Part shown: piece by piece, positions 1-64,000 of the stretch | How the letters are laid out: every line of letters begins with the position of its first letter | Position numbering within the stretch: position 1 is the first letter of the stretch | NCBI GenBank assembly: GCA_965205015.1 | Contig: OZ242029.1 | Coordinates: forward strand, 4,288,001-4,352,000 | DNA: 64,000 nucleotides | Reading direction: 5' to 3' | Source: Candidatus Poribacteria bacterium | Lineage (GTDB): Bacteria > Poribacteria > WGA-4E > WGA-3G | Translations under genes and position numbers: made by a program | Notes under the pieces: model-generated | Told to the model about the DNA's origin: nothing | The model's database searches: none | What the model saw: the letters and a program-made list of their open reading frames with translations, nothing else

Positions 1-553
1 TATCTACGATGGGACTTATGAAAAGACACCCAGTATGGGGTGGATGTTCGTTCCATTGGTAGAGTATCACGGCGGTGGAGCAGCCGCAACATTTGAACCG
101 CTTTGTGAGCATCTCGATGACTATGAATCCCATCTATCACAGAATTTCGGTAGTGGCGTGATTGCATGCTATCGCGGTCCCCGACTTTTTGATACTGAGC
201 AGACGAAAGCGGTGGTTAAGAAATGGGTTGACTTCTACAAAAAGTATCGTCCAATACTGGAGTCTGACCTGATTCACGTGCGTCGTCCGGATGGTCGCTC
301 TATTGATTGTATGCTTCACGTCAATGCGCAAATCACTCCCTGTGGATTGGCGATGCTCTATAATCCGACGCGGACGGTGCAGCGGACCACTTTGAAATTG
401 CCACTCTATTATACTGGAGTGTCTGAAATTGCGAAGATTCGTGAAGCGGAAGGGGCGTTCCAACAGTATAAAATCGACCGGAATTACAACGTTCAGATTC
501 CAATTAAGATGGAAGCCAAGAGTGTTAACTATCTCGTTATCGAACCTGCTTAA
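1..553 (+). CDS. C-terminal part of a putative glycoside hydrolase (alpha-galactosidase-like), truncated by window start
   Basis: Frame is open from position 2 (IYDGTYEKTPSMGWMFVPLVEYHGGGAAATFEPL), a segment I recognise from alpha-galactosidase-like proteins; beta-rich C-terminal domain. Confidence 0.5.
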   Translation, partial: IYDGTYEKTPSMGWMFVPLVEYHGGGAAATFEPLCEHLDDYESHLSQNFGSGVIACYRGPRLFDTEQTKAVVKKWVDFYKKYRPILESDLIHVRRPDGRSIDCMLHVNAQITPCGLAMLYNPTRTVQRTTLKLPLYYTGVSEIAKIREAEGAFQQYKIDRNYNVQIPIKMEAKSVNYLVIEPA

Positions 554-636
554 ACGCAAGAGTTCGTGGCGGAAAATAGTGTAATTCGTGATAATATTGG
601 GGTAATTAACCCCTGCATTCACAAATGGAGGTCAAA

Positions 637-1404
637 ATGAAAGGGATCCAATTAGCGAAATCAATATTGGTATACGGAACGCTGATCTGTATCAGCTTCA
701 TGATGCCGAATTTAAGTTCTGCCAAGCTTGATGCGGACACCCTGTTGGGAATATGGTTCTTTGATGAAGGTAAAGGGGGTGAGGCAAAAGATTCTTCCGA
801 GAACGGTAATGATGGAAAGATTGTTGATGCTCAATGGGTCGATGGTAAGTTTGAAGGCGCCTTAAAGTTTGAAGGGGGTGCGCATGTTGCTGTCGGTGAT
901 TTTTCTGACTATGAAGATGAAGTGTCGATCGTTGCTTTTATTAAAACCCCTGCTGCCCCTGCATGGTCGGATATCATCGTAGGTCCCTGCGGCGATGTTA
1001 TTTTGACCCTAAGGGACCACAAATTAAATTTCGCTGGACAATGTGCCCAACCGATTCCCCATAATACGTGGTCCAAATCCTTGTTGAACGATGATAAGTG
1101 GCATCAGATTGCAGGTACTTATGACGGTAAGACAGTGAAGGTCTATGTCGATGGTGAGGAAGAAGCCTCTAATGCCGCCGCAGGTCCATTTAAAACGGGA
1201 CCGAAGTATATCGGCTCCAGAGACGATAAGCAGGAGGCTTTCACAGGGCTCATTGATGAGATCGCATTTTTCAATGTCGCACTCTCGGATGCGGATGTGA
1301 AAGCGATTGCAGACAGTGGATTATCTATCGCACTCGGTTTTGCCGCGATTTCTCCTCAAGCGAAACTGGCGACGGCTTGGGCGAAATTGAAGACGGAACA
1401 TTAA
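637..1404 (+). CDS. Secreted LamG/concanavalin-like jelly-roll protein with C-terminal ISP..KLATAW..K tail
   Basis: GGAGG at 627-631 before ATG 637; signal peptide; LamG motifs WFFDEG, WHQIAGTYDG, VYVDG, FTGLIDEIAFFNVALS. Confidence 0.85.
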   Translation: MKGIQLAKSILVYGTLICISFMMPNLSSAKLDADTLLGIWFFDEGKGGEAKDSSENGNDGKIVDAQWVDGKFEGALKFEGGAHVAVGDFSDYEDEVSIVAFIKTPAAPAWSDIIVGPCGDVILTLRDHKLNFAGQCAQPIPHNTWSKSLLNDDKWHQIAGTYDGKTVKVYVDGEEEASNAAAGPFKTGPKYIGSRDDKQEAFTGLIDEIAFFNVALSDADVKAIADSGLSIALGFAAISPQAKLATAWAKLKTEH

Positions 1405-1472
1405 CTCGTTAAGGGTATCAACTTCGTTATTATATGTCGGCTCGGGTGGAGTCGTTAGGGGTGAACCAAACG

Positions 1473-2297
1473 TCAAAAATCGGAGGGTTTTGCAACGCGA
1501 CGCCAATGTTGACTGCACTCCAGCGGCCAATCGGTACAGATAGCGTCTATTTTGATAGCGCGGGCTTTGTCCCAGACGTCAGGTTGCTTCTCACTGATGT
1601 GCAAAGCGAGCCAGACTTGTTTACCGAGTTTATGCGCCTGTTCAACTGCTTCCGCATTTGGCATGAAATGTAACCATAAGCAGTCTGCGAGTGGGTCCTG
1701 CAGTGCTGCGACAAACTGGTCGGCTTCACTGTTATTTAGGTATACCGTAGTCTGTAACTTCGGATTGGCTTGTTTGAAGCGACGACTCGAATCACTGGGC
1801 TGACCGAAGGCGCAGAGTTGATTAAACAATCCGTATTTTTCGACGAGTTGCACGATGTTCTTCTCAATCCCCGGCGAGATGACTTTCATGTTCAGTGCGA
1901 TAGTCACTGGGGTTCTTTGACGCTCGCGAATAAGTTTGAATACCTCTTCTAATGTCGGTACTGTCTCTCCATTGAAACGCTGATCGAACCAACGTCCGGC
2001 ATCCAATCTGCGGATTTCCGCCAAGGTCATTTTGGGCACTTCACCGGTGCCGTTGGTCGTGCGGTCCACAGTCTTGTCGTGAATGACCACCAGGCGTTCG
2101 TCGCGGGTCTGGTAGACGTCCAATTCTATTGATAAGCCCAGCTCAATGGCGGCAGCAAAAGCAGGTAAAGTGTTCTCAGGCGCGTGCTCCACCAAACCGC
2201 GGTGAGCAAGCAAGATTGGATCCGCGACCGATGCCTCCACCGTTGGCTCTGGTGGCGCGGCGATCGCATACGTAAACATTAGCATGTTGAAAGGCAT
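1473..2297 (-). CDS. Glycerophosphodiester phosphodiesterase family protein
   Basis: AHRG...PENTLPAF, ELDV, VVIHD..VDRTTNG, AICTDWP motifs. Confidence 0.9.
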   Translation of the reverse strand: MPFNMLMFTYAIAAPPEPTVEASVADPILLAHRGLVEHAPENTLPAFAAAIELGLSIELDVYQTRDERLVVIHDKTVDRTTNGTGEVPKMTLAEIRRLDAGRWFDQRFNGETVPTLEEVFKLIRERQRTPVTIALNMKVISPGIEKNIVQLVEKYGLFNQLCAFGQPSDSSRRFKQANPKLQTTVYLNNSEADQFVAALQDPLADCLWLHFMPNAEAVEQAHKLGKQVWLALHISEKQPDVWDKARAIKIDAICTDWPLECSQHWRRVAKPSDF

Positions 2298-2466
2298 AAT
2301 TGACCTCCGACGGCAAATGATCCTTATCTAAATCATAACACGTTTAGCAAAGACGGTAAATAAAAAAGGTAGGTATTTTTCTGAACAAATTCAGCCCTTA
2401 TTTGCCTAATCTTGATAAAGAACGTATGCTTACCACACAAATTCCGAACGCGTAGAGAGGAAACAG

Positions 2467-4617
2467 ATGAAACGGAAACATGTTATTATACCCCTTTGCT
2501 TGTGTGTCTTGGTGTTTCCATTGGTGCTTGTTCTAAACACTTGGACGCAAGATAAGCTCTCACAGGAAGAGAAACGGTTTGATTTTGACCGAGACGGTGA
2601 GCTCAATGCCTCCGAAAAGGAGTTCATGGTGAGGGTGATGCGGCTGGAAGATGCCAGGGGCACCCAATTCAGTGAGAGCCAGATTCGCGAAATGCGCACC
2701 GGACAGCGAGATAGATCTCGCCGTAGAGGCGGAGGCGGGCGGGGACGCGGTTCAAGAGAGCCTACAGGACCGCGCCTGAATCCAGAGCAGGTCGCATTCA
2801 GGGACGGCACAGCTACTATTCCTGACAGAGAGACCTTTGAAAAGTTGTCGTATCAAGGCACAGAAGTCCGCATTGATACCCAACTTATCGGAATTGAATT
2901 TGTAAAATTTCAGATTGAAAATACACATACACAAACCCCTCAACTTTATTTTATGAATACAGAGACGCATCGTTCACATGGTGCCTTCATGCGCGTTGCG
3001 GGTTTGAGACGAGGGCAAGGACAGATGCGCGGGGTGTTGAGTTATCGTCCACTTTTCACGTCTCCAAATGGTGAACCCGGGGTCTATACCTTTGAGTTTA
3101 ATCCAAACGACGCATTCCCGTTTGAGGAGATCAAGCTTGCCCATGACCTGCTCGTGGCGAAGATGCCGATACTGAAAAACAGACTCGGTTATTGCCCATT
3201 GTGGGGGGCAGTCGGGATTTATGAACGGGAGAAAGCATTCTATGACGCAGCGGAATTCCCTGTTTACTTTGAGGATGATCTTTACGCGAACATCGGTTAT
3301 CTTCCCTTGAATCAGACGTCGTCATTTGGGCGGCTACGTCTGTTGGCGGTAGGTGAACGTCCTGCGGTTCGGGACATTGTTATCTGTAAGACATTACCAA
3401 ACGAGATGCCACGGGTTGCTGGGGTAATTACAGGTGTTCGGCAAACACCGCTTTCGCACGTCAACCTCCGGGCTATGCAAGACAAAGTCCCCAATGCCTT
3501 CATCACTAAGGCGTGGGAGAACAGTTCGATTGCACCGCTCATCGGTAAGTATGTCTACTATGCGGTGAACGCAGACGGCTTTGAAATTAGGGAGGCGACG
3601 CTTAAAGAGGTGGAAACCCACTTCTCTGATTTACGTCCTTCAAAGGTGCAAAAACCTGAACGCGACCTTTCTGTAAGGCGGATTCTACCGCTGGACGACA
3701 TCGGGTTTACGGACGCAGCGCGCTTCGGTGTGAAAACCGCGAACCTCGCAACACTGCGGACGTTCGGATTTCCTGACGGGACTGTTCCGAATGGGTTCGG
3801 GATACCATTCTATTTCTACGACGAATTCATGAAACACAACGGCTTCTATGATGACCTTGGAGGGCTACTCAAGGATACGGCGTTTTTAAGTGATCACGAC
3901 ACAAAGGCAGCTGAACTCAAAAAGTTTCGGACGGAAATTAAAAAGGGTGAGATGCCGGCGTGGATGATGGACGCGCTTTCAGAATTGCATAGTGCATTTC
4001 CAGAAGGGACATCTCTCCGGTGCCGTTCCAGCACTAACAACGAGGATCTCCCCGGTTTCAGCGGTGCCGGTTTGTATGATTCCTATACACACCATCCGCA
4101 TGAGGGACATCTCTCTCAGTCAATCAAACAAGTGTTTGCGAGTCTCTGGAATTTCCGGGCGTTTGAGGCGCGTGATTTCTATCGTATTGACCCTTTCGTT
4201 ACTGCTATGGGGGTGCTCGTCCACCCGAATTTTGAAGGCGAATTGGCGAACGGGGTCGCTGTAAGTGATGATGTTGTTTATCAGACGCAGGGGAATTATT
4301 ACCTCAACACCCAAGTCGGCGAAGATCTCGTAACAAATCCCGAGGCACAGTCCATTCCAGAGGAAATTTTGTTGGATTGGTGGGATAGTAATAATTATAG
4401 GATCATAACGACATCCAATCGAACGGCAGATGGCGCACGAATTCTAAAGGATGCGTATTTACGTCAACTCAGTTTCTATCTTGGAACGATACATAATAAA
4501 TTCAGCCGTCTCTACACCTCTGCTTCACGAACGAACGATTTCGCTATGGAAATTGAGTTCAAGATTACGAGCGAAGGCAAACTCGCGGTCAAGCAGGCGA
4601 GACCGTGGGCGCAGTGA
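2467..4617 (+). CDS. PEP/pyruvate-binding (ATP-grasp) dikinase-like protein with N-terminal signal/anchor, EF-hand-like loop and phospho-His motif
   Basis: GVKTANL, VPNGFGIP, RSSTNNEDLPGFSGAGLYDS, VFASLWNFRA, EIEF, QARP; PLSHVNLRA upstream of these; DFDRDGELNASE near the N-terminus. Confidence 0.8.
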   Translation: MKRKHVIIPLCLCVLVFPLVLVLNTWTQDKLSQEEKRFDFDRDGELNASEKEFMVRVMRLEDARGTQFSESQIREMRTGQRDRSRRRGGGGRGRGSREPTGPRLNPEQVAFRDGTATIPDRETFEKLSYQGTEVRIDTQLIGIEFVKFQIENTHTQTPQLYFMNTETHRSHGAFMRVAGLRRGQGQMRGVLSYRPLFTSPNGEPGVYTFEFNPNDAFPFEEIKLAHDLLVAKMPILKNRLGYCPLWGAVGIYEREKAFYDAAEFPVYFEDDLYANIGYLPLNQTSSFGRLRLLAVGERPAVRDIVICKTLPNEMPRVAGVITGVRQTPLSHVNLRAMQDKVPNAFITKAWENSSIAPLIGKYVYYAVNADGFEIREATLKEVETHFSDLRPSKVQKPERDLSVRRILPLDDIGFTDAARFGVKTANLATLRTFGFPDGTVPNGFGIPFYFYDEFMKHNGFYDDLGGLLKDTAFLSDHDTKAAELKKFRTEIKKGEMPAWMMDALSELHSAFPEGTSLRCRSSTNNEDLPGFSGAGLYDSYTHHPHEGHLSQSIKQVFASLWNFRAFEARDFYRIDPFVTAMGVLVHPNFEGELANGVAVSDDVVYQTQGNYYLNTQVGEDLVTNPEAQSIPEEILLDWWDSNNYRIITTSNRTADGARILKDAYLRQLSFYLGTIHNKFSRLYTSASRTNDFAMEIEFKITSEGKLAVKQARPWAQ

Positions 4618-4637
4618 TTTTACTTTCCGCAACTACT

Positions 4638-4664
4638 GTAGGTGCGGTTTCCCAACCGCACCTA
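4638..4664. repeat. GTAG-type REP palindrome between convergent genes; possible bidirectional terminator
   Basis: taggtgcggtt-tccc-aaccgcaccta, perfect 11-bp stem. Confidence 0.75.
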
Positions 4665-4685
4665 TTCCCAAGAAACTCTTGCCAT

Positions 4686-5723
4686 CTAATTCGCTTTTTT
4701 AAATTCACCCCAGGTTGTGATAAACCTATCTCGTGGTGTTACGCTTAGACTCGGTGCGAATTCTTCAACGGTTGGAAGAATCGCAGGTCCCAAGCCTTCA
4801 GCGACCCCGCCAACGGCATAGATTTTATTCTTCAGGTTCCCAGCTCCCAAGAAAACTCTCGCTGTTGGCATTTCTGGACTTTCCATCCATGTGTCAGTTG
4901 CTGGTTCGTATACTTCGACAGTTGCCAATCCGGGTCCTTGCACTGTAGATGTACCGCCCATAGCGTAGATCTTTGAACCTACTGCACTAACAGCCAGAGC
5001 CGTTCGGGCGGTCGGCATATCTGTTTTCTGTGTCCATGTACCTGAACTCGGATCGTATTCTTCAACCGTTTTAAGAACGGGTCCTTGCACGGCAGGTGTG
5101 CCACCAATGAGATATATTTTTTTGTCAATACTTGCGGCTGCCATTCCTGAACGTGGCGTCGGCATATCTGTTTTCTGCGTCCATGTGTCAGTTGCCGGAT
5201 CATATTCCTCAACAGTACCTAACACGGGTCCGACATTTTGGGCGATGCCTCCAATTGCGTAAATTTTATTTGATATGACAGTCGCTGCAAAAAACGAGCG
5301 TGGCGTCGGCATATCTGTTTTCTGCGTCCATGTGTCAGTTGCCGGATCATATTCTTCGACTGTTCCAAGTGCCGGCGATTGTCCGTTCCATCCCCCGATC
5401 GCATAAATCTTTCCATCAACTACGCATGTTACGACCCCCGCGCGTCCTGCTGGTAGACTCGCTTTCTGGGTCCACTCGTCCTTATCCGAGTCGTAAGCCT
5501 CAACAAAATCAACCGGTTCAGCAAGCATTCCACCGATAGTGTAAAGCTGATTATCAACGGTAGTTACGGAAAAAAAGAGCCTCGGAATCGGCATGTCTGA
5601 TTTTTGTGCCCAGTTTTCGGCGGTGGCACTGTACATCAAGATGAAGGTGAATAGAAGGGTGAACAGCCCACAACAATTAAAAAATGAAAATGCGTTTGAT
5701 CGTATTGTAATTTTTTTTCTCAT
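4686..5723 (-). CDS. Secreted Kelch-repeat beta-propeller protein with C-terminal VTP..RFITTWG..K tail
   Basis: Six KIYAIGG...VEEYDP..DTW..K.DMPTPR-type repeats; N-terminal signal peptide. Confidence 0.9.
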   Translation of the reverse strand: MRKKITIRSNAFSFFNCCGLFTLLFTFILMYSATAENWAQKSDMPIPRLFFSVTTVDNQLYTIGGMLAEPVDFVEAYDSDKDEWTQKASLPAGRAGVVTCVVDGKIYAIGGWNGQSPALGTVEEYDPATDTWTQKTDMPTPRSFFAATVISNKIYAIGGIAQNVGPVLGTVEEYDPATDTWTQKTDMPTPRSGMAAASIDKKIYLIGGTPAVQGPVLKTVEEYDPSSGTWTQKTDMPTARTALAVSAVGSKIYAMGGTSTVQGPGLATVEVYEPATDTWMESPEMPTARVFLGAGNLKNKIYAVGGVAEGLGPAILPTVEEFAPSLSVTPRDRFITTWGEFKKAN

Positions 5724-5861
5724 TAAAACCTCAAAACTTACGAATTCCTGAACGGAATTTCTTTATTAAAGCTCGGTCGGTGTGATGCCTGCTAAGGGCA
5801 TTTTGTATGTGCATGGTGGATATCGCAATTGTTAAAAATGTGCCATCCTAAGAGTCCTCGT

Positions 5862-8108
5862 TTACCGGTTCCACCAATACGTCATTTTCCCCAAAACTGT
5901 CCAACCGAGGAGTTTAACACCGCCATCACGGGTGTCGTAACTCTGGTCGAAGACGAAGTAGATATCGCTGCCGGGACGGTAGATGTAGTTCACCAAAACG
6001 TTAGCCGAGAGGATATCCCTATCGGTACTCCATTGTGAGAACAACTTCGCGAAGAGTAGGGTCGAGAAGGAATACCCAACACGTCCACCGAAAGCGTTGG
6101 CATCGAATTCTTCACCCAGCAGTGTAATGCGGTTAAATTCGATAAACGGTTCTATACTCAACCGAGCTGTCGGTCTGGCGATTGCATCTATTAAAAAACC
6201 GCGCCGTGTTCCACTATAAAATTCACCGAATTCCACCTGCAACCGTGCGGCAATCATACGACTGCTGCTGGTCCGACCGGATACCTGAAATGATGTAAAA
6301 TTGTAATCGCCTTCTGGAATTTCCTGTCCTTGAAGGTTAAACCCTACATCTAAATTTTCAACTGTATTCTTGACTTCAAATCCGAGGTCGTCCCCTGTGT
6401 CAAACTCAAATTGCGTGTCAAAGGTTATCTCTTGGGTTTCCAATTCGTTCGCTTGGGTCAGAACGATATCGACTTCCGGTCCAATCTGAATCTCGCGGAT
6501 ACCAAATTTGTCTGGCCATGGGGTGTAGCTGGCATCACCGCGAAAACGACGGACATCCCGACGTTGAATGTAACCGACTTCAGGATTAAAGTCCTCGCCG
6601 ATGTCTGTGTATGAAGCGTCGAGTCGAAACAGATTCGTGCGCCAATCGCCGCCAATAAAGAAGGCGTAACTGTTCACAGTAATAGCCGATTCAAAGGTCT
6701 GAGACCATAATCCTTGTATGTTGGTTTCTCGCGTCGGACGGTAGGAAAAATCAAGTCCTGCTGTGCGATTGTATGCATCAGCATCTTGCTTATTAATAAG
6801 GATTCCCCCGACAGTTGACCCCTTTAAAATGTCTCGATTCACCCGCACGACTGAATAATTTGTGCGCGGTTTCCTGAATACATTCTCAGGATGGGGGCCG
6901 GGCACGTCCTTTTCATATTTGTCCGTGAATACGTTCAGAATCCCTATACCGTAAGGTCCAATTTTTCCGGTCATTTTGCCACCACCAAGGATCGGAATTG
7001 CACGTCCTCCCGCAAGCCCGATGCGACGGCTATAGAAAAGCAGTAAAGGGGGCGGTCTACGGAAACTCGGGCGTGGAATCCCGACATCGAAAATACTGGC
7101 ACCTTCTAAGAAAAACGGACGCTGTTCGGGAAAAAAGAGGCTAAAGCGCGTCAGGTTCACCTGTTCCTGATCTGCCTCTACTTGGGCAAAATCGGTGTTA
7201 ACGGTCAAATCAGCGGTCAGGTTCGGGGTTACGCCGTATTTGAAATCCACACCGGCTTCAAATACACCTTCAGTTTCTTCTACTGACGATCCATAACTCG
7301 CACCGGGTAGGACATACGGTAGCAATTCCAGATGCCTTGACGGCGTAATACCCTCTAAACCTTCGAGTGTGCCGAAATACGCTGTTCGGTACTTCGCCAA
7401 CCCGCCATACGTTTTGGGTGCTTCATTCCATGCATCAATTTCCCGCTTTCGTGCGATTTCGCGACCGAAGTTTAACCCCCAATTCATCACGTCGCTCTGT
7501 TCAAAGCGGAGTTGGCTGAACGGGATTGCGATTTCCGCTGTCCAATGGTCTTCATTGATTCTACAGCGGCACTCCCAAACAATATCCCAACTTGTGTTGA
7601 GGCTCCCACCACTGTTGGAGACTGCCGTGTCTTCCATCCCACCCACTGGAGTGAATCGGAAGAAAACAGCGTTTCGCCGGTCGTTGTAGGTGTCTAACAG
7701 CAAAAAGCCGTAATCGTTGGAACGCAAGCCTGGAGAATCCCGACGCATGTCGTTGGCGACAATCTTGTCCATCTCATCGTAAAAAATGAAACCGAAGTAC
7801 AGCTTCTTATCATCGTAAAGGATGCGGACTTCGGATGCTTCTGTCGCCGGTTCGCCTTGATCGGGTTGGATTTGATAGAGTTGGCGGATCGGTTCTACGC
7901 TTTGCCAAACGGATTCGTCAAACACCCCATCGACTTTGATTTCCTCAGAAGTCCGGTGTGCTGACATACGTGGCAACTCCCGTTCTGTTTGGGCATCTTG
8001 TGCATTGACACCGGGTGAAACGCATAGAACGCACATCCACAGCAGAAGGGAAAGTTTGATGTTTTGCATATATCGACGCAACTGAAAAATAGTAGTAAAA
8101 TGTCTCAT
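5862..8108 (-). CDS. CBM9-like sugar-binding domain plus DUF5916 (probable outer-membrane beta-barrel) protein
   Basis: IKVDGVFDESVW, EVRILYDD, WTAEIAIPFSQLRF, TVNTDFAQVEAD, NLTRFSLFFPEQRPFFLEG, LFYSRRIG; aromatic C-terminus; true start may be the second Met (MQNIKL). Confidence 0.8.
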   Translation of the reverse strand: MRHFTTIFQLRRYMQNIKLSLLLWMCVLCVSPGVNAQDAQTERELPRMSAHRTSEEIKVDGVFDESVWQSVEPIRQLYQIQPDQGEPATEASEVRILYDDKKLYFGFIFYDEMDKIVANDMRRDSPGLRSNDYGFLLLDTYNDRRNAVFFRFTPVGGMEDTAVSNSGGSLNTSWDIVWECRCRINEDHWTAEIAIPFSQLRFEQSDVMNWGLNFGREIARKREIDAWNEAPKTYGGLAKYRTAYFGTLEGLEGITPSRHLELLPYVLPGASYGSSVEETEGVFEAGVDFKYGVTPNLTADLTVNTDFAQVEADQEQVNLTRFSLFFPEQRPFFLEGASIFDVGIPRPSFRRPPPLLLFYSRRIGLAGGRAIPILGGGKMTGKIGPYGIGILNVFTDKYEKDVPGPHPENVFRKPRTNYSVVRVNRDILKGSTVGGILINKQDADAYNRTAGLDFSYRPTRETNIQGLWSQTFESAITVNSYAFFIGGDWRTNLFRLDASYTDIGEDFNPEVGYIQRRDVRRFRGDASYTPWPDKFGIREIQIGPEVDIVLTQANELETQEITFDTQFEFDTGDDLGFEVKNTVENLDVGFNLQGQEIPEGDYNFTSFQVSGRTSSSRMIAARLQVEFGEFYSGTRRGFLIDAIARPTARLSIEPFIEFNRITLLGEEFDANAFGGRVGYSFSTLLFAKLFSQWSTDRDILSANVLVNYIYRPGSDIYFVFDQSYDTRDGGVKLLGWTVLGKMTYWWNR

Positions 8109-8166
8109 TACAGGTTGGTGCCTCCTTTTTCGCTGCTATATAAAAGGCGGGATTCTCAGGATTGTT

Positions 8167-8195
8167 ATCTTACTACATATAAATCCTACTGTCAA
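8167..8195 (-). promoter_or_regulatory. Sigma70-type promoter for the DUF5916 gene
   Basis: TTGACA-N17-TAAGAT on the minus strand. Confidence 0.55.
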
Positions 8196-8210
8196 GTCCT
8201 TCTGCGAATA

Positions 8211-8777
8211 TCAACGACGATAGATGCTGACCTCCATGCCGTCGCGTCTACCGGGGCGCCGTCGACTCTCAAACCAATGTGTTTCGGAGTCGTAGTGTGA
8301 ACGGACATGCGCTAAGTAATCAGCCATTTGGTCTGCTCTGCCGACGTTGTCAGCAACAATAGTCGCTGGATTGGTTAACCGAGATTCGATGGCTTGGAAA
8401 CAGGCGAAATAGCCATCTTTATTGTTATCAAGGAACAGAAAATCCACCGGTTCTTGGATGGTTTTGAGGACTTCTGCGGCATCACCAATCCGTGAATCGA
8501 CAAGAGCTGCCACACCTGCCCTTTCAAAATGTGTGCGTGCGCGTTGTGCGTTGGCATCCTCTATTTCCACTGTTATCAAACGTCCTGTGCCTAAGGTTTT
8601 TAGCACACGTAGCATCCATAACCCGGAATAACCGATGGCAGTTCCGCATTCTACAATCAGAGAGGGTTTTGCCTTTTCGACGCAACTGGCGAGCAATGTC
8701 GCTTTGTCAGGTCCCAACATAGGGACGCGTTCTTCCCGACACTGTTCCTCGACTTCTGCTAAAACCTGATCTAACAT
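8211..8777 (-). CDS. Class I SAM-dependent O-methyltransferase (catechol/caffeoyl-CoA-like family)
   Basis: IVECGTAIGYSGL, ITVEI, VDFLFLD, IVADNV. Confidence 0.85.
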   Translation of the reverse strand: MLDQVLAEVEEQCREERVPMLGPDKATLLASCVEKAKPSLIVECGTAIGYSGLWMLRVLKTLGTGRLITVEIEDANAQRARTHFERAGVAALVDSRIGDAAEVLKTIQEPVDFLFLDNNKDGYFACFQAIESRLTNPATIVADNVGRADQMADYLAHVRSHYDSETHWFESRRRPGRRDGMEVSIYRR

Positions 8778-10033
8778 TAAGGTGCCTCCATATCTTTGCC
8801 ATCTTGCTGACTGGTGATGTGGTAATCAAAAAGCACATCGTTGATTGTATGATGATCTGTCGCTGCGTAGTGTTCCAAAAGTGTTTTAGGACCGTGATTC
8901 AAGGCGAAAATGCCGTAGTCTTTTCCGTTCGGTGATCGGGTAATGGAATGGATGTGATTCAAGTCCTCGCGGGGTCCATCGTCATCTCGACCGCGACGAC
9001 CCCCTCGATCGCGTCCGCCTCTGTCGCCGCGCCCGCCACCGACACCCCCTTCGTTGTTGAATTCGATCCAAACGGCGGGATTGAAAACGCGGTAGTAAAT
9101 TGGATCATCCGTGGTCGTGCCACCGATCCAGACGAAATAGGTGTTATCAAGTCCTGCATCAACATCTGCCATCCAGATGTCGGCAAACTCGGTTTCCAGA
9201 TTATAGACATACGTCTTAATCAGATTCCGAAGGTTTTCTTTCTGGGTTTCGTTCATCTCTGATGCTTTCAGACCTACACCTACAAAGTCGGAGTAGTCGT
9301 AATTCAGGAACGGATCTTCTGATCTGCCTGGACCGACTTGGAGTTCACGCCGGCCCGTTTGAATTGCTTTCTCTCTCTGATTCTCGTCAAGGCTGTTCAT
9401 GAGTGCGAAGGCATTGCCTCTTTCGTCTTTAAGGACTTCGGTGCCGTTGATGGTGGCAGGCTCGGATCCGATGAAAGCTGGGACGATAGAGACTTCATCA
9501 CCATGCACTAAAAAGTTAAGTGCCAAATGATGTCCGTCTAACTGGAAACCCCACGAACCATCTGTCTCTGGGTTTCCAAATAAGGCTATGTGATAATGAT
9601 TTGGATCCCAAAAGTTGGGTCTGATTTTGTTGAGATATGTTTCAACGTCTTTCGTAATGAGAGAAACTTTGGTATAGCCATCGTCACTCAAAAACGCGCT
9701 CAAAACTTCATGGAAGCGCGTCAGTTGTTCAGTGGATAACTGACCAAAACGAATACCGCCTCGGTCATCATCATTTGGGGGGAAGTTCGACCAACGGTAA
9801 GATTCCTTATGTCCAAGTGGAAAAGAGGCTTCGGTAAGCAGTTTACTACTTAGCGATGCGCGGAAACTTTTCATAACGGTCGCTAAGGCTATGATTGACG
9901 GTTTTGTAGAGATTTCAGCGATCCCTTCTGTGTTTTCTGCTTCAACAGTTGGGGTATCGAAAGTTTTGAGTGTGAGCGCAATTATACTTGATGCGAGCAT
10001 TACGGTGAATATAATTAAAATTTTGCGTAACAT
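8777..10033 (-). CDS. DUF3500 domain protein, exported
   Basis: Signal peptide; WSNFP, Y.IALFGNP...SWGFQLDGHHLALN, YYRV..P..WIEF, NHIHSITRSPNGKDYG. Confidence 0.8.
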   Translation of the reverse strand: MLRKILIIFTVMLASSIIALTLKTFDTPTVEAENTEGIAEISTKPSIIALATVMKSFRASLSSKLLTEASFPLGHKESYRWSNFPPNDDDRGGIRFGQLSTEQLTRFHEVLSAFLSDDGYTKVSLITKDVETYLNKIRPNFWDPNHYHIALFGNPETDGSWGFQLDGHHLALNFLVHGDEVSIVPAFIGSEPATINGTEVLKDERGNAFALMNSLDENQREKAIQTGRRELQVGPGRSEDPFLNYDYSDFVGVGLKASEMNETQKENLRNLIKTYVYNLETEFADIWMADVDAGLDNTYFVWIGGTTTDDPIYYRVFNPAVWIEFNNEGGVGGGRGDRGGRDRGGRRGRDDDGPREDLNHIHSITRSPNGKDYGIFALNHGPKTLLEHYAATDHHTINDVLFDYHITSQQDGKDMEAP

Positions 10034-10105
10034 GGAATCCTCTCAAATAGTTGTTATACTGCCCCAGAGAATACACTCGTCTCTGAAAGCCGTTGTTCCC
10101 ACAAG

Positions 10106-10708
10106 TTAAAGTGGAAATTTTTCGTTGATCATCATAAGGGGTTCCTGATTTGCCAACACCCGATAGGCGCGACTGATAAACTTTTCACCTTCAAGATGTG
10201 CCACAGCGGATGGAAGATTGGTTAAGACCTCAATACCACACCAGAGCAGCTCCCGTCGAGTCTCTAAATCACTATGCTGCAGAAGGCCACCGAGTCCCTG
10301 TTTGTCGGATTCTAATCCATTCAAAATGGATTCCGGCAGACGTTTCGGCACAATAAGTGAGTCGGCATAGGTATGTATTCTGGGTAATGATTTTTCCTGT
10401 GAATGGGTTTGGAGGACTGCTTGCCGTGAAATGATCTCTGATCCCGTAGATAGTTGGAGCCATGTATGTTCGGTGGATAGCGTCTGTTTGGTTTGTTGGA
10501 GTAAGGTTACCTCTACCGGCATGAGTGTGTAGGCTTCAATAAATCGCGTAACCGTCCCATCGGCGACGAGCAACCCACGTTGGAACGCAGTCAGTTGCGC
10601 GAGGTTGATTCTTTTTAAGGTTTCAGGTTTATGGTCTTGCGCGACAAAGAGTGCCTTCATGCGGGTATTAACGAAGGTCCCCTGTTGTGTAACTGTGTCT
10701 GTTTTCAT
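10106..10708 (-). CDS. Chorismate pyruvate-lyase-like (UbiC/DUF98) protein
   Basis: FQRGLLVADGTVTRFIEA, YADSLIVPKRL, LETRRELL, PLMMINEKFP; ATG 10708 chosen over the upstream alternative start at 10747. Confidence 0.75.
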   Translation of the reverse strand: MKTDTVTQQGTFVNTRMKALFVAQDHKPETLKRINLAQLTAFQRGLLVADGTVTRFIEAYTLMPVEVTLLQQTKQTLSTEHTWLQLSTGSEIISRQAVLQTHSQEKSLPRIHTYADSLIVPKRLPESILNGLESDKQGLGGLLQHSDLETRRELLWCGIEVLTNLPSAVAHLEGEKFISRAYRVLANQEPLMMINEKFPL

Positions 10709-10828
10709 GGTCAAAGTTCTCTTTATTTCTGGAAGAAGCACGTTCACGCGAACGTAACATGCGATATTTGGGGTTGTTGTTCAATTTTTTAGACACATAA
10801 GGCTAAAAAAAAGTTCGTGAATATGCAT

Positions 10829-10857
10829 TTGACATACCAATCGTGATGACGTATACT
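10829..10857 (+). promoter_or_regulatory. Sigma70-type promoter
   Basis: TTGACA-N17-TATACT. Confidence 0.65.
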
Positions 10858-10882
10858 ATGGACAAAACGACATCTCAATAAG

Positions 10883-10993
10883 ATGAACGTTATGACGCCT
10901 GATGATGTTTACGTCCGAAAAGCGATAGAGGGTGATGATGGGGTTTCTAATCCCGCTTTCATGAGGTTTCGTTCCAAGTGTCCAAAGTTTTAA
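10883..10993 (+). pseudogene. Possible N-terminal remnant of an ECF sigma factor
   Basis: Short ORF MNVMTPDDVYVRKAIEGDD resembles ECF region 1.2 (D..LV.+...GD..AF) and breaks off at a REP-like sequence. Confidence 0.35.
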
Positions 10994-11835
10994 TCAAATC
11001 TATATCTCTTTTTTTAATCAGTACTTCTTTACTTTTCAGCAGTTTCACGGCAATTGCAGAAGAACTTCCCTTATCCCTCGGCGAACATCTCTTCGCGCAG
11101 GGCAACTACGATGCCGCTATTACCGAGTATAAACGTTTTCTCTACTTCCATCCATCAGATAAACGTATTGGCGAGGTGTATTACAACGTTGGACTTGCCT
11201 ATAGAGCACAAGGTCTGTGGACAGAGGCAGTCACTGCCTTGCGAACGGCGACACATCTCGCTACAGATGCCGAAGCAAAATCGGAATACCAGCTGGAACT
11301 CGCCGTAACGCTGATCGCGGCGCAGGACTACGATCTGGCTCGGTTGGAATTGGTTAAGGTGACAATGCGACCCCTTCCCACGCAGTTGTACCGACGCGCA
11401 CTTTTCTTGCAAGCCGTTGCGTATCTCTATCAGTTTCGATGGGAGGACGCCCGGGAATCACTACAAAACTATACAACCGATGAAAGATTGGATATTCTCT
11501 TTGAGGCAGCTACTGATATACCGCTGAAATCTGAGAAGGTTGCGCGGGTATTGTCAACAATCCTGCCTGGTGCGGGACAGGTGTATGCAGGCGATTGGAG
11601 AGGTGGGTTAAACGCGCTTCTGCTGAACGGTGTACTCGGTGTTCTCGCTGTTGACTTGGTGTTAGACGGATATTATGTAGATGCGGGGTTGTGGGGAGTG
11701 TTCATTTTCTGGCGTTACTACCGGGGTAACACCTTTCGTGCGGGACAAGCAGCTGAGCGATTCAACCAGGAGGAATCTCACAAAGCCACCGATGCCATCT
11801 TACAACGACTCCAAGAAATTGTTGGCACACCTTGA
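10978..11835 (+). CDS. Exported TPR protein with C-terminal hydrophobic (TM2-like) segment
   Basis: Signal peptide; TPR helices (LGEHLFAQGNYDAAITEYKRFL, YYNVGLAY); LSTILPGAGQVYAG. Confidence 0.75.
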   Translation: MSKVLIKSISLFLISTSLLFSSFTAIAEELPLSLGEHLFAQGNYDAAITEYKRFLYFHPSDKRIGEVYYNVGLAYRAQGLWTEAVTALRTATHLATDAEAKSEYQLELAVTLIAAQDYDLARLELVKVTMRPLPTQLYRRALFLQAVAYLYQFRWEDARESLQNYTTDERLDILFEAATDIPLKSEKVARVLSTILPGAGQVYAGDWRGGLNALLLNGVLGVLAVDLVLDGYYVDAGLWGVFIFWRYYRGNTFRAGQAAERFNQEESHKATDAILQRLQEIVGTP

Positions 11836-11844
11836 ACGTGGCAC

Positions 11845-13740
11845 CTATGATCCTTGGCGTTTTTGAAGCGTGTACACGACCGCAACGAGTACTATCGCGA
11901 TGGCGAAGGTCCAGACGTTATAAATGTATGCCAAGAATGTCGCAAGCGCAAGCAATATCCACTCATACCAATGCGTCTTACGGACGAAGAAGCCCATCGT
12001 TACAATAGAGAAGATAACTGTGCCGACCACAGCCGATACCACAGATAGCACATATTCAACCGGTGTACCCCCTGTAAACAGGATGTGGGTATACGCAAAT
12101 AGCAGCGGCATGATATAGAGCAGTTTGGAGAACTTAAAACATGCCCATCCCGTCTGCCAGGGATCAGCACGGGCGATAGCGGCACCCGCATAGGCTCCCA
12201 AGGCGACCGGTGGTGTGATGTTCGAATCTTGACTCAGCCAGAAGATGATGAGATGCGCAGCAATAATCGGTATGCCCATCTCAGGCGTCGTCAGGATCGG
12301 CACAGCGAGTTCAGAGGTAATAAGATAGGCGGCGGTCACAGGAATTCCCATTCCGAGTACAAGAGAAGCTGCAGCGAGAAGCAGAATTGCGATGGTCTTG
12401 TTAGTCCCCGCAACCGACAGCACTAAATCCGGGAATATCCTTCCTAAACCCGTCAAATCTATGACGGCAACGATAATACCAATAGTGCCAACCGCACCGC
12501 CAATAGCGAGCGAATTCTTTGCCCCCATCACCATCGCTTCCCAGATACGTTTCGGTGTTAATCGTGTCTCTGGACGGAAATAACTCACCGCAATTGTGAC
12601 AAGGATTGCGAAGAATGCCGCTTTGTAAGCGGTATAGCCAGCAATTAAGATACCCACAAGCGTCAGCAACGGGAGTAAATAATACCAACCACTTTTAAGA
12701 AGGGATAAAAATTTCGGGATTTCTGCGTCTGGTATCCGTTCGAGTCCCTGCTTTTTCGCCTCAAAATGTACCATCACCCAAACGGAGAGGAAATAGAGAA
12801 CGGCTGGCACGATGGATAGAAGGGCAATTTTACTATAGGGAAGCCCCGTCCGTTCTGCCATGAGAAACGCCCCTGCTCCCATCACGGGGGGTAGGAATTG
12901 CCCACCGACAGAGGCGGAAGCCTCGACTGCCCCAGCGATATGCGGACGGAAGCCGGTCCGTTTCATTAAGGGTATCGTAAACGTGCCGGTAGCGACTGTA
13001 TTCGCAATCGCACTTCCCGCAACGGACCCAAAAAAACCGGAGGTCATGACCGAAACTTTCGCAGCCCCGCCTATTGAGCGTCCCGCTATTGACATCGGTA
13101 GGTTGATAAAGAATTGCCCGACCCCCGATTTCTCCAGAAATGCCCCGAAAAAAATAAAGAGAATCACGTAAGTCGCCATCACGTTTGCCATGATGCCGAA
13201 GACCCCCGCTTGGCTGAAAAAGCAGTATTCGATAATCCGACGAAGTGGAAACCCGCGATGCGCGATAGCATCCGGCAGAGAGCGACCGAAAAGCGCATAG
13301 AGAATACCGATTATAGCGATGATAGGCAGTGCCCAACCGACTGTCCGACGGCTCACCTCAAAACTAATTACGATCGCGACCGCGCCTACGAAAATATCGA
13401 GTTGGCTGTAATTGCCTGCCCGATTGACAAGATTCGGGTATTCTACAATCCAGTAGCCGATGGTGAAGATGCTGAGGGCAATCATGCCGAGGTCTATGAG
13501 GGATGGACGGGATACTGGAGAGTTCTTCCGACATCGGTAAAAGATGCCGATCAACGCGAAGGTCAGCAGGAGATAGAAACCGAGATGGAATTGCTCACTG
13601 GCACTCCCAAACCCTGCGCTATAGATATAAAAGAGGACGAGCGCAGCCGCACCGAGTTCAAAAATCCATTTGTATATTTTTTTTAACTCGGTGCGTTGGT
13701 TCTCAAGACCAGAGACTTCTTTTGATTCAGTTTGTGTCAT
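11845..13740 (-). CDS. TRAP transporter fused 4TM/12TM permease (TAXI-type)
   Basis: Many TM helices; GSAIANTVATGTFTIPLMKR, EASASVGGQFLPPVMGAGAF, LGMGIPVTAAY, SNITPPVALGAY. Confidence 0.93.
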   Translation of the reverse strand: MTQTESKEVSGLENQRTELKKIYKWIFELGAAALVLFYIYSAGFGSASEQFHLGFYLLLTFALIGIFYRCRKNSPVSRPSLIDLGMIALSIFTIGYWIVEYPNLVNRAGNYSQLDIFVGAVAIVISFEVSRRTVGWALPIIAIIGILYALFGRSLPDAIAHRGFPLRRIIEYCFFSQAGVFGIMANVMATYVILFIFFGAFLEKSGVGQFFINLPMSIAGRSIGGAAKVSVMTSGFFGSVAGSAIANTVATGTFTIPLMKRTGFRPHIAGAVEASASVGGQFLPPVMGAGAFLMAERTGLPYSKIALLSIVPAVLYFLSVWVMVHFEAKKQGLERIPDAEIPKFLSLLKSGWYYLLPLLTLVGILIAGYTAYKAAFFAILVTIAVSYFRPETRLTPKRIWEAMVMGAKNSLAIGGAVGTIGIIVAVIDLTGLGRIFPDLVLSVAGTNKTIAILLLAAASLVLGMGIPVTAAYLITSELAVPILTTPEMGIPIIAAHLIIFWLSQDSNITPPVALGAYAGAAIARADPWQTGWACFKFSKLLYIMPLLFAYTHILFTGGTPVEYVLSVVSAVVGTVIFSIVTMGFFVRKTHWYEWILLALATFLAYIYNVWTFAIAIVLVAVVYTLQKRQGS

Positions 13741-13928
13741 TTTTCCTCCACCAGGGATAATCCCTTTAATAATTCTACATCAAATTGGCACAGAAGGCAA
13801 CGGTTTTCGGATAAGTAACCTTCCAAATGGCACTTTTCGCATTTTGTCAAGAAAATTGAGGCGATTTGCAACTAACATGACATTGAAAACAATTAAATGG
13901 ACCCTTATGCCTTAGCAAACACCGGTTC

Positions 13929-13951
13929 GTAGTCGTGCGATTCATCGCACG
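13929..13951. repeat. GTAG-type REP palindrome, identical to 22254-22276
   Basis: gtagt-cgtgcgat-tc-atcgcacg. Confidence 0.8.
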
Positions 13952-14013
13952 CTCTGCCAAGAAGTGCCCAGATATTTTTGGACTTCACTATAAATGAGGA
14001 GAGGAACACACTT

Positions 14014-14885
14014 GTGAAACGCATCAGTCAATTTTTACTTAGTTTTCTCGTTTTGGGCGTAATTTTTTCATGCGCTCGAACACCCCAGCGTATTGAATTA
14101 CATCCAGTATATGTTATACCGCGCGGCACTCCGGAAGGTCCGGGCTTACCCCTTGGTGTGGCTGAAGGTTTAGATACGGAAAAAGTAAAAGCATCTACAG
14201 TCCGTGTGGTTTACGGAGAGGGGGATTCAACGATGAAACGAATACTCCGGCGTATGCCAAGCGTGGATATGCCAAAACCCTCCTTGGTCACGCTGAATTT
14301 ATTACGGATCACGCGGAGGTAGCACAACAGTCTTATCGTGCTGCGATTGAAGACTATGATAAAGCCATCGGTATCTATCCAAAGTTTCCCTCATACGCCG
14401 AGCGTGGGACGGTGAAGCTCTCCTTAGGCATCTCTGAAACCACCCAAGGGCGTACCACGGAAGCACAGCAGTACTATTATGCTGCGATTGAAGACTTTGA
14501 TAAGGCTACCAGTTATGATCGGCATGATACTTATGCTTACATCATTCGTGGGTATACAAAAATTTGCTTGGGTGATTTTGAATCTGATAAAGGGAATATC
14601 GAGGAAGCTCGAAGCCTATATGAAGCAGGGAGAACCGATAGTGATTCAGCAATCCGGTTAGACTCGGAGAATTCTTACTGCTACCACACGCGCGGAGTAG
14701 CGAAGGCAAAACTTGATGATTACAAGGGCGCGATTGATGATTTCGATAAGACTGTTAGCCTCAAGCCTGACTTTGCCAGAGCCTACTACAATCGGGCAGT
14801 TGCGAAGAAAATACTTGGACAAAAGAGGTCCGCGAAAGCAGATTTCAAAAAGGCGAAGGAACTTGACTCGGATATAAGAAAATAA
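14014..14885 (+). pseudogene. Frameshifted or internally deleted lipoprotein-TPR gene
   Basis: RBS then GTG 14014 and a lipobox-like VIFSC; the TPR frame is open from 14166 (PAYAKRGYAKTLLG...AAIEDYDKAI) but out of frame with the N-terminus; junction near 14205-14230. Confidence 0.65.
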
Positions 14886-14958
14886 TCTCCTATTTGCCAG
14901 CAAAAGTGAATTATGATAGAATAGCGGTACGTCAACTGATTCAGAAAGGAGACACAAA

Positions 14959-16011
14959 ATGGCAATAGGATTGGGCGTTATTGGGATGAACCCCACGAAT
15001 ATGGGGTCAACTGCGACCCTGTTAAAGGATGTGCCGGACCTGAAGTATGAACTCCGGGGTATTTGCGCGAAGCGGGCAGATGTGCTTGAGAACTACGCCA
15101 ACCAAATTGGCGTGGACTTTTGGACGACAGATTATCGAGAATTGGTGCAGCGCGAAGATATTTCTGTCATCGCTATCTATTCCCCAGACCACCTGCACGC
15201 TGAACATTGCGTCGCGGCGATAGAAGCTGGAAAACATGTCATCTGTACAAAGCCGATGGTGACCAAGTTAGACGACGCGCAACAGTTGGTGGATCTGGTG
15301 CGCGAGCATAAAGTCAAATTCCTTGTGGGACAGTCGATGCGGTTTGACCTCCAGTTTTTGACAATGAAAGGGTTTCTCGACGACGGTGATTTAGGCGACA
15401 TTATGCTGGCGGATGCCTATTATGTCCACGACATGCGCGAGGTTTATGATTTCACACCGTGGCGGCTCCATGAGCCGCAAGATTTGATGTTCGGTGGTAT
15501 TGTGCATCCTGTTGACCTATTGCGCTGTCTCCTCGGTGATGTAGATGAGGTGCACGCCTATGGGACGAAAGGCTTGCTCACACCCGAATACCCCATAAAG
15601 AACAATTTTTTTCTCAATCTGAAGTTTAAGAGCGGACAGATTGCGAGAGCGATGGGGCTTTACGATGTCGTTCATCCCCCGATGCCGATGCAGCAGATCT
15701 CCGTTTTCGGAAGTAAAGGGACGGTAATTGGGGACTTTACGGATAACAGAGAGGGACACGTCAAGTTGATGCTCGATAAAATGGCCACCAGAGAACCCTT
15801 TGAAGTGATCTGTCCTCCTGAAATAGACACAAGCGTTTACGGACATGGACAGACGGTTATCCGATATATGCGCCATTTTCAGCAGTGCCTTGAGGAAGAT
15901 TTAGAACCCGCACCGAATGTAATTGACGGTGCGAAGTCTATTGCTGTCGGTGTAGCGGCGTGGGAGTCTATTGAGACAGGACAACCCGTGAAGGTATTCA
16001 ACGACTTTTAG
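14959..16011 (+). CDS. Gfo/Idh/MocA family oxidoreductase
   Basis: GVIGM, SPDHLHAEH..AAIEAGKHVICTKPM, VHPVDL. Confidence 0.9.
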   Translation: MAIGLGVIGMNPTNMGSTATLLKDVPDLKYELRGICAKRADVLENYANQIGVDFWTTDYRELVQREDISVIAIYSPDHLHAEHCVAAIEAGKHVICTKPMVTKLDDAQQLVDLVREHKVKFLVGQSMRFDLQFLTMKGFLDDGDLGDIMLADAYYVHDMREVYDFTPWRLHEPQDLMFGGIVHPVDLLRCLLGDVDEVHAYGTKGLLTPEYPIKNNFFLNLKFKSGQIARAMGLYDVVHPPMPMQQISVFGSKGTVIGDFTDNREGHVKLMLDKMATREPFEVICPPEIDTSVYGHGQTVIRYMRHFQQCLEEDLEPAPNVIDGAKSIAVGVAAWESIETGQPVKVFNDF

Positions 16012-16045
16012 CAACACCTTTCCGTCTAATCCACTCCACCGGCTT

Positions 16046-16200
16046 GCAGGGAATAATTAAAACGTGTGCTGCGGATTTTTAATGAAACCGTAGCACATAA
16101 TGAAATGGAGTGCGGATATACGGAGAGGCACATCAATATCCGCAGAGGAAACACTCAAGCAAAAACACCCACCTTACCGACCCGCAAGGAATAATTAAAA
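16046..16200. repeat. Composite intergenic repeat bounded by 17-bp direct repeats and containing a GTAG REP-like unit
   Basis: gcagggaataattaaaa (16046-62) and gcaaggaataattaaaa (16184-200); internal ccgtagcac...gtgcgg and cggatat...atatccg. Confidence 0.5.
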
Positions 16201-16201
16201 T

Positions 16202-16230
16202 TTGACATTTTGTTTTGCATAATATATAAT
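16202..16230 (+). promoter_or_regulatory. Consensus sigma70 promoter of the metal operon
   Basis: Perfect TTGACA-N17-TATAAT. Confidence 0.85.
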
Positions 16231-16248
16231 TTAGGTATACCTAAATTA
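16227..16248. promoter_or_regulatory. DtxR/MntR-family operator
   Basis: Perfect 22-bp palindrome TAATTTAGGTATACCTAAATTA overlapping -10/+1; TTAGG...CCTAA core typical of DtxR-family boxes; directly upstream of the regulator gene. Confidence 0.85.
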
Positions 16249-16378
16249 ATTTCTCAATGTTTCTAACAATTTTGGCACATAATGCCTAAAACTGAATGGG
16301 TGTAACGCCCATACATTTACTGACCGCAGTGGGAAAACGAAGGGCATTGTCTGTTCCCCCTGCGGATTGGAAAGAACA

Positions 16379-17038
16379 ATGCTTACACATGCAGCTGAGG
16401 ATTACCTCAAGTCAATCTATAAATTGCAAGAGAAAGTCGGTAAAGTTTCGACCGGCATTTTGGCGGACTACCTCAATGTGAAGCCTGCGTCTGCCACCGG
16501 GATGATTAAGAAGTTAAAAACGATGAAACTGGTGAGACACGAGCGGTATCATGGTGTCACGCTGACGGATGCTGGGAAAGCAATCGCACTTGAAATTATT
16601 CGGCACCATCGTTTATTGGAACTTTATCTATTCAAGGCGCTTGGTGTACCGTGGGATGGTGTTCACGAAGAAGCCGAGAAATTGGAGCATGTCATTTCGG
16701 AAGATGTCGAGGCGCGGATGGACGAGTTTCTCGGCTACCCAACTGCCGACCCGCATGGCGCCCCGATACCCGATAAAAACGGTGTTGTGAAGAAGACGGC
16801 GCATATCCCGATGACAGAAGTGTGTGAGGGACAATCCTGTGTTGTTGCTGAAGTCAGTGACACCGATTCAGCGTTGCTTCGGCATTTAGGAAGTTTCAAT
16901 CTCTACCCGGGCACAGCATTCCGAGTGATTGAGGTCGCTCCCTTTGAAGGTCCCTTTACTATCGACGTTGCAGGACAGCAGGTCGTTATTGGGCGGGAGG
17001 TAGCGAAACATATTTTTGTCGAGGATGTGGAGGAATAG
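16379..17038 (+). CDS. mntR: DtxR/MntR family metal-dependent repressor with C-terminal FeoA/SH3 domain
   Basis: EDYLKSIY, LTDAG..IALEIIRHHRLLELYL, VHEEAEKLEHVIS, DPHGAPIP. Confidence 0.92.
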   Translation: MLTHAAEDYLKSIYKLQEKVGKVSTGILADYLNVKPASATGMIKKLKTMKLVRHERYHGVTLTDAGKAIALEIIRHHRLLELYLFKALGVPWDGVHEEAEKLEHVISEDVEARMDEFLGYPTADPHGAPIPDKNGVVKKTAHIPMTEVCEGQSCVVAEVSDTDSALLRHLGSFNLYPGTAFRVIEVAPFEGPFTIDVAGQQVVIGREVAKHIFVEDVEE

Positions 17039-17172
17039 TTATCGGTTATCGGTTGTCGGCTATCGGTTAAGAGATGTCTGTAACAATCTTTGCCAATTTG
17101 GAATACTCTGGGAAATGGTGAATTGTTACGTGAAACCTCTTGACCGACAACTGATTACTGACTGCTGACAAC
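17036..17172. repeat. Heptamer-ended inverted-repeat element (family also at 20029, 36498, 39614, 41121, 42411, 43543)
   Basis: tagttatcggttatcggttgtcggctatcggttaagag ... ctcttgaccgacaactgattactgactgctgacaac. Confidence 0.75.
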
Positions 17173-17181
17173 GATAAAAAA

Positions 17182-18321
17182 ATGGAACAGCAAAAACAGA
17201 TGCGACCGGATGGTAAAACAATCAAGATATGGAAGCGCCATTTACAAGATGAAGTTGACGCGGGTTTCCTTTATAGCGTTTTCGCTGGTCTTGAGTCCGA
17301 TTCGAAGCGAAAGGATATCTTAAGTGGACTCGCTGGGGTGGAAAATCGGCATGTCATACGTTGGCGGGAGATGCTTGCCACCTACGATATAAAGGTGAGA
17401 AAGCAGCGACCAACATTGAAAGCGAAATTGATGGCATGGTATGCGCGCCGATTTGGGAGTGAGTTTCCACTCTCGCAGATGCTTGGTGAAGAGGCGAGTG
17501 AGGTTAAGGATTATCTAACGCTTCATAGAAACAGTACATTGGCAGATGCGAAGGAGACGGCACTGATTTTAGCCAGAGAATCTGCGATGCATACAGAAAG
17601 TTTGCAGGAGCTCACTGGCACGAGTGAGGAACCGTGGCACAAGACTGAATCTGGAGGCATGGTTGGCAACATTGTTTATGGATTTAACGACGGCTTAACG
17701 GCGAACTTCGGTTTAGTCGCCGGCGTTATAGCGGCAACGTCCGATGTCTCTACGATTCTTGTGACAGGCATCGTTGGGACGGTCGCGGATGCCCTTTCTA
17801 TGGGGGCTTCGGGATACCTCGCCGCGAAAAGTGAACAAGAGGTTTATGAACACGAAATCGAGGTCGAAAGGGAGGAAATCCGCCTCATGCCTGACCTTGA
17901 AGAGGAGGAACTCGCCCTTATTTATGCAGCGCGAGGCGTCCCCGAAGAACAGGCTCGCGAACTTGCCAAGGAAGTGATGAGCGACCCCGAAAGAGCATTG
18001 GGAGAGAAAATCCAAACCGAACTTAAAATCGGGGAAATTTATGCCACCCCGTTCAAAGAGGGGTGGATTACAGGACTCGCAACTGCTATCGGGGCTTTTA
18101 TTCCTGTTGCTCCATTTCTTTTTATAGAAGGTATGCTTGCCATTTGGATCTCGTTCGCACTTGCCATGATGTCTCACTTTGCTGTTGGTGCTACCCGAAG
18201 TCTCTTCACCGGGCGCAGTTTATTTCGCAGTGGTATTGACATGTTCGTTGTAGGGCTCGGTGTCGCAGGCGTGGGTTATCTCGTCGGTGAGATCTTAGAA
18301 CACTTCTTTTTTGGGAATTAA
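17182..18321 (+). CDS. VIT1/CCC1 family Fe/Mn transporter with N-terminal ferritin/rubrerythrin-like domain (MbfA-like)
   Basis: N-terminal E..H pairs (ENRH, ESAMH); IVYGFNDGLTANFGLVAGV, ALSMGASGYLAAKSEQE. Confidence 0.88.
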   Translation: MEQQKQMRPDGKTIKIWKRHLQDEVDAGFLYSVFAGLESDSKRKDILSGLAGVENRHVIRWREMLATYDIKVRKQRPTLKAKLMAWYARRFGSEFPLSQMLGEEASEVKDYLTLHRNSTLADAKETALILARESAMHTESLQELTGTSEEPWHKTESGGMVGNIVYGFNDGLTANFGLVAGVIAATSDVSTILVTGIVGTVADALSMGASGYLAAKSEQEVYEHEIEVEREEIRLMPDLEEEELALIYAARGVPEEQARELAKEVMSDPERALGEKIQTELKIGEIYATPFKEGWITGLATAIGAFIPVAPFLFIEGMLAIWISFALAMMSHFAVGATRSLFTGRSLFRSGIDMFVVGLGVAGVGYLVGEILEHFFFGN

Positions 18322-18325
18322 GATT

Positions 18326-19288
18326 ATGCAAAGCGTATACATTTCATTATGTTTGATGGTTTCCATACTTGTGTGGACTGGGTGCGATCCGAAAGAGCAA
18401 CCTGATGCTTCCACAGTCGGGAAAATTCGCGTTGTCACGACGATCGGTATGGTTACCGATATTGTTAAAAATGTTGGTGGTGAACGCGTCGAGGTTACAG
18501 GATTAATGGGACCCGGGGTAGATCCACACCTTTATAAAGCGAGTGCGGGTGATGTGCAGCGGTTAACTTCGGCGCAACTTATTTTCTATAATGGGTTACA
18601 CCTTGAATCGAAAATGGGGGACATTCTTGCCAAAATGTCGGGCAATACGAGGACTGTTGCCGTGACAGATGCCGTTGACCGGAGTTTGCTACTAACACCC
18701 CCGGAATTTGAAGGGCAATACGATCCGCACTTATGGTTTGACGTAACACTTTGGATGAAAGCGGTGGGAACGGTTCGTGATACACTGAGTGAATTCGATT
18801 CAGACAATACACTCATGTACTGGACCAACGCTGAACGCTACCTCGCGAAACTCGCGGAACTGCACGGATATGTGAAGTCACAAGTGGAACGCGTGCCGTC
18901 TGAGCAACGGGTACTCGTAACGGCACACGACGCTTTTAACTACTTCGGAAAGGCTTATGGGTTTGAGGTGCGCGGACTACAGGGCATTAGCACCGCAACA
19001 GAAGCGGGGATTGCCGATGTTCAGAAGTTGGCGACCTTTATCGCAGAGCGGCGCATTCCTGCAATTTTTGTGGAATCCTCCGTCTCTACGAGGAGTCTTG
19101 AAGCAGTGAAAGCCGCCGTGAAGTCAAGAGGATTTGATGTAAAAATTGGTGGAGAGCTTTTCTCTGATGCCATGGGAAATGAAGGGACGCCTGAAGGGAC
19201 TTATATTGGAATGGTTCGTCATAACATTGATACGATTGTGACAGCACTCATTGGAGGAACATCTGCCAATTCTATGGTCGGAAATTAA
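18326..19288 (+). CDS. troA: Mn/Zn/Fe ABC transporter substrate-binding lipoprotein (TroA/MntA family)
   Basis: Lipobox WTGC; [29 protein letters not shown]. Confidence 0.9.
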
Positions 19289-19290
19289 GT

Positions 19291-20031
19291 ATGCAAGCGT
19301 CCGCAACGAAAGCCATTGAAGTAACGGATCTAACGGTTGCCTATCAAGATCAACCTGTCTTGTGGGATGTTGACCTTGATGTGCCCCCTGGGGTGCTTCT
19401 GTCGATTGTCGGTCCCAATGGCGCGGGCAAAACGACGTTGATCAAAGCCATTTTAGGATTGGTACGCCCCGCTGCAGGCAATGTCTTGATTTACGACAAA
19501 CCTTATGAAGCACAACGCCGGATCGTCGGTTACGTCCCACAACGGGGGACGGTTGACTGGGATTTTCCGACAAATGTGCTGGATGTCGTCATGATGGGTC
19601 GTTACGGTGCCCTCGGATGGGTGCGACGTCCAGGGAAACAGGAGCGGGAACTCGCCATGTATGCTTTGGAGAAGGTTGGCATGGAGGCGTATACCACTCG
19701 GCAAATCAGTCAGCTCTCCGGTGGACAACAACAGCGTGTTTTCTTAGCACGTGCCCTCGTTCAAGACGCTACGGTATACTTGATGGATGAACCTTTTCAA
19801 GGCGTTGATGCTACCACAGAACGCGCAATTGTAACCCTACTTCAGGAGCTCCGAGAAAAGGGGAAAACGGTTGTCGTGGTACATCACGATTTACAGACGG
19901 TAACCGACTATTTCGATTGGGTAATGCTCTTGAACATTCGCCGGATCGCGAGCGGTCCCGTTGACGAAACGTTCACACCTGAAAATTTGCGTACAACTTA
20001 CGGCGGTCGCGTTGCATTTGTGACGAAATAG
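19291..20031 (+). CDS. troB: Metal ABC transporter ATP-binding protein
   Basis: [37 protein letters not shown]. Confidence 0.92.
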
Positions 20032-20160
20032 TTATCGGTTTGCCTGCTGCACAGGAAACCTTCAGCAGTCGGTTTTTAGTTAAAGTCTAAACTCTGATTT
20101 TTATGATTTACCATGATTATCGAAGATTTCATCATGGTAAATCGCATAAATCACAATAAT
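20029..20160. repeat. Partial heptamer element followed by an AT-rich hairpin
   Basis: tagttatcggtt...; ttatgatttaccatgat ... atcatggtaaatcgcataa. Confidence 0.55.
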
Positions 20161-20161
20161 T

Positions 20162-21103
20162 TTGGTCAAAAATTTGAGTATCCTAACCCATCTTGATTAT
20201 ACCCTCATGATTGTTGCCCTCGGTGCTGCCTTACTGGGTGCTGTGAGTGGTGCACTTGGGACCTATGCTGTTTTGCGCCGGCAAAGTCTCCTCGGCGATG
20301 CCATCTCACATGCCGCGTTGCCCGGTATTGCCATCGCATTTCTGCTGACGGGAAGCAAAACACCTCTGATTTTGGTCCTCGGTGCAGCAATCGCGGGCTG
20401 GCTCGGCACGCTGCTCATTTTGAGTATCGTGAGGTTGACGCGTATCAAATACGATAGTGCCCTTGGGATCATACTCTCTACCTTTTTCGGATTCGGTTTA
20501 GTGCTACATACACTGATTCAGCGGACCGGTAATGCAAATCAAGCAGGATTAGATACGTTTCTCTTCGGACAAGCCGCTACGATTCTGAAGAGCGATGTCT
20601 TAACCATAGGTATCCTCGGGGGCATTGCAATCGTCATCATGCTTGTCTTTTGGAAAGAGTTGAAGTTGCTGGTTTTCGATGAAGGTTTCGCTGCATCGCT
20701 TGGGTTCCCGATCCGTGCACTTGACATTCTGTTGACGAGTCTCCTTGTGATAGCAATCGTTCTCGGTTTACAAGCGGTGGGTGCTGTCCTGATGAGTGCG
20801 ATGTTGGTTGCACCGGCGGTCGCTGCACGGCAGTGGACGAATAAACTGAGCGTGATGATGTTTCTCGCTGCGTGCTTTGGAGCACTCGCAGGCGTGAGTG
20901 GAACCATTATCAGTAGTAGTGCTTCACGCATCCCGACGGGGCCAACGATTGTACTGTGTGCGACAGTTGGGGTCGGGTTCTCGATCGCTTTTGCCGCGAA
21001 TCGCGGACTTTTATGGGACTGGCTTCGGCACCAACGAAACAAACGGAGTCTAAAGATAGCAGCGGATCGGTTATTGAAGCATCCGCAACGTGGGAGCGAG
21101 TAG
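20162..21103 (+). CDS. troC: Metal ABC transporter permease
   Basis: VLRRQSLLGDAISHAALPG, FLFGQ, WKELKLLVFD, GLQAVG, PTGPTIV; start uncertain. Confidence 0.9.
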   Translation: MVKNLSILTHLDYTLMIVALGAALLGAVSGALGTYAVLRRQSLLGDAISHAALPGIAIAFLLTGSKTPLILVLGAAIAGWLGTLLILSIVRLTRIKYDSALGIILSTFFGFGLVLHTLIQRTGNANQAGLDTFLFGQAATILKSDVLTIGILGGIAIVIMLVFWKELKLLVFDEGFAASLGFPIRALDILLTSLLVIAIVLGLQAVGAVLMSAMLVAPAVAARQWTNKLSVMMFLAACFGALAGVSGTIISSSASRIPTGPTIVLCATVGVGFSIAFAANRGLLWDWLRHQRNKRSLKIAADRLLKHPQRGSE

Positions 21104-21105
21104 AC

Positions 21106-22215
21106 GTGATACAAGAGCATCTTGATATCCAGCTCATTGCGGTTATCACAGCGGTGGCTTGTGCTTTACCGGGCGTGTATCTGGTACTACGACGGATGAC
21201 TTTGATGAGCGATGCAATTAGCCACGCCATTCTCCCCGGTATTGTCCTCGCCTTTTTTCTCACGGAGAGTTTGTCCTCGCCCCTCCTAATTCTTGCCGCT
21301 GCGGGAACCGGTGTACTCACTGTCGTTTTCGTTGAATTGCTGCAACGGACGAAACTGGTGAAGGAGGATGCCGCGATTGGCTTGACGTTCCCCGCCCTTT
21401 TCAGCATCGGGGTGATCCTGATTTCCAGATTTGCAGGCGATGTTCACTTGGATATGGATGCCGTTCTCCTCGGTGAGCTCGCTTACGCGCCGCTTAACCG
21501 ATTAAATATTTTCGGACACGACTTTGGTCCTGTATCTGTCTATGTAATGGGAACAATTCTGCTGTTGAACCTCGCCTTTATTCTGTTATTTTACAAAGAG
21601 TTGAAGTTGGCAACCTTTGACGCGAGTTTAGCTGCCACGTTAGGGTTCGCGCCTACCCTGATTCACTATGGACTGATGACGCTGGTCTCCGTTACAACGG
21701 TCGGTGCATTTGACGCTGTTGGTTCGATATTAGTCGTTGCACTCATCGCTGGCCCGCCTGCTACTGCTTATCTTATCACAAACAAACTTTCGCTGATGCT
21801 CACCTTGAGCGCGATTATTGGGAGTGTGAACGCTGTCGGTGGCTATTGGCTCGCGTATCTTTTCGATGTATCTATTGCGGGGGCAATTGCGACAATGACG
21901 CTCCTTGTGTTCGGATTGATTTTCCTGGTTGTTCCGAATCGCGGCGTTATTGCTATCGCACGGAGGCGGACACGCCAAAAATGGGAGTTTGCCCAAACGA
22001 TGTTAGTCATTCACCTTTTTAATCACGAGGGACTCCCGGAAGCTGAGGCGGAGTCAGAGATAGCACACCTCCATGAGCATCTTCGCTGGGATCCCACATT
22101 CGCAACCCAAGTCGTAAAATATGCCCTGAACAACCGTTGTGTTTCTCAAGAGGAGACACAGTTGACACTGACAGAACGCGGACGTGCAGTAGCACAGCAA
22201 GCACTTGTGCAATAA
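21106..22215 (+). CDS. troD: Metal ABC transporter permease with C-terminal DtxR-like winged-helix extension
   Basis: LRRMTLMSDAISHAILPG, YKELKLATFD, AFDAVGSILVV; GTG 21106 just after the troC stop; tail ends LTLTERGRAVA. Confidence 0.88.
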   Translation: MIQEHLDIQLIAVITAVACALPGVYLVLRRMTLMSDAISHAILPGIVLAFFLTESLSSPLLILAAAGTGVLTVVFVELLQRTKLVKEDAAIGLTFPALFSIGVILISRFAGDVHLDMDAVLLGELAYAPLNRLNIFGHDFGPVSVYVMGTILLLNLAFILLFYKELKLATFDASLAATLGFAPTLIHYGLMTLVSVTTVGAFDAVGSILVVALIAGPPATAYLITNKLSLMLTLSAIIGSVNAVGGYWLAYLFDVSIAGAIATMTLLVFGLIFLVVPNRGVIAIARRRTRQKWEFAQTMLVIHLFNHEGLPEAEAESEIAHLHEHLRWDPTFATQVVKYALNNRCVSQEETQLTLTERGRAVAQQALVQ

Positions 22216-22253
22216 TCATGCTGCACGAATTGGACTTAAAAAAGTATAGGTTT

Positions 22254-22276
22254 GTAGTCGTGCGATTCATCGCACG
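22254..22276. repeat. GTAG-type REP palindrome, identical to 13929-13951
   Basis: gtagtcgtgcgattcatcgcacg. Confidence 0.8.
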
Positions 22277-22303
22277 TTGCATTTTGCAACAAAGGTTTAC
22301 AGT

Positions 22304-24607
22304 ATGAAAAATACAATACAGAAGTTTCTCATCTGTTTGCTCCTTCTCAATATGGTGTGGGGTGCAGGTGCCGATGAAACCGCACTCAAGAACCCAGATG
22401 GCTCTTGGAAATGGACGAATCGACTCATCCACGAAACCAGCCCCTATTTACGTCTCCATGCCCATAACCCTGTGGACTGGTATCCGTGGAACGATGAAGC
22501 ATTGGAGCGCGCAAAGAAAGAAAACAGGTTAATTTTTCTCTCTGTAGGATACTCCACGTGTTATTGGTGCCACGTCATGGAGCGGGAGGTCTTCTCAAAC
22601 CCAGAGATCGCTGCCATGATGAATAAAGATTTCATCAATATCAAAATTGATAGAGAAGAACGTCCGGATCTCGATGAAATTTATATGACGGCAACGCAGC
22701 TCCTGATTCAGCGCGGTGGGTGGCCCAACTCTGTTTTCCTCACGCCTGATTTAAAGCCGTTTTATGCTGGCACCTATTTCCCTCCTACGGATGTGCCCGG
22801 CAGACCCGGGTTTCCAACGATCCTGGATGCTGTGCAGGAAGCATGGGTAACGCGAGAGGTGGAAGTCATTGAATCGGCAAATCAGATTGCAGACACGATT
22901 GAATTGGCAACCAGTAGAGGGTTCACGGCACTCACCGCCACACCCCTGGATAGGTCTCTTACGACCGCTGCGTTGGACTATCTGCGGACGACTTATAGTC
23001 ACGCCTACGGTGGATTTGGGAGCGGACCGAAATTTCCAAGTCCTGCGAATCTTGAATTTTTGCTAAGTGAATACGAGCGGAAATCGGGGTTACAAACCCC
23101 TCCCACAGAAAATGAATCACTATTGAAGATGGTGACCTATACGCTCGATATGATGGCTTACGGTGGAATGTATGACCAGATCGGCGGTGGATTTCACCGG
23201 TATTCTGTTGATGAAAAGTGGCTGGTGCCGCACTTTGAGAAGATGCTTTATGACAATGCCCAATTGGCGAAAGTGTATCTCCAGGCACATCAAATAACAC
23301 AAGAACCTCGCTATCGGCGCATTGCTGAGGAGATCTTCAGTTTCATTTTCCGAGAGATGACGGCACCTGAAGGTGGATTCTATTCAGCGTTGGACGCTGA
23401 AACAGATGCTGAAGAGGGGAAATATTACGTCTGGACTGCCGATGAGATTCAGAAAATTCTTGGTAAAAAGGCAGCGGCGCGTTTCGCGGGTGTTTACGGT
23501 GTTGATAAAGGACCTAATTTTGAAGGGAAAAATGTACTCTATGTTCCTGAAGGCGCAGCGTCAGAGGATGCTCTCAAGGAAGTTGGATCTGCGCGAGCAA
23601 AACTTTTAGAAGCGCGCTTTGCGCGGGAATATCCGTTGCTGGACACAAAGATCATTGTCAATTGGAACGGTCTGATGATAGACGCTCTCGCTTATGGATA
23701 TCGGATACTTGGCGAGGAACGGTATCTGAGGGCTGCGTCAAAAGCTGCGCAGTTTATTCTTGATACCCTGAAGAAACCGAATGGTGAATTGTGCCATACT
23801 TATACGGCGGGTGTGGTGAAACAGGATGTCTATCTTGACGACTACGCCTTTTTTGTCCGGGGTTTGCTTGGGTTGTATCAGGCTACAGGAGAGGAACGGT
23901 GGTTAAATTCAGCGAAAACACTTACCGACGCGATGATTCAGCTTTTTTGGGACGACAAAAACGGAGGGTTCTACTACACGAAAGCAGATGCAAAACATCT
24001 TATTGTGCGAACCAAGAAACCTTATGACTCTGCCATTCCATCTGGTAATGCTGTTGCTGTAGGAAACCTGCTGGCATTTGGGACGGATTATCGGCGTTAT
24101 GCTGAAAAGACGTTGCAGAGTTTCGCGAAGTCTATGGCACAAAGTCCCTCGTCTTTCATGTATATGCATTTTGCCCTTAACGGCTATTTGGACGCAGGAG
24201 AAAGGCTCAGTTCTGGCACCTCGCTCGTCAGTGCAACTGCTGAAATTAAATCCCAAAGGGACGGGGTACTTAATGTGATGCTTCAACTTGATATTGCTGC
24301 AGGATGGCACGTGAACGCGAACCCCGCGGGTCAAGATAATTTAATTCCAACAACTGTTACGGTGAATGCTGATGCCTCGTTTGAAATTCTTGATGTAGCG
24401 TATCCGAAAGGAAAATCAGCGCACTTTGAATTTAGTGATGAATCTGTGAATGTTTATGAAGGAAAACTGACGATCCCGCTAAAGCTAAAGCAGAAATCGA
24501 ACCGTAAGAAGAACGCCCGAGTCACTCTGAAACTCAGCTACCAGCCTTGTAGTGAGACGGAGTGTTTGTTACCACAGACATTGGATATTCCATTAGACTT
24601 ACCTTAG
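22304..24607 (+). CDS. YyaL/SPATA20-like thioredoxin plus (alpha/alpha)6 protein with C-terminal DsbD N-terminal-like domain, exported
   Basis: Signal peptide; [69 protein letters not shown]; tail GWHVNANP...[12 protein letters not shown]. Confidence 0.9.
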
Positions 24608-24676
24608 TTTGTACGCTTATGATTGTGCAGATTCCGCTCAATGGGCGTGCTTTCTGACGCTCACTTTGCGATTTCT

Positions 24677-24705
24677 TTGACAATCGGACGTTTGTCTGAT
24701 ACAAT
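24677..24705 (+). promoter_or_regulatory. Sigma70-type promoter
   Basis: TTGACA-N17-TACAAT with extended -10 TG. Confidence 0.65.
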
Positions 24706-24773
24706 TAAGTTAATACCTTTTTTATAAACCTATCCGAATCGCTAATGCAACCTAACCTTAGGAGATCCCTTAA

Positions 24774-25604
24774 GTGAAAACAGTTATTTCGATCTATACC
24801 ACAATATTTTTCTTAGCGATGACATCTGTTGTCGCATTCGCCAATGTTGTTGAGGATCCTGTACTCTATCTCAATGCTGCTGACAACCCTGCGCATCCGA
24901 AGGCATGGGAAAATCTCGGTACTGAAGGCGGGGAATTGCTCGTCGCAGATAAACCCATGGAACTCGAAGAAGGCGAAATTAAAATTCCCGCCCTCGGTAT
25001 CAATGAACCAAACGCAAAGTATTACACAACCAAAGAATCCCATTCAACCTTTGGCGGTCCACCTGGAAAAAATACCCCGATATTTCTTCAGGACTGGACC
25101 TTGGAGTTCCTCTGTCGGCGCAATGGCGATTTTTTTGTCGAGGAGCATCACTTCGCTGGTTTCCAGAACAGTCCAAGAGAAGGCAAGCAGGGGATTCGGC
25201 TTTGGATAGTCGGTGGTCAGAACTTGGACGCCTCCATTCATGCCGGCGGTGCTAAACAGGGTGTTCAAACGCTTAACATCAAACTTGAAGAAGGCGTTTG
25301 GACCTGGATAGCAGTCGTCGGTACGAATGATAAGTCAATTGTTGCGTATCAAGATGGAAAAGAGGTCAGCAAACAAGCCGGTTTTGAATTCGATAAGAAA
25401 TTACCCATAAACGACATTTCAATCGGTGCAAATTCCTTTGATGAACGCCGTCGAACTTTCAACGGATCGTTCGCAATCGTCCGCGCTTATGATAAAGCAC
25501 TGACTGAAGCGGAGATTAACCAAAACATTTCTGGCGCATTCGCTGTCGATCCGGCGGACAAACTCCCAACGGTTTGGGCTAAAGTAAAACGCGGCTATGA
25601 ATAA
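24774..25604 (+). CDS. Secreted LamG-like protein with C-terminal VDP..KLPTVW..K tail
   Basis: AGGAG RBS; signal peptide; WTWIAVV, AYQDGKEV, FNGSFAIVRAYDKALTEAEI. Confidence 0.8.
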   Translation: MKTVISIYTTIFFLAMTSVVAFANVVEDPVLYLNAADNPAHPKAWENLGTEGGELLVADKPMELEEGEIKIPALGINEPNAKYYTTKESHSTFGGPPGKNTPIFLQDWTLEFLCRRNGDFFVEEHHFAGFQNSPREGKQGIRLWIVGGQNLDASIHAGGAKQGVQTLNIKLEEGVWTWIAVVGTNDKSIVAYQDGKEVSKQAGFEFDKKLPINDISIGANSFDERRRTFNGSFAIVRAYDKALTEAEINQNISGAFAVDPADKLPTVWAKVKRGYE

Positions 25605-25710
25605 TAGCACACATATACCTCTGGGTCGCGATTCCTTTCTCTCCGCAAAGCTTTTGTGGAAGTTACCGCTGGGTCGCGACCCTTTCTTCTTTTATGACGG
25701 TGAGTTTGGG

Positions 25711-25820
25711 GGTACCCACAAGGGGCACCCCTACAAGATGTCCACATCCAATCGTGCCGACGCGTCCCCAAACCCCTGACCAAGGTACCCACAAGGGGCA
25801 CCCCTACAAGATGTCCACAT
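25711..25820 (-). repeat. Two identical 37-bp REP-containing direct repeats 36 bp apart
   Basis: ggtacccacaaggggcacccctacaagatgtccacat at 25711-47 and 25784-820; minus strand reads GTAGGGGTGCCCCTTGTGGGTACC. Confidence 0.8.
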
Positions 25821-25851
25821 ATTTTGATAATTCACCACAGTATTGACGCTT

Positions 25852-27264
25852 ATGGAAACAGAAATGTCTGGACCGCATCCTATTCCTCCGTCCCAATACC
25901 TTGTCTTGGATGATCGCATCATTGAAGGGGTTGTCGGGGCAAAACTTACCCTTGGCGAGATTACGAAGCATCCCCAAAATCCCCTTTTTGGTGAGGATAA
26001 ACCGTGGGAACCGCGTTTCGACAACGTCTATGCCAACGTCATCTATGATGTAGAGGACAAACTCTACAAATGTTGGTACAATCCATTTATCATAGATGAA
26101 CGGGTGACGCACACACCACCCGAGAAACGGCACCCTGATTGGTGCAGTTATATGGATGTGAAACCAAGTGGGCGGGAGATGGGGCTCTGTTATGCTTCCT
26201 CGTCAGATGGTATCCATTGGGAGAAACCTGATCTTGGGCTCGTTGCGTTCGATGGCAACAGGCGTAACAACATTCTGATGCGCCGCGTGAATGGAGCCGG
26301 CGTTTTCAAGGATGGACGTGAAATCGATCCAGCGAAACGCTATAAGATGTTCTTCTGTGGAGAGCCCCAAATGACGGTCGCGTTCTCTTCAGATGGATTG
26401 CGCTGGGGTGAACCTCTTCCAATTCCACAAATTGAGGCACACGGCACGCATCCGAACGCGTTTTGGGCGGAGACATTGGGCAGATACGTCGGTATCACCC
26501 GTCAGCATGCTCGTAATATTCGCCTCGTCACACGAGCCGAGTCTTCTGACTTTGTACACTGGACACCAGACGAATCTATCCTTGAAGGTCCCAGTCCGCG
26601 TCTACAAATGCATGATATGATCGTGTTTCCAACGTGTGGAATCTATATTGGACTGCTCGGTATGATGGTGTATCCAGAGGACTCCGACATTGATGTCAAA
26701 CAGCATGTGGAATTGGCTTGGAGTCCGGACACCGTCCAGTGGCACCGCATACAGGAAGGGATTCCATTTATGGGGCATACCCCATCGGAAACAGAACGTT
26801 ATGGGGAGACACCTTACGATTGGGGGACGATCTTCCCCTCTGCCCCGATTTTCTTTGACGATGAGATTCGCATCTACTACGGTGCTGGAGATGGCTACTT
26901 TTTCAACTGGCGTAACGGCTACCTCGCACTCGCAACGCTTCGTCCGGACGGTTGGGCAGGCTACGAACCAACCGCAACTGACAGACCCGCTGTTATAACG
27001 ACCCAACCCTTAACCTTTCATGGGACATCGGTAGGCATAACGGCAGATGTATCCGATGGTGGTTCTGTACGCGTAGCGATTCTGGATAAGGTAGGTAACC
27101 AAATTGTCAGTAGTCAACCGATTCATTCGACTGTTACAAATTTCCGTGTCCAATGGGAGCTAAATCAAGATTTAGCGGATTTGAGAAACAAAGAAATTCG
27201 GTTAAGATTCCAGTTGCATAACGCAAAACTCTATGCTTTCCAGTTTCTGATGGAGCGTAGGTAA
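25852..27264 (+). CDS. Five-bladed beta-propeller glycoside hydrolase-like protein (GH32/GH43/GH130-like)
   Basis: NPLFGEDKPWE, CYASSSDGIHWEKP, AFSSDGLRW, SSDFVHW, IRIYYG, LATLRPDGW; start uncertain (25843-25864). Confidence 0.7.
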   Translation: METEMSGPHPIPPSQYLVLDDRIIEGVVGAKLTLGEITKHPQNPLFGEDKPWEPRFDNVYANVIYDVEDKLYKCWYNPFIIDERVTHTPPEKRHPDWCSYMDVKPSGREMGLCYASSSDGIHWEKPDLGLVAFDGNRRNNILMRRVNGAGVFKDGREIDPAKRYKMFFCGEPQMTVAFSSDGLRWGEPLPIPQIEAHGTHPNAFWAETLGRYVGITRQHARNIRLVTRAESSDFVHWTPDESILEGPSPRLQMHDMIVFPTCGIYIGLLGMMVYPEDSDIDVKQHVELAWSPDTVQWHRIQEGIPFMGHTPSETERYGETPYDWGTIFPSAPIFFDDEIRIYYGAGDGYFFNWRNGYLALATLRPDGWAGYEPTATDRPAVITTQPLTFHGTSVGITADVSDGGSVRVAILDKVGNQIVSSQPIHSTVTNFRVQWELNQDLADLRNKEIRLRFQLHNAKLYAFQFLMERR

Positions 27265-27293
27265 TTCCTGTTTATCGACGGTGCCTTCCGTTC

Positions 27294-28484
27294 CTACAAC
27301 GCATCGGTGTGTGCTCGAATCTTCTGGAACGCGTCTAAAATCTGTTGCATATCGTCTGTATCTCCCAGAAACATGGAATGTGTGAAACTACAGACCTCTT
27401 CTCTATAGACTCTTTCTGCGTTCGGGCAGTTGAGTGTGCTGTAATCGATCGCCTGATCTCCGAGGTATTTGCGCGGTAATCCGAGCTGATCAAACAGTTC
27501 GGGATTCCCGAAAGGACCTTCGTTGTAGATAGGTTCACCGTGCGCACCGACACCACACGAAACACCTTCTGCGCGGAGTGCTTCTAAGAATCGGTCGCGT
27601 GAAACACCACCGAACTCCTCAGACACAAACCGGAAATCCCAATAGTAGAAGCACCAACGTGTGACGCGCGTATCACGCGGAATAGGGTGGAGTCCATCAA
27701 TCGCTTCCATGCCCTTGGAAAGGTATGCGATATTTCGTTCGCGCGTCTCTACCTGCTCTTCAAACCGTTCCAGTTGATTCAGTAAGAGTGTCGCTTGGAA
27801 GTTGGTCATCCGCATGTTCAGTTGTGCGAATTGACCTGCCTTTTCTGCCAATGTTTCATCGTTTGTCAGTACCATTCCACCTTCGCCGCAGGTGAGTGTT
27901 TTTCCCATCTGGAAGCTAAATGCGCCGAGATGTCCGATTGAACCTAACCCTTTTCCACGCCACTGCGAACCGTGGGCATGTGCACAGTCCTCAATCACTT
28001 TCAGATTGTGTCTTTCAGCGATCTCCATGATTGTGTCCATATCCGCAGGATAACCCCCGTTATGCACGGGGATAATCGCTCGCGTTCGGGGTGTAATGGC
28101 TTTTTCAATCGCATCGGGTGCGATGTTATAGGTGAGTGGGTCGATGTCAACAATGACTGGCACGGCATTGACACAGACAACCGATGTCCCTGTCGCCACG
28201 AATGTCAATGCTGGAACGATGACCTCATCACCCGCAGTGATGCCGGCAGCCTTCAACGCGCATTGTAACGCTACTGTGCCATTTGCGAGTGGGATGCCGT
28301 ATTTCGCGTCCTGAAATGCTGCGAATTTTTCACCGACTTCATCGACTTTCTCGCGTCGGTTCCACGCGCCGCTCCGTAAAGTCTCTAAAAGTGCGTTTTC
28401 TTCGGTTTCATCATAGATGGGCCAGCTTTTCCCTAAACTGCTTTTAACGATCGGTTCGCCGCCATTGAGTGCTAACTTTGCCAT
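27294..28484 (-). CDS. DegT/DnrJ/EryC1/StrS family PLP aminotransferase
   Basis: NGTVAL, GDEVIVPALTFVAT, IEDCAHAHG, FSFQMGKTLTCGEGG. Confidence 0.92.
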   Translation of the reverse strand: MAKLALNGGEPIVKSSLGKSWPIYDETEENALLETLRSGAWNRREKVDEVGEKFAAFQDAKYGIPLANGTVALQCALKAAGITAGDEVIVPALTFVATGTSVVCVNAVPVIVDIDPLTYNIAPDAIEKAITPRTRAIIPVHNGGYPADMDTIMEIAERHNLKVIEDCAHAHGSQWRGKGLGSIGHLGAFSFQMGKTLTCGEGGMVLTNDETLAEKAGQFAQLNMRMTNFQATLLLNQLERFEEQVETRERNIAYLSKGMEAIDGLHPIPRDTRVTRWCFYYWDFRFVSEEFGGVSRDRFLEALRAEGVSCGVGAHGEPIYNEGPFGNPELFDQLGLPRKYLGDQAIDYSTLNCPNAERVYREEVCSFTHSMFLGDTDDMQQILDAFQKIRAHTDAL

Positions 28485-28507
28485 ATCTCTGTCCCCCTTG
28501 CGATCTG

Positions 28508-28532
28508 CTGTAGGAGGGGTTTGTAACCCCGA
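28508..28532. repeat. GTAG-type REP palindrome; near-identical copy inside the CDS at 23084-23108
   Basis: ctgtaggaggggtttgtaaccccga. Confidence 0.75.
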
Positions 28533-28688
28533 CTTCCCCTGATATAGATAGTTCGATTTTAGCAGGGCATTCTTTTTTCGTCAACTTCTTTAGTTTCCTT
28601 TGTATCATAGTGTTTGTAGTATTCTTCTTGCAGATTTCGCCAGAATTCGCTATAGTAATCTTCAGAACCCCGAAGCAGTGTGTGAACT

Positions 28689-29600
28689 ATGGAATCAGTA
28701 AATCGGACTCCCACGGCAATAGATGGAATCACGGTAGGGCATGCTACCAATTTAACTGCTCGAACAGGGTGTACGGTTATCCTCTGTCCAGCGGGAGCGA
28801 CCGCGGGCGTTGATGTACGCGGGGCTGCACCCGGCACACGGGAGACGGAAGCGCTCCGTCCGGGACGTTTGGTCCAAAAAGCACACGCTGTGCTCCTGAC
28901 GGGTGGAAGCGCCTTCGGATTAGATGCTGCGGGGGGTGTCGTCCAGTATCTTGAGGAACAAAACGTCGGTTTTCCTGCTGGTCCCGTTCGCGTGCCGATC
29001 GTTCCAGCGGCTGTTATTTTCGATCTTGGAGTTGGCGACGCGAACGTCCGTCCTGATAGAGAGATGGGGTATCAAGCATGCCTGAACGCCACGAATGGAC
29101 CTGTAGCGATGGGAACTGTTGGTGCCGGCATAGGGGCAACAGTGGGTAAAGCACCGGGTGTTATATCTTCTCCGGGGGGTGTCGGTTCAGCGTGTATGCG
29201 TCTTGACTCTGGTTTAATTGTTGCGGCAATTGTGGTTGTGAATGCACTTGGGAATGTCGTGCATCCGAAGACGGGTGAGATTCTCGCCGGTGGAAAGGAA
29301 GACGGTGCTTTCGTAAACATCACGGAACGACTCTTGGACGCAGATTTAGTGCCAGGAACCAACACGACTATCGGTGTTGTGGCTACAAATGGGATGCTTT
29401 CTCCAGCAGAGGTCCACCGGGTCGCAGAGATGGCACACGATGGGATGGCGCGAGCGATTCGTCCCGCGCATACGATGTTCGATGGGGATACGCTTTTTGC
29501 GCTTGCCACAGGATCGCACACTGGAAGTGGTGTAAATACTGTCGGTATTCTCGCAGCGGAAGTTGTTGCTGAAGCAATTGTTAACGCCGTGACCGTTTAA
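28689..29600 (+). CDS. Peptidase S58 / P1 (DmpA-like aminopeptidase)
   Basis: GITVGH, VDVRGAAPGTRET, LTGGSAFGL, NTTIGVVATN, AHDGMARAIRPAHTMFDGDT. Confidence 0.92.
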   Translation: MESVNRTPTAIDGITVGHATNLTARTGCTVILCPAGATAGVDVRGAAPGTRETEALRPGRLVQKAHAVLLTGGSAFGLDAAGGVVQYLEEQNVGFPAGPVRVPIVPAAVIFDLGVGDANVRPDREMGYQACLNATNGPVAMGTVGAGIGATVGKAPGVISSPGGVGSACMRLDSGLIVAAIVVVNALGNVVHPKTGEILAGGKEDGAFVNITERLLDADLVPGTNTTIGVVATNGMLSPAEVHRVAEMAHDGMARAIRPAHTMFDGDTLFALATGSHTGSGVNTVGILAAEVVAEAIVNAVTV

Positions 29601-30970
29601 ATGGGGTGTCCCTGCATTGCTACTGGAATGTCGATATCAAACTCATTGAGAACCGTTGGAGCAATGTCGTATAAACTCTTGGAGGAGACAGCTCCCTGTG
29701 CTTGTTCTCCATTTTTTAGAATGAACATGCCCATCTCGGCATGGTTACAATCATCAGGACCCGTGTCGTTCTCGTAGGTATAGATGCTGTTATATCCCAC
29801 GCTGCCGACCGAACGCCAGAAGAGATTACCGAAATAGACGATGAGATCCGGCGGAATGTTTCGGCATGCCCGGTAAACCTCTTCGGGTTTGAAAACGCGT
29901 GTGCCGATGTTAACCCCCGCCTCGTCTACAATTGCTTCAAGGTGTGCCTTCAATTCATCACGGACGTTTTCATAGTCTCCTGCCCTAACAGTTCCGTGCG
30001 GTTCCCTGTCTTCAACGTTTATGAAAATCCGCCCGTAATATCCACCTTCACCCCACACCTTTGTTTTTTCCCAGTCCACTAAGTCCGCTGTCCATCGCGT
30101 AATTCCCCGCGGTTCGATTTTAAGCGTCAGGTACCCGTGTTGTCGGAGCCATTCATTGACACAGATACCGCCATCCATCCGTTTTGCCCCGTGATCGGAG
30201 ACGACCATGATCGTAGTGTCCTCGTCTACACACGCTAACGTCTCCCCGAGTTCGGCATCGAGGGCGCGATAATAGTTCCGCATCGTCTCCGAGAAAGGCG
30301 AGTTCGGTTCATACTTCGGATGCGTTTTATCCCAAAACCGCCAGAAAGCGTGATGGAGCCGATCCGACCCCATTTCAACCATCGTAAAGAGGTCCCAATC
30401 CTTTGTCTCAAGCAGATAGCGGGCAAGTTTGAAACGTTCGGCGGTCATTTTGAGGAGTTGTTGCTCCAGTTCGGCGCGCCGATCCGTCCGGAAATTAGGT
30501 ATATCAATCATGTAATCGCTTGCGACTTGTGCGATTTCCCGTGTCAGGCGCCGTGGGAAGGTCCATTGTGAATTAAGATTGGGGGTGAGAAAACTGGTGA
30601 CCATCCATCCGGGAAAGGGTTTCGCAGGATAGGTGAGTGGCACTCCCAAAACGACCGATTTCTTTCCTGCTTGCCCTAACAGATCCCAGAGCGTTGGCAC
30701 TTTGACTGCGTGTGCGTTGGCGATGGTCATCGCATCGTAAGAATAGTTCTTGCGGTTGCGAAACCCGTAGATGCCGAGTTCACCCGGATCGCGGCTGGTC
30801 ATCATGCACATCCACGCCGGCACGGTGATCGGGGGAATCGTGCTTTCCAGTTCACCATAGATGCCTTCTTCCATCAAACGGCGCGTATTGGGCATGTCGG
30901 CTTTAAAAGCGTCAAAGACCAGTTCAGGCGCGGCACAATCCCAACCGATAATGAGTACACGTTTTCTCAT
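29597..30970 (-). CDS. Alkaline phosphatase superfamily phosphodiesterase / nucleotide pyrophosphatase
   Basis: IIGWDCA, STIPPITVPAW, DRLHH, VVSDHG, DCNH. Confidence 0.88.
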   Translation of the reverse strand: MRKRVLIIGWDCAAPELVFDAFKADMPNTRRLMEEGIYGELESTIPPITVPAWMCMMTSRDPGELGIYGFRNRKNYSYDAMTIANAHAVKVPTLWDLLGQAGKKSVVLGVPLTYPAKPFPGWMVTSFLTPNLNSQWTFPRRLTREIAQVASDYMIDIPNFRTDRRAELEQQLLKMTAERFKLARYLLETKDWDLFTMVEMGSDRLHHAFWRFWDKTHPKYEPNSPFSETMRNYYRALDAELGETLACVDEDTTIMVVSDHGAKRMDGGICVNEWLRQHGYLTLKIEPRGITRWTADLVDWEKTKVWGEGGYYGRIFINVEDREPHGTVRAGDYENVRDELKAHLEAIVDEAGVNIGTRVFKPEEVYRACRNIPPDLIVYFGNLFWRSVGSVGYNSIYTYENDTGPDDCNHAEMGMFILKNGEQAQGAVSSKSLYDIAPTVLNEFDIDIPVAMQGHPI

Positions 30971-30984
30971 ATTTTCATTTTAAA

Positions 30985-31785
30985 TCACGGCTTGTGATCG
31001 GTATTAACAGGCGGTTCGTCGTTGCTAAGGAACCGCTCAATTGTGTTTCGCGTTGCCGGGCGCGTCCGGAAATCGGCAATCCACGGTTCACGGAAGTAAG
31101 CTTGCTTTTCACGCGGTAAAGCGGACAGAACTTCAGGCGGAATCGGTAGACGGTGCCAATGTGTTGCGAGATGCGCGTAGGCGTTTAGCACTGCGACACG
31201 CGGTGTCTCTCGTTGCCATACGGGACCGGCGTGACATAAGTTTTCCGTGAAGAAGATTGCACTGCCAGCAGGACATTCGTAGGTCATCAGAAACGGGCTC
31301 CGCTTCCCTTCTTCTAACGACATATGGTCAGGATGCATTGGGAAGTTGGATTTGTGACTACCGACTATAAAGTGCGTCCCACCATCCTTTTTGGAAATAT
31401 CTGTGAGTTCAAAGACAACACGCACCATTCCAGCGTGGATCCGTTCGTTGTTGACGCGATACCCGAAGATCGGATCACCTTGTCGCGGTCCACCCCCGTG
31501 GAGTTCACCGTGCCTCTGCCCTTTTTCACGCCAGACAGAGTAGGAGTGCTCTAACCGGATTTCGGGTCCGATAATTTCATGTAGGACCTCCAGAACTTTG
31601 GGGTGATCAATCAGAACGCTCGCAGGACCGCCCGGTACGGCACGGTGTTCCGGGGGTAAAGATTCTTTGTTGTGATGTATCTGGTCAATCTGATCAACAA
31701 TTGCCTCTACTTCGTCGCGTTCAAGGATCGCAGGACGAACGAGGAATCCAGTTAAGTCAAATCGAAATTTTTCTTCATCAGTCAT
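30985..31785 (-). CDS. Phytanoyl-CoA dioxygenase (PhyH) family Fe(II)/2-oxoglutarate enzyme
   Basis: FDLTGFL, LHGG, LTD....GGT..I.GSHK, AGSAIFFTENLCH, distal Arg (PRVAVL). Confidence 0.88.
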   Translation of the reverse strand: MTDEEKFRFDLTGFLVRPAILERDEVEAIVDQIDQIHHNKESLPPEHRAVPGGPASVLIDHPKVLEVLHEIIGPEIRLEHSYSVWREKGQRHGELHGGGPRQGDPIFGYRVNNERIHAGMVRVVFELTDISKKDGGTHFIVGSHKSNFPMHPDHMSLEEGKRSPFLMTYECPAGSAIFFTENLCHAGPVWQRETPRVAVLNAYAHLATHWHRLPIPPEVLSALPREKQAYFREPWIADFRTRPATRNTIERFLSNDEPPVNTDHKP

Positions 31786-31833
31786 GGGCTGGTATCTCCT
31801 ATGTTGTCTTTATGGTAAAGCGTAATTGGAAAA

Positions 31834-33186
31834 TTATGCCCAGCGTGGATTTCTACCGCCGAACCGCTGTTCGCTGATATTCCACAATTCCGATAAGCCA
31901 AGTTGCCGGATGTGTTCCAGCCCGGACAGACACGGATCGTTTACGCGGGTTAACCATCGTTGAAGTTCCGCTTCGAGTTCTGCGCGGAGATCTTGCGAAT
32001 CTTCATCGTCAATGAGGTTGTTCAACTGATACGGATCGTTGTCATTGTTGTAGAGGAGCCACCCCGTTCCGTCGTAATGACGGGCATAGGTGTAGCGATG
32101 TGTGCGGATGCCACGCCACTCGCGAATGCCGAAGTTGAAACCTTCGCTGCCGTGCAAAGGGACTTCAAGCAGCACGGATTGTGGTTCGTCAATTGTATTA
32201 CCGAGCATCGCTTCTGAGAGGTCGATACCCTCCACACCCTCTGGAATCGGCAAATCGCACAGCGACAACATCGAGGGCATAAAATCCACGAGGCTTAGCA
32301 GCGTATCGCGAGTAACACCGGCTGGAATTCTACGGGGCCAACGGATCATAAAGGGGATCCGGGCGGATTCTTCCCATGGACGTTCTTTCCTAACGTGTCC
32401 GTGGCTACCGAGCATATCGCCATGATCAGACGTATAGACAAGGATGGTATCGTCAGCGATACCGATGTCGTCGAGCGCAGCCATCAAACGTCCGAGATTT
32501 TCATCAAGAGCCGTGATATGCGCGTAGTAGCCGGAAAGATCCTCCCGTGTCTCTGGTGTGTCCACGGCGTTCGGACGTAACTGAATCTGATCCGGTGGAT
32601 ACATCTCCTTGTAACGTTCTGGCACGTGTGGGTATGGGTTGTGTGGCGGTCCCCAACTCATATAGAGGCAGAAGGGTTCATCGGCATGTTCTCGACAGTA
32701 TTCAATCGCTTTATCGGTTTGGAACTCCGGTTCGTAACCCTCAATCTGAAACCGATTGCCGTCAGAATCATGGTAAGGGGCATTGAAATAGTCGTGGTGG
32801 CAATTCCATCCGATCCAATAATCGAAACCGAAGCGCATCTCAGGTGTGATGAACTTGTCCCTCGGCATACCACCGAGGTGCCATTTCCCGATATAACCCG
32901 TGGCATAATCCGCTTCTTTGAAGACTTCCGCAATGCCGGTTTCCGTCAAAGGAAGTGGCAGATCGTTAGAAACGGCTTTGTGGTTCAAAGGGTATTTTCC
33001 CGTCATGAGGCATCCGCGTGCTGGCACGCATATCGGGACGTTCGTGAAGGTATTGGGAAAAAACATTCCCTCCTGTGCGAGTTGATCCATCACAGGCGTT
33101 TGGACTTGCGGGTTGCCTGCGCATCCGACATCACATTGGCGATGTTGGTCGCCGAAGACGAAGATTAAATTGGGTTTACGTTCCAT
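31834..33186 (-). CDS. Sulfatase (S1, Cys-type)
   Basis: KPNLIFVFGDQHR, CVPARGCLMTG (CxPxR), GYIGKWHLG, PPHNPY, TSDHG, RIPFMIRWP; start set at MERKPNL. Confidence 0.93.
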   Translation of the reverse strand: MERKPNLIFVFGDQHRQCDVGCAGNPQVQTPVMDQLAQEGMFFPNTFTNVPICVPARGCLMTGKYPLNHKAVSNDLPLPLTETGIAEVFKEADYATGYIGKWHLGGMPRDKFITPEMRFGFDYWIGWNCHHDYFNAPYHDSDGNRFQIEGYEPEFQTDKAIEYCREHADEPFCLYMSWGPPHNPYPHVPERYKEMYPPDQIQLRPNAVDTPETREDLSGYYAHITALDENLGRLMAALDDIGIADDTILVYTSDHGDMLGSHGHVRKERPWEESARIPFMIRWPRRIPAGVTRDTLLSLVDFMPSMLSLCDLPIPEGVEGIDLSEAMLGNTIDEPQSVLLEVPLHGSEGFNFGIREWRGIRTHRYTYARHYDGTGWLLYNNDNDPYQLNNLIDDEDSQDLRAELEAELQRWLTRVNDPCLSGLEHIRQLGLSELWNISEQRFGGRNPRWA

Positions 33187-33491
33187 TTTTTGTCCTGTTT
33201 GTATGATGTGGAGGCATTTCTTTACAGTTGAGGGGTTGGGTTTCACTCAGAAGGCGTATCGAGGTACGGTGTCCCCCGAAACTCTTGGAAAAATTCGGGG
33301 TGATACTCGACACGGTGATACAACTAATCGCCGCCGACATCAACGCATACGGCAACGGATACGTAACCGTTCGATATTTCCCACGATATTTCGTAGCAAG
33401 GAACACATACTCCGTGGTTTTGTTCAGCCCCACTTGAACAATGTGCCTTTTCGTTTCCATTATTTCCACTTGACTTGATAATCTCCCCATG

Positions 33492-35369
33492 TCATTGATT
33501 ACTAAAAGCGTTCGCAACCATCACAAGGTCCAAGATGTTCACAACGCCATCAGAATTGAGATCGGGTCCGGTGGAATCACTAAAAGCGTTCGCAACCATC
33601 ACAAGGTCCAAGATGTTCACAACACCATCAAAATTGAGATCCCCACGATAAGGGCTATTCACCATTTTTTGTAATTCTTCCCAGAATTCAGCATTTGAAT
33701 TGGTGCGATGCAGTATAGAAATCGCTTGTTGAACTTCAAAATGATTCTCATAATGATACCGGATGGTCGGAATCACGTCCACGTGCTTATACAGATCAAT
33801 ATGTACATTCATTATCTCATTTTCGAGTTCTACATATCGCGCTTCCGTCAAATACGTCAAGGGAGAGCCATAAGCACGCGACCCGTGAGAGAATAAGAAA
33901 TCCGTGATCGGGTGTGTATATCCCGAATCATCACCACGCGCGTAAAAAGCAACGTAAGACGCTGTGATTTCGTTAATCTTTTCGCCAGCAAATACAGTGC
34001 CCGGCATCGCTGCGATAAGTTCTTCATGTAAGAGCCTGTTCCCCTGAATTGGGGTTAATCCCTCAATCGGCTCAGCATTCGCGATGTAGTAGTTGACATC
34101 AAGATGAAAGGCATCAATGTTATATGTCGATTGCAGGTTTTTCAAGACGCGCACGTAGTGTTCTCTATAACTCGAACAGGCTGGATTGATATAGGCGGGG
34201 CCTCCGATATCCACTCCATATCCTGATATTCCGCCTCTTTGACCACGGTAGAGACAGGCGTTCCATTCGGCGTAACGCGGATGGGTTTGGGAAACAAACA
34301 GAAAACCTGTGTAGAGCATCACCCTAAACCCGCGTTGATGCGCAGCAGCTATAAACGTCGGCAAATCTTCTCTCACAGGATGGTCGGGCCACCCGCCGTC
34401 GAGCGTCTGACTAAAATTAGGCATCCAACCGCCCCGGCAGTAAAACAGGACATGTTTTGGGTCAATATGTTTCGCCACAAAGTCTAACATGGCAATGTAG
34501 TCCCTATGGAACGAACAATACATCACAACGAGTTGAATATCTTTCAGCCATGCGGGCCTGCGAGGTGCGCGCGTTTGGTTTCGCTTTATCAGGTCTTGGC
34601 GATATATCTCTGCAGGCACCCGCCAATCGCCCTGGTATGTATTCACTCGCCACGTTGTGGAAGTGACGTCTTGGTCAAAGGGAAAAAAGTTTTCTGTTAT
34701 AAACTCAAGTTCAAAGGCATCCGGGTGACGTGTGTAATTGAATCTGCTTAACCGATACTCCTCGTCCAGACTCATGATAGAACAACCGCCAGTATGCCCT
34801 TCAAGGATCGCGAGTCGCGCTTGCCACCCCAGACCTGGGCTATCGAAACTCCAATGTTGACGCGATTCAGCATTGATCCGTAGCCCCCCGTTCGCTGGCA
34901 CAATTACAGAGGCTTGACTATGATCTAAATTCCCAAAGCCCCAGCCGATAATCTCAATCCCCTTTGGATCAAAACCCTCCTGCTTGATGATGAGATCTTT
35001 CGTGAACTCGTCAATAGACACCCACAGGGTGAATGTCTTTGGACGACGTTCATCCCACTGTGCTGTAAGTTTCACTGTTAAGGGGGCACTCTTTTTAACT
35101 TCAAGGAAATCAGCATCTGCTATCCTTAAGTCATGATTGAGTCCGGCATAAGGTCTCTCTTCTGTGAGTGTTGTTCCTGGGCGTGTATAGGTTTCCTCGG
35201 TGAGTTTGTTGTGGCAGCGTGTGATGATACCGTTTTTTAGATGTATCTGATAGGTATCGGTCTCAGCGAAAATGTCGCCTTGTTCGCTCACCGTAAGCGA
35301 TGCGGGATAAGCAATGCTTAGCAAAACAAACAGCAATAGAAAGATAGACGTTATGAGTGTTTTCATCAA
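33492..35369 (-). CDS. Secreted GH-like TIM-barrel protein (DUF6259-like) with two C-terminal dockerin-type repeats
   Basis: Signal peptide; AAHQRGFRVMLY, YINPA, IDAFHLD; DLNFDGVVNILDLVMVANAF and DLNSDGVVNILDLVMVANAF, with near-identical DNA at about 33500-33640. Confidence 0.7.
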   Translation of the reverse strand: MMKTLITSIFLLLFVLLSIAYPASLTVSEQGDIFAETDTYQIHLKNGIITRCHNKLTEETYTRPGTTLTEERPYAGLNHDLRIADADFLEVKKSAPLTVKLTAQWDERRPKTFTLWVSIDEFTKDLIIKQEGFDPKGIEIIGWGFGNLDHSQASVIVPANGGLRINAESRQHWSFDSPGLGWQARLAILEGHTGGCSIMSLDEEYRLSRFNYTRHPDAFELEFITENFFPFDQDVTSTTWRVNTYQGDWRVPAEIYRQDLIKRNQTRAPRRPAWLKDIQLVVMYCSFHRDYIAMLDFVAKHIDPKHVLFYCRGGWMPNFSQTLDGGWPDHPVREDLPTFIAAAHQRGFRVMLYTGFLFVSQTHPRYAEWNACLYRGQRGGISGYGVDIGGPAYINPACSSYREHYVRVLKNLQSTYNIDAFHLDVNYYIANAEPIEGLTPIQGNRLLHEELIAAMPGTVFAGEKINEITASYVAFYARGDDSGYTHPITDFLFSHGSRAYGSPLTYLTEARYVELENEIMNVHIDLYKHVDVIPTIRYHYENHFEVQQAISILHRTNSNAEFWEELQKMVNSPYRGDLNFDGVVNILDLVMVANAFSDSTGPDLNSDGVVNILDLVMVANAFSNQ

Positions 35370-35481
35370 CTTTCCCCCATCTTTTTGTATAGATATTCAA
35401 GGTGTTCAGTAATTGAAGTTGCTCCCCAGTTCGGTAGCAGATCCGCTTGATGCGCGACAAGGACTTTTTTAATCGGACAAT

Positions 35482-36489
35482 CTACTGCATCCATGTATAA
35501 ATTTGGCGAAGGGCACCTTCACTCTTTGTCCACAACGTCCTTTTCAGTGGTGAAACGACCTTAGTGTAACTGGCGAAGTCTGTCCGGACGGCGCGATACT
35601 GTTCCTTATGCGCAATTAACCCTGTGTTTTCTGGTGGGGATGCCCCGAAATCCACCCATTCGTATTGGTCATGACACGCCCCTGTGATAATGTGGTGGAA
35701 AATCGCGTTGTTCGGACGGTATTTCAGGAACGCTGGCACAGAGGCTTCACACCACAACGTTACGGTCTTATTGAAGCGTAGGTAGAGCAGTCCTGCGATA
35801 ATCGTGTCGTGATATGTAGCGATAGCAAGGTTGGCGATTTTCCGTTTCAAGAGTGCCTGCATGAGTGCGCGCGGCTTCGGAGTGCCACCTAACCGTTTGA
35901 CTGTCATGAGATACATATCGTAAAAGGTGGATAAAGCCTCTTCACTATCTGTGTCCGTAACTGTCACACCCGATTTCTCTGCCTTTCTGACCGCGCCCCG
36001 CACCCGTTTGTTATAGGCGTGCCAGAGGGATTCAACATCTCCGTTCGTTTTCAAAAGATGTGTGAAGTGATCTGTCCGTGCGTAACCCATTTCGGCGAAG
36101 AGATCGCCGTCCGTCGCGGTGCGCTGCGGTGTCAGGGTCCAACGGATTTCACACCATCCCTTTGTCGCCGCTTCGGATTCGATGGATCTTATCAGTGTTT
36201 CGGGATTTATTTCCGCCCGTTCAATAAGGTGTATCCCCCCAAACAGATTCCACGGCATTGAATGCCAAAGACGGATGCCCGGTATCGGTTGAAAGACGAA
36301 TGCTGGCAGTCCTCCGATGACCGAATCCTGTTGCTTGATGAGCAGATAGACCGGCGTAAGTTGTTTGAATGCATCCGCTAATGTCTCTCGCCACGCGAGA
36401 CTTTGGAAAGCAGTCGTCTCTGGACATCGCCGAAGAACGGTATTCCACTTATCCTGATTTTGAGGGGTCAAGGGGTCTAAGGTGTACAC
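35482..36489 (-). CDS. FemAB-related GNAT family protein
   Basis: TAFQSLAW, RGAVRKAEKSGV, PNNAIFH.II, WVDFGAS, GLIAHKEQY. Confidence 0.8.
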   Translation of the reverse strand: MYTLDPLTPQNQDKWNTVLRRCPETTAFQSLAWRETLADAFKQLTPVYLLIKQQDSVIGGLPAFVFQPIPGIRLWHSMPWNLFGGIHLIERAEINPETLIRSIESEAATKGWCEIRWTLTPQRTATDGDLFAEMGYARTDHFTHLLKTNGDVESLWHAYNKRVRGAVRKAEKSGVTVTDTDSEEALSTFYDMYLMTVKRLGGTPKPRALMQALLKRKIANLAIATYHDTIIAGLLYLRFNKTVTLWCEASVPAFLKYRPNNAIFHHIITGACHDQYEWVDFGASPPENTGLIAHKEQYRAVRTDFASYTKVVSPLKRTLWTKSEGALRQIYTWMQ

Positions 36490-36497
36490 ATGCCTAT

Positions 36498-36620
36498 TAG
36501 CCGTCAGCGGTCAGCCATCAGCGGTCAGTAAAGAAAAAACGTTCCTGAAACGCTTGTGTCTTTACTGATGGAAACTGAAAGGGTTGCCTGGCAACCCGAC
36601 CTGACGGAAACCGATAGCCA
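36498..36620. repeat. Heptamer-ended inverted-repeat element
   Basis: tagccgtcagcggtcagccatcagcggtcagtaaaga ... tctttactga ... ctgacggaaaccgatagcca. Confidence 0.65.
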
Positions 36621-36631
36621 TTCCTATAGTG

Positions 36632-37570
36632 TTATGCCGCCAATGCCGCGAACAGTGCCTTGATGTAACCGACGGAATAAGCTAACCCAACATCGCCTTC
36701 TAATTTCGGGATGTGATCGGCATTGATACATCCGTCAAATCCGACCTTTTGAAGTTCTCGGACGATTTTGAAGGCGTTCATATCACCATCGTCAAGTAGG
36801 ACTTCCTCAAACGCTCCGGCTGTTGCGAGGCTACCGCGGACGTTCCGTAGATGAACCATGAAGATACGTCCTTTACGTCCGTAGTTATTGATTTCGTCGA
36901 GGACAATTGCACTACCGCCGGCTTCCGCCCGCGTGCCACAACAGTAAAGATAGCCGACGTTTCTGCTCGGGAAGGTATCGGTGACACGATGGAAACCGAG
37001 ACCGCCAAGCGGTGTGTCCGGGTTTGGAACATCTGAGGGATGAATAGCGAGTTTTATGTCGTATTCATCGGCGATAGGAACGAGTGCGCCGTAGACTTCG
37101 GTAAAACGTTTCCACCATTCGTCGAGGGATTCCATCGTTGGGATAGCGGGCGGATCTTGGGTTGCGGCACGGCTTTCCCCACGAGAAGTATAACCGCCCC
37201 GATGGACGGATGAATAACGCGTCATGAGATAGTCGAAGGTATCTCCCCAGAACCGTTGACGGGCAATAGGCACACCTGCTTCCGCGAAGACCCGGAGAGC
37301 GTTGCACGTATTATCTAATTCCTTTTCACCGTCGGGTTGACCCTGCATAAACTTTTCTGTGATGTTCGGGAGCGTGACACGGTTGATATCAAGTCCCCAA
37401 GAACGGATCCGCTTCTTAATTTTCAGGACTTCGTCCAAGTCAGGGTAGCCCTGTTCTTCAACTCCCGGAAAGGCGGTACCGCCTCCAAAGTCGATGCAAT
37501 CTGCCCCGAGTTGTGTAACCTGTTTGAGATAGTTATCAGAAAGTCCACCATCCCAGACTGAAATTTTCAT
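36632..37570 (-). CDS. uxuA: Mannonate dehydratase family protein
   Basis: LVPIADEYDIKLAIHPSDVP, YCCGT, IFMVHLRNV, FEEV..DDGD, ADHIP, AYSVGYIKAL. Confidence 0.8.
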   Translation of the reverse strand: MKISVWDGGLSDNYLKQVTQLGADCIDFGGGTAFPGVEEQGYPDLDEVLKIKKRIRSWGLDINRVTLPNITEKFMQGQPDGEKELDNTCNALRVFAEAGVPIARQRFWGDTFDYLMTRYSSVHRGGYTSRGESRAATQDPPAIPTMESLDEWWKRFTEVYGALVPIADEYDIKLAIHPSDVPNPDTPLGGLGFHRVTDTFPSRNVGYLYCCGTRAEAGGSAIVLDEINNYGRKGRIFMVHLRNVRGSLATAGAFEEVLLDDGDMNAFKIVRELQKVGFDGCINADHIPKLEGDVGLAYSVGYIKALFAALAA

Positions 37571-37643
37571 TTTTTTAATTTTCCTTTCCTAATACGACAA
37601 GGTCCGACTACCCCCCTTAAATTGATGTTATCTCCATTTGCGA

Positions 37644-38651
37644 TTAAAGGGGTAACGGGACGGGTTGTCCACTCTCAACAGATTGGTATGCGGCTAATGC
37701 GATTTCAGCTGCGGCGCGACCGTCTAATCCTGTAATGGGTGGCGGTGTACCGTTACGGATCGCGTCTACGAAGACGCGAATCTCTTCCTGAACCGGTGGT
37801 GGTACCTCGATATCTGCCACTTTAATCTCTCGTCCCTCACCTTCAAAAGGCTTAATCTGAATGGCTGCATCGCCGCCCCAGATCTGTGGAAAATAGATGG
37901 AACCGCCTTCACAATCGACGCGTCCGCCATACCCACCGACAGCAGAGACATGACTGGAGTGGAGCAATCCGACTGCTCCGTTCGCAAACTGCAAGGAGGC
38001 AAGCACTACATCGGGATAGTCGCTCTCGTCTGGTCCGTATTGTCCGCCAGCGGCATAGACAGCGGAGACATCCCCACAGGTCCACCGCATAAAGTCTATT
38101 TCATGGGCATTGATCTCCATAAGGGTCCCACCAGACTTCGCGCGCTCCAGTCGCCAGGGTGTGTGGCTGTACCCGCTACGCCAGGGGCCCCCGATACGAT
38201 GTACCATCATACAGACAGGTGCTCCAAGTTCGCCGCTCTGTACAATTTCTCGGACGGTGGAATGCGTTCCATAATAGCGACATACCAAACCGATCGTCAG
38301 TTTGACCCCGTTTTCCTCAGCGGCGGCAATCATCGCGTCGCAAGCCTCCAGCGTAGGTGCCATCGGTTTTTCGGAAAAGACGTGTTTGCCTGCGTTCGCG
38401 GCATCGACTGCCATCTGTGAGTGCATGAACGGCGGCGACGCGATCAGCACGGCACGAATCCGATCATCGCCGAGTAATTCGTGATAATCCAGTGTATAGG
38501 AGGTTCCGAGGTCTGTGGCAAGTTTTTCAGCCAGTGCTTCTTGAACATCACTAACGGAAATGACCTCTATTCCTTCAACGACGTGTGCGCTGGTGGCAAG
38601 GCTTCTGCCCATGCCACCGCATCCGATAACCCCAACTCCAATGATTTCCAT
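37644..38651 (-). CDS. Gfo/Idh/MocA family oxidoreductase
   Basis: GVIGCGGMG, AGKHVFSEKPM, SGGTLMEINAHEID. Confidence 0.92.
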   Translation of the reverse strand: MEIIGVGVIGCGGMGRSLATSAHVVEGIEVISVSDVQEALAEKLATDLGTSYTLDYHELLGDDRIRAVLIASPPFMHSQMAVDAANAGKHVFSEKPMAPTLEACDAMIAAAEENGVKLTIGLVCRYYGTHSTVREIVQSGELGAPVCMMVHRIGGPWRSGYSHTPWRLERAKSGGTLMEINAHEIDFMRWTCGDVSAVYAAGGQYGPDESDYPDVVLASLQFANGAVGLLHSSHVSAVGGYGGRVDCEGGSIYFPQIWGGDAAIQIKPFEGEGREIKVADIEVPPPVQEEIRVFVDAIRNGTPPPITGLDGRAAAEIALAAYQSVESGQPVPLPL

Positions 38652-38693
38652 TGCTAACTCCACGTTGTTTAACCGCAAGGTAAATTAAGAAAA

Positions 38694-39593
38694 CTATCTG
38701 CGTCTTGCTTTGATATGCCCCCATGTAACGCTCAATTTGCTTGCAGAAGGGCTGACATCCAGTCCTGTGGCATTCATGTTGTTCTCAACTTCTGCTGCAC
38801 TCAAAACACGATCGTAGATGCGGAATTCGTCAATATATCCCTGAATTGTATCGCAATCGCATCCATCTGATCTATCCCCAATGCCGAGGAGGAGTCCTCC
38901 CTTTGAAATCTTACCGCCCTTCATGGCGTATTTTTTTTCCTGTTTTCCGTTCACATAGTAGTGAACCGTTGCGCCATCATAGGTGCCTACGAGGTGCAAC
39001 CACTCCTCAAGTGGAATGTCCTCCAATACATTGTCCTGTGCTGCCACCGTTGATTTGCCACCGGCTCTGACGAAAAAACCGTGTTGGTTATCGTCATCGT
39101 CGTAATAGAGGCTCGCGACTGCGGTGTTCGCTGGCATGTCGTCAAGTGAGATGATCCGGTTCCAACTGTCGTCTAAGGCGTTGATATAGACCCAACATTC
39201 CAGAGTGATTTCCTCCCAATCCCGGTCGATTTTCGGGGGGGTTGAATCTTCAACGAGGAAACGGTCAACACTGCCATCAAAAAGGACGCACTCGCCGATT
39301 TTGCAATCGGCGGCAGGGGCAAGTTCGGGGTCACCATGAACAGCGGCAGCGAGTCCTGACAAGATATCTACCGCCTCTTTTTTAATTTTTACTGTGTCTT
39401 TGTCGAAGGACCAATAAGCGATTAAACCATCTTCAACTGCACCGACGATTGCGTCGGTAGGTTGTGCGTTCCATGTGAGGAACGCGAGAAGGAGAAGGGT
39501 GAATGCGCTTTTGGCATTCGCAAAGACTGTAAAAAACCGTGAATTTTCCACAAAATGTCTGTTCTGAAAACAGGGACTGTTTTTTGGACGCAT
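38694..39593 (-). CDS. Secreted LamG protein with C-terminal VSP...KLSVTWG..K tail
   Basis: LIAYWSFD, ITLECWV, WLHLVGTYDG, YYVNG, GYIDEFRIYDRVLS; GGGAGG RBS. Confidence 0.88.
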   Translation of the reverse strand: MRPKNSPCFQNRHFVENSRFFTVFANAKSAFTLLLLAFLTWNAQPTDAIVGAVEDGLIAYWSFDKDTVKIKKEAVDILSGLAAAVHGDPELAPAADCKIGECVLFDGSVDRFLVEDSTPPKIDRDWEEITLECWVYINALDDSWNRIISLDDMPANTAVASLYYDDDDNQHGFFVRAGGKSTVAAQDNVLEDIPLEEWLHLVGTYDGATVHYYVNGKQEKKYAMKGGKISKGGLLLGIGDRSDGCDCDTIQGYIDEFRIYDRVLSAAEVENNMNATGLDVSPSASKLSVTWGHIKARRR

Positions 39594-39613
39594 GATTCAT
39601 TCCCTCCCTATAT

Positions 39614-39706
39614 TGGTTATCGGTAGCTGGTAGATTATTGTAGTGGTTGCTATTGTTCATCTGCCACAAGTATCTCTGAAAGTTGATTGCTGACAGCTGA
39701 CGGCCA
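39614..39706. repeat. Degenerate heptamer-ended element
   Basis: tggttatcggt ... ctgacagctgacggcca. Confidence 0.45.
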
Positions 39707-39707
39707 T

Positions 39708-41102
39708 TTAGAACACGTCACGCATGGCACGTTCGCGCCGGTCAGCGATTTGACGTTCACGTTCCTCGTCAGACATCTGACCGTGTTGTTCAGCGACGAT
39801 GGGACGATATTCGGCAACCTCGCTCCTTCGTTTGAACACGCGGAAGAAATCGAAACGGGTTAAGGTTGGCGGTATATTCCCAGGGCACAGCGCGTGTACC
39901 CCGACGTGTACCGAATTTCCCATGCCAACATTCGTTTGTCCGCAGCTCTTCCATTGAATGCCGTCGCTGCTGGCGAAAGCGGAGAATTGGTTTCCTCTGC
40001 GTTCCATCCGTAAGAAGAGTTCTCGGACATTTCTGAGCCCACTGCTACGTCCGCGTAAGTTAAACGAGCGTCCGACGTGGCGTTCAAATCGAACATCGCC
40101 TCTGAAGGCGTGCGGTCCCGAGGTTTTCTCAAGCCGAAGGAATCGGTTAGGATTTTTCCATACCAATAAGCCGCCGTGTTCTTTGAGTTGTGGCGAGATG
40201 CGCATGCGGGTTTCAATCGCGAAGTCTCCAGGGACTTCCATGAGGAGCCGGGGTGCGCTCATGTCGCCGCTTCTGCCATCTGGACCGTGCCAAAGGTCTT
40301 GTCCGGGTTCAGTCCGCATTTCTAAGTAGCCTTGGCGTTCTGCCCAGGAGCCGCCGCCTTTTGGATCGTCCCATCGCCATTCCGGACGCATACGGTTTCC
40401 GATGAACTCATCTTCAAATACCATTTCTGTGAACTCGCCGGAAGATGCCCATCCTTCAATTTTCACAGCAGAGATAGAGTCCCCGAAGTTTTGGGGGAGT
40501 AAATGGAGGTTTGGCAGCTCCTTTTTATATTCCGAAGGTTCCATACGGATGGGTAAGGGCATGCCTTCAAAGTCAGGGTGTTCGTAAAAGACGACCTCCG
40601 CACCGTGTGGTGGGAAGTCTGGTCCTTTGAAGATACGAATTGATGAAATTCGATCCTCAAACCAAGTTCTGCCTTGTGCGTCCCGTAGGTTGGCGATATC
40701 GCGCAGGATCGTAATCTTTCTGCCTCGAAATTCAACGTGCTCGTAGCAGTCCACAATCAGCGGAATCGTTCCCCATTCTGGCCCAACGACTTCCAGTGTG
40801 GAGCCGAAATTGATCGATGAGATTCTATCGGCAAAGTTGTAAGCGGTGTCGTGTAGGTTCGGGTAAAATCCGGGACCGAGTGCTAACTTTTTACCACGGA
40901 AGTTACGATGCTGGTAAAGGATAACCTTATAGTTTGGGTTCGACGAGAAGTTCGGACCCTTGTAGACGCGAACAGAAGATATATTATCTTGGAATCCGAT
41001 GTCTCGCGTAAAGGAAACAGGCTCTACAACATATCCCATTCTGCCCCGGAAGTTTGTATGTTGGAACACCTCAACAACGAGGCGCGGTATGACGACTGGC
41101 AT
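39708..41102 (-). CDS. Beta/gamma-crystallin (four Greek keys) plus DUF1349/ConA-like domain protein
   Basis: Four [FY][QE]H.[NED]F.G ... D.IS[SA] motifs; C-terminal SAPRLL, GGLLVW, LRMERRGNQFSAFASSDGIQW, VGVHA. Confidence 0.8.
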   Translation of the reverse strand: MPVVIPRLVVEVFQHTNFRGRMGYVVEPVSFTRDIGFQDNISSVRVYKGPNFSSNPNYKVILYQHRNFRGKKLALGPGFYPNLHDTAYNFADRISSINFGSTLEVVGPEWGTIPLIVDCYEHVEFRGRKITILRDIANLRDAQGRTWFEDRISSIRIFKGPDFPPHGAEVVFYEHPDFEGMPLPIRMEPSEYKKELPNLHLLPQNFGDSISAVKIEGWASSGEFTEMVFEDEFIGNRMRPEWRWDDPKGGGSWAERQGYLEMRTEPGQDLWHGPDGRSGDMSAPRLLMEVPGDFAIETRMRISPQLKEHGGLLVWKNPNRFLRLEKTSGPHAFRGDVRFERHVGRSFNLRGRSSGLRNVRELFLRMERRGNQFSAFASSDGIQWKSCGQTNVGMGNSVHVGVHALCPGNIPPTLTRFDFFRVFKRRSEVAEYRPIVAEQHGQMSDEERERQIADRRERAMRDVF

Positions 41103-41120
41103 TATGTTCTCCTTTTTTAC

Positions 41121-41202
41121 TGGTTATCAGTTATCGGTTTTCAGTTTTCAGTAAAAGAGAGTTTTTGTTTCAAATTAGGTTTCTTTCTGATGATGAACTG
41201 AT
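41121..41202. repeat. Heptamer-ended element (right arm degenerate)
   Basis: tggttatcagttatcggttttcagttttcagt ... aactgat. Confidence 0.55.
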
Positions 41203-41232
41203 ATATTTTGCGTATTTATTTTCTCTTTCTCT

Positions 41233-42330
41233 TTATCCGGCACCAAGAGTTGCCTCATAGATTTGGGCGTATCCACTCCGATCTGATGTGAATACAACGT
41301 GCTTACCATCTGGGCTGAAAGATGGGTGTGGATGTGTATGTTGTGGGGCGTAAACCTGGATAGGACCGGCGGCATACGGAAACGGTCCGTTCCAATGTTC
41401 ACCAATAGATGAGGCGTTAGGATGGCATAACGCCTGCGGTTTGCCGATACCGTCACGTGGATCAAAAATTTGGATACCGATATCGGGGAAATTAGTGTCT
41501 GCCACCATAAGCGTTCCGGTAGGATTGCTGATGGCATGCCATGCGTTGAATGTTGCCACTTGTCGCACTCTTCCGGTATCAGCATTGACACATCTCACGC
41601 CGCGGGGCCAGTCGACGAAGGCGAGTTCACGCGTCCCTGGAATCCATGTTTCATGTGTGATCCATTCATTTTTTTCGAGGTTCTGCGCGTAAAGGCGACG
41701 GTTCTCACTTCCGTCGCGATGGATGCCCCATACTCGATCGGTGAGGGGACCCGCATAATAGAGCAGGTTGGAATCATCCGGACAGAATTGAAGATGTCCG
41801 ATGCTGTCTCTCCGTAAGATGATTTCGTGCTCGCCGGTGTCTGTATCGATAATAGCGAGTGCAGCTTCTTTACCGATCTGGAATCTCACAGCCCACCATC
41901 GATTATCGTGACTCAAAGCGGTTGTGCCCATAGCAGCGGCGACCATGCCTGCATCTTGCATCGTCGTTGCGGCGAAATTGACGAGTTCGCGCTCTTCAAG
42001 TGTCTCTAAATCTATTTCCCATCCGCTTGTGCCTGCTGTGAAATAGACTGCTTTTCCATCGCGCGAGGGATGCACCGACCATTCCGAGATGTCGGGTCTA
42101 TCTGTTAATTGGCGAAGTTCACCCGTGCTCCGTTCTTCTGCGAATATCTGTGGGATCCCCGTTCGGTATGAGACGAATATGAGTCTTTGCATCGCGTCGT
42201 CATACGCGGGTATGATGAAGAATGGATGGTGGTGCAGCGCGGACGCAGTCGTCACCTGTCGAATCTGGGTTCCGGTGCGTTGATCGATAAAGGATCGGGA
42301 TTCGGGAGGATGAACTGTTCCTTTCGCCAT
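41233..42330 (-). CDS. Oligogalacturonate lyase family beta-propeller (PL22-like)
   Basis: HHHPFF, IGHLQFCP, EWITHETW, HTHPHPSFSPDGKHVVFTSDRSG..QIY; start set at MAKG. Confidence 0.78.
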   Translation of the reverse strand: MAKGTVHPPESRSFIDQRTGTQIRQVTTASALHHHPFFIIPAYDDAMQRLIFVSYRTGIPQIFAEERSTGELRQLTDRPDISEWSVHPSRDGKAVYFTAGTSGWEIDLETLEERELVNFAATTMQDAGMVAAAMGTTALSHDNRWWAVRFQIGKEAALAIIDTDTGEHEIILRRDSIGHLQFCPDDSNLLYYAGPLTDRVWGIHRDGSENRRLYAQNLEKNEWITHETWIPGTRELAFVDWPRGVRCVNADTGRVRQVATFNAWHAISNPTGTLMVADTNFPDIGIQIFDPRDGIGKPQALCHPNASSIGEHWNGPFPYAAGPIQVYAPQHTHPHPSFSPDGKHVVFTSDRSGYAQIYEATLGAG

Positions 42331-42410
42331 TTTTTTAATTTTCCTTGCGGTTCGATTCGCGTGCTTGAGGCGGCTCACGTTCCTTTCCGTAGATCCGCCT
42401 TCCACTTCGT

Positions 42411-42526
42411 TAGTTATCGGTCATCGGTTAAGAGGTTTTCGTCTAACAGGGGAAATCCACAGAAATCCGCAGAAATACCCTATCAAAAACCCCCTCTTGT
42501 AACTGATAACCGACAACTGACTACCA
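42411..42526. repeat. Heptamer-ended inverted-repeat element
   Basis: tagttatcggtcatcggttaagagg ... cctcttgtaactgataaccgacaactgactacca. Confidence 0.75.
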
Positions 42527-42528
42527 AT

Positions 42529-43527
42529 TTATTCCTCGAATGCCGCATCAAAGGCAACTGCAGAGGGTTCAAAATCATAGCCCTTGACGGCAGCACAAGA
42601 TTCACGGGCACCGTGTTCACGATCCATGCCGCTGTCTTCCCACTCAATGGAGAGCGGACCGTCGTATTCCATGACATTGAGCGCACGGATAATTTCTTCA
42701 AAGTTAACGTTACCACGACCGATAGAACGGAAGTCCCAATTTCTTCGAGCATCTCCGAAGTTCAGATGTCCACCGAATACACCGGATAAACGGGGTGTAT
42801 CAGCCCACCAGACATCCTTCATGTGGACGTGATAAATCCGGTTGCTCAACCGTTCAAGGAACGCTACATAGTCAACACCTTGATAGCCGAGGTGGCTGGG
42901 ATCATAATTGAATCCGAATGCCTCTCTGCCGTTGACTGCCTCGATTGCACGCTCTGCGGTGACGATGTCAAATGCAATTTCCGTGGGATGCACTTCAAGT
43001 CCGAATTTGACCCCGACTTCATCGAAAACATCGAAGATCGGGTTCCAGCGATTGGCGAAATCCTCAAAACCCGCATCAATTTGCGCTGGGTCATTCGGCG
43101 GGAAGGAGTAGAGAAGATGCCATATCGAACTACCGGTGAAACCGTTGACGACGCTGACGCCAAGTTTTGCGGCAGCACGCGCTGTGTTTTTCATCTCTTC
43201 GGCGGCGCGTTCCTGAACGCCTGCGGGATCCCCGTCGCCCCAGATCGCCTCTGATACGATGCCTTGATGTCGGCTGTCAATATTATCGCAGACTGCCTGT
43301 CCGACAAGGTGATTGCTGATTGACCAAACTTTGAGTCCGTATTTCGCGAGAAGATCGTGTCTGCCTTGGCAGTAGTTATCGTCTGCGAGTGCCTTGTCAA
43401 CTTCAAAGTGGTCGCCCCAACAGGCGAGTTCTAAGCCATCATAGCCCCATCCACTCGCTTTTTCTGCTAATTCCTCTAATGTCAAATCTGCCCATTGGCC
43501 TGTAAAGAGTGTTACAGGTCTTGCCAT
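42529..43527 (-). CDS. Sugar phosphate isomerase/epimerase (xylose-isomerase-like TIM barrel)
   Basis: [46 protein letters not shown]. Confidence 0.9.
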
Positions 43528-43542
43528 AGTATGTCTCCTTTT

Positions 43543-43630
43543 GAGTTGTCAGTTACCCGCTTGTAAGAGGGCAAGCGTTTGCACCCGCCACACGATTAAC
43601 TGATCCCTGTTAACTGATAACCGATAACTA
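43543..43630. repeat. Heptamer-ended inverted-repeat element
   Basis: gagttgtcagtta ... taactgataaccgataacta. Confidence 0.65.
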
Positions 43631-44803
43631 TTATGCTGGCGGCGTATATCTCGCGTCGATCCAGGCGCGTTGTTTTCCGCTGTCTACGGCGGCGTTGATG
43701 AAATGTACCCCGCGCGCTCCGTCTTGAACGGTTGGGAAATCTGTGTCGAATTCAGTTGGGACTTCACCTGCGATTTTCGCTGCCATTGTCCGTGCGGCGT
43801 TTACATAAATATTTGCGAATGCCTCGATAAAAGCTTCAGGGTGTCCGAAGGGTATCCGCGAGTTGTGTTGGACGACCTCTGATAAGTAGTCGTTGCCGCG
43901 TTTGTAAACCTGTTCAGGACCATCGGGAAAGCGAACGTAGAGATAGTTTGGGTTCTCCTGATGCCATTCCAGCGATGCGTCGGTACCGTAAACACGGATA
44001 CGCAGGTTGTTCTCTTCACCTACCGAGATTTGTGAGGCGTAAAGCACGCCGCGGACTCCGTTTTCATAATGGACCAATAGATTTCCATCGTCTTCTAACA
44101 AGCGGCCTTCCACGAAAGTGGTCATATCCGCACAGATTTCTTCGATGTCGAGTCCTGTGATGTAGTGTGCTAAGTTCTCTGCGTGGGAGCCGATGTCTCC
44201 GATACATGAGGAGGCGCCCGCTTGACTGGGATCGGTGCGCCAGACGGCTTGTTTCGCGCCTTCGTTCTCTAAAAATGTGGCGAGCCAGCCTTGCGGGTAT
44301 TCGACGACGATTTTGCGGAGCGTTCCGAGTTTTCCTGCTTTCACGAGTTCACGTGCCTGCTTCACCATTGGATAACCGGTGTAATTGTGTGTGAGTGCGA
44401 AAACGACATCGTGTTCTTTGACGAGGGCGCATAACGTTTCAGCGTCGGCGACCGTTGTTGTCATCGGCTTATCGCAGACGACGTGGAACCCGGCTTCAAT
44501 AAAGGTTTTGGCGACGTCGAAATGGACATGGTTCGGTGTCACGATTGAGACGAAATCAATGCGTTCGCCTTCAGGCAGTTGGCTCTCTTTTTCTGCCATC
44601 TCGTGGTATGATCCGTAGACCCGATTCGCGTCGAGGAAAAGCTCTGCCCCTTGTTGACGGGATTTTTCGGGTGATGATGAGAACGCACCCGCAACGAGAT
44701 CGATTTCTCCATCGAGTGCCGCGGCTTTCCGATGGACAGCACCGATAAAGGCATCCGGTCCACCCCCGACCATGCCGTAACGTATTTTCCTGTTCAGTGG
44801 CAT
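43631..44803 (-). CDS. Gfo/Idh/MocA family oxidoreductase
   Basis: [40 protein letters not shown]. Confidence 0.92.
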
Positions 44804-45081
44804 CTTGCGTGTTTTCTCCTTTGAGAATAAGATATTTTGATTCCAAAATACATTATCTCATATTTGGGTGTTTTTTTCAAGATTTTTGTGGATGTGTGAA
44901 TATTTTGTTAAAATTTAGGTTGGAAGGGGAGTGGGATCGTTAGAATCAGGATTCCCGCGATAATAAGGACTGTAGGAGCTGGGAAGTGGAAATCACCACT
45001 GAGATTTTCTGTATACAACTTCTCAATTTGTGGTATACTGTTTGCAGAAATCGAAAGTGTTTGCTGTTTAAGGAGATTTGC

Positions 45082-46050
45082 ATGAGTACAGAAAGAAAAT
45101 GGGATGATTCAATTGTCCGCTACCCCGATCCGGCAATTGAGGCATTAGACCCCCGTTTCGGGGAATATACAATCGGTAATTCTGTCGTCGAACGGTTATG
45201 GACAGGCTCGCGCTGGGCAGAGGGACCCGCCTGGTTCGGTGATGGTGGTTATCTGCTCTGGAGCGATATTCCGAACAATCGGATTCTGAAATGGGAGGAA
45301 TCCACCGGCGATGTAAGCGTCTACCGTAAACCGTCCAACTATAGCAACGGGCACACCCGCGATCGTCAGGGAAGGCTCATCAGTTGTGAACACGGCGCAC
45401 GACGCGTCACGCGAACCGAATATGATGGAACAATTACGGTGCTGATGGACAGTTTTGATGACAAACCGCTCAACGCACCGAATGATGTTGCTGTCCATCC
45501 CGATGGACATGTCTGGTTTACGGATCCCGGATACGGGATTATGCTCAACTATGAAGGACACGTCGCCGAATTTGAATTGCCGACCTGTGTGTATCGTCTC
45601 AATCCGGATACGGGGGAAGCAACCGTTGTAACGGATGAACTTGAGAAACCGAACGGTATCTGTTTTTCACCCGATTATGAGAAACTCTATCTTGTGGATA
45701 CCGGTGTTACGCATAAAGAGGGAACACCGCGGCATCTCTTCGTGTACGATGTTATAGATGGCGAACGGTTGGGCACACAAGAGGTGTTCTGTGATACATC
45801 GCCCGGTATTGCTGACGGTATTCGGTGTGATGTCGATGGAAACCTGTGGGCGAGTGCGGGGTGGGTTGGCGATGGATACGATGGCGTGCATGTCTTCGCA
45901 CCGGACGGGACACGTATCGGACAGATTCATCTCCCAGAAATTTGTGCAAACCTCTGCTTCGGTGGTGTGAAAAGGAATCGACTGTTTATGATGGGTAGCC
46001 AGTCTCTCTACGCGGTTTATGTGGAAGCGCAGGGAGTTCCGTATTTTTAG
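45082..46050 (+). CDS. SMP-30/gluconolactonase family protein
   Basis: AAGGAG RBS; WAEGPAW, WSDIPNNR, LNAPND, PNGICFSPD, ADGIRCD..GNLW, ANLCFGG. Confidence 0.92.
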   Translation: MSTERKWDDSIVRYPDPAIEALDPRFGEYTIGNSVVERLWTGSRWAEGPAWFGDGGYLLWSDIPNNRILKWEESTGDVSVYRKPSNYSNGHTRDRQGRLISCEHGARRVTRTEYDGTITVLMDSFDDKPLNAPNDVAVHPDGHVWFTDPGYGIMLNYEGHVAEFELPTCVYRLNPDTGEATVVTDELEKPNGICFSPDYEKLYLVDTGVTHKEGTPRHLFVYDVIDGERLGTQEVFCDTSPGIADGIRCDVDGNLWASAGWVGDGYDGVHVFAPDGTRIGQIHLPEICANLCFGGVKRNRLFMMGSQSLYAVYVEAQGVPYF

Positions 46051-46085
46051 TAGGGATGACAACTCGCTTTTACGCTGCTGCGGAG

Positions 46086-46207
46086 GCACAGGATCGCCAA
46101 CGGTTTCCTATGCTACAGGGCACAGGCTAACAGCCTATGCTACAAAGACGGGACACAGGCTAACGGTCGCCTATACTACGAGGCACAGGCTAACAGCCTA
46201 TGCTACA
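46086..46207 (-). repeat. Tandem array of four GTAG-type REP units
   Basis: cacaggctaacagcctatgctaca twice plus two variants; minus strand GTAGCATAGGCTGTTAGCCTGTG. Confidence 0.8.
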
Positions 46208-46212
46208 AAAAA

Positions 46213-47031
46213 ATGAACGTAGACACCCTCGAACATATCAACTGCCCAATTTGTGAGCGGGATGAAACGGAGGAACTTTTCAGTAAGGACGCCTTATCGG
46301 TAGTCGTTTGCAAGCGGTGTTTGTTCCGGTATGTCAATCCGCGGATCAATCGTCAGATGCTTGAAAATGGGTATGTTGAGACCTACTATCCGCCGGATAA
46401 AGTAGAGCGCATCCATACGGATAACATGGAATGGTTGCAGATGGCAGAGCGTTTGACGGAATTAGAGAAACAGCATCAGCATAAAGGGAGACTCTTAGAT
46501 GTTGGGTGCGGTATTGGAACGTTTCTGCATCTCGCTCGCGAACAGGGGTGGGAATCCCACGGAGTTGACCCCTCCAAGAGTGGCAGTACTTTCGCACAGG
46601 AGATACATCAATTGGATGTGCAGTGTGGAGAGGTCTTTGATGCGAATTTTCCGACTGCGCATTTCGAGGCAATTACCCTCTACCATGTATTGGAGCATAT
46701 CCCGGAATTAAATCCATTCCTCAGCGAATTACGTCGCGTTCTCAAGCCTCAGACAGGGACCCTTGTCATTGAGGTACCGAACGGTGAGGGGTTGCAGAGC
46801 CGTCTCCAGAAAGCGGAGTGGCCCTATGTCCATCCGCACGATCATCTCTACTATTTTTCTGCGCGCTCCTTACCCAAATTACTTCGGAAACACGGTTTTC
46901 AAGACATTACATTGGGGAAACCGAGGCGCGTTAGCCCGACAGCAGGGATCGGTTTCGCACTTCGTCAAGCGGCGACTGCTGCCTTGGTTCGATTCCATTT
47001 AGGGACAGTGATTCGAGTATATGCGAGTTAG
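46213..47031 (+). CDS. Class I SAM-dependent methyltransferase with N-terminal Zn-finger
   Basis: CPIC...CKRC; LLDVGCGIG; YHVLEH; IEVPN; HLYYFS. Confidence 0.9.
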   Translation: MNVDTLEHINCPICERDETEELFSKDALSVVVCKRCLFRYVNPRINRQMLENGYVETYYPPDKVERIHTDNMEWLQMAERLTELEKQHQHKGRLLDVGCGIGTFLHLAREQGWESHGVDPSKSGSTFAQEIHQLDVQCGEVFDANFPTAHFEAITLYHVLEHIPELNPFLSELRRVLKPQTGTLVIEVPNGEGLQSRLQKAEWPYVHPHDHLYYFSARSLPKLLRKHGFQDITLGKPRRVSPTAGIGFALRQAATAALVRFHLGTVIRVYAS

Positions 47032-47041
47032 GAGGGACGGT

Positions 47042-47509
47042 TCACGATCTTGGTGCTTTATAAGAGAATGTTTGAATGACCTCATTCATGAGTAACCGCT
47101 GCGCGATTGTCTCAAGCACTTCCGTATTCAGGGTCCCAGTGAACCAATATTTATGTCCCGTGCGAACGGTCGTGACGCCTGCGATGCCTAAATCGATAAT
47201 GCCTTTGACGGTGCTATCACCAACGGCATCCGTAACACCAGGCTTGAATTGGACTTCAAGGGTCCAATCTGTCTCCGTATTATTTTCGGTTCCAAAGGCG
47301 TAAGCTTGTGTAATGGGATCTGCGAGGAGTTCAGTGCCGATTCGGTCAATAGTTTCTGCGTCAAGGGTTCCTTCGATCCAATAAACCGTGGCTGTGCGGA
47401 CAGAATTGATGCCACTGATACCAAGATCGGTTATATCTTCGAGAATCCCTTGTCCAACGGTATCGGGGACTTCGGGTTTATAGTAGACTTCAACTTTCCA
47501 ATTGTTCAT
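47042..47509 (-). CDS. purS: Phosphoribosylformylglycinamidine synthase PurS-like protein with two tandem PurS domains
   Basis: EVYYKPEVPDTVG...LLADPIT and EVQFKPGVTDAVG...LLMNEVIQ. Confidence 0.7.
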   Translation of the reverse strand: MNNWKVEVYYKPEVPDTVGQGILEDITDLGISGINSVRTATVYWIEGTLDAETIDRIGTELLADPITQAYAFGTENNTETDWTLEVQFKPGVTDAVGDSTVKGIIDLGIAGVTTVRTGHKYWFTGTLNTEVLETIAQRLLMNEVIQTFSYKAPRS

Positions 47510-47574
47510 GGTTTTGTCGTTTCTATTTCCGTAAATGGAAATTCCTCTATATATTTTTTATGGGACGCTGAAAA

Positions 47575-48393
47575 ATGCCAACGTTAAATATTCTTGTTTT
47601 TGGGGCACATCCCGATGATTGTGATATTAAAGCAGGAGGCGTCGCTACCTTGTATGCCCAACAGGGACATCGCGTTAAATTTGTTTCTGTTACAAACGGC
47701 GATGCCGGACATCACGAAATGGGTGGCGGTCCTTTGGCGCAGCGGCGATATAAAGAGGCACAAGCCGCCGCCGAAATCATCGGCATTGAATATGAATTAT
47801 TCGACAATCACGATGGTGAACTGATGCCGACGTTAGAAAACCGGTATCAGGTTATTCGTGCAATTCGTGAATTCCAGCCAGATTTAATAATGACGCACCG
47901 ACCCAACGATTATCACCCTGACCACCGGTATACGTCAATTTTGGTTCAGGACGCGGCGTATATGGTTACGGTGCCGAATATCTGTGCCCTCACACCGCAT
48001 TTGGAGAAAAATCCCGTTATTGCTTATTTGAGCGATGGTTTCATGAAGCCCTATCCGTTCACACCGGATGTCGTTGTTGGCATTGATGCTATCGTTGAAC
48101 AGAAGATCGATATGCTTCACTGTCACGTATCACAGTTTTACGAGTGGCTTCCTTACAACAGTGGCTCGTTAGATGCTGTGCCCACAGGCGAATCGGCGCG
48201 GCGTGCTTGGCTCGCTGAACGGTTGTTAAATCGTTTCCGAGATGTTGCTGAAAAGCATCGAGATGTGCTAATTGCCCTCTATGGTGAAGAAGCCGGTGCA
48301 CAAACCAAGTATGCTGAGGCATTTGAGGGATGCGAGTACGGTTCCGCACTCACCGCAGAAAATATCCCCACCCTCTTTCCATTTTTCAAGTAA
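47575..48393 (+). CDS. PIG-L/LmbE family deacetylase
   Basis: GAHPDD, TNGDAG, RR.KEA, DYHPDH, HVSQFYEWLP. Confidence 0.92.
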   Translation: MPTLNILVFGAHPDDCDIKAGGVATLYAQQGHRVKFVSVTNGDAGHHEMGGGPLAQRRYKEAQAAAEIIGIEYELFDNHDGELMPTLENRYQVIRAIREFQPDLIMTHRPNDYHPDHRYTSILVQDAAYMVTVPNICALTPHLEKNPVIAYLSDGFMKPYPFTPDVVVGIDAIVEQKIDMLHCHVSQFYEWLPYNSGSLDAVPTGESARRAWLAERLLNRFRDVAEKHRDVLIALYGEEAGAQTKYAEAFEGCEYGSALTAENIPTLFPFFK

Positions 48394-48412
48394 GGAGCCT
48401 TGTTTTAACGAT

Positions 48413-48679
48413 ATGCCAACGGAACAAGCCAGTCCCAGAACGCTTTTTGTTATTGTCAGCGTTATTGGTCTTATTTTTGCGATTGTTATGGTTATTCTTT
48501 TTTTTAATGCTGCACCGGCGCGTTCAAATATTGAGGTACATCGCGGTTCAGAGGAAGCGATTGAGTGTCTGAAATGTCACTTAAGAGGCGATGAAAAATC
48601 ACCAACGATGCCGCATCTGAATCTCGGTCGGTGCAACCTCTGCCACGGGTTATCCAAGGAAGAACCGCGGGATAATTAG
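48413..48679 (+). CDS. Small membrane-anchored diheme c-type cytochrome
   Basis: N-terminal TM helix; CLKCH and CNLCH, each preceded by an extra His. Confidence 0.75.
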   Translation: MPTEQASPRTLFVIVSVIGLIFAIVMVILFFNAAPARSNIEVHRGSEEAIECLKCHLRGDEKSPTMPHLNLGRCNLCHGLSKEEPRDN

Positions 48680-48705
48680 TAGGCGTGAGGTAACCTCGCC
48701 TCTAC
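48679..48705. repeat. GTAG REP palindrome between convergent genes; supplies the prmA stop codon
   Basis: gtaggcgtgaggtaacctcgcctctac. Confidence 0.65.
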
Positions 48706-49598
48706 GACAGAGTGGCGAGACTCAGGATGGCTTTCATTCCTATCCACGTAACTTTATCTTCTATTTCGCTGATCACCTCGAGACATTGAAATTGATTTGC
48801 TTCTAAAACCGACTTAACTTGTGCAAGTTCAGTCTCCAAAATCCCAGAGAAAATGACGATCCCATCGGGATAGAGCCGCTGTGTACAGAACGGAATCATT
48901 GGAAGAATTGCTTTCGTTAAGATGTTTCCAACGATGAGATGGTATTTGTTTTCTATTCCTTTGAGTCCATCGCCTTGAGATAAACATACCTGCGGTGCTA
49001 CACCGTTTGACTGAAAATTAGCGGCTGCAATGGGGAGTGCTGTCGAGTCAATCTCAATCGCGTCAACGTGTTTCGCGCCTAATTTGATAGCGGCAATTGT
49101 TAAGATCCCGGAACCTGTTCCGATGTCAGCAACTTGATGGTGCGGTTCGACGGTGTGTTCCAATAATTCGAGGGAAAGTCGTGTGGTGGGATGATAACCC
49201 GTCCCGAACGCCATACCCGGATCGAGTTGAATCAAGATTTCCGCTTTGTTGTGGGGGGGATCGCGCCATGTTGGTGCGATAACAATCTTTTTGCCAATGC
49301 GTTGTGGGGGGAAGGCGGATTTCCAGGTTTCTTCCCACTTCTCGGATTTGATATGTTTTAGATCAATTGTTGCGGGGTGTGGTTGAATCCCCCATGTTGG
49401 AAGTTCGGTAAGGAAGTCGCGGAGTTTCTGCATCCGTGCGCCAACCCTATCATCTAAAGGGTAGTGGGCAATGAGGTCTACTGTGGATGCCTTGTTATCC
49501 TTGAGTTCAACGCCGGTTGCGTTTAATTCAAGAAGAAGATTTGCCACGGCTTCTGATGCCGCTTGAGAGGTCGTTACCGTGATTCTTGCCCAGTCCAT
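48702..49598 (-). CDS. prmA: Ribosomal protein L11 methyltransferase
   Basis: LDPGMAFGTGYHPTT, DIGTGSGIL, VGNIL, FSGIL; downstream of dnaJ; start set at MDWARI. Confidence 0.93.
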   Translation of the reverse strand: MDWARITVTTSQAASEAVANLLLELNATGVELKDNKASTVDLIAHYPLDDRVGARMQKLRDFLTELPTWGIQPHPATIDLKHIKSEKWEETWKSAFPPQRIGKKIVIAPTWRDPPHNKAEILIQLDPGMAFGTGYHPTTRLSLELLEHTVEPHHQVADIGTGSGILTIAAIKLGAKHVDAIEIDSTALPIAAANFQSNGVAPQVCLSQGDGLKGIENKYHLIVGNILTKAILPMIPFCTQRLYPDGIVIFSGILETELAQVKSVLEANQFQCLEVISEIEDKVTWIGMKAILSLATLS

Positions 49599-49627
49599 GT
49601 TTGCCACGTTTATGTATTTGCGTTTTC

Positions 49628-49714
49628 TGTAGGGCAGGTACAAGATTTGCCCCTACCGGTGGGCAAGTACAAGACCTGCCCCTACCGGTGGGCAAGTACA
49701 AGACCTGCCCCTAC
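49628..49714 (-). repeat. Three tandem 29-bp GTAG REP units
   Basis: gggca[ag]gtacaaga[ct][ct]tgcccctac three times. Confidence 0.85.
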
Positions 49715-49720
49715 GTATTT

Positions 49721-50845
49721 CTATTCGGATTCTTCGTCGTCATGTCTACCGAGCAGTTTATCCCAGAATCCGCCGTGTTCGTTTTGATGGGTTTCGCCTC
49801 GCAGTTTCGCAAATTCTGCTAACGTTTTTCGTTCTTCTGCATTGAGGTTTTTGGGCGTTTCGATCTCTATCCTTACAACCAGATCCCCTGAATAGGATTG
49901 CCCATAATGCGGGACTCCTTTATTGGGTATACGTAGTTGTGCCCCGTACTGGGTGCCCGGTGGAATATCGAGTTCTTCCGGTCCATGAATACTATCAACT
50001 TTGATCTTCCCACCGAGTGTGGCTTGGACGAACGAGATTTTGGCTGATGTAATAAGGTCGTTTCGATCCCGTTGGAAATGTTCGTGTGGTTCGACATTAA
50101 TAACGACAAACAGGTCACCCGAAGGCGCGCCGTTTACACCTATTTCGCCTTTACCTTGTAGTTGGTACTGGAAACCTGTATCAACGCCTTTATCAATATT
50201 TATCGGAATGTCGCGTATGTTTCGAACAGCGCCCCTTCCGCGACAGGATTGACAGGGTTCCTGAATAGTCGCCCCTGCCCCACGACATTTTGGACAGGTT
50301 CGCGACATTGTGAAAAAACCGTGTGATTGGCTGATTTGCCCCCTGCCGTAACATTGCGAACACGGTACAGGACTCGTTCCCTTTTTGGCACCACTGCCTT
50401 CACATGTAGGACACAATTCAATCCGTGGCACTTGGATTGTGGTCTGTTTGCCGTGAATAACGTCTTCCAATGTTATGTCAAGGTGGTATTGTAAATTACG
50501 TCCGGGTTTGGGGGGACGCCGCGCCCCGCCCCTGAATCCACGAAAGAGGTTGCCAAAGACATCACCGAAAACTTCGTCAAAATTTATGGTTAAATCTTCG
50601 AAATTGATCCCCATACCTTCCAGTCCTGCGTGTCCGAACCTATCATAACGGTCCCGTTTTTCACGGTCTCGCAGTACTTCATAAGCCTCAGTGGCTTCTT
50701 TGAATTTGTCTTCAGCAACTGTGTCGCCCGGATTTTTATCCGGATGGAATTGTATGGCGAGTTTGCGGTAAGCCTTCTTTATTTCGTCTTCATCGGCATC
50801 ACGATTGACGTTCAGAATCTCATAATAGTCGCGTTTTTGCGTCAT
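49721..50845 (-). CDS. dnaJ: Chaperone DnaJ
   Basis: J domain with HPD, G/F region, four CxxCxGxG motifs. Confidence 0.97.
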
Positions 50846-50863
50846 ATGCTGTCCTTCCTGTGG

Positions 50864-51724
50864 CTATTCAGTCGTGTTCGCAGTCGCATCCGTATCATCC
50901 GATACGTCGCCTGATGTTTCTTCTTCAGCTTCAGCGGGTCCCTGCGAAACGACAACTTGAGAGGCGCGTAGGACACGGGTGTGCAACATGTAGCCACGCC
51001 GAAATTCCTCAATAACTTTTCCCTCCGGCACATCGTCCGATACTGTGACCAAGAGTGCCTCGTGCTGGTTTGGATCGAACATTTCTCCAACCGCTTCAAT
51101 CGGTGTCAACCCGTGGATTTTGAGGGCATCTAAGAGTTGTTTATGGACGAGTTGCACGCCTTCGTTAAAGGTCATGAAAGCTGACGAAATATCGCTCGTC
51201 TCGTCCTGCTCTGCTGCGCTTCTGATCGCGGCTTCCAGACTGTCCAAGGCAGGGATCATCCCTTCTAAAATTCCCTCATTGGCGAATTTGAGTTGCCGTT
51301 GATAATCAGTTTGCAAGCGTTTTTTGGTATTCTCAGCTTCTGCTGCTGTACGCAGGAGACGATCGCGTTCTGCTTTGTATTCTTCATGGACCTGCTGCAC
51401 AGCAGTTTCTACCTCTTTTTCGATTTCCGTGTGCAATAAGTCTTCGCGTTCTGCTTCGTATTGCTCGCGCACTCTTTGCACAATCGTTTCGACTTCTTCT
51501 TTGACGTCGGAGGTGAGGTTGGCAGCGGTTTCTTCGACAGGCGCGATGCGTTCTTCTATCTCCTTTTTTACTTCTGATTTGACTGTATCAAGTGCCGTCT
51601 CCGCGATTTCTCGCATCCGTTCGACAAGTGTTTTTTCTTGACTGTCGGTAGAATCGTTATCGGTAGACGCTTCTTTTTCTGTTTCTTCTTCTGTTTCTAT
51701 GTGTATTTCTCTAACTTCAGCCAT
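50864..51724 (-). CDS. grpE: Nucleotide exchange factor GrpE with extended coiled coil
   Basis: LLRTAAEAENTKKR, FDPNQHEAL, RGY.L..RVLRASQVVV. Confidence 0.93.
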   Translation of the reverse strand: MAEVREIHIETEEETEKEASTDNDSTDSQEKTLVERMREIAETALDTVKSEVKKEIEERIAPVEETAANLTSDVKEEVETIVQRVREQYEAEREDLLHTEIEKEVETAVQQVHEEYKAERDRLLRTAAEAENTKKRLQTDYQRQLKFANEGILEGMIPALDSLEAAIRSAAEQDETSDISSAFMTFNEGVQLVHKQLLDALKIHGLTPIEAVGEMFDPNQHEALLVTVSDDVPEGKVIEEFRRGYMLHTRVLRASQVVVSQGPAEAEEETSGDVSDDTDATANTTE

Positions 51725-51787
51725 AATGAAGCCCTTCTGTCTTTCTTGAGGTGTGCTTGGAAAGCACGCTTGTTTGAGTCGTCCATT

Positions 51788-52534
51788 TTAGCTATGAACG
51801 GCGTTAGCAAAGGCTCTCATCAGTTCGAGAGAGCCGTTTTCTTCGAGGATATTCCCTGTGACGATGAAGTCCGCCCCTGCTTCTACCTTTTTTGCGGCGA
51901 TTTCTGGTGTCCGGATGCCTCCACCGACGATGAGTGGGATGCTGATTTGATTTTTTACTGTTGTGATCATCTCTTCTGGAACAGAGTGGACAGCACCACT
52001 TCCTGCCTCCAGATATACCATTTGCATACCGAGATACTGGGCAGCTAATGCGTGTGGTCCCGCAATGTCGGGTTTATCACGCGGTATGGGAATTGTGCCA
52101 CTCATAAATTCAACGGCGGTTTTGTTGCCGCCTTCAATCAGCATATAGCCAGTTGGAATGGGTTTAAGCGCGTAACGTTGTATCCACGGTGCGGCTTTGA
52201 CCTGTTCGCCAATAAGATAGTTCGGGTTGCGTCCACTTATGAGACTGATATACAGAATGGCATCCGCATGGGGAGTGAGGTGCATCGAATCGCCTGGAAA
52301 TAACACCAGCGGGAGTTCTGTTTCCTGCTTAAGGGCTTTCGCGACGCGGTGTAAATCGTTCGTTAAAAAACTGCCACCGAGCAAAATTGCGTCTGCCCCT
52401 GCCTCTTCTATTTCGCTTGCAAGTTTAACGCATTTTTCAATGTCACACTGCTCCGGATCAATTAGAACGAAATAACCAGCATGGCGATTTTTCAATACCT
52501 CGTGAAAGTAGTTAAGAACCCAATTTGATCTCAA
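51788..52534 (-). CDS. Geranylgeranylglyceryl phosphate synthase (PcrB family, group II)
   Basis: VLIDP, LGGS, LFPG, LISGRNPNYLIGEQ, PTGYMLI, YLEAGSGA, VGGGIR, IVTGN. Confidence 0.9.
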   Translation of the reverse strand: MRSNWVLNYFHEVLKNRHAGYFVLIDPEQCDIEKCVKLASEIEEAGADAILLGGSFLTNDLHRVAKALKQETELPLVLFPGDSMHLTPHADAILYISLISGRNPNYLIGEQVKAAPWIQRYALKPIPTGYMLIEGGNKTAVEFMSGTIPIPRDKPDIAGPHALAAQYLGMQMVYLEAGSGAVHSVPEEMITTVKNQISIPLIVGGGIRTPEIAAKKVEAGADFIVTGNILEENGSLELMRAFANAVHS

Positions 52535-52627
52535 ATGCGATTTCCTTTTCTGACTATGCTAAATATAGGTTTGAATGCTATGCCATTTCTGATGTTACGG
52601 ACTTAGGGAGCACCAGTTACCTTAAAA

Positions 52628-52656
52628 ATTTTATCATATTTATGTCGATTTGTCAA
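52628..52656 (-). promoter_or_regulatory. Sigma70-type promoter upstream of GGGPS-grpE-dnaJ-prmA
   Basis: TTGACA-N17-TAAAAT with extended -10 TG on the minus strand. Confidence 0.65.
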
Positions 52657-52752
52657 ATTCTGTGTTGTCGCGTGCGTTCATAAAGGAGGGTACCTGCGGC
52701 GACACCTACGTTGCGTAAGAAACCAGACCCCGATATTTATCCGTAAGGTAAA

Positions 52753-53601
52753 TTAAAAGAACGTTCCGAGATAGATTGCGCCGAGTCCGACGAATATATC
52801 CCATTTCATCCAACGTTGAATGGACGCGCAACTTTCTTTCGAAGCATCTTGACCCAGACGAATTGCCAAACCGATGAGCACCACATCAACACCGATAAGA
52901 ACAACAATCAAGTAGTGCCATGAATACCAACGAAATAGATATGGGATAGGACTAAAAAGAATAACAGATGCCATGAAGCCGATGGCTGTCCAGACTGCGA
53001 TGCCTGGATTGAGCGTAGCAAGCGTTTTCGCGTTATTTTTCAGGTCGCCTTCTGTATCCTCAAGGTCTTTGACGATTTCCCGCGCCGTTGTGAATAAAAA
53101 GGCGAAGAGTGCTGGAATGAGCGTACCTTGCACCGAATCTATTGCTACACCGCCAGCAATGAAGGTTAAACCCGTTAATCCGCTAACGACTAAATTGCCG
53201 ACAAAAGGGGTACGTTTCAACCAGAAAGCGTAACTTACAAGCGCAATCGACACGAGAATAGCAATGACTGTTGTATTTCTGTTGATAAGGGTTCCCAAGT
53301 AGATGCCGATGACGGTAAGTACTATTGCCAAAATTAGTGCATTGGGACGCCGAATGCGTCCAGAAGGGAGCGGTCGGCGCGGACGATTAATGCGGTCAAT
53401 ATCGTAATCACAGTAATCGTTGATGGCGTTTCCGGCAGAAATCACGATAAGCGCGGCGAGAGAAACCAACAGAAGTCGGATATCGGCGAGATTTTCCACG
53501 TTCCCTTGGCTAGCAAACATCCCACCGAGCCACGCAGAGATGAAGGCGATGATTCCGTTCAGGGGTCGCGCTAACTCAACGTACGCGATCAATGTCTTCA
53601 T
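52753..53601 (-). CDS. Digeranylgeranylglyceryl phosphate synthase-like UbiA prenyltransferase
   Basis: LARPLN, GNAINDYCDYDIDRINRPRRPLPSG, LKRTPFVGNLVVS, AREIVKDLEDTEGD; multiple TM helices. Confidence 0.82.
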   Translation of the reverse strand: MKTLIAYVELARPLNGIIAFISAWLGGMFASQGNVENLADIRLLLVSLAALIVISAGNAINDYCDYDIDRINRPRRPLPSGRIRRPNALILAIVLTVIGIYLGTLINRNTTVIAILVSIALVSYAFWLKRTPFVGNLVVSGLTGLTFIAGGVAIDSVQGTLIPALFAFLFTTAREIVKDLEDTEGDLKNNAKTLATLNPGIAVWTAIGFMASVILFSPIPYLFRWYSWHYLIVVLIGVDVVLIGLAIRLGQDASKESCASIQRWMKWDIFVGLGAIYLGTFF

Positions 53602-53634
53602 GTTTTGTGATCGTGAGCATTGAATGATAGTCTA

Positions 53635-53893
53635 TTAGGGATAACGGATACCGAAATGCGTTCCATACTGTCAGCACACGGACTGTAGTATGACTTGAAC
53701 GAAAGGAGGTACAGTAGAAAAAGAATGCTTGCGCAGAAACCGAGAACTTTCCCTCACAAATCGAGAATGGGCTGCCCTTTAGACAAAAGGGGTACACGGA
53801 GCAGATAAATCCGAGTGTGACTGATAGTAAAATGAGGATCAGATGCGCGAGGTTTCCGCGAAAAACGAGTAGACTCGGCACAAGGGAGCGTGT
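53635..53893 (+). ncRNA. Candidate structured RNA with repeated ANGGA motifs
   Basis: No credible ORF; at least five hairpins and six ANGGA motifs; strand inferred from motif orientation. Confidence 0.3.
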
Positions 53894-53918
53894 AAAAAAA
53901 TTGAAACCTCTCGTTTCC
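53894..53918 (-). terminator. Weak intrinsic terminator after lpxD
   Basis: Minus strand GAAAC-gagag-GTTTC followed by AA-T7. Confidence 0.35.
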
Positions 53919-53928
53919 GGTAATATGC

Positions 53929-54981
53929 CTACGATTCATCCTCCAGTTCTTGAATTTTCGCTTCCAGTTCTGCAACTCGTTTTTGGAGTTTAGTGAATTC
54001 GGGGAGCAGTTCTGGCAATTTCCGAGTCGCTGCGTGAATCCGTAATTCCTGTTTGTGGGGACGTGCGGGGAATCCGGACAGATGACTGCCGGCAGGCATA
54101 TCCTTTGTAACTGCGGATTTGGCGTAAACGACACTGTCTTCGCCGAGAGTCAGATGTCCTGCTGCACCTCCATGCCCCGCGATATTTACTCGGTCCCCGA
54201 GTGTCGTGCTGCCAGCGATACCGACTTGCGCGGCGAGGCAGCAATCTTCTCCGATAACAACGTTGTGTGCGATTTGGACGAGATTATCCAGTTTAGTACC
54301 GCGTTTGATCAACGTTTCAGAGAGTGTTGCTCTATCAATAGTCGTATTCGCTCCAATTTCAACATCGTCTTCAATGACCACGGTTCCGATTTGGGGGATT
54401 TTGTGGTGTCGGTTACTAACGGGGGCGAATCCGAACCCATCGCTGCCAATAACTGCGCCGCAGTGGATGATCACGCGGTTGCCGATGGTGATTCCTTCTC
54501 GAATACTGACATGTGGGTAGATAAGACCGTCGGAGCCGATCTTGGTTCCTTCGCCGATGTAGGCAAAGGGTTGAATGATGGTATCATCTCCAATTTCAAC
54601 GTTATCAGCGATATAGGCAAACGCTTGGATTGAGACGCGCTCACCGAGTGTGACGTTCTTTCCTAAAATTGCGGTCTCATGAACCCCGGGCAGTGCGCGA
54701 TCGTTTTTGTCCCACGCGAACATTTCGATAACTTTGACGAAAGCCCAGTAGGGATTCTCAACACAGATAGTGGGCTTACCGTTACCATTGACACCGCGGC
54801 CAATAATAATGGCGCCGGCTTGTGTTGTCGCTATAGCGGCGACGTACTTGGGATTAGCAACAAAAGTAATTTGGCTTGGGAGTGCCTCTTTGATTCCAGA
54901 AACTCCTGTAATTTCGATATCACCGTCCCCAGAAAGATCGCCATCCAAGCGTTCACAAATTTCCTTGAGTTTCATACGCAT
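53929..54981 (-). CDS. lpxD: UDP-3-O-(3-hydroxyacyl)glucosamine N-acyltransferase
   Basis: Hexapeptide repeats; IGSDGFGF, KIPQIG.V.IEDDVEIGANTTIDR, KLDNLVQIAHN. Confidence 0.97.
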   Translation of the reverse strand: MRMKLKEICERLDGDLSGDGDIEITGVSGIKEALPSQITFVANPKYVAAIATTQAGAIIIGRGVNGNGKPTICVENPYWAFVKVIEMFAWDKNDRALPGVHETAILGKNVTLGERVSIQAFAYIADNVEIGDDTIIQPFAYIGEGTKIGSDGLIYPHVSIREGITIGNRVIIHCGAVIGSDGFGFAPVSNRHHKIPQIGTVVIEDDVEIGANTTIDRATLSETLIKRGTKLDNLVQIAHNVVIGEDCCLAAQVGIAGSTTLGDRVNIAGHGGAAGHLTLGEDSVVYAKSAVTKDMPAGSHLSGFPARPHKQELRIHAATRKLPELLPEFTKLQKRVAELEAKIQELEDES

Positions 54982-55046
54982 CTAACCCTAATCCTTTCTC
55001 CGTAGATTTTAACCGTGTCACCTTACGAAGTTTAGGCGGTGCAACA

Positions 55047-55610
55047 TTATTCAGGATTTCCGTCATTCTTTTCGCCTTCGTTCATCAAGCCGATTAACTG
55101 TTGTGTCAAATCGTGTTCCTTTTTCACATAAAGTGTGATGAGTCGTTTTTCGAGGATGATGTCATAATTTTCGGACTCACCGACTTTGACAATGAGTTCT
55201 TGAAGGTTGTTGTAAATCGGTTCCATTAACTCTTGCTCTTTTTCAAGCAGTGCCTGCTGACCGATTTGGACCTCACGTTGATATTCCTGCTGTTTGAGGC
55301 GAATTTCGTTATCCAAATCCGCGGTTTGTGCTTTTTCCACGAAGAGTTCAGTTTTCGCTTTCTTTTCTTGTAGCGTTCTGATGTCGTCTTCTAACTGCTG
55401 CAATTTCGTTTTCAGGCGTTCGCTTGCGGCTTGGAGCAGCTCAGTTGCATCCGTCGCTTTTTTGGATCCTTCTAAAACCTCTTGTGTGTTGACGACACCG
55501 ATTTTGAAAGATTCTTGTCCGATACTTCCCGAACTAAAACAGAAAACTGTAAGACCGATAATTAAGAGTGTGAGACGTGCTTGGTAAGCACCCAACCGAA
55601 ATGGTTTCAT
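55047..55610 (-). CDS. skp: OmpH/Skp periplasmic chaperone
   Basis: Signal peptide; KIGVVN, coiled coil, YDIILEK, DLTQQLI; located between bamA and lpxD; start uncertain. Confidence 0.88.
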   Translation of the reverse strand: MKPFRLGAYQARLTLLIIGLTVFCFSSGSIGQESFKIGVVNTQEVLEGSKKATDATELLQAASERLKTKLQQLEDDIRTLQEKKAKTELFVEKAQTADLDNEIRLKQQEYQREVQIGQQALLEKEQELMEPIYNNLQELIVKVGESENYDIILEKRLITLYVKKEHDLTQQLIGLMNEGEKNDGNPE

Positions 55611-55774
55611 CAAATTCTTCGGGGTGAAAACCTCTGAATTCATTCAGTAGAGGGAACCCCGCTCCTGTATTTTGCTTGACAAAAAGTGTCAAAATGTTAG
55701 ACTTAAGTTTAGTAACTTGAAGACGTTTGTTCGCTCGAACAACATCCAATGTAGTATAGCGCGGCGGCAATCAT

Positions 55775-58234
55775 TTAAAACCCGGGACCGACCGTGAAAT
55801 GGAATTTGCCAGCGGGTTCGCCGCTCACGCGATCCAAGCCATATCCCCAACCTAATCGTACTAACATGCCGAGCATGGTAAACCGAGCCTCAAGCCCGAG
55901 ACCTCGCTTCAGGTTGATTTGGCTGAAGACGTTTGTAGTGCTTTCATCCCACACCTGTCCTACGTCAAAAAACAGTGCTGCTGTGAGCTGCTGAGAAATT
56001 GGGACACGATACTCAAAGTTTGCGAAGAATACCTTATCACCACCGTAGGGATTAATAAATCCCGATTCATCTGGATCCGGATAGATTTCCCAATCTTCAT
56101 AGCCACGAATGCTATCTACACCGCCGAGGAAGAATCTTTCATAGAATAGGAAATAAGCATCGGTGCTTTCACTTCGCATGAGTCCGGCGCGACCATGCAC
56201 AGCGATAACGTGGTTCCACCATCCACTGTAGAACCAACTGGCGTCCGCATAATATTTCTGGAATTTGTTGTCGGCGCCAAGAATACCACCGGAGTATTCA
56301 TAAGAGAGCGTATTAAATGAACCTGCTGTTGGGTCAAACAGGGAGGTGCGATAATCGCGGGTATCTCTGCCAACGGAAAACAGAATGCTCCGTGTGGAAC
56401 GATTGTATAACTCTCGGTCTGGGTTGTGTGATTCCACGTGTTCATTGCGAAAACGTACCGACAGATCAATGTCGTGTGCGATGGGTCTTCCGAGCGTTAG
56501 GGACGCCCCTCGCCTTGCCCAAATATAGCGGTCGTAGAGGCCGTATGGGGAGCTGCTTCCCAAGTGACGACGGTTATAGAGGGCACCGATCGTTCCGTAG
56601 TAGCGACGGAAGCGTCGATTGTCGTAGATTCGGGCGTTAAGCCGAGTGGGTGTCCCCAAAATCCAAGGGGTTCCAAAACTGAGTTCGGCGGTATGGTGAT
56701 CTCTTGTGCCTAACTCGCCTTTGAGATGCACCCGATAGGCTCGTCCGCGAAAGTTGTTTTGTCCGACCTCAGCTACACCGAAGATACCGCCTTCGCTGCC
56801 GTACCCGCCTCCGACACTTAACATTCCTGTTCGTGGCGTTTCGGCGATATTAACTCTTAACTCCTTTCGGTTGTCTTCAGAGGTGTCACTTGGGACAAAA
56901 TCAACGGCGCGAATGAAAGAACCCATCTGGAATAACCGTTGTCGTGCTTTGCGGAGTGCTTTGACATCTAATAATTCATCGGACTTGATGTCCAGAAAAT
57001 CTAACTCGCGTTTAACAACGTGTTCTTGTGTTTTTTCTAATCCAGTAATGATGACTTTGTCAATAATGATGACATCCCCTTCGTTGATTTTTAGGGTAAT
57101 GTCAACGACGCCCTCCACCTCATTGAAGACGGGGGTCGGTATGACCTCTGAAAGTAGGTAGCCTTTGTCGAGATAAGCCTGCTGTAATTTTGCAATTGAT
57201 TCGTCAAAGGTCGCGCGGTTAAAAACCTCGCCTTCCGCCGGGTCAACCATCCTGCGTATTTTCTTTTCAGAAAAGAGTTCCTTAGCTCCGGCTTCCACCT
57301 CAAGTGTGTATGTCCCGATAATAAATTCGGGACCTTCATCAACACTAATGTCAAGCATTAAGCCGGTTTTGTCTTCCGTGAACCGTTTTTCGTAGCCGAT
57401 GACCTTCACTTGTGCAAAGCCTCGGTCCTGATAGTAGTTTCGGAGATTCAGTCCTAAGTCTTCTTCTTCAAACAGCATCTGATCGAAGTGTTTACCGGTG
57501 CGGGTTTTGAGTTTTTTCCGGAGTGTATTCGCCGAGAGTTGTGTGTTTCCGATGAAGTTGATTTCCTCAATTCGCACTCTCGGTCCTTCGTTTATCTCAA
57601 ACGTGACTTGAACGGTATTCGCCTCTTCGTCTTTATCGCCAAGGTGGGTTTGGATGCCGACGAGATAGTATCCTTTTTCGTGGTAGAGTTTCTGTAGTGC
57701 TCGCTCACTTTCCCACCGTCGCCGATCACTATAAATTTCTGAGGGGCGGAGTATAATCTCATCTTTAAGTTTGCCGGTACTCAAATTTTCATTTCCAATA
57801 ATGTTAATTCCGGAAATTTTAGGACTTTCGACGACCTTGTAAATGACCTCTAACCCGCCCTCTTCCAGAGGTTCTACATTTACGGTGAGTTCAGAGAAGA
57901 AGCCTGTGTCTTTAAAGAGGCTTTTCAGGTCTTGCGTGAGGAGTTCTTCAGAGATTTCCTGTCCAATCTGTGTCTGAATAAGCGTGCGCAGCATATCTTC
58001 GGAGGTAGTTTTCACGCCTTCAAAGGAGACTTTTTTGACACGGAGCAGCGAATCGTCAGTTGGTTTGGTGGTATCTGTTGTCGCTTTATCGGGTTCGGTC
58101 TCCACCTGCTGTTCGGTGATAGTGGCTGCCTGAGGACCAAATACTGGTTTTTCCGTTTCTTCTGCAAAACTGGTGATTGCTGCAAGTCCAATGCATAGAC
58201 TTATCAGCATAAAAACGTTTTTTGGTGCATTCAT
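55775..58234 (-). CDS. bamA: Outer membrane protein assembly factor BamA
   Basis: GGGAG RBS; POTRA repeats; FFLGGVDSIRGY; C-terminal FHFTVGPGF; start set at MNAPK. Confidence 0.95.
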   Translation of the reverse strand: MNAPKNVFMLISLCIGLAAITSFAEETEKPVFGPQAATITEQQVETEPDKATTDTTKPTDDSLLRVKKVSFEGVKTTSEDMLRTLIQTQIGQEISEELLTQDLKSLFKDTGFFSELTVNVEPLEEGGLEVIYKVVESPKISGINIIGNENLSTGKLKDEIILRPSEIYSDRRRWESERALQKLYHEKGYYLVGIQTHLGDKDEEANTVQVTFEINEGPRVRIEEINFIGNTQLSANTLRKKLKTRTGKHFDQMLFEEEDLGLNLRNYYQDRGFAQVKVIGYEKRFTEDKTGLMLDISVDEGPEFIIGTYTLEVEAGAKELFSEKKIRRMVDPAEGEVFNRATFDESIAKLQQAYLDKGYLLSEVIPTPVFNEVEGVVDITLKINEGDVIIIDKVIITGLEKTQEHVVKRELDFLDIKSDELLDVKALRKARQRLFQMGSFIRAVDFVPSDTSEDNRKELRVNIAETPRTGMLSVGGGYGSEGGIFGVAEVGQNNFRGRAYRVHLKGELGTRDHHTAELSFGTPWILGTPTRLNARIYDNRRFRRYYGTIGALYNRRHLGSSSPYGLYDRYIWARRGASLTLGRPIAHDIDLSVRFRNEHVESHNPDRELYNRSTRSILFSVGRDTRDYRTSLFDPTAGSFNTLSYEYSGGILGADNKFQKYYADASWFYSGWWNHVIAVHGRAGLMRSESTDAYFLFYERFFLGGVDSIRGYEDWEIYPDPDESGFINPYGGDKVFFANFEYRVPISQQLTAALFFDVGQVWDESTTNVFSQINLKRGLGLEARFTMLGMLVRLGWGYGLDRVSGEPAGKFHFTVGPGF

Positions 58235-58298
58235 AATCAATATTCTCCCATGTGTTGTAGGCTTTTCCACAGGCGCGTAAGCACGATCTGTTCCACTG

Positions 58299-59180
58299 TT
58301 ATACGTCGGTGGTATAGATTGGGGTGCCGCAGCTATGTGCAAACTGCCGAAATGCTGCAATGAGTTTTTCTGTCACTTTTCCGGGCTGCCCGTCTCCGAT
58401 GGCGCGCCGGTCTATTTTCACAACAGGTATAACCTCGGCGGCTGTGCCGGTGAGAAAACATTCATCTGCAATGTAAAGATCGTGCCGTGTGAAAACGCGT
58501 TCTTCGACGCGCATGCCAGCACGGCGTGCCAGATCGATAACACTGTTCCGGGTTACACCTTCCAAAATTCCCATGTGGACCGGTGGTGTGACAAGGACTT
58601 CATCCTTGACCCAGAAGATATTATCGCCACTACATTCAACAACATACCCCTCTGCATTAAGCATCAATACCTCTTCTGCACCGGACTGTTTGCCCTCAAT
58701 TTTGGCTAAAATATTATTTAGATAATTCAGCGACTTAATGCGCGGGTTAATGGCTTCTGAATAATTCCTTCGGACAGAGACAGTTACGATTTCCAAACCT
58801 TCTTCATAGAATTTTTGTGGGTACAGGGTGATTTTATCTGCAATAATAATGATGCTCGGCTTTGGACATTTATCCGGGTCGAGCCCGAGATCGCCTACGC
58901 CGCGCGTTACAACCAATCGAATATAGGCTTCACTGAGATGGTTCCGACGGAGTGTTTCCAGAACCGTTTCCTTCATCGTTTCAATAGAGATAGGGATCTG
59001 CAACATGATTGATTTTGCAGAATCGTAAAGTCGCTCAAGGTGATCGTCGAGTTTAAAGACTCTACCATTGTAGGAACGGATACCTTCAAAAACGCCGTCG
59101 CCGTAGAGTAAACCGTGATCGAACACCGAAACCTTTGCTTCTGCTTTTGGTAAAAATTCTCCGTCGATATAAATCAACAT
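58299..59180 (-). CDS. ilvE: Branched-chain amino acid aminotransferase
   Basis: DHGLLYGDGVFEGIR, KSLNYLNN, ECSGDNIF, LEGVTR, FLTGTAAE. Confidence 0.95.
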   Translation of the reverse strand: MLIYIDGEFLPKAEAKVSVFDHGLLYGDGVFEGIRSYNGRVFKLDDHLERLYDSAKSIMLQIPISIETMKETVLETLRRNHLSEAYIRLVVTRGVGDLGLDPDKCPKPSIIIIADKITLYPQKFYEEGLEIVTVSVRRNYSEAINPRIKSLNYLNNILAKIEGKQSGAEEVLMLNAEGYVVECSGDNIFWVKDEVLVTPPVHMGILEGVTRNSVIDLARRAGMRVEERVFTRHDLYIADECFLTGTAAEVIPVVKIDRRAIGDGQPGKVTEKLIAAFRQFAHSCGTPIYTTDV

Positions 59181-59260
59181 TTTTTAATTATGGCCTCCTG
59201 AGTTTTTAACTATGGGGCTTTTTCGCCACCGCTCCATTACATTCGTCCAGGGTCCCAAAG

Positions 59261-59938
59261 TTAAAAGACCTTTCCGTCAACGAGTTGGATAACCCGATCT
59301 ACTTGTTCGGCGAGTTCTTGATTATGGGTTACGATAACAAAAGTCTGCCCAGCTTTGGAATTCAAATCCCAGAGCAGTTCTAAGACGGCTTCGCTGCTCC
59401 GCCGATCGAGGTTCCCCGTCGGTTCGTCAGCGAGTACAACCTTCGGTTGATTAATCAGTGAGCGTGCAATAGCGACGCGTTGCCGTTCACCGCCAGACAA
59501 TTGGCTCGGATAGTGCGAAAGCCTTTCGGATAGCCCAACATAATCGAGTAATGATTCTGCCTCTTTATAAACCGTTTTATTATTTGATGATGTGATTAAA
59601 GCCCCCATTGCGACGTTTTCAAGTGCTGTAAATTCCGGTAATAGGTGATGAAATTGAAACACAAAACCGATTTCTTTGTTCCGAAATCGAGCAAGTTCTG
59701 TATCGGATAGTGTGAATATGTCTTGTTCGTCGTATAAAACGTTTCCGGCTGTTGGTTTATCAAGCGTTCCAATAATATGCAGCAATGTGCTTTTCCCTAC
59801 ACCTGATGCGCCGACAATTGCGAGCAATTCTGACATGTATATTTCCAGGTTGATACCTTGGAGAACCGGCAGTTCTGACTCGCCATCATAGTAGGATTTG
59901 TGTAGATCTACGACGCGGATAAGTGTCTCTATGCCCAT
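59261..59938 (-). CDS. lolD: Lipoprotein-releasing ABC transporter ATPase
   Basis: GASGVGKS, GFVFQFHHLLPEF, LSGGERQR, ADEPTGNLD. Confidence 0.93.
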   Translation of the reverse strand: MGIETLIRVVDLHKSYYDGESELPVLQGINLEIYMSELLAIVGASGVGKSTLLHIIGTLDKPTAGNVLYDEQDIFTLSDTELARFRNKEIGFVFQFHHLLPEFTALENVAMGALITSSNNKTVYKEAESLLDYVGLSERLSHYPSQLSGGERQRVAIARSLINQPKVVLADEPTGNLDRRSSEAVLELLWDLNSKAGQTFVIVTHNQELAEQVDRVIQLVDGKVF

Positions 59939-59947
59939 AGTTAAAAA

Positions 59948-61408
59948 TTATTCGTGTTGTAAGGCTTCAACCGGTTTCATGTTTGCCGCTTGCCATGCCG
60001 GATATAACGTCGCGAGCCAACAGATTAAAAGTGAAAGTATATTGATGAAAACAACAAAGAACCAGTTCACCTGTATCGGCAATTGATTCATCTGATAGAC
60101 TTGGCTCAGCCCGAGCTCTTCGAGCGAAATTGGTGTAACGGCACAGTAGAGCGCGAATCCTATTGCGACGAGCCATAAAACACTAATTGAGAACATCCAT
60201 CCCTTACGGCGAGGTATCGCTCGCCTGAGGGCAATTAGCACTTGTAGGCAAATTGGCACAATGAGTACACCGGCATACCAATAAGAGGGACGCTCTGCAT
60301 TGTAACTCAGAAGCCAGCAGAGAACGAGCCCCAAGACTGTGCCTAATATCGTTCCAAGCACCCCAATGACACTCCCTTGAATCATGAAAAGTCTCATAAC
60401 GTTTCCGCGTGAAGCACCAAGGGTTCGCAGTGTCCCAACATCTTTTGTCTTTTCCATCACGGTCATAATCAGTGTGCTTGCGATGTTAAAGGACGCGACC
60501 AGGATGATGAGCGCTTCAATAATGACAGTTGCGATCTTTTCCAATCGAAGTGCTGAAAAGAGGGGTGCCTGCATTTCCATCCACGTTCTGGCATCCGGCA
60601 TTCCCTCTAAGACGGAAAACTGAACTGTATCCTCAATCCGTCTGGCGATCCGGGACGCTAATTCCGCGTCGGTTAATCGAACAAAGATCGTATTGACCTG
60701 ATTCTCTTTGTTATAGATTTTTTGAGCGGCGTTTAAATGAATAAACCCGAAATTGTTGTCATAAACCGCCAGCTCGGACTCATAGAACCCAATCACGACG
60801 AAGTTCGCCAAGTCCGGCACGAGCATTGACTCGTTTACGGGGTGTTTCACAAGATTCACGATGAGTCGCAGCACGTCGCCTTTAATGACCCCGAGGCGAG
60901 CCGCCAAACGCCCTCCGAGTACAATCCCTCCTGTGATCGTTTCATCTCTGATGAGTCGCGCGCCTTCGATATACTCGGAGTCTTGGAGTTCAGTGGATCC
61001 ATCAACAAATTTTGAGAAGCCAGTGACTTTGTCTTCCTGAGCCGGATCAATGCCCTTGATGTAAATCACGTCCTGAATGCTGTGGCTGCGTTCCCGAAAA
61101 ATAGCGCTTTGCGCCCAAACAACAGGTGATGTGGCGACGACTTCCTCAATTGACTCAATCTGTGAAGTTCTTTTCTCGTAACTTTCAAAGAAACTGTTAT
61201 CGTGCAGCCGGAGAACAACGTGCGCTTCATTTGCGAGGAATCGCTCTTTGAGTCCCTGTTCAACACCATCTAATACAGCGATTACGAGAATCACTGTTGC
61301 CACACCAAGCGCGACACCCCCGATAGAAATAATACTGATAATTGAAATGAAGGATTGTTTGCGCCGTGAGCGTAGATAGCGGGAAGCTACGAACCATTCA
61401 AATCTCAT
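59948..61408 (-). CDS. lolC: Lipoprotein-releasing ABC transporter permease LolC/E
   Basis: RYLRSRRKQSFIS, VASFNIASTLIMTVMEKTKDVG.LRTLGA, YPAWQAA...PVEAL. Confidence 0.9.
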   Translation of the reverse strand: MRFEWFVASRYLRSRRKQSFISIISIISIGGVALGVATVILVIAVLDGVEQGLKERFLANEAHVVLRLHDNSFFESYEKRTSQIESIEEVVATSPVVWAQSAIFRERSHSIQDVIYIKGIDPAQEDKVTGFSKFVDGSTELQDSEYIEGARLIRDETITGGIVLGGRLAARLGVIKGDVLRLIVNLVKHPVNESMLVPDLANFVVIGFYESELAVYDNNFGFIHLNAAQKIYNKENQVNTIFVRLTDAELASRIARRIEDTVQFSVLEGMPDARTWMEMQAPLFSALRLEKIATVIIEALIILVASFNIASTLIMTVMEKTKDVGTLRTLGASRGNVMRLFMIQGSVIGVLGTILGTVLGLVLCWLLSYNAERPSYWYAGVLIVPICLQVLIALRRAIPRRKGWMFSISVLWLVAIGFALYCAVTPISLEELGLSQVYQMNQLPIQVNWFFVVFINILSLLICWLATLYPAWQAANMKPVEALQHE

Positions 61409-61413
61409 ATATC

Positions 61414-61977
61414 TTAAGACGAGATAGGCGCTAATGCATCATAGTCCGTTTTTAGCATCCCGTATCCCATTAAATCCTCAAAGGTATCCCATTTTTTTAT
61501 ATGTTGTCGGAAGCATCCTTCATACTGCATCCCGATTTTTTCCAGTACCCGTCCGGAAGCGGTGTTTCGCTTGAAGTACTTCGCATGAATTCGGTTCAAC
61601 TTCAGGACTTCAAAACTGTGCACAACGACAACCTTTGCTGCCTCGGTGCAATAACCGCGGTTCCAATACGGTTTCCCAATCCAATAACCGAGTTCGGCAT
61701 TCTCGTTCTCTCGGTCGAGTCTAAGTCCTATTCCGCCAATTAAGTTTTTGTCTGCTCTGAGCGTGATTGCGAAGTTTAGTGCTTCGTCTTTTTCAAACTT
61801 TTCGTAACAAGAACGAATCCATTTTTCAGCCATACCATCTTGATAAGGATGCGGCATACGGGTCAGCGTTGCTGCTATATCGCGATCGCCAGCAAGGCGT
61901 TGCACATCCTGAGCGTCCTCAAGTTTGAATGAGCGGAGTGTCAACCTCTCTGTGTGGAGTATTGGTGCGGTCTTCAT
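61414..61977 (-). CDS. RimJ/RimL family GNAT acetyltransferase
   Basis: LHTERL.LR, AELGYWIGKPYWNRGYCTEA, N.ASGRVLEKIGM. Confidence 0.92.
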   Translation of the reverse strand: MKTAPILHTERLTLRSFKLEDAQDVQRLAGDRDIAATLTRMPHPYQDGMAEKWIRSCYEKFEKDEALNFAITLRADKNLIGGIGLRLDRENENAELGYWIGKPYWNRGYCTEAAKVVVVHSFEVLKLNRIHAKYFKRNTASGRVLEKIGMQYEGCFRQHIKKWDTFEDLMGYGMLKTDYDALAPISS

Positions 61978-62524
61978 TTTTCTGAAATTGACTCTTTAGT
62001 ATGCTGTATCGGATGGTATCTTCAAAAAAATATCTTTTCGGGTCTTTCGGAATATATTCAGCGTAGTGCATCCCGATTTTTTCCAGTACCCGTCCGGAGG
62101 CGGGATTTCGTTTGAAATAGTAGGCATAAACAGACTCGATGTCGTGCTCACGAAACCCATAAGCGACGACGGCTTTCACGGTTTCGGTGCAATATCCACA
62201 ATTCCAGTAAGATTTCCCGATCCAATAGCCAAGTTCTGCATCTTTGTAAGGTAAGTGAATCCGGAATGTCAAACCAATTTTGCCAATCAATGTTCCATCT
62301 GTTCTAAGTGTAACCGCAAAGTTCACCCTTTCTGATTTTTCAAACTCTTCATGGCACCATTGAATCCATTCCTCTGCTGTTCCATCTTCATAAGGATATT
62401 CTATTTCATCTGTGGTCGATGCCATATCGGGATCGTTAGCAAGATGTTGGACATCGGCGGCATCTTTACGTATGAATGAACGGAGTATCAACCTTTCTGT
62501 ATGAAGTATCGGTGCGGTTTTCAT
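61919..62524 (-). CDS. RimJ/RimL family GNAT acetyltransferase, tandem paralogue
   Basis: Same MKTAPILHTERL start and motifs as the downstream copy; overlaps it by 59 bp. Confidence 0.9.
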   Translation of the reverse strand: MKTAPILHTERLILRSFIRKDAADVQHLANDPDMASTTDEIEYPYEDGTAEEWIQWCHEEFEKSERVNFAVTLRTDGTLIGKIGLTFRIHLPYKDAELGYWIGKSYWNCGYCTETVKAVVAYGFREHDIESVYAYYFKRNPASGRVLEKIGMHYAEYIPKDPKRYFFEDTIRYSILKSQFQKNEDRTNTPHREVDTPLIQT

Positions 62525-62525
62525 C

Positions 62526-63998
62526 TTAACTTTCCGGACGCATCTGTGGAAACAGGATTACGTCTCGGATGGAGTATTGGTTCGTCAGCAACATCGTCAA
62601 TCGGTCGATACCGATGCCGAGTCCTCCCGTCGGGGGCATCCCGTATTCCAAGGCGCGTAAATAATCTTCGTCTACCATGAAGGCTTCGTCGTCACCAGCC
62701 TCCAAATTGTTCGCCTGCTCAAGAAAGCGTTGGCGTTGGTCGATCGGATCGTTGAGTTCACTAAAGGCGTTTCCGAATTCCATGCCGCAGATAAAAAACT
62801 CAAAGCGTTCGACGAACTCTGGAGTATCGGGCTTCTTTTTGGCAAACGGTGATACCTCGATGGGATAATCCGTTATAAATGTCGGCTGGATCAGTTTCGG
62901 TTCCACAAATTTGTCAAAGAGTTCGGCGATTATCTTCCCTTTTGTCTCGTCACCTGCCAAGTCAACGCCTGCGTCAATTGCTGCTTTGTAGAGTTCATCC
63001 GCTGAGAGTGGAGCGGGGTCTATACTGCTGTATTCCCGAATTGAATCCACCATGCTCAACCTGCGCCAAGGAGGCGTGAGATCGAGTTCATGCTCTTGAT
63101 AGTGAATCTTCGATGTCCCATGAATGATTTTTGCTGTGTCGGCGATGAGGGTTTCAGTGAGTTCCATTATCTGGATATAATCAGCGTAGGCTTGGTAGAG
63201 TTCAAGCATTGTAAATTCGGGGTTATGGTCCCTGTCCATTCCCTCGTTTCGGAAGTCGCGCGAGAACTCATAAACGCGATCGAACCCGCCTACGATGAGG
63301 CGCTTGAGATAAAGTTCATTTGCGATACGCAGATAGAGTGATTGTTCCAATGTATTGTGATACGTTGTGAAGGGACGCGCGTTTGCCCCCCCATAAATCG
63401 GTTGCAGGACGGGGGTTTCTACTTCAATAAAGTCCTGCTCGTTCAGCATGTCGCGAATCGCTTGAACGATTCGTGTCCTTTTAAGAAATACGTCCTTCAC
63501 CTCGGGATTCATGATGAGGTCTGCGTAACGTTGTCTATAGCGTGTCTGTTTATCTTGTAAACCGTGCCATTTTTCAGGAAGGGGTCGAATAGATTTTGAC
63601 AGAAGGTGTATGGTATCAACGAGGACAGTAAGTTCACCCGTACGCGTCCGAAAGATGGATCCCTCGGCACCGACGATATCGCCGGTATCAAAGCGTCGAT
63701 ATGTTTTGTACGGACCCGCACCTACATTGTCCCGGCGGACATAAATCTGGATTCTGCCTTCACTATCTTGTAGATGTGCGAAACTGCTTTTTCCGTGGTC
63801 GCGTTTCGTCATGATCCGACCCGCGATTCGGATTTTCTGAGTTTCGTCGGGTGTTTCTTGAATGTCAGCAAAGTCTCTATGGATGGCGGAGGAGGTGTGT
63901 GTCGGTTCATATTTATGCGGATAGGGTTCTACGCCAAATTCACGAATTTCATCCAACTTCTCGCGACGTTGCTGAATTATGTCCTTTGTTTCTTCCAC
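62526..63998 (-). CDS. lysS: Lysine--tRNA ligase (class II)
   Basis: OB fold; RYRQRYADL, GGANARPF, YLRIANELYLKRL, FRNEG, YGMPPTGGLGIGIDRL; start at the window edge is uncertain. Confidence 0.97.
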   Translation of the reverse strand: MEETKDIIQQRREKLDEIREFGVEPYPHKYEPTHTSSAIHRDFADIQETPDETQKIRIAGRIMTKRDHGKSSFAHLQDSEGRIQIYVRRDNVGAGPYKTYRRFDTGDIVGAEGSIFRTRTGELTVLVDTIHLLSKSIRPLPEKWHGLQDKQTRYRQRYADLIMNPEVKDVFLKRTRIVQAIRDMLNEQDFIEVETPVLQPIYGGANARPFTTYHNTLEQSLYLRIANELYLKRLIVGGFDRVYEFSRDFRNEGMDRDHNPEFTMLELYQAYADYIQIMELTETLIADTAKIIHGTSKIHYQEHELDLTPPWRRLSMVDSIREYSSIDPAPLSADELYKAAIDAGVDLAGDETKGKIIAELFDKFVEPKLIQPTFITDYPIEVSPFAKKKPDTPEFVERFEFFICGMEFGNAFSELNDPIDQRQRFLEQANNLEAGDDEAFMVDEDYLRALEYGMPPTGGLGIGIDRLTMLLTNQYSIRDVILFPQMRPES

Positions 63999-64000
63999 AG

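Follow-up and report, generated by a model that had tools for sequence, protein, structure and literature searches.

A short C-terminal tail on exported proteins of Poribacteria and its possible relation to the T9SS

Tail-bearing proteins in the window

The 64-kb window (the whole stretch of Poribacteria DNA that was analysed) encodes four proteins that begin with a signal peptide and end in a related tail of about 20 residues. Three are LamG proteins (PF13385; Laminin_G_3 by Pfam), each recognized from its open reading frame and the Pfam match: the first (625–1404, plus strand) carries tail 1 at 1345–1404 (19 codons and the stop), the second (24774–25604, plus strand) carries tail 3 at 25542–25604 and the third (38694–39593, minus strand), whose signal peptide has a long n-region, carries tail 4 at 38694–38759. 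The remaining protein (4686–5723, minus strand) is a Kelch β-propeller by Pfam, with tail 2 at 4686–4745. All four tails agree, in position and letter for letter, with those reported in the initial annotation. An exported protein that ends in a dockerin (PF00404; 33492–35369, minus strand) was used for comparison; profile and pattern confirm that it is tail-less, as had been proposed, and it also lacks a T9SS CTD.

In a six-frame search of the window, both the pattern of the initial annotation and the looser [TSVA]W[GA]xxK have exactly four matches, each 3–4 residues from a stop. The original pattern did not occur in 2000 shuffles of the 55 proteins of the window, a result that is partly circular since the pattern was derived from the same four proteins. 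A profile built without the window tails scores tails 4, 3, 1 and 2 at 26.1, 23.1, 21.7 and 12.6 bits, respectively, with the runner-up at 3.6 bits. Signal peptides were judged by a hydrophobicity heuristic rather than by SignalP; all four proteins pass it, as do 15 tail-less open reading frames of the window, some of which are membrane proteins or false positives. None of the four tails contains a transmembrane segment (best 19-residue Kyte–Doolittle means of 1.17, 0.33, 0.20 and −0.12), in agreement with the initial annotation.

The window as a whole yielded no T9SS CTD, and the four proteins match neither PF18962 nor PF13860 (Pfam) nor TIGR04183 (NCBIfam). The tail itself has no match in Pfam and NCBIfam release 20 at E ≤ 1, including the curated CTERM models, and therefore lies outside the catalogued sorting models, as had been supposed. 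A search of the ESM Atlas with a 22-residue tail returned no match, and none of the papers listed in searches of a largely open-access literature (main texts) describes the motif.

Distribution and predicted structure of the tail

The tail is present in all 71 Poribacteria genomes examined and on more than 100 proteins per genome; the genome scans covered the Poribacteria genome G001 and others in place of that of the window. Its strictly C-terminal position is borne out by the profile matches, all of which (55 of 55) lie within 10 residues of the stop. In the global profile search, the top internal matches were repeat-derived open reading frames. By the same heuristic as above, signal peptides are present in 48 of 50 tail genes compared with 371 of 1150 comparison genes (p = 1e-20), which upholds the proposed association with export; lipobox-like signal peptides are rare (3/50). 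The tail proteins resemble T9SS cargo in having non-lipoprotein signal peptides and lectin, CBM, propeller, LTD or β-helix domains. None has a PF00404 match, and the dockerin motif is present in 0 of 50 tail genes.

The tail could in principle be a piece of the LamG or Kelch fold, or a relic of paralog expansion, with no sorting role. LamG paralogs do dominate, with the largest body cluster accounting for 27 of 72 tail proteins, but clustering of the bodies of these 72 proteins yields 19 unrelated groups, so that the tail is fold-independent, as had been claimed. Furthermore, the tail lies outside the fold with pLDDT below 50 in both AF2 models that were made. In the model of the Kelch protein, computed from a single sequence, residues 326–345 are outside the propeller, with a short helix at residues 339–344; in the model of a tail fused to a T9SS CTD, the CTD forms a seven-stranded sandwich of which the tail is not part. 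The tail alone is thus predicted to be unstructured. It is also better conserved than the Ig domain that precedes it in the single-copy gene described below. We regard this explanation as already largely refuted and highly improbable. None of the three observations that the initial annotation had named as evidence against a sorting tag (internal or signal-less occurrence, an integral fold element or a match to a known sorting HMM) was made.

The Poribacteria consensus is V-[EDS]-P-x-x-K-L-x-T-T-W-G-x-[LI]-K, and the core shared across phyla is T-W-G-x-I-K, within an overall length of 14–21 residues. The Poribacteria tail is related to that of Eisenbacteria and Krumholzibacteriota, a kinship that is new here. 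Related tails are present in Eisenbacteria, Krumholzibacteriia, Latescibacterota, Fermentibacteraceae, Zixibacteria and Ignavibacteria, and the description of the tail as lineage-specific is not supported.

With a net charge of +2.1 to +2.7 together with Trp and Ile, the tail might form an amphipathic cationic helix that binds membrane or LPS and tethers the protein without a protein receptor. The short helix in the Kelch model is consistent with this, as are hydrophobic moments above those of shuffled sequences in the single-copy (0.52 versus 0.35) and Eisenbacteria-type (0.40 versus 0.32) tails; however, the moment of the Poribacteria tail equals that of its shuffles (0.30 versus 0.28). Lipid binding rarely needs residue-level invariance, and the invariant residues of the single-copy tail, T-W-G-S-x-K-A-x-F, exceed this usual need. 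Such a helix therefore seems improbable.

The tail and the T9SS

In Poribacteria, 23 junctions were found in which the tail directly precedes a T9SS CTD (PF13860/PF18962), and a fixed six-residue spacer separates the Lys of the tail from NYPNPFNP. These fused tails score 1.9–33.4 bits on a profile made solely from terminal tails, compared with −0.4 bits or less, or no score, for 17 other segments upstream of CTDs. This fixed-spacing fusion is new here. The fused tails keep V-E-P and G-x-I-K, with G and K each at 96%, and the Trp position is occupied by W in 30%, L in 43% and F in 26%; decay of the Trp would be expected if part of the tail becomes dispensable in the presence of the CTD. Packing of the tail on the CTD as a donor helix was rejected, both in cis and in trans on a stand-alone CTD carrier. 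For the former, AF2 modelling with the 23 tail–CTD rows shows no such packing; for the latter, the five short CTD open reading frames inspected resembled cargo genes that had been broken or frameshifted, not adaptors.

The fusions also fit an independent module beside the CTD, like dockerins. The main rival explanation, which we consider less likely, is that the tail is a docking peptide, dockerin-like but linear, that binds a periplasmic or surface scaffold or receptor; any export would depend on the CTD or on piggy-backing, with the link to the T9SS reflecting a cargo architecture in common. In its favor, most of the motif is kept in the fusions, the slot before the CTD in Poribacteria can hold, instead of the tail, either an Ig-like module or a dockerin with a helical hairpin, and dockerin-only (33492 in the window) and tail-only forms coexist. 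The fixed spacing to the CTD and the decay of the Trp argue against a docking peptide.

In Ignavibacteria and their kin, a near-invariant tail terminates one single-copy gene, behind an Ig module that is found again, tail-less, in long open reading frames. Clusters carrying Por_Secre_tail account for seven of the ten structural neighbors listed for this gene, and the tail occupies the place that a T9SS domain usually takes behind this Ig module, which is new here. None of the 20 Ignavibacteria-class proteins matches a curated CTERM model of NCBIfam, and a PDB sequence search with the single-copy protein gave only weak matches to antibody domains. The neighbors of the gene are housekeeping genes (maf-like and pyrR-like by reading of the sequences). 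The near-invariance of this tail implies a tight protein partner, such as a docking peptide would have. Thus, two independent gene families have the tail at the site of the T9SS CTD: directly before it in Poribacteria and instead of it in Ignavibacteria and kin.

PorV-family matches are present in all 27 tail-bearing genomes tested (7–18 each). Among 141 genomes of the Ignavibacteria-containing phylum (112 PorV-positive and 29 PorV-negative), PorV is present in 51 of 51 tail genomes and the tail in 0 of 29 PorV-negative genomes (Fisher 4e-7, a value inflated by kinship). This strict absence counts against a docking peptide, as does the lack of a receptor gene adjoining the tail genes in the loci read. 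Since 61 of the 112 PorV-positive genomes have no tail, the T9SS does not need it. In five genomes, SprA_N is above the cut-off in three, weak in one (G001) and not found in one (G002), and PorU is above the cut-off in three, with both Poribacteria homologues below that of NF033707; a search for GldN gave no match in any genome, controls included. Poribacteria have a SprA-like open reading frame of about 2160–2195 residues and PorU-like C25 proteins, one of which adjoins a PorV-family gene. Judged by sequence, Poribacteria thus appear to carry PorV-, SprA- and PorU-like proteins, which is new here; the text available of Kamke 2014 (PMC3909097) describes T9SS CTDs in Poribacteria and no Por structural genes.

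No dedicated barrel was found, with a true tail gene within 1.5 kb at only one of 95 PorV-like loci, and all-against-all clustering of 1104 open reading frames from tail loci gave no recurring machinery candidate. A dedicated PorV paralog was considered in the form of one FastTree clade (support 91) that is present in 7/7 tail genomes and 0/4 Bacteroidia-type genomes. The clade is absent from the IQ-TREE tree, yet not rejected (p-AU 0.378), and 26 genomes match it without having the tail, so that it is not uniquely co-distributed.

On balance, we think it somewhat more likely than not that the tail acts as a C-terminal sorting signal, short and linear, that is linked to a T9SS-like machine; since several lines connect it with such an apparatus, the machinery of its own that was envisaged in the initial annotation is doubtful. 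Cargo would be exported by Sec and folded in the periplasm, after which the W-G-x-I-K core would be bound by a T9SS component. The likeliest candidate receptor is one of the many PorV-family barrels, which would carry the cargo through an SprA-like translocon, and a PorU-like C25 peptidase may cut near the start of the tail, releasing or anchoring the cargo. The [ST]-[SAG]-V opening of the single-copy tail is similar to the cleavage-site preference of PorU, as far as it is given in the portions available of two reports (PMC5445135, PMC11969387). The single-copy gene fits this motif well and the Eisenbacteria type in part, whereas the fit is poor in Poribacteria, owing to Leu (51% of tails) two residues before the conserved Val. 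Against a T9SS-linked signal, the tail has none of the features that define the CTD (Ig sandwich, GxY and KxxxK), and PorV, according to the available part of PMC10994853, recognizes a folded domain.

A bolder proposal, possible rather than probable, is that the tail constitutes a third class of T9SS signal, a linear peptide of 14–21 residues with its own PorV-family carrier. Ignavibacteria, Zixibacteria and their kin would have kept it on an envelope protein encoded by a single-copy gene, whereas most of the other Bacteroidota sampled would have lost it. In Poribacteria it would have expanded, becoming the principal route for some 180 small binding proteins in each genome, several-fold more than the CTD cargo.

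Significance and comparison with known systems

The signals of the T9SS are generally taken to be folded domains. If the favored reading is true, a short linear tag would do the job of the CTD, cargo recognition by the translocon would need to be rethought and a compact export tag would be available for engineering. Poribacteria are dominant sponge symbionts, and roughly 4% of their proteome would be re-annotated as surface or secreted lectin-like proteins. The Ignavibacteria-containing phylum has cultured members, and its near-invariant single-copy version offers a one-gene test case. The tail also bears on the point left open by Kamke 2014, at least in the text available (PMC3909097), of T9SS CTDs without Por structural genes.

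The closest comparison is the T9SS type A CTD (TIGR04183/PF18962/PF13860), which is read by PorV and cleaved by PorU. Like the tail, it is C-terminal, fold-independent, borne by cargo with Sec signal peptides and found in the same genomes; the two share a slot, the tail being fused directly before the CTD or replacing it behind the same Ig module, and each has one invariant Lys (for the CTD, as described in the part available of PMC10994853). In contrast, the CTD is a folded seven-stranded Ig-like sandwich of about 70–90 residues with PxGxY and KxxxK in its last 22 residues, whereas the tail has 14–21 residues, is predicted to be unstructured and has neither motif in its logos, which show W-G-x-I-K. 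The short CTDs of Prevotella intermedia (40–51 residues, three-stranded, with motifs B, D and E kept), as presented in the portion available of PMC11969387, are a precedent for shortened T9SS signals that open with a PT/GI-type cleavage motif; the tail is less than half their length and lacks motifs B, D and E.

Tripartite signals (LPXTG, PEP-CTERM, GlyGly-CTERM, MYXO-CTERM and WGxxGxxG-CTERM, NF038039), according to the text available of bioRxiv 10.1101/2023.06.07.544157, resemble the tail in being short, C-terminal and present in many copies per genome, with a signature motif and a basic end. The tail differs in having no hydrophobic transmembrane segment and no NCBIfam match at E ≤ 1. Finally, the dockerin (PF00404) is, like the tail, a small portable module that occupies the same slot before the CTD in Poribacteria and also occurs without a CTD. 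Dockerins are folded, duplicated calcium-binding domains whose partner is cohesin, whereas the tail is a linear motif.

Tails of exported proteins in the window and in Poribacteria

Four exported proteins of the window end in a tail of ∼20 residues, whose core shared across phyla is T-W-G-x-I-K: three Laminin_G_3 proteins (625–1404 and 24774–25604 on the forward strand and 38694–39593 on the reverse strand) and a Kelch-repeat protein (4686–5723, reverse strand), as assigned by Pfam. Their coordinates and ends agree with the initial annotation, and the tails themselves are covered by no Pfam or NCBIfam model. Across the six reading frames of the window (64 kb), the motif turns up at exactly four sites, with a stop three to four residues further on in every case; a profile of 43 tails from other genomes, with the four of the window left out, scores these at 12.6–26.1 bits versus 3.6 for the next-best segment. 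Among the 120 homologues listed, 119 carry the tail at their end, and the two that bear a name are both labeled Ca. Poribacteria. The Kelch protein was modeled with AF2 from its single sequence (mean pLDDT 69.7); in this model the propeller ends at about residue 322, and residues 326–345 lie outside it with a pLDDT below 50.

A profile of Poribacteria tails (A3) matches all 71 genomes sampled from the phylum, with 14 to at least 124 matches in each. The complete genome G001 (5.24 Mb) was sampled in 80 unbiased 20 kb tiles (1.6 Mb), in which 55 matches of at least 12 bits were found; the stop is at most eight residues away in 54 and at most ten in the remaining one, which bears out the proposed restriction to C-termini. 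Extrapolation gives ∼180 tails per genome, and some variants recognized by eye were missed by the profile. With a simple ORF picker, the tail was found on 50 of 1200 genes (median length of tail genes 266 aa), and a signal-peptide heuristic was passed by 48 of these versus 371 of the 1150 others (p = 1e-20); the suggested co-occurrence with signal peptides thus holds by this heuristic. Over all 100 tiles, 72 proteins carry the tail, and their bodies fall into 19 clusters, which include LamG, PD40/WD40/Kelch propellers, CBM4/9, CBM9, F5/8, NPCBM, LTD and DUF4960, together with many bodies without any family; that the tail is a fold relic is very improbable. A lipid-binding helix is also improbable, and a generic amphipathic anchor is not favored for the Poribacteria tails, with a moment of 0.30 versus 0.28 for shuffled sequences. 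A global profile search of 1.84 billion representatives gave 246 proteins at E 0.001; among the 150 listed, the motif lies within 11 residues of the end in 145, the other five being three repeat-derived ORFs and two with longer ends. No description of the motif was found in a literature search.

Elsewhere in the window, a signal-peptide-like protein (2467–4617, forward strand) carries a PPDK_N (PEP/pyruvate-binding) domain at its C-terminus; ATP-grasp-type domains are unusual in exported proteins. The metal-uptake cluster at 16367–22215 (forward strand; DtxR-type repressor, VIT1-family protein and ZnuA/ABC-3) and the bamA, skp/ompH and lpxD genes, in this order, at 55047–58360 (reverse strand) are ordinary. 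In Flavobacterium, SkpA belongs to the extended T9SS translocon (PMC10994853).

Tails ahead of type IX C-terminal domains

In one G001 protein with the C-terminal domain (CTD) of type IX secretion (T9SS) cargo, a tail-like segment immediately precedes NYPNPFNP. With three such cases as its source, a junction profile found 311 matches across five Poribacteria genomes; among the 150 listed, 38 span the entire junction (5, 3, 9, 2 and 19 per genome). When 40 distinct CTD-upstream segments, from loci chosen by this junction profile, were scored on the terminal-tail profile, 23 reached 1.9–33.4 bits and 17 scored −0.4 or less. The spacing from the tail Lys to the Asn of NYPNPFNP is six residues in 23 of 23 aligned rows, Gly and Lys are still present in 96% of fused tails, with Trp down to 30%, and the downstream domain matches PF13860 and PF18962 over cut-off. 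AF2 modeling on the 23 rows shows the CTD as a seven-stranded sandwich and the tail, predicted to be unstructured, unpacked. No fusion was seen among the non-Poribacteria CTD proteins examined. The tail is a portable, terminal, signal-peptide-linked motif in the CTD slot.

An exported window protein (33492–35369, reverse strand) ends in a dockerin without a T9SS CTD, unlike the dockerin genes of the unbiased G001 tiles, three of three of which have one; pre-CTD modules may often occur without a CTD.

Distribution in other phyla

The DNA pattern T-T-W-G-x-[IV]-K-x4-stop was found in at least 123 stretches of GTDB genomes. In 92 of 122 loci it closes, in frame, an ORF of at least 60 aa; three of these are probably chance matches in unrelated taxa. 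Labels of loci L003–L081 include Poribacteria, Eisenbacteria, Krumholzibacteriia, Latescibacterota, Fermentibacteraceae, Zixibacteria and Ignavibacteriaceae, and the tail is not lineage-specific as had been supposed. The Poribacteria and Eisenbacteria-type profiles align with an hhalign probability of 94.9, a shared core being partly built in by the common seeding pattern. All 21 tail genomes from outside Poribacteria match the latter profile (A4), 1–79 times each; five of six Poribacteria match it weakly and none of ten controls does. A LamG protein with an Eisenbacteria-type tail lies on a viral contig from IMG/VR (L002:1501–2724) and may belong to the phage or to host flank. An apparent operon labeled Latescibacterota (L070:8466–18250) holds two tail genes, lipoproteins, barrel-like genes, one weakly similar to PorP_SprF, and a 1081-aa TPR protein; it is the only tail–barrel linkage seen.

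In the class of G018 (labeled uncultured Ignavibacteriaceae), A4 matches 67 of 81 genomes, with exactly one match in 64, mostly in ORFs of 130–200 aa. All 20 loci read belong to one family (signal peptide, single Ig/FN3-like domain and tail), which 20 further loci extend across the phylum. T-W-G-S-x-K-A-x-F is invariant in 30 rows with an overall identity of 27–55% to the first. A single full-length gene is present in 52 of 141 genomes examined from the phylum, and the Ig module recurs tail-less in ORFs of 281–4086 aa. Seven of ten Atlas structural neighbors are clusters with Por_Secre_tail; the top Atlas (ESM) neighbor is a 143-aa cluster whose commonest phylum is Fidelibacterota. Searches of NCBIfam and the PDB gave no relative of note for the protein, and fn3 matches are weak. 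Upstream of the single-copy gene at L065:443–4108 are three genes without a Pfam match that look to us like gldL/gldM-type motor genes; a family search gave no match. The phylum of G017 (labeled Zixibacteria) shows one A4 match in 18 of 61 genomes, mostly in ORFs of 136–164 aa.

Type IX machinery and the role of the tail

All 27 tail-bearing genomes tested have 7–18 PorV-family matches (16–18 in Poribacteria), versus 2–7 in four Bacteroidota controls and none in five others. One G001 paralog clusters with canonical PorV (support 96/90). SprA_N matches ORFs of 2163–2524 aa in four of five genomes, over cut-off in three. C25 proteins occur in five of five, over the PorU cut-off in three and below it in both Poribacteria; one adjoins a PorV-family gene in G001, G008 and G019. 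The last, a 3.2 Mb genome, has 26 Peptidase_C25 (gingipain-like) matches. These Por-like genes revise the picture in Kamke 2014 (PMC3909097), which records TIGR04183 domains and no Por structural genes.

Among the genomes tested, the tail is found only in those with PorV-family genes: a sensitive profile matches 51 of 141, all within the 112 that are PorV-positive, and none of the 29 PorV-negative, an association inflated by kinship of the sampled genomes; 61 PorV-positive genomes also are without a tail. We lean towards a T9SS component as reader of the tail, probably a PorV-family carrier that would recognize it, with a PorU-like enzyme possibly cutting it. PorU sites are described as a polar residue followed by a small one (PMC5445135, PMC11969387); the start of the tail fits this well in the single-copy gene, partially in the Eisenbacteria type and poorly in Poribacteria. 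No receptor was identified, a real tail gene lying near one of 95 PorV-like loci. A dockerin-like docking peptide is a possible, rather doubtful reading. The candidate dedicated barrel clade is unstable between trees, and of the 89 genomes that lack the small gene, 26 match it as well. At L125–L140 and L321–L407, many PorV-family barrels are encoded immediately downstream of a large protein whose end is CTD-like, which suggests many cognate barrel–cargo pairs.

Because the defining features of type A CTDs and of the tripartite CTERM families were tested for and are absent from the tail, it belongs to neither, but in its mode of action it probably resembles a T9SS signal.

Follow-up and report, generated by a model that had tools for sequence, protein, structure and literature searches.

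A conserved pair of archaeal-type ether-lipid genes, coding for a group II GGGP synthase and a DGGGP-synthase-like UbiA protein, in Poribacteria

Introduction

The occurrence of archaeal ether-lipid enzymes in bacteria is relevant to the "lipid divide" and to the viability of mixed membranes in nature. Pairs formed by a geranylgeranylglyceryl phosphate (GGGP) synthase (GGGPS) and a DGGGP synthase (DGGGPS) are already on record from Ca. Cloacimonetes and the FCB group, with tests made in E. coli, where, according to the main text of Villanueva et al. (2021; PMC7852524), the Cloacimonetes pair led to PG-archaeol without CarS. Poribacteria are not mentioned in the main text of that study nor in that of Coleman et al. 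(2019; PMC6431249), and our literature search found no paper linking this phylum to GGGPS or DGGGPS. In its accessible text, a 2026 preprint on sponge-symbiont ether lipids covers the elb, agps and mss routes only, with no mention of GGGPS or geranylgeranyl. Database annotation already gives these enzyme names to the two proteins described below.

Poribacteria are dominant sponge symbionts. The window analysed here is a stretch of 64,000 nucleotides of a Candidatus Poribacteria genome (assembly GCA_965205015.1, contig OZ242029.1, positions 4,288,001 to 4,352,000). An earlier note on this DNA had recognised in it two adjacent ether-lipid genes lying downstream of outer-membrane biogenesis genes, and had proposed from them a mixed membrane and an envelope role. 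The pair is intact and conserved and adds a phylum to an oddity known in other bacteria; a tie to the neighbouring outer-membrane genes is not supported.

Gene order and history of the locus

The UbiA-family gene (53601..52753, minus strand, ATG start) codes for an integral membrane protein of 282 amino acids. It is followed on the same strand, after an intergenic gap of 218 bp, by the PcrB/GGGPS gene (52534..51788, TTG start, with a conserved AAGGAA ahead of the start), whose product is 248 amino acids long. Both reading frames lie where the earlier note had placed them and their translations contain every motif that it quoted. The genomic context upstream of the UbiA gene, also on the minus strand and outside the pathway, consists of bamA (58360..55775; TIGR03303, 407.9 bits for a cut-off of 297.15), skp (55643..55047; Pfam OmpH, 87 bits) and lpxD (53929..54981; TIGR01853, 372.9 bits for a cut-off of 242.5), the latter separated from the UbiA gene by 327 bp. 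The outer-membrane assignments of the earlier note thus stand for these three genes, while its lol genes need the qualification that they were identified by Pfam alone, as an ABC ATPase and an FtsX/MacB_PCD permease. Directly downstream of the GGGPS gene, with a gap of 63 bp to grpE, the context continues with grpE, dnaJ and prmA (48702..51724, minus strand; Pfam GrpE 143.7 bits, TIGR02349 DnaJ 406.6, TIGR00406 PrmA 210.6).

A profile search of genome contigs, run with a 10-row alignment as query, returned Poribacteria only: the best 80 loci, 51-92% identical, are all from Poribacteria or "uncultured bacterium", in agreement with the host proposed earlier. The block bamA-skp-lpxD-UbiA-spoU-GGGPS-grpE-dnaJ-prmA is syntenic throughout the phylum. 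In some genomes transcription could run on from lpxD into the UbiA gene, which follows it in 73 of the 80 related loci at a median distance of 204 bp and as close as 13 bp.

The direct adjacency of the UbiA and GGGPS genes noted earlier is real but does not denote an ancestral operon. It is, as read from the related loci, a derived state and a by-product of a deletion, because a spoU methyltransferase gene stands between the two genes in 62 of the 67 related loci that hold both, and this gene is here deleted with 19 codons left. Just one of these 67 loci (L040) has the pair as close as in the window. The remnant of the SpoU/TrmH-type RNA methyltransferase gene (52656..52712, minus strand) was located by tblastn with the 440-residue ORF of locus L001, a SpoU_methylase according to Pfam (122 bits), whose residues 422-440 it matches at 84% identity; over 179 nt, the gap also shares 87% identity with the 3' terminus of spoU and the spacer of L001.

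The same gap carries, some 95 nt ahead of the GGGPS start, a sigma-70-like promoter site (52628..52656, minus strand) of the form TTGACA-17-TAAAAT, whose -10 element is of the extended TG type. It is the sole such site within 51600..54100, where shuffled sequences average 3.3, and the motif TTGAC[AT]-N16-18-TANNNT occurs at most 150 nt upstream of the GGGPS gene in 55 of 68 sequences. The UbiA and GGGPS genes are probably transcribed separately. A weak hint of expression comes from the single RNA run with any match, a sponge metatranscriptome library whose contigs (85-96% alike, strandless, a 0.05 share of the stretch) lie on both genes; DNA carry-over in the library is possible, and bins devoid of contigs, such as 53471-53932, carry no information.

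The GGGPS protein

The product of 52534..51788 is, by its sequence, a group II geranylgeranylglyceryl phosphate synthase of the PcrB family (EC 2.5.1.41), as the earlier note had proposed. This assignment is based on PDB and NCBIfam scores together with an Atlas look-up. The protein matches the Pfam PcrB family (168.5 bits) and passes both the GGGP equivalog TIGR01769 (228 for a cut-off of 161.55) and NF003198 (292.5 for a cut-off of 247); its score with the PcrB model NF003197 is 34 bits, for a cut-off of 260. Sequence search of the PDB gives strong hits to 4mm1 (2e-57), 4jej (1.2e-51) and 6jo3 (1.6e-47), followed at a distance by the group I chain 2f6u (1.6e-7) and by PcrB chains (about 1e-6). 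The Atlas look-up finds nearest clusters that are mostly of Bacteroidota, with some of Thermoplasmatota.

The homology to 4mm1 and 4jej, which we take to be the Methanothermobacter and Flavobacterium enzymes, extends over the whole length of the protein (197.6 and 178.7 bits). The motif SGRNPNYLIG occupies residues 100-109 and YLEAGSGA residues 174-181; the latter, GGGI, VTG and FPG align with 4mm1, and YLEAGSGA and GGGIR are identical in 4mm1, 4jej and the window protein. Phe143 aligns with the tryptophan of 4mm1 that is replaced by alanine in the variant 5nf1, a position that serves as aromatic anchor in group II enzymes of hexameric form. Across all 67 sequences compared (the window protein and 66 orthologues), the motifs for phosphate binding and the active site show little or no change. 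PcrB, the heptaprenylglyceryl phosphate synthase of Bacillales (1viz, 3vzx, 4nae), belongs to the same (beta-alpha)8 family and is also bacterial, but differs in the weakness of its match to the window protein mentioned above. Its product is a C35 monoether, and PcrB acts without a DGGGPS partner.

The UbiA-family protein

The protein encoded by 53601..52753 belongs to the UbiA family (Pfam, 147.5 bits) and is closest to the DGGGP synthase of Methanocaldococcus jannaschii (Mj) in sequence, motifs, predicted fold and tree position, its putative acceptor being GGGP. The DGGGPS-type identity advanced earlier is therefore upheld, with the provision that the best NCBIfam matches, all of DGGGPS type, stay under their cut-offs: NF009523 (228.7 for 269), NF009521 (209.4 for 296) and NF009522 (169.3 for 353). 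NF009523 passes its cut-off in none of 14 control genomes, the four archaeal ones also missing the DGGGPS cut-offs; at E<=1e-30 the same model matches exactly those four archaeal genomes.

Search of the PDB with the sequence leads to 6m31, the M. jannaschii DGGGPS (6.4e-38, 134 bits), the second best match being a chlorophyll synthase (5.5e-10, 42 bits). An AlphaFold model of the protein (pLDDT 97.1, pTM 0.92) leads in Foldseek to 7bpu (3e-15) and 6m31 (1e-14), the next being an Aeropyrum UbiA homologue (1.9e-7). Alignment to the M. jannaschii enzyme (6m31, 6m34, 7bpu) is full-length, with 33% identity in Foldseek and a TM-score of 0.77. The Asp-rich motifs NDYCDYDIDRINRPRRPLPSG (residues 61-81) and REIVKDLEDTEGD (residues 174-186) are found in the translation, and the residues of motif 1 (N, D, D), motif 2 (Y, K) and motif 3 (D, D, D) of the archaeal enzyme are all present. 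The counterparts of Mj N62, D66, D70, Y125, K130, D180, D183 and D187 are here N61, D65, D69, Y124, K129, D179, D182 and D186, and none of them varies among the 80 sequences compared. In the accessible text of PMC9385802, alanine mutants of Mj D66, D70, D180, D183 and D187 have strongly reduced activity, and the glycerol backbone of GGGP is placed close to N62 and Y125. Similar motifs 1-3 exist in other UbiA enzymes; they are hence necessary, yet insufficient, for a DGGGPS call. The same text states that UbiA enzymes group by acceptor and that sequence alone does not reveal the acceptor. The window protein differs from M. jannaschii DGGGPS by its scores under the NCBIfam cut-offs, by its bacterial host and by one position of lipid tunnel 2, read from the alignment, where Phe170 takes the place of Mj Ser171.

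All of the nearest 60 cluster representatives scanned match DGGGPS-type models. Exact look-ups gave names to 3 of 20 neighbour clusters, and the named UbiA neighbours are of Calditrichota, Kryptonia, KSB1, Ignavibacteria and one Methanofastidiosia archaeon. In a maximum-likelihood tree computed by a quick method from 54 rows (13 of the 80 orthologues, 28 of 150 cluster representatives, 10 named sequences and 3 paralogues), the window protein falls inside a Poribacteria clade (SH-aLRT 98), nested in a 51-row DGGGPS-like group with FCB sequences and one archaeal sequence, whereas the MqnP-like and CyoE paralogues of a close relative fall outside this group. The rows exclude experimentally characterised DGGGPS, and the tree does not settle the deep order within the DGGGPS-like group.

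Distribution in Poribacteria and selection

Among 175 Poribacteria species genomes, the GGGPS gene was found in 143 and the window-type UbiA gene in 144. Both are present in 141 genomes and neither in 29; GGGPS occurs alone in two and UbiA alone in three, at least two of these last assemblies being fragmented. Such a table overstates the number of independent events, because one deletion may remove two neighbours together and kindred genomes are alike in what they have or lack. Fifteen of the 29 double-absent genomes, several of them single-contig chromosomes, were rechecked with family models, and all 15 keep only a divergent paralogue of 308-343 amino acids. The bamA-skp-lpxD genes are intact in two sampled genomes that lack both ether-lipid genes.

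Comparison of coding sequences indicates that both genes are under purifying selection, with dN/dS of 0.09-0.12 for UbiA and of 0.05-0.09 for GGGPS in the three least diverged pairs; a range of 0.04-0.09 was also obtained for GGGPS.

Other genes of the pathway

The window itself yields no match by tblastn (E<=1e-3, proteins of relatives as queries) to G1PDH-like, GGPPS-like, long-chain polyprenyl synthase, CdsA or geranylgeranyl-reductase-like proteins, and Pfam scans of 50 window ORFs reveal none of these other ether-lipid pathway genes. This agrees with the earlier statement that no G1P dehydrogenase, CarS or polyprenyl synthase is encoded there. Further searches were made in the genomes of close relatives, whose UbiA protein is 88-92% identical to that of the window. 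They gave part of the gene set that the earlier note had listed for a genome search: a GGPPS-like gene, CdsA and a distant G1PDH-like gene are present, and CarS and a clear geranylgeranyl reductase are missing from the results.

A polyprenyl synthase of the relatives has archaeal IdsA and GGPP synthase as best matches, and a CdsA-like gene is present. A G1PDH-like protein of 353 amino acids is encoded in five of five relatives; its best PDB matches are G1PDH-type chains, and it scores 114-127 bits with NF002022, for a cut-off of 413. This model was used instead of PF13685, an unspecific probe that matches 13 of 14 control genomes. The G1PDH-like protein occurs in 74-83 of the 175 Poribacteria genomes, and many genomes with the complete pair lack it. 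CarS was not found in five of five relatives, in which PF01864 gives only matches of 24-26 bits; the one matching frame that was scanned, in relative G002, is CdsA-like (NF008635, 113.6 bits). No confident geranylgeranyl reductase was found in relatives, the best candidate reaching 133-147 bits with TIGR02032, for a cut-off of 158.8, and fitting a halogenase model better (176 bits). Tetraether synthase Tes (NF045702) has no match in relative G001 of this lineage and exceeds its cut-off in just 4 of the 175 Poribacteria genomes, G010-G013. On the side of ester lipids, PlsY (PF02660) was not found in five of five relatives and the GpsA N-domain reaches just 26.7 bits. This result is not taken as absence, because a frame of 346-349 amino acids gives a weak match to GpsA and the relatives have acyltransferases of the PlsC type.

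Proposed role and alternatives

We privilege, at somewhat better than even chance, the hypothesis that both proteins are functional enzymes in an archaeal-type ether-lipid route, with activity and acceptor deduced from homology and predicted fold. The soluble group II GGGPS would condense geranylgeranyl diphosphate with glycerol phosphate, preferably G1P, to yield GGGP and thus the first ether bond. The membrane UbiA protein would then transfer a second geranylgeranyl group onto C-2 of GGGP, by means of its two Asp-rich Mg2+ motifs, to give DGGGP. By analogy with E. coli and Cloacimonetes, CdsA and bacterial head-group enzymes could then act on DGGGP to supply the inner membrane with isoprenoid diether phospholipids. 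The position of the UbiA gene after lpxD would reflect conserved synteny with no functional tie.

An unlikely alternative is that GGGPS alone makes an ether lipid, a PcrB-like monoether polyprenylglyceryl phosphate, while the UbiA protein prenylates a different acceptor and the pair is a conserved neighbourhood rather than a pathway. It would fit the UbiA scores under all DGGGPS equivalog cut-offs, the usual separation of the genes by the unrelated spoU in 62 of 67 loci, the promoter-like site that GGGPS has of its own and the warning from PMC9385802, in the text available to us, on reading the acceptor from sequence. The second, divergent DGGGPS-like paralogue, which persists in genomes without GGGPS, also implies that the wider family has GGGPS-independent roles here. 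However, the window-type UbiA is almost never found without GGGPS (3 of 144 genomes), its nearest characterised relative by sequence and fold is a DGGGPS, and N61 and Y124, whose counterparts lie near the glycerol backbone of GGGP, are invariant in the 80 sequences. More improbable still is that the ether lipid serves the outer membrane or envelope, for example as a lipid carrier or as an anchor acting in concert with lipid A and BAM. Such a role had been drawn from the linkage to the envelope genes, and the UbiA gene does follow lpxD in 73 of 80 loci; but this linkage is uninformative on function because the whole block is syntenic across the phylum, including grpE-dnaJ-prmA, and equally holds chaperone and ribosome-modification genes besides spoU. 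The 327 bp that separate lpxD from the UbiA gene in the window and the retention of bamA-skp-lpxD in the two sampled double-absent genomes also argue against it.

We give very little credit to the idea that the enzymes run in reverse, for salvage or breakdown of archaeal lipids from co-resident sponge archaea. About half of the pair-bearing Poribacteria genomes are without a G1PDH-like gene, and a role of this kind is proposed for FCB bacteria devoid of G1PDH in the accessible text of Coleman et al. (PMC6431249). Against it, the genomes carry a GGPP-synthase-like gene and the Cloacimonetes enzymes act in the synthetic direction, according to the main text of PMC7852524. The GGPP-synthase-like gene is the one with IdsA-type best matches described above. 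To our knowledge, reversed prenyl transfer is not known for GGGPS or DGGGPS enzymes, which also counts against salvage. The UbiA protein could finally be imagined as a quinone prenyltransferase of the 4-hydroxybenzoate or DHNA type, partner of the UbiC-like, chorismate-lyase-like gene that the earlier note had pointed out at 10106 and that matches PF01947 (10106..10747, 53 bits). This reading is barely credible, being contradicted by family scores, PDB search, tree and paralogues. The protein scores far below TIGR01474 (48.2 for 275.45), TIGR01475 (54.7 for 180.8) and the MqnP model NF041585 (40.3 for 375), so that the grouping with 4-hydroxybenzoate or DHNA enzymes considered in the earlier note is not found. 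No 4-hydroxybenzoate, MenA or UBIAD1 structure appears in the PDB sequence search at E<=1e-3, and relative G001 has a separate MqnP/UbiA-type enzyme above TIGR01475 (314 bits) as well as CyoE, both outside the DGGGPS-like group of the tree.

Possible meaning for Poribacteria membranes

If the two proteins act as enzymes of an ether-lipid route, most Poribacteria (141 of 175) might make isoprenoid diether phospholipids beside fatty-acid lipids and lipid A, and thus have a naturally mixed membrane, and the G010-G013 subclade might in addition make membrane-spanning isoprenoid tetraethers. We regard this gene-based proposal as possible but doubtful. The part of the mixed-membrane idea that holds is the pair; the searches in relatives gave an incomplete pathway, with no CarS, no clear geranylgeranyl reductase and, as uncertain source of G1P, a distant G1PDH-like protein in under half of the phylum. 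In the deep subclade G010-G013, Tes above the curated cut-off is found together with GGGPS- and DGGGPS-type genes, and some members have a better-scoring G1PDH-like gene.

Poribacteria add to what was known a phylum outside FCB, with many closed genomes and purifying selection on the pair in about four fifths of species. They also add natural "knock-out" lineages without both genes and a subclade with a bona fide tetraether synthase. Since pair-bearing and pair-less lineages coexist in the phylum and closed genomes are at hand, comparative lipidomics of sponge fractions is a feasible test.

Comparison with known systems

The closest described systems are those of Ca. Cloacimonetes and FCB bacteria, and the likeness to their co-occurring pairs put forward in the earlier note is borne out, with several differences. 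The Cloacimonetes pair has been tested in E. coli, that of Poribacteria is read from genome sequences. Poribacteria genes are normally split by spoU, unlike those of Cloacimonetes, and are adjacent in the window only through the deletion. Cloacimonetes MAGs have archaeal-like geranylgeranyl reductases, of which none is clear in the Poribacteria relatives. NCBI taxonomy places Poribacteria outside the FCB group. Among the common traits, the UbiA protein has its nearest named relatives in bacteria of FCB type. Like the bacteria of PMC7852524 and PMC6431249, Poribacteria are diderm, have a genome that unites a GGGPS of group II with a UbiA protein of DGGGPS type, show no CarS and a missing or doubtful G1PDH, and possess two polyprenyl synthases.

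Gene order and taxonomic setting

The outer membrane genes bamA (58360..55775), skp (55643..55047) and lpxD (54981..53929), all on the minus strand of the window, are followed after a 327-bp gap by a gene coding for a UbiA-family protein of 282 aa (53601..52753, minus). A 218-bp gap separates it from the PcrB/GGGPS gene (52534..51788, minus), which has a TTG start and encodes 248 aa. Next comes grpE, 63 bp further (51725-51787; median gap 106 bp in 64 related loci), then dnaJ and prmA, all three likewise on the minus strand. The motifs quoted for both proteins in the earlier note were all found in the translations. The closest proteins have 80-99% identity and those with names bear Poribacteria names. 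Every record among the best 80 loci from a scan of species genomes (51-92% identity) is assigned to Poribacteria or to an "uncultured bacterium". NCBI taxonomy places the phylum Poribacteria under candidate phyla, outside the FCB group.

Elsewhere the window encodes a Kelch-repeat protein (4686-5723, minus; 238 bits), a eukaryote-like repeat type reported for sponge symbionts, a glycerophosphodiester phosphodiesterase (GDPD; 1473-2297, minus; 106 bits) and a 473-aa ORF (25843-27264, plus) for which Pfam gave no hit at E<=1e-5.

The GGGPS protein

The product of the PcrB/GGGPS gene scores above the cut-off of TIGR01769, the curated equivalog for GGGP synthase (228, cut-off 161.55), and of NF003198, a subfamily model (292.5, cut-off 247), and stays below that of the model for heptaprenylglyceryl phosphate synthase (34, cut-off 260). 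A PDB sequence search matches it to the solved group II enzymes 4mm1 (2e-57), 4jej (1.2e-51) and 6jo3 (1.6e-47); for chains of group I GGGPS and PcrB the values are only about 1e-7 to 1e-6. The motifs YLEAGSGA, GGGI, VTG and FPG are each constant or altered in at most one of 67 sequences (the window's and 66 orthologues). Phe143, conserved in 65 of the 67, aligns with a tryptophan of 4mm1 that is alanine in the variant 5nf1. By this alignment it is the aromatic anchor, which the accessible text of PMC9385802 gives as a feature of hexameric group II GGGPS enzymes.

The UbiA protein and its paralogues

The top solved match of the UbiA protein is 6m31, the DGGGP synthase of M. jannaschii (6.4e-38, 134 bits), followed by chlorophyll synthase (5.5e-10); no 4-hydroxybenzoate, MenA or UBIAD1-type structure appeared in the PDB sequence search at 1e-3. 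An AlphaFold model built with 60 sequences (mean pLDDT 97.1) has two M. jannaschii structures, 7bpu (E 3e-15) and 6m31 (E 1e-14), as top folds with a TM of 0.77, and UbiA homologues of Aeropyrum and Archaeoglobus come later (2e-7 to 6e-6). The conserved DGGGPS motif residues described for the M. jannaschii enzyme are N62, D66, D70, Y125, K130, D180, D183 and D187, and alanine mutants at five of these eight strongly lowered activity (PMC9385802, accessible text). Their aligned counterparts N61, D65, D69, Y124, K129, D179, D182 and D186 are constant in 80 of 80 sequences. The protein scores under the cut-off of every NCBIfam DGGGPS model. That of NF009523 is no useful test, because it was exceeded in none of 14 control genomes, archaea included; at E<=1e-30 this model matches exactly the four archaeal ones.

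Among 1.84 billion cluster representatives the UbiA protein has 357 matches at E<=1e-30, and DGGGPS-type models match all 60 representatives scanned. Named neighbours belong to Calditrichota, Kryptonia, KSB1 and Ignavibacteria, with one from a Methanofastidiosia archaeon. A tree made by a quick maximum-likelihood method, with 54 rows in all, sampled 13 of the 80 orthologues and 28 of 150 representatives, together with 10 named sequences and three paralogues. In it the Poribacteria form a clade (SH-aLRT 98) nested in a DGGGPS-like group whose deep order is not resolved.

The earlier note had raised the alternative that the UbiA protein is a quinone prenyltransferase, pointing to a UbiC-like gene at 10106. 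Four genes of the UbiA superfamily occur in the close relative G001: the orthologue of the window gene, an MqnP/UbiA-like enzyme (TIGR01475 passed with 314, cut-off 180.8), a heme O synthase (TIGR01473 passed) and a divergent DGGGPS-like protein of 307 aa (positions 1333-2256, minus, of its locus L095; NF009523 132 bits) whose first Asp motif is altered. Since this genome has a separate MqnP/UbiA-like enzyme in addition to the orthologue, we reject the quinone assignment, and the UbiC-like gene likely has another partner.

Distribution and selection in the phylum

GGGPS was found in 143 of 175 Poribacteria species genomes (E<=1e-10); for the UbiA of the window type the number is 144 (E<=1e-30). 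Cross-reading of the two genome lists gives 141 genomes with both genes, 29 with neither, two with GGGPS alone (G042, G102) and three with UbiA alone (G012, G014, G084), counts in which kin genomes share states and a single deletion can remove two neighbouring genes. The 29 comprise a run of 19 (G043-G048 and G050-G062; 4.3-7.0 Mb) and ten scattered genomes. A family-model search of 15 of them gave no full PcrB match; the partial one in G110 (23.5 bits, 54 of 226 model positions) we take to be another barrel protein. The divergent DGGGPS-like paralogue is present in all 15 sampled genomes that lack both genes, as the only UbiA type found (122-144 bits), and its role is independent of GGGPS. 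Two double-absent genomes keep bamA-skp-lpxD intact with different genes downstream. Purifying selection acts on both genes: dN/dS is 0.07-0.12 for UbiA (11 pairs) and 0.04-0.09 for GGGPS (10 pairs), most pairs being saturated at synonymous sites.

Synteny and transcription

The order bamA-skp-lpxD-UbiA...GGGPS-grpE-dnaJ-prmA is kept across the 80 related loci, 67 of which carry both genes inside a 10-kb flank. Where GGGPS lay outside the flank or the contig end was reached, it was located elsewhere in the genome for 11 of 12 such genomes. The UbiA-to-GGGPS distance has a median of 1386 bp in the 67 loci, and in 62 of them a methyltransferase gene of SpoU type (Pfam 122 bits) intervenes on the same strand; only locus L040, at 282 bp, matches the compactness of the window. 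The window gap (52535-52752) retains the final 19 codons of a SpoU/TrmH-type gene (52712..52656), and 179 nt of it are 87% identical to the spoU 3' end and spacer of L001, a relative with intact spoU (10747-12069). Therefore about 1.1 kb was deleted, and the window genome has lost the intervening SpoU/TrmH-type RNA methyltransferase gene. A DNA contig of another study (run X5) has the same compact form, with 44 differences over 2301 bases.

The sole sigma-70-like site in 51600..54100 is TTGACA-17-TAAAAT (52656..52628), just 5' of GGGPS; 55 of 68 sequences have a matching promoter-like pattern ahead of their GGGPS gene. With this site, and with spoU between the genes in most related loci, the pair is a conserved neighbourhood whose two members are probably transcribed separately. 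Given the short gap to grpE, the conserved promoter-like site may also drive the chaperone genes grpE-dnaJ, in one transcript with GGGPS. The envelope role that the earlier note drew from gene linkage is not supported, the tie of the pair to the envelope genes being no stronger than that to grpE-dnaJ-prmA. One sponge metatranscriptome library, possibly containing DNA, has contigs 85-96% alike on both genes (eight pieces among the matches listed, four per gene), which carry neither strand nor transcript ends and give a weak hint that both are expressed.

Other pathway genes in relatives

Pathway genes beyond the window were sought in the genomes of relatives. All five close relatives encode a 353-aa G1PDH-like protein (NF002022 114-127 bits, cut-off 413); in the copy scanned, the G1PDH model ranks above the glycerol dehydrogenase model (77 bits), and the top PDB matches are G1PDH-type chains. 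A protein search located it in 74 of the 175 genomes and a family search in 83; it is missing from many that have the pair. Relatives have two polyprenyl synthases, one nearest to IdsA (230 bits) and GGPP synthase (214 bits) of archaea, both under the cut-offs, and one long-chain-like. CarS was not found in relatives, their weak PF01864 match being in a frame that, in the one relative scanned, is CdsA-like; nor did they offer a clear geranylgeranyl reductase candidate.

For ester-lipid enzymes, PlsY (PF02660) gave no match in the five close relatives (G001-G005), the GpsA N-domain gave only 26.7 bits in the two relatives' genomes searched, and PlsC-type acyltransferases give four matches per genome in close relatives. 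The tetraether lipid synthase Tes is absent from the window's lineage in a family search of the 175 genomes. It is present in four, G010-G013 (loci L106, L107; NF045702 580-602, cut-off 450), of which three (G010, G011 and G013) carry the two ether-lipid genes together and G012 the UbiA type only. The highest-scoring G1PDH-like genes are those of G009-G011 (174-178 bits). According to the accessible text of a study on the Black Sea (PMC11868695), 10 of 29 Poribacteria MAGs have Tes homologues.

Comparison with known systems

Bacterial GGGPS and DGGGPS are already known in the FCB group and have been tested for Cloacimonetes, and the proteins are already named in database annotation. A full-text literature search returned no paper linking Poribacteria to GGGPS/DGGGPS; supplements of key papers may list the phylum. 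The accessible part of a 2026 preprint about ether lipids of sponge symbionts deals, for Poribacteria, with the elb, agps and mss routes and does not cover the GGGPS/DGGGPS route. The mixed membrane that the earlier note proposed for this organism is a hypothetical reading of the gene content.

According to the accessible text of Villanueva et al. (PMC7852524), Cloacimonetes MAGs lack CarS and G1PDH, and their genes still yield PG-archaeol in E. coli. As far as this text goes, the pathway gene profile found in the relatives resembles that of Cloacimonetes, the reductase excepted. The same source states that GGGPS-DGGGPS co-localisation in bacteria seemed limited to Cloacimonetes; compared with the arrangement described there, the Poribacteria pair is a looser but conserved neighbourhood.
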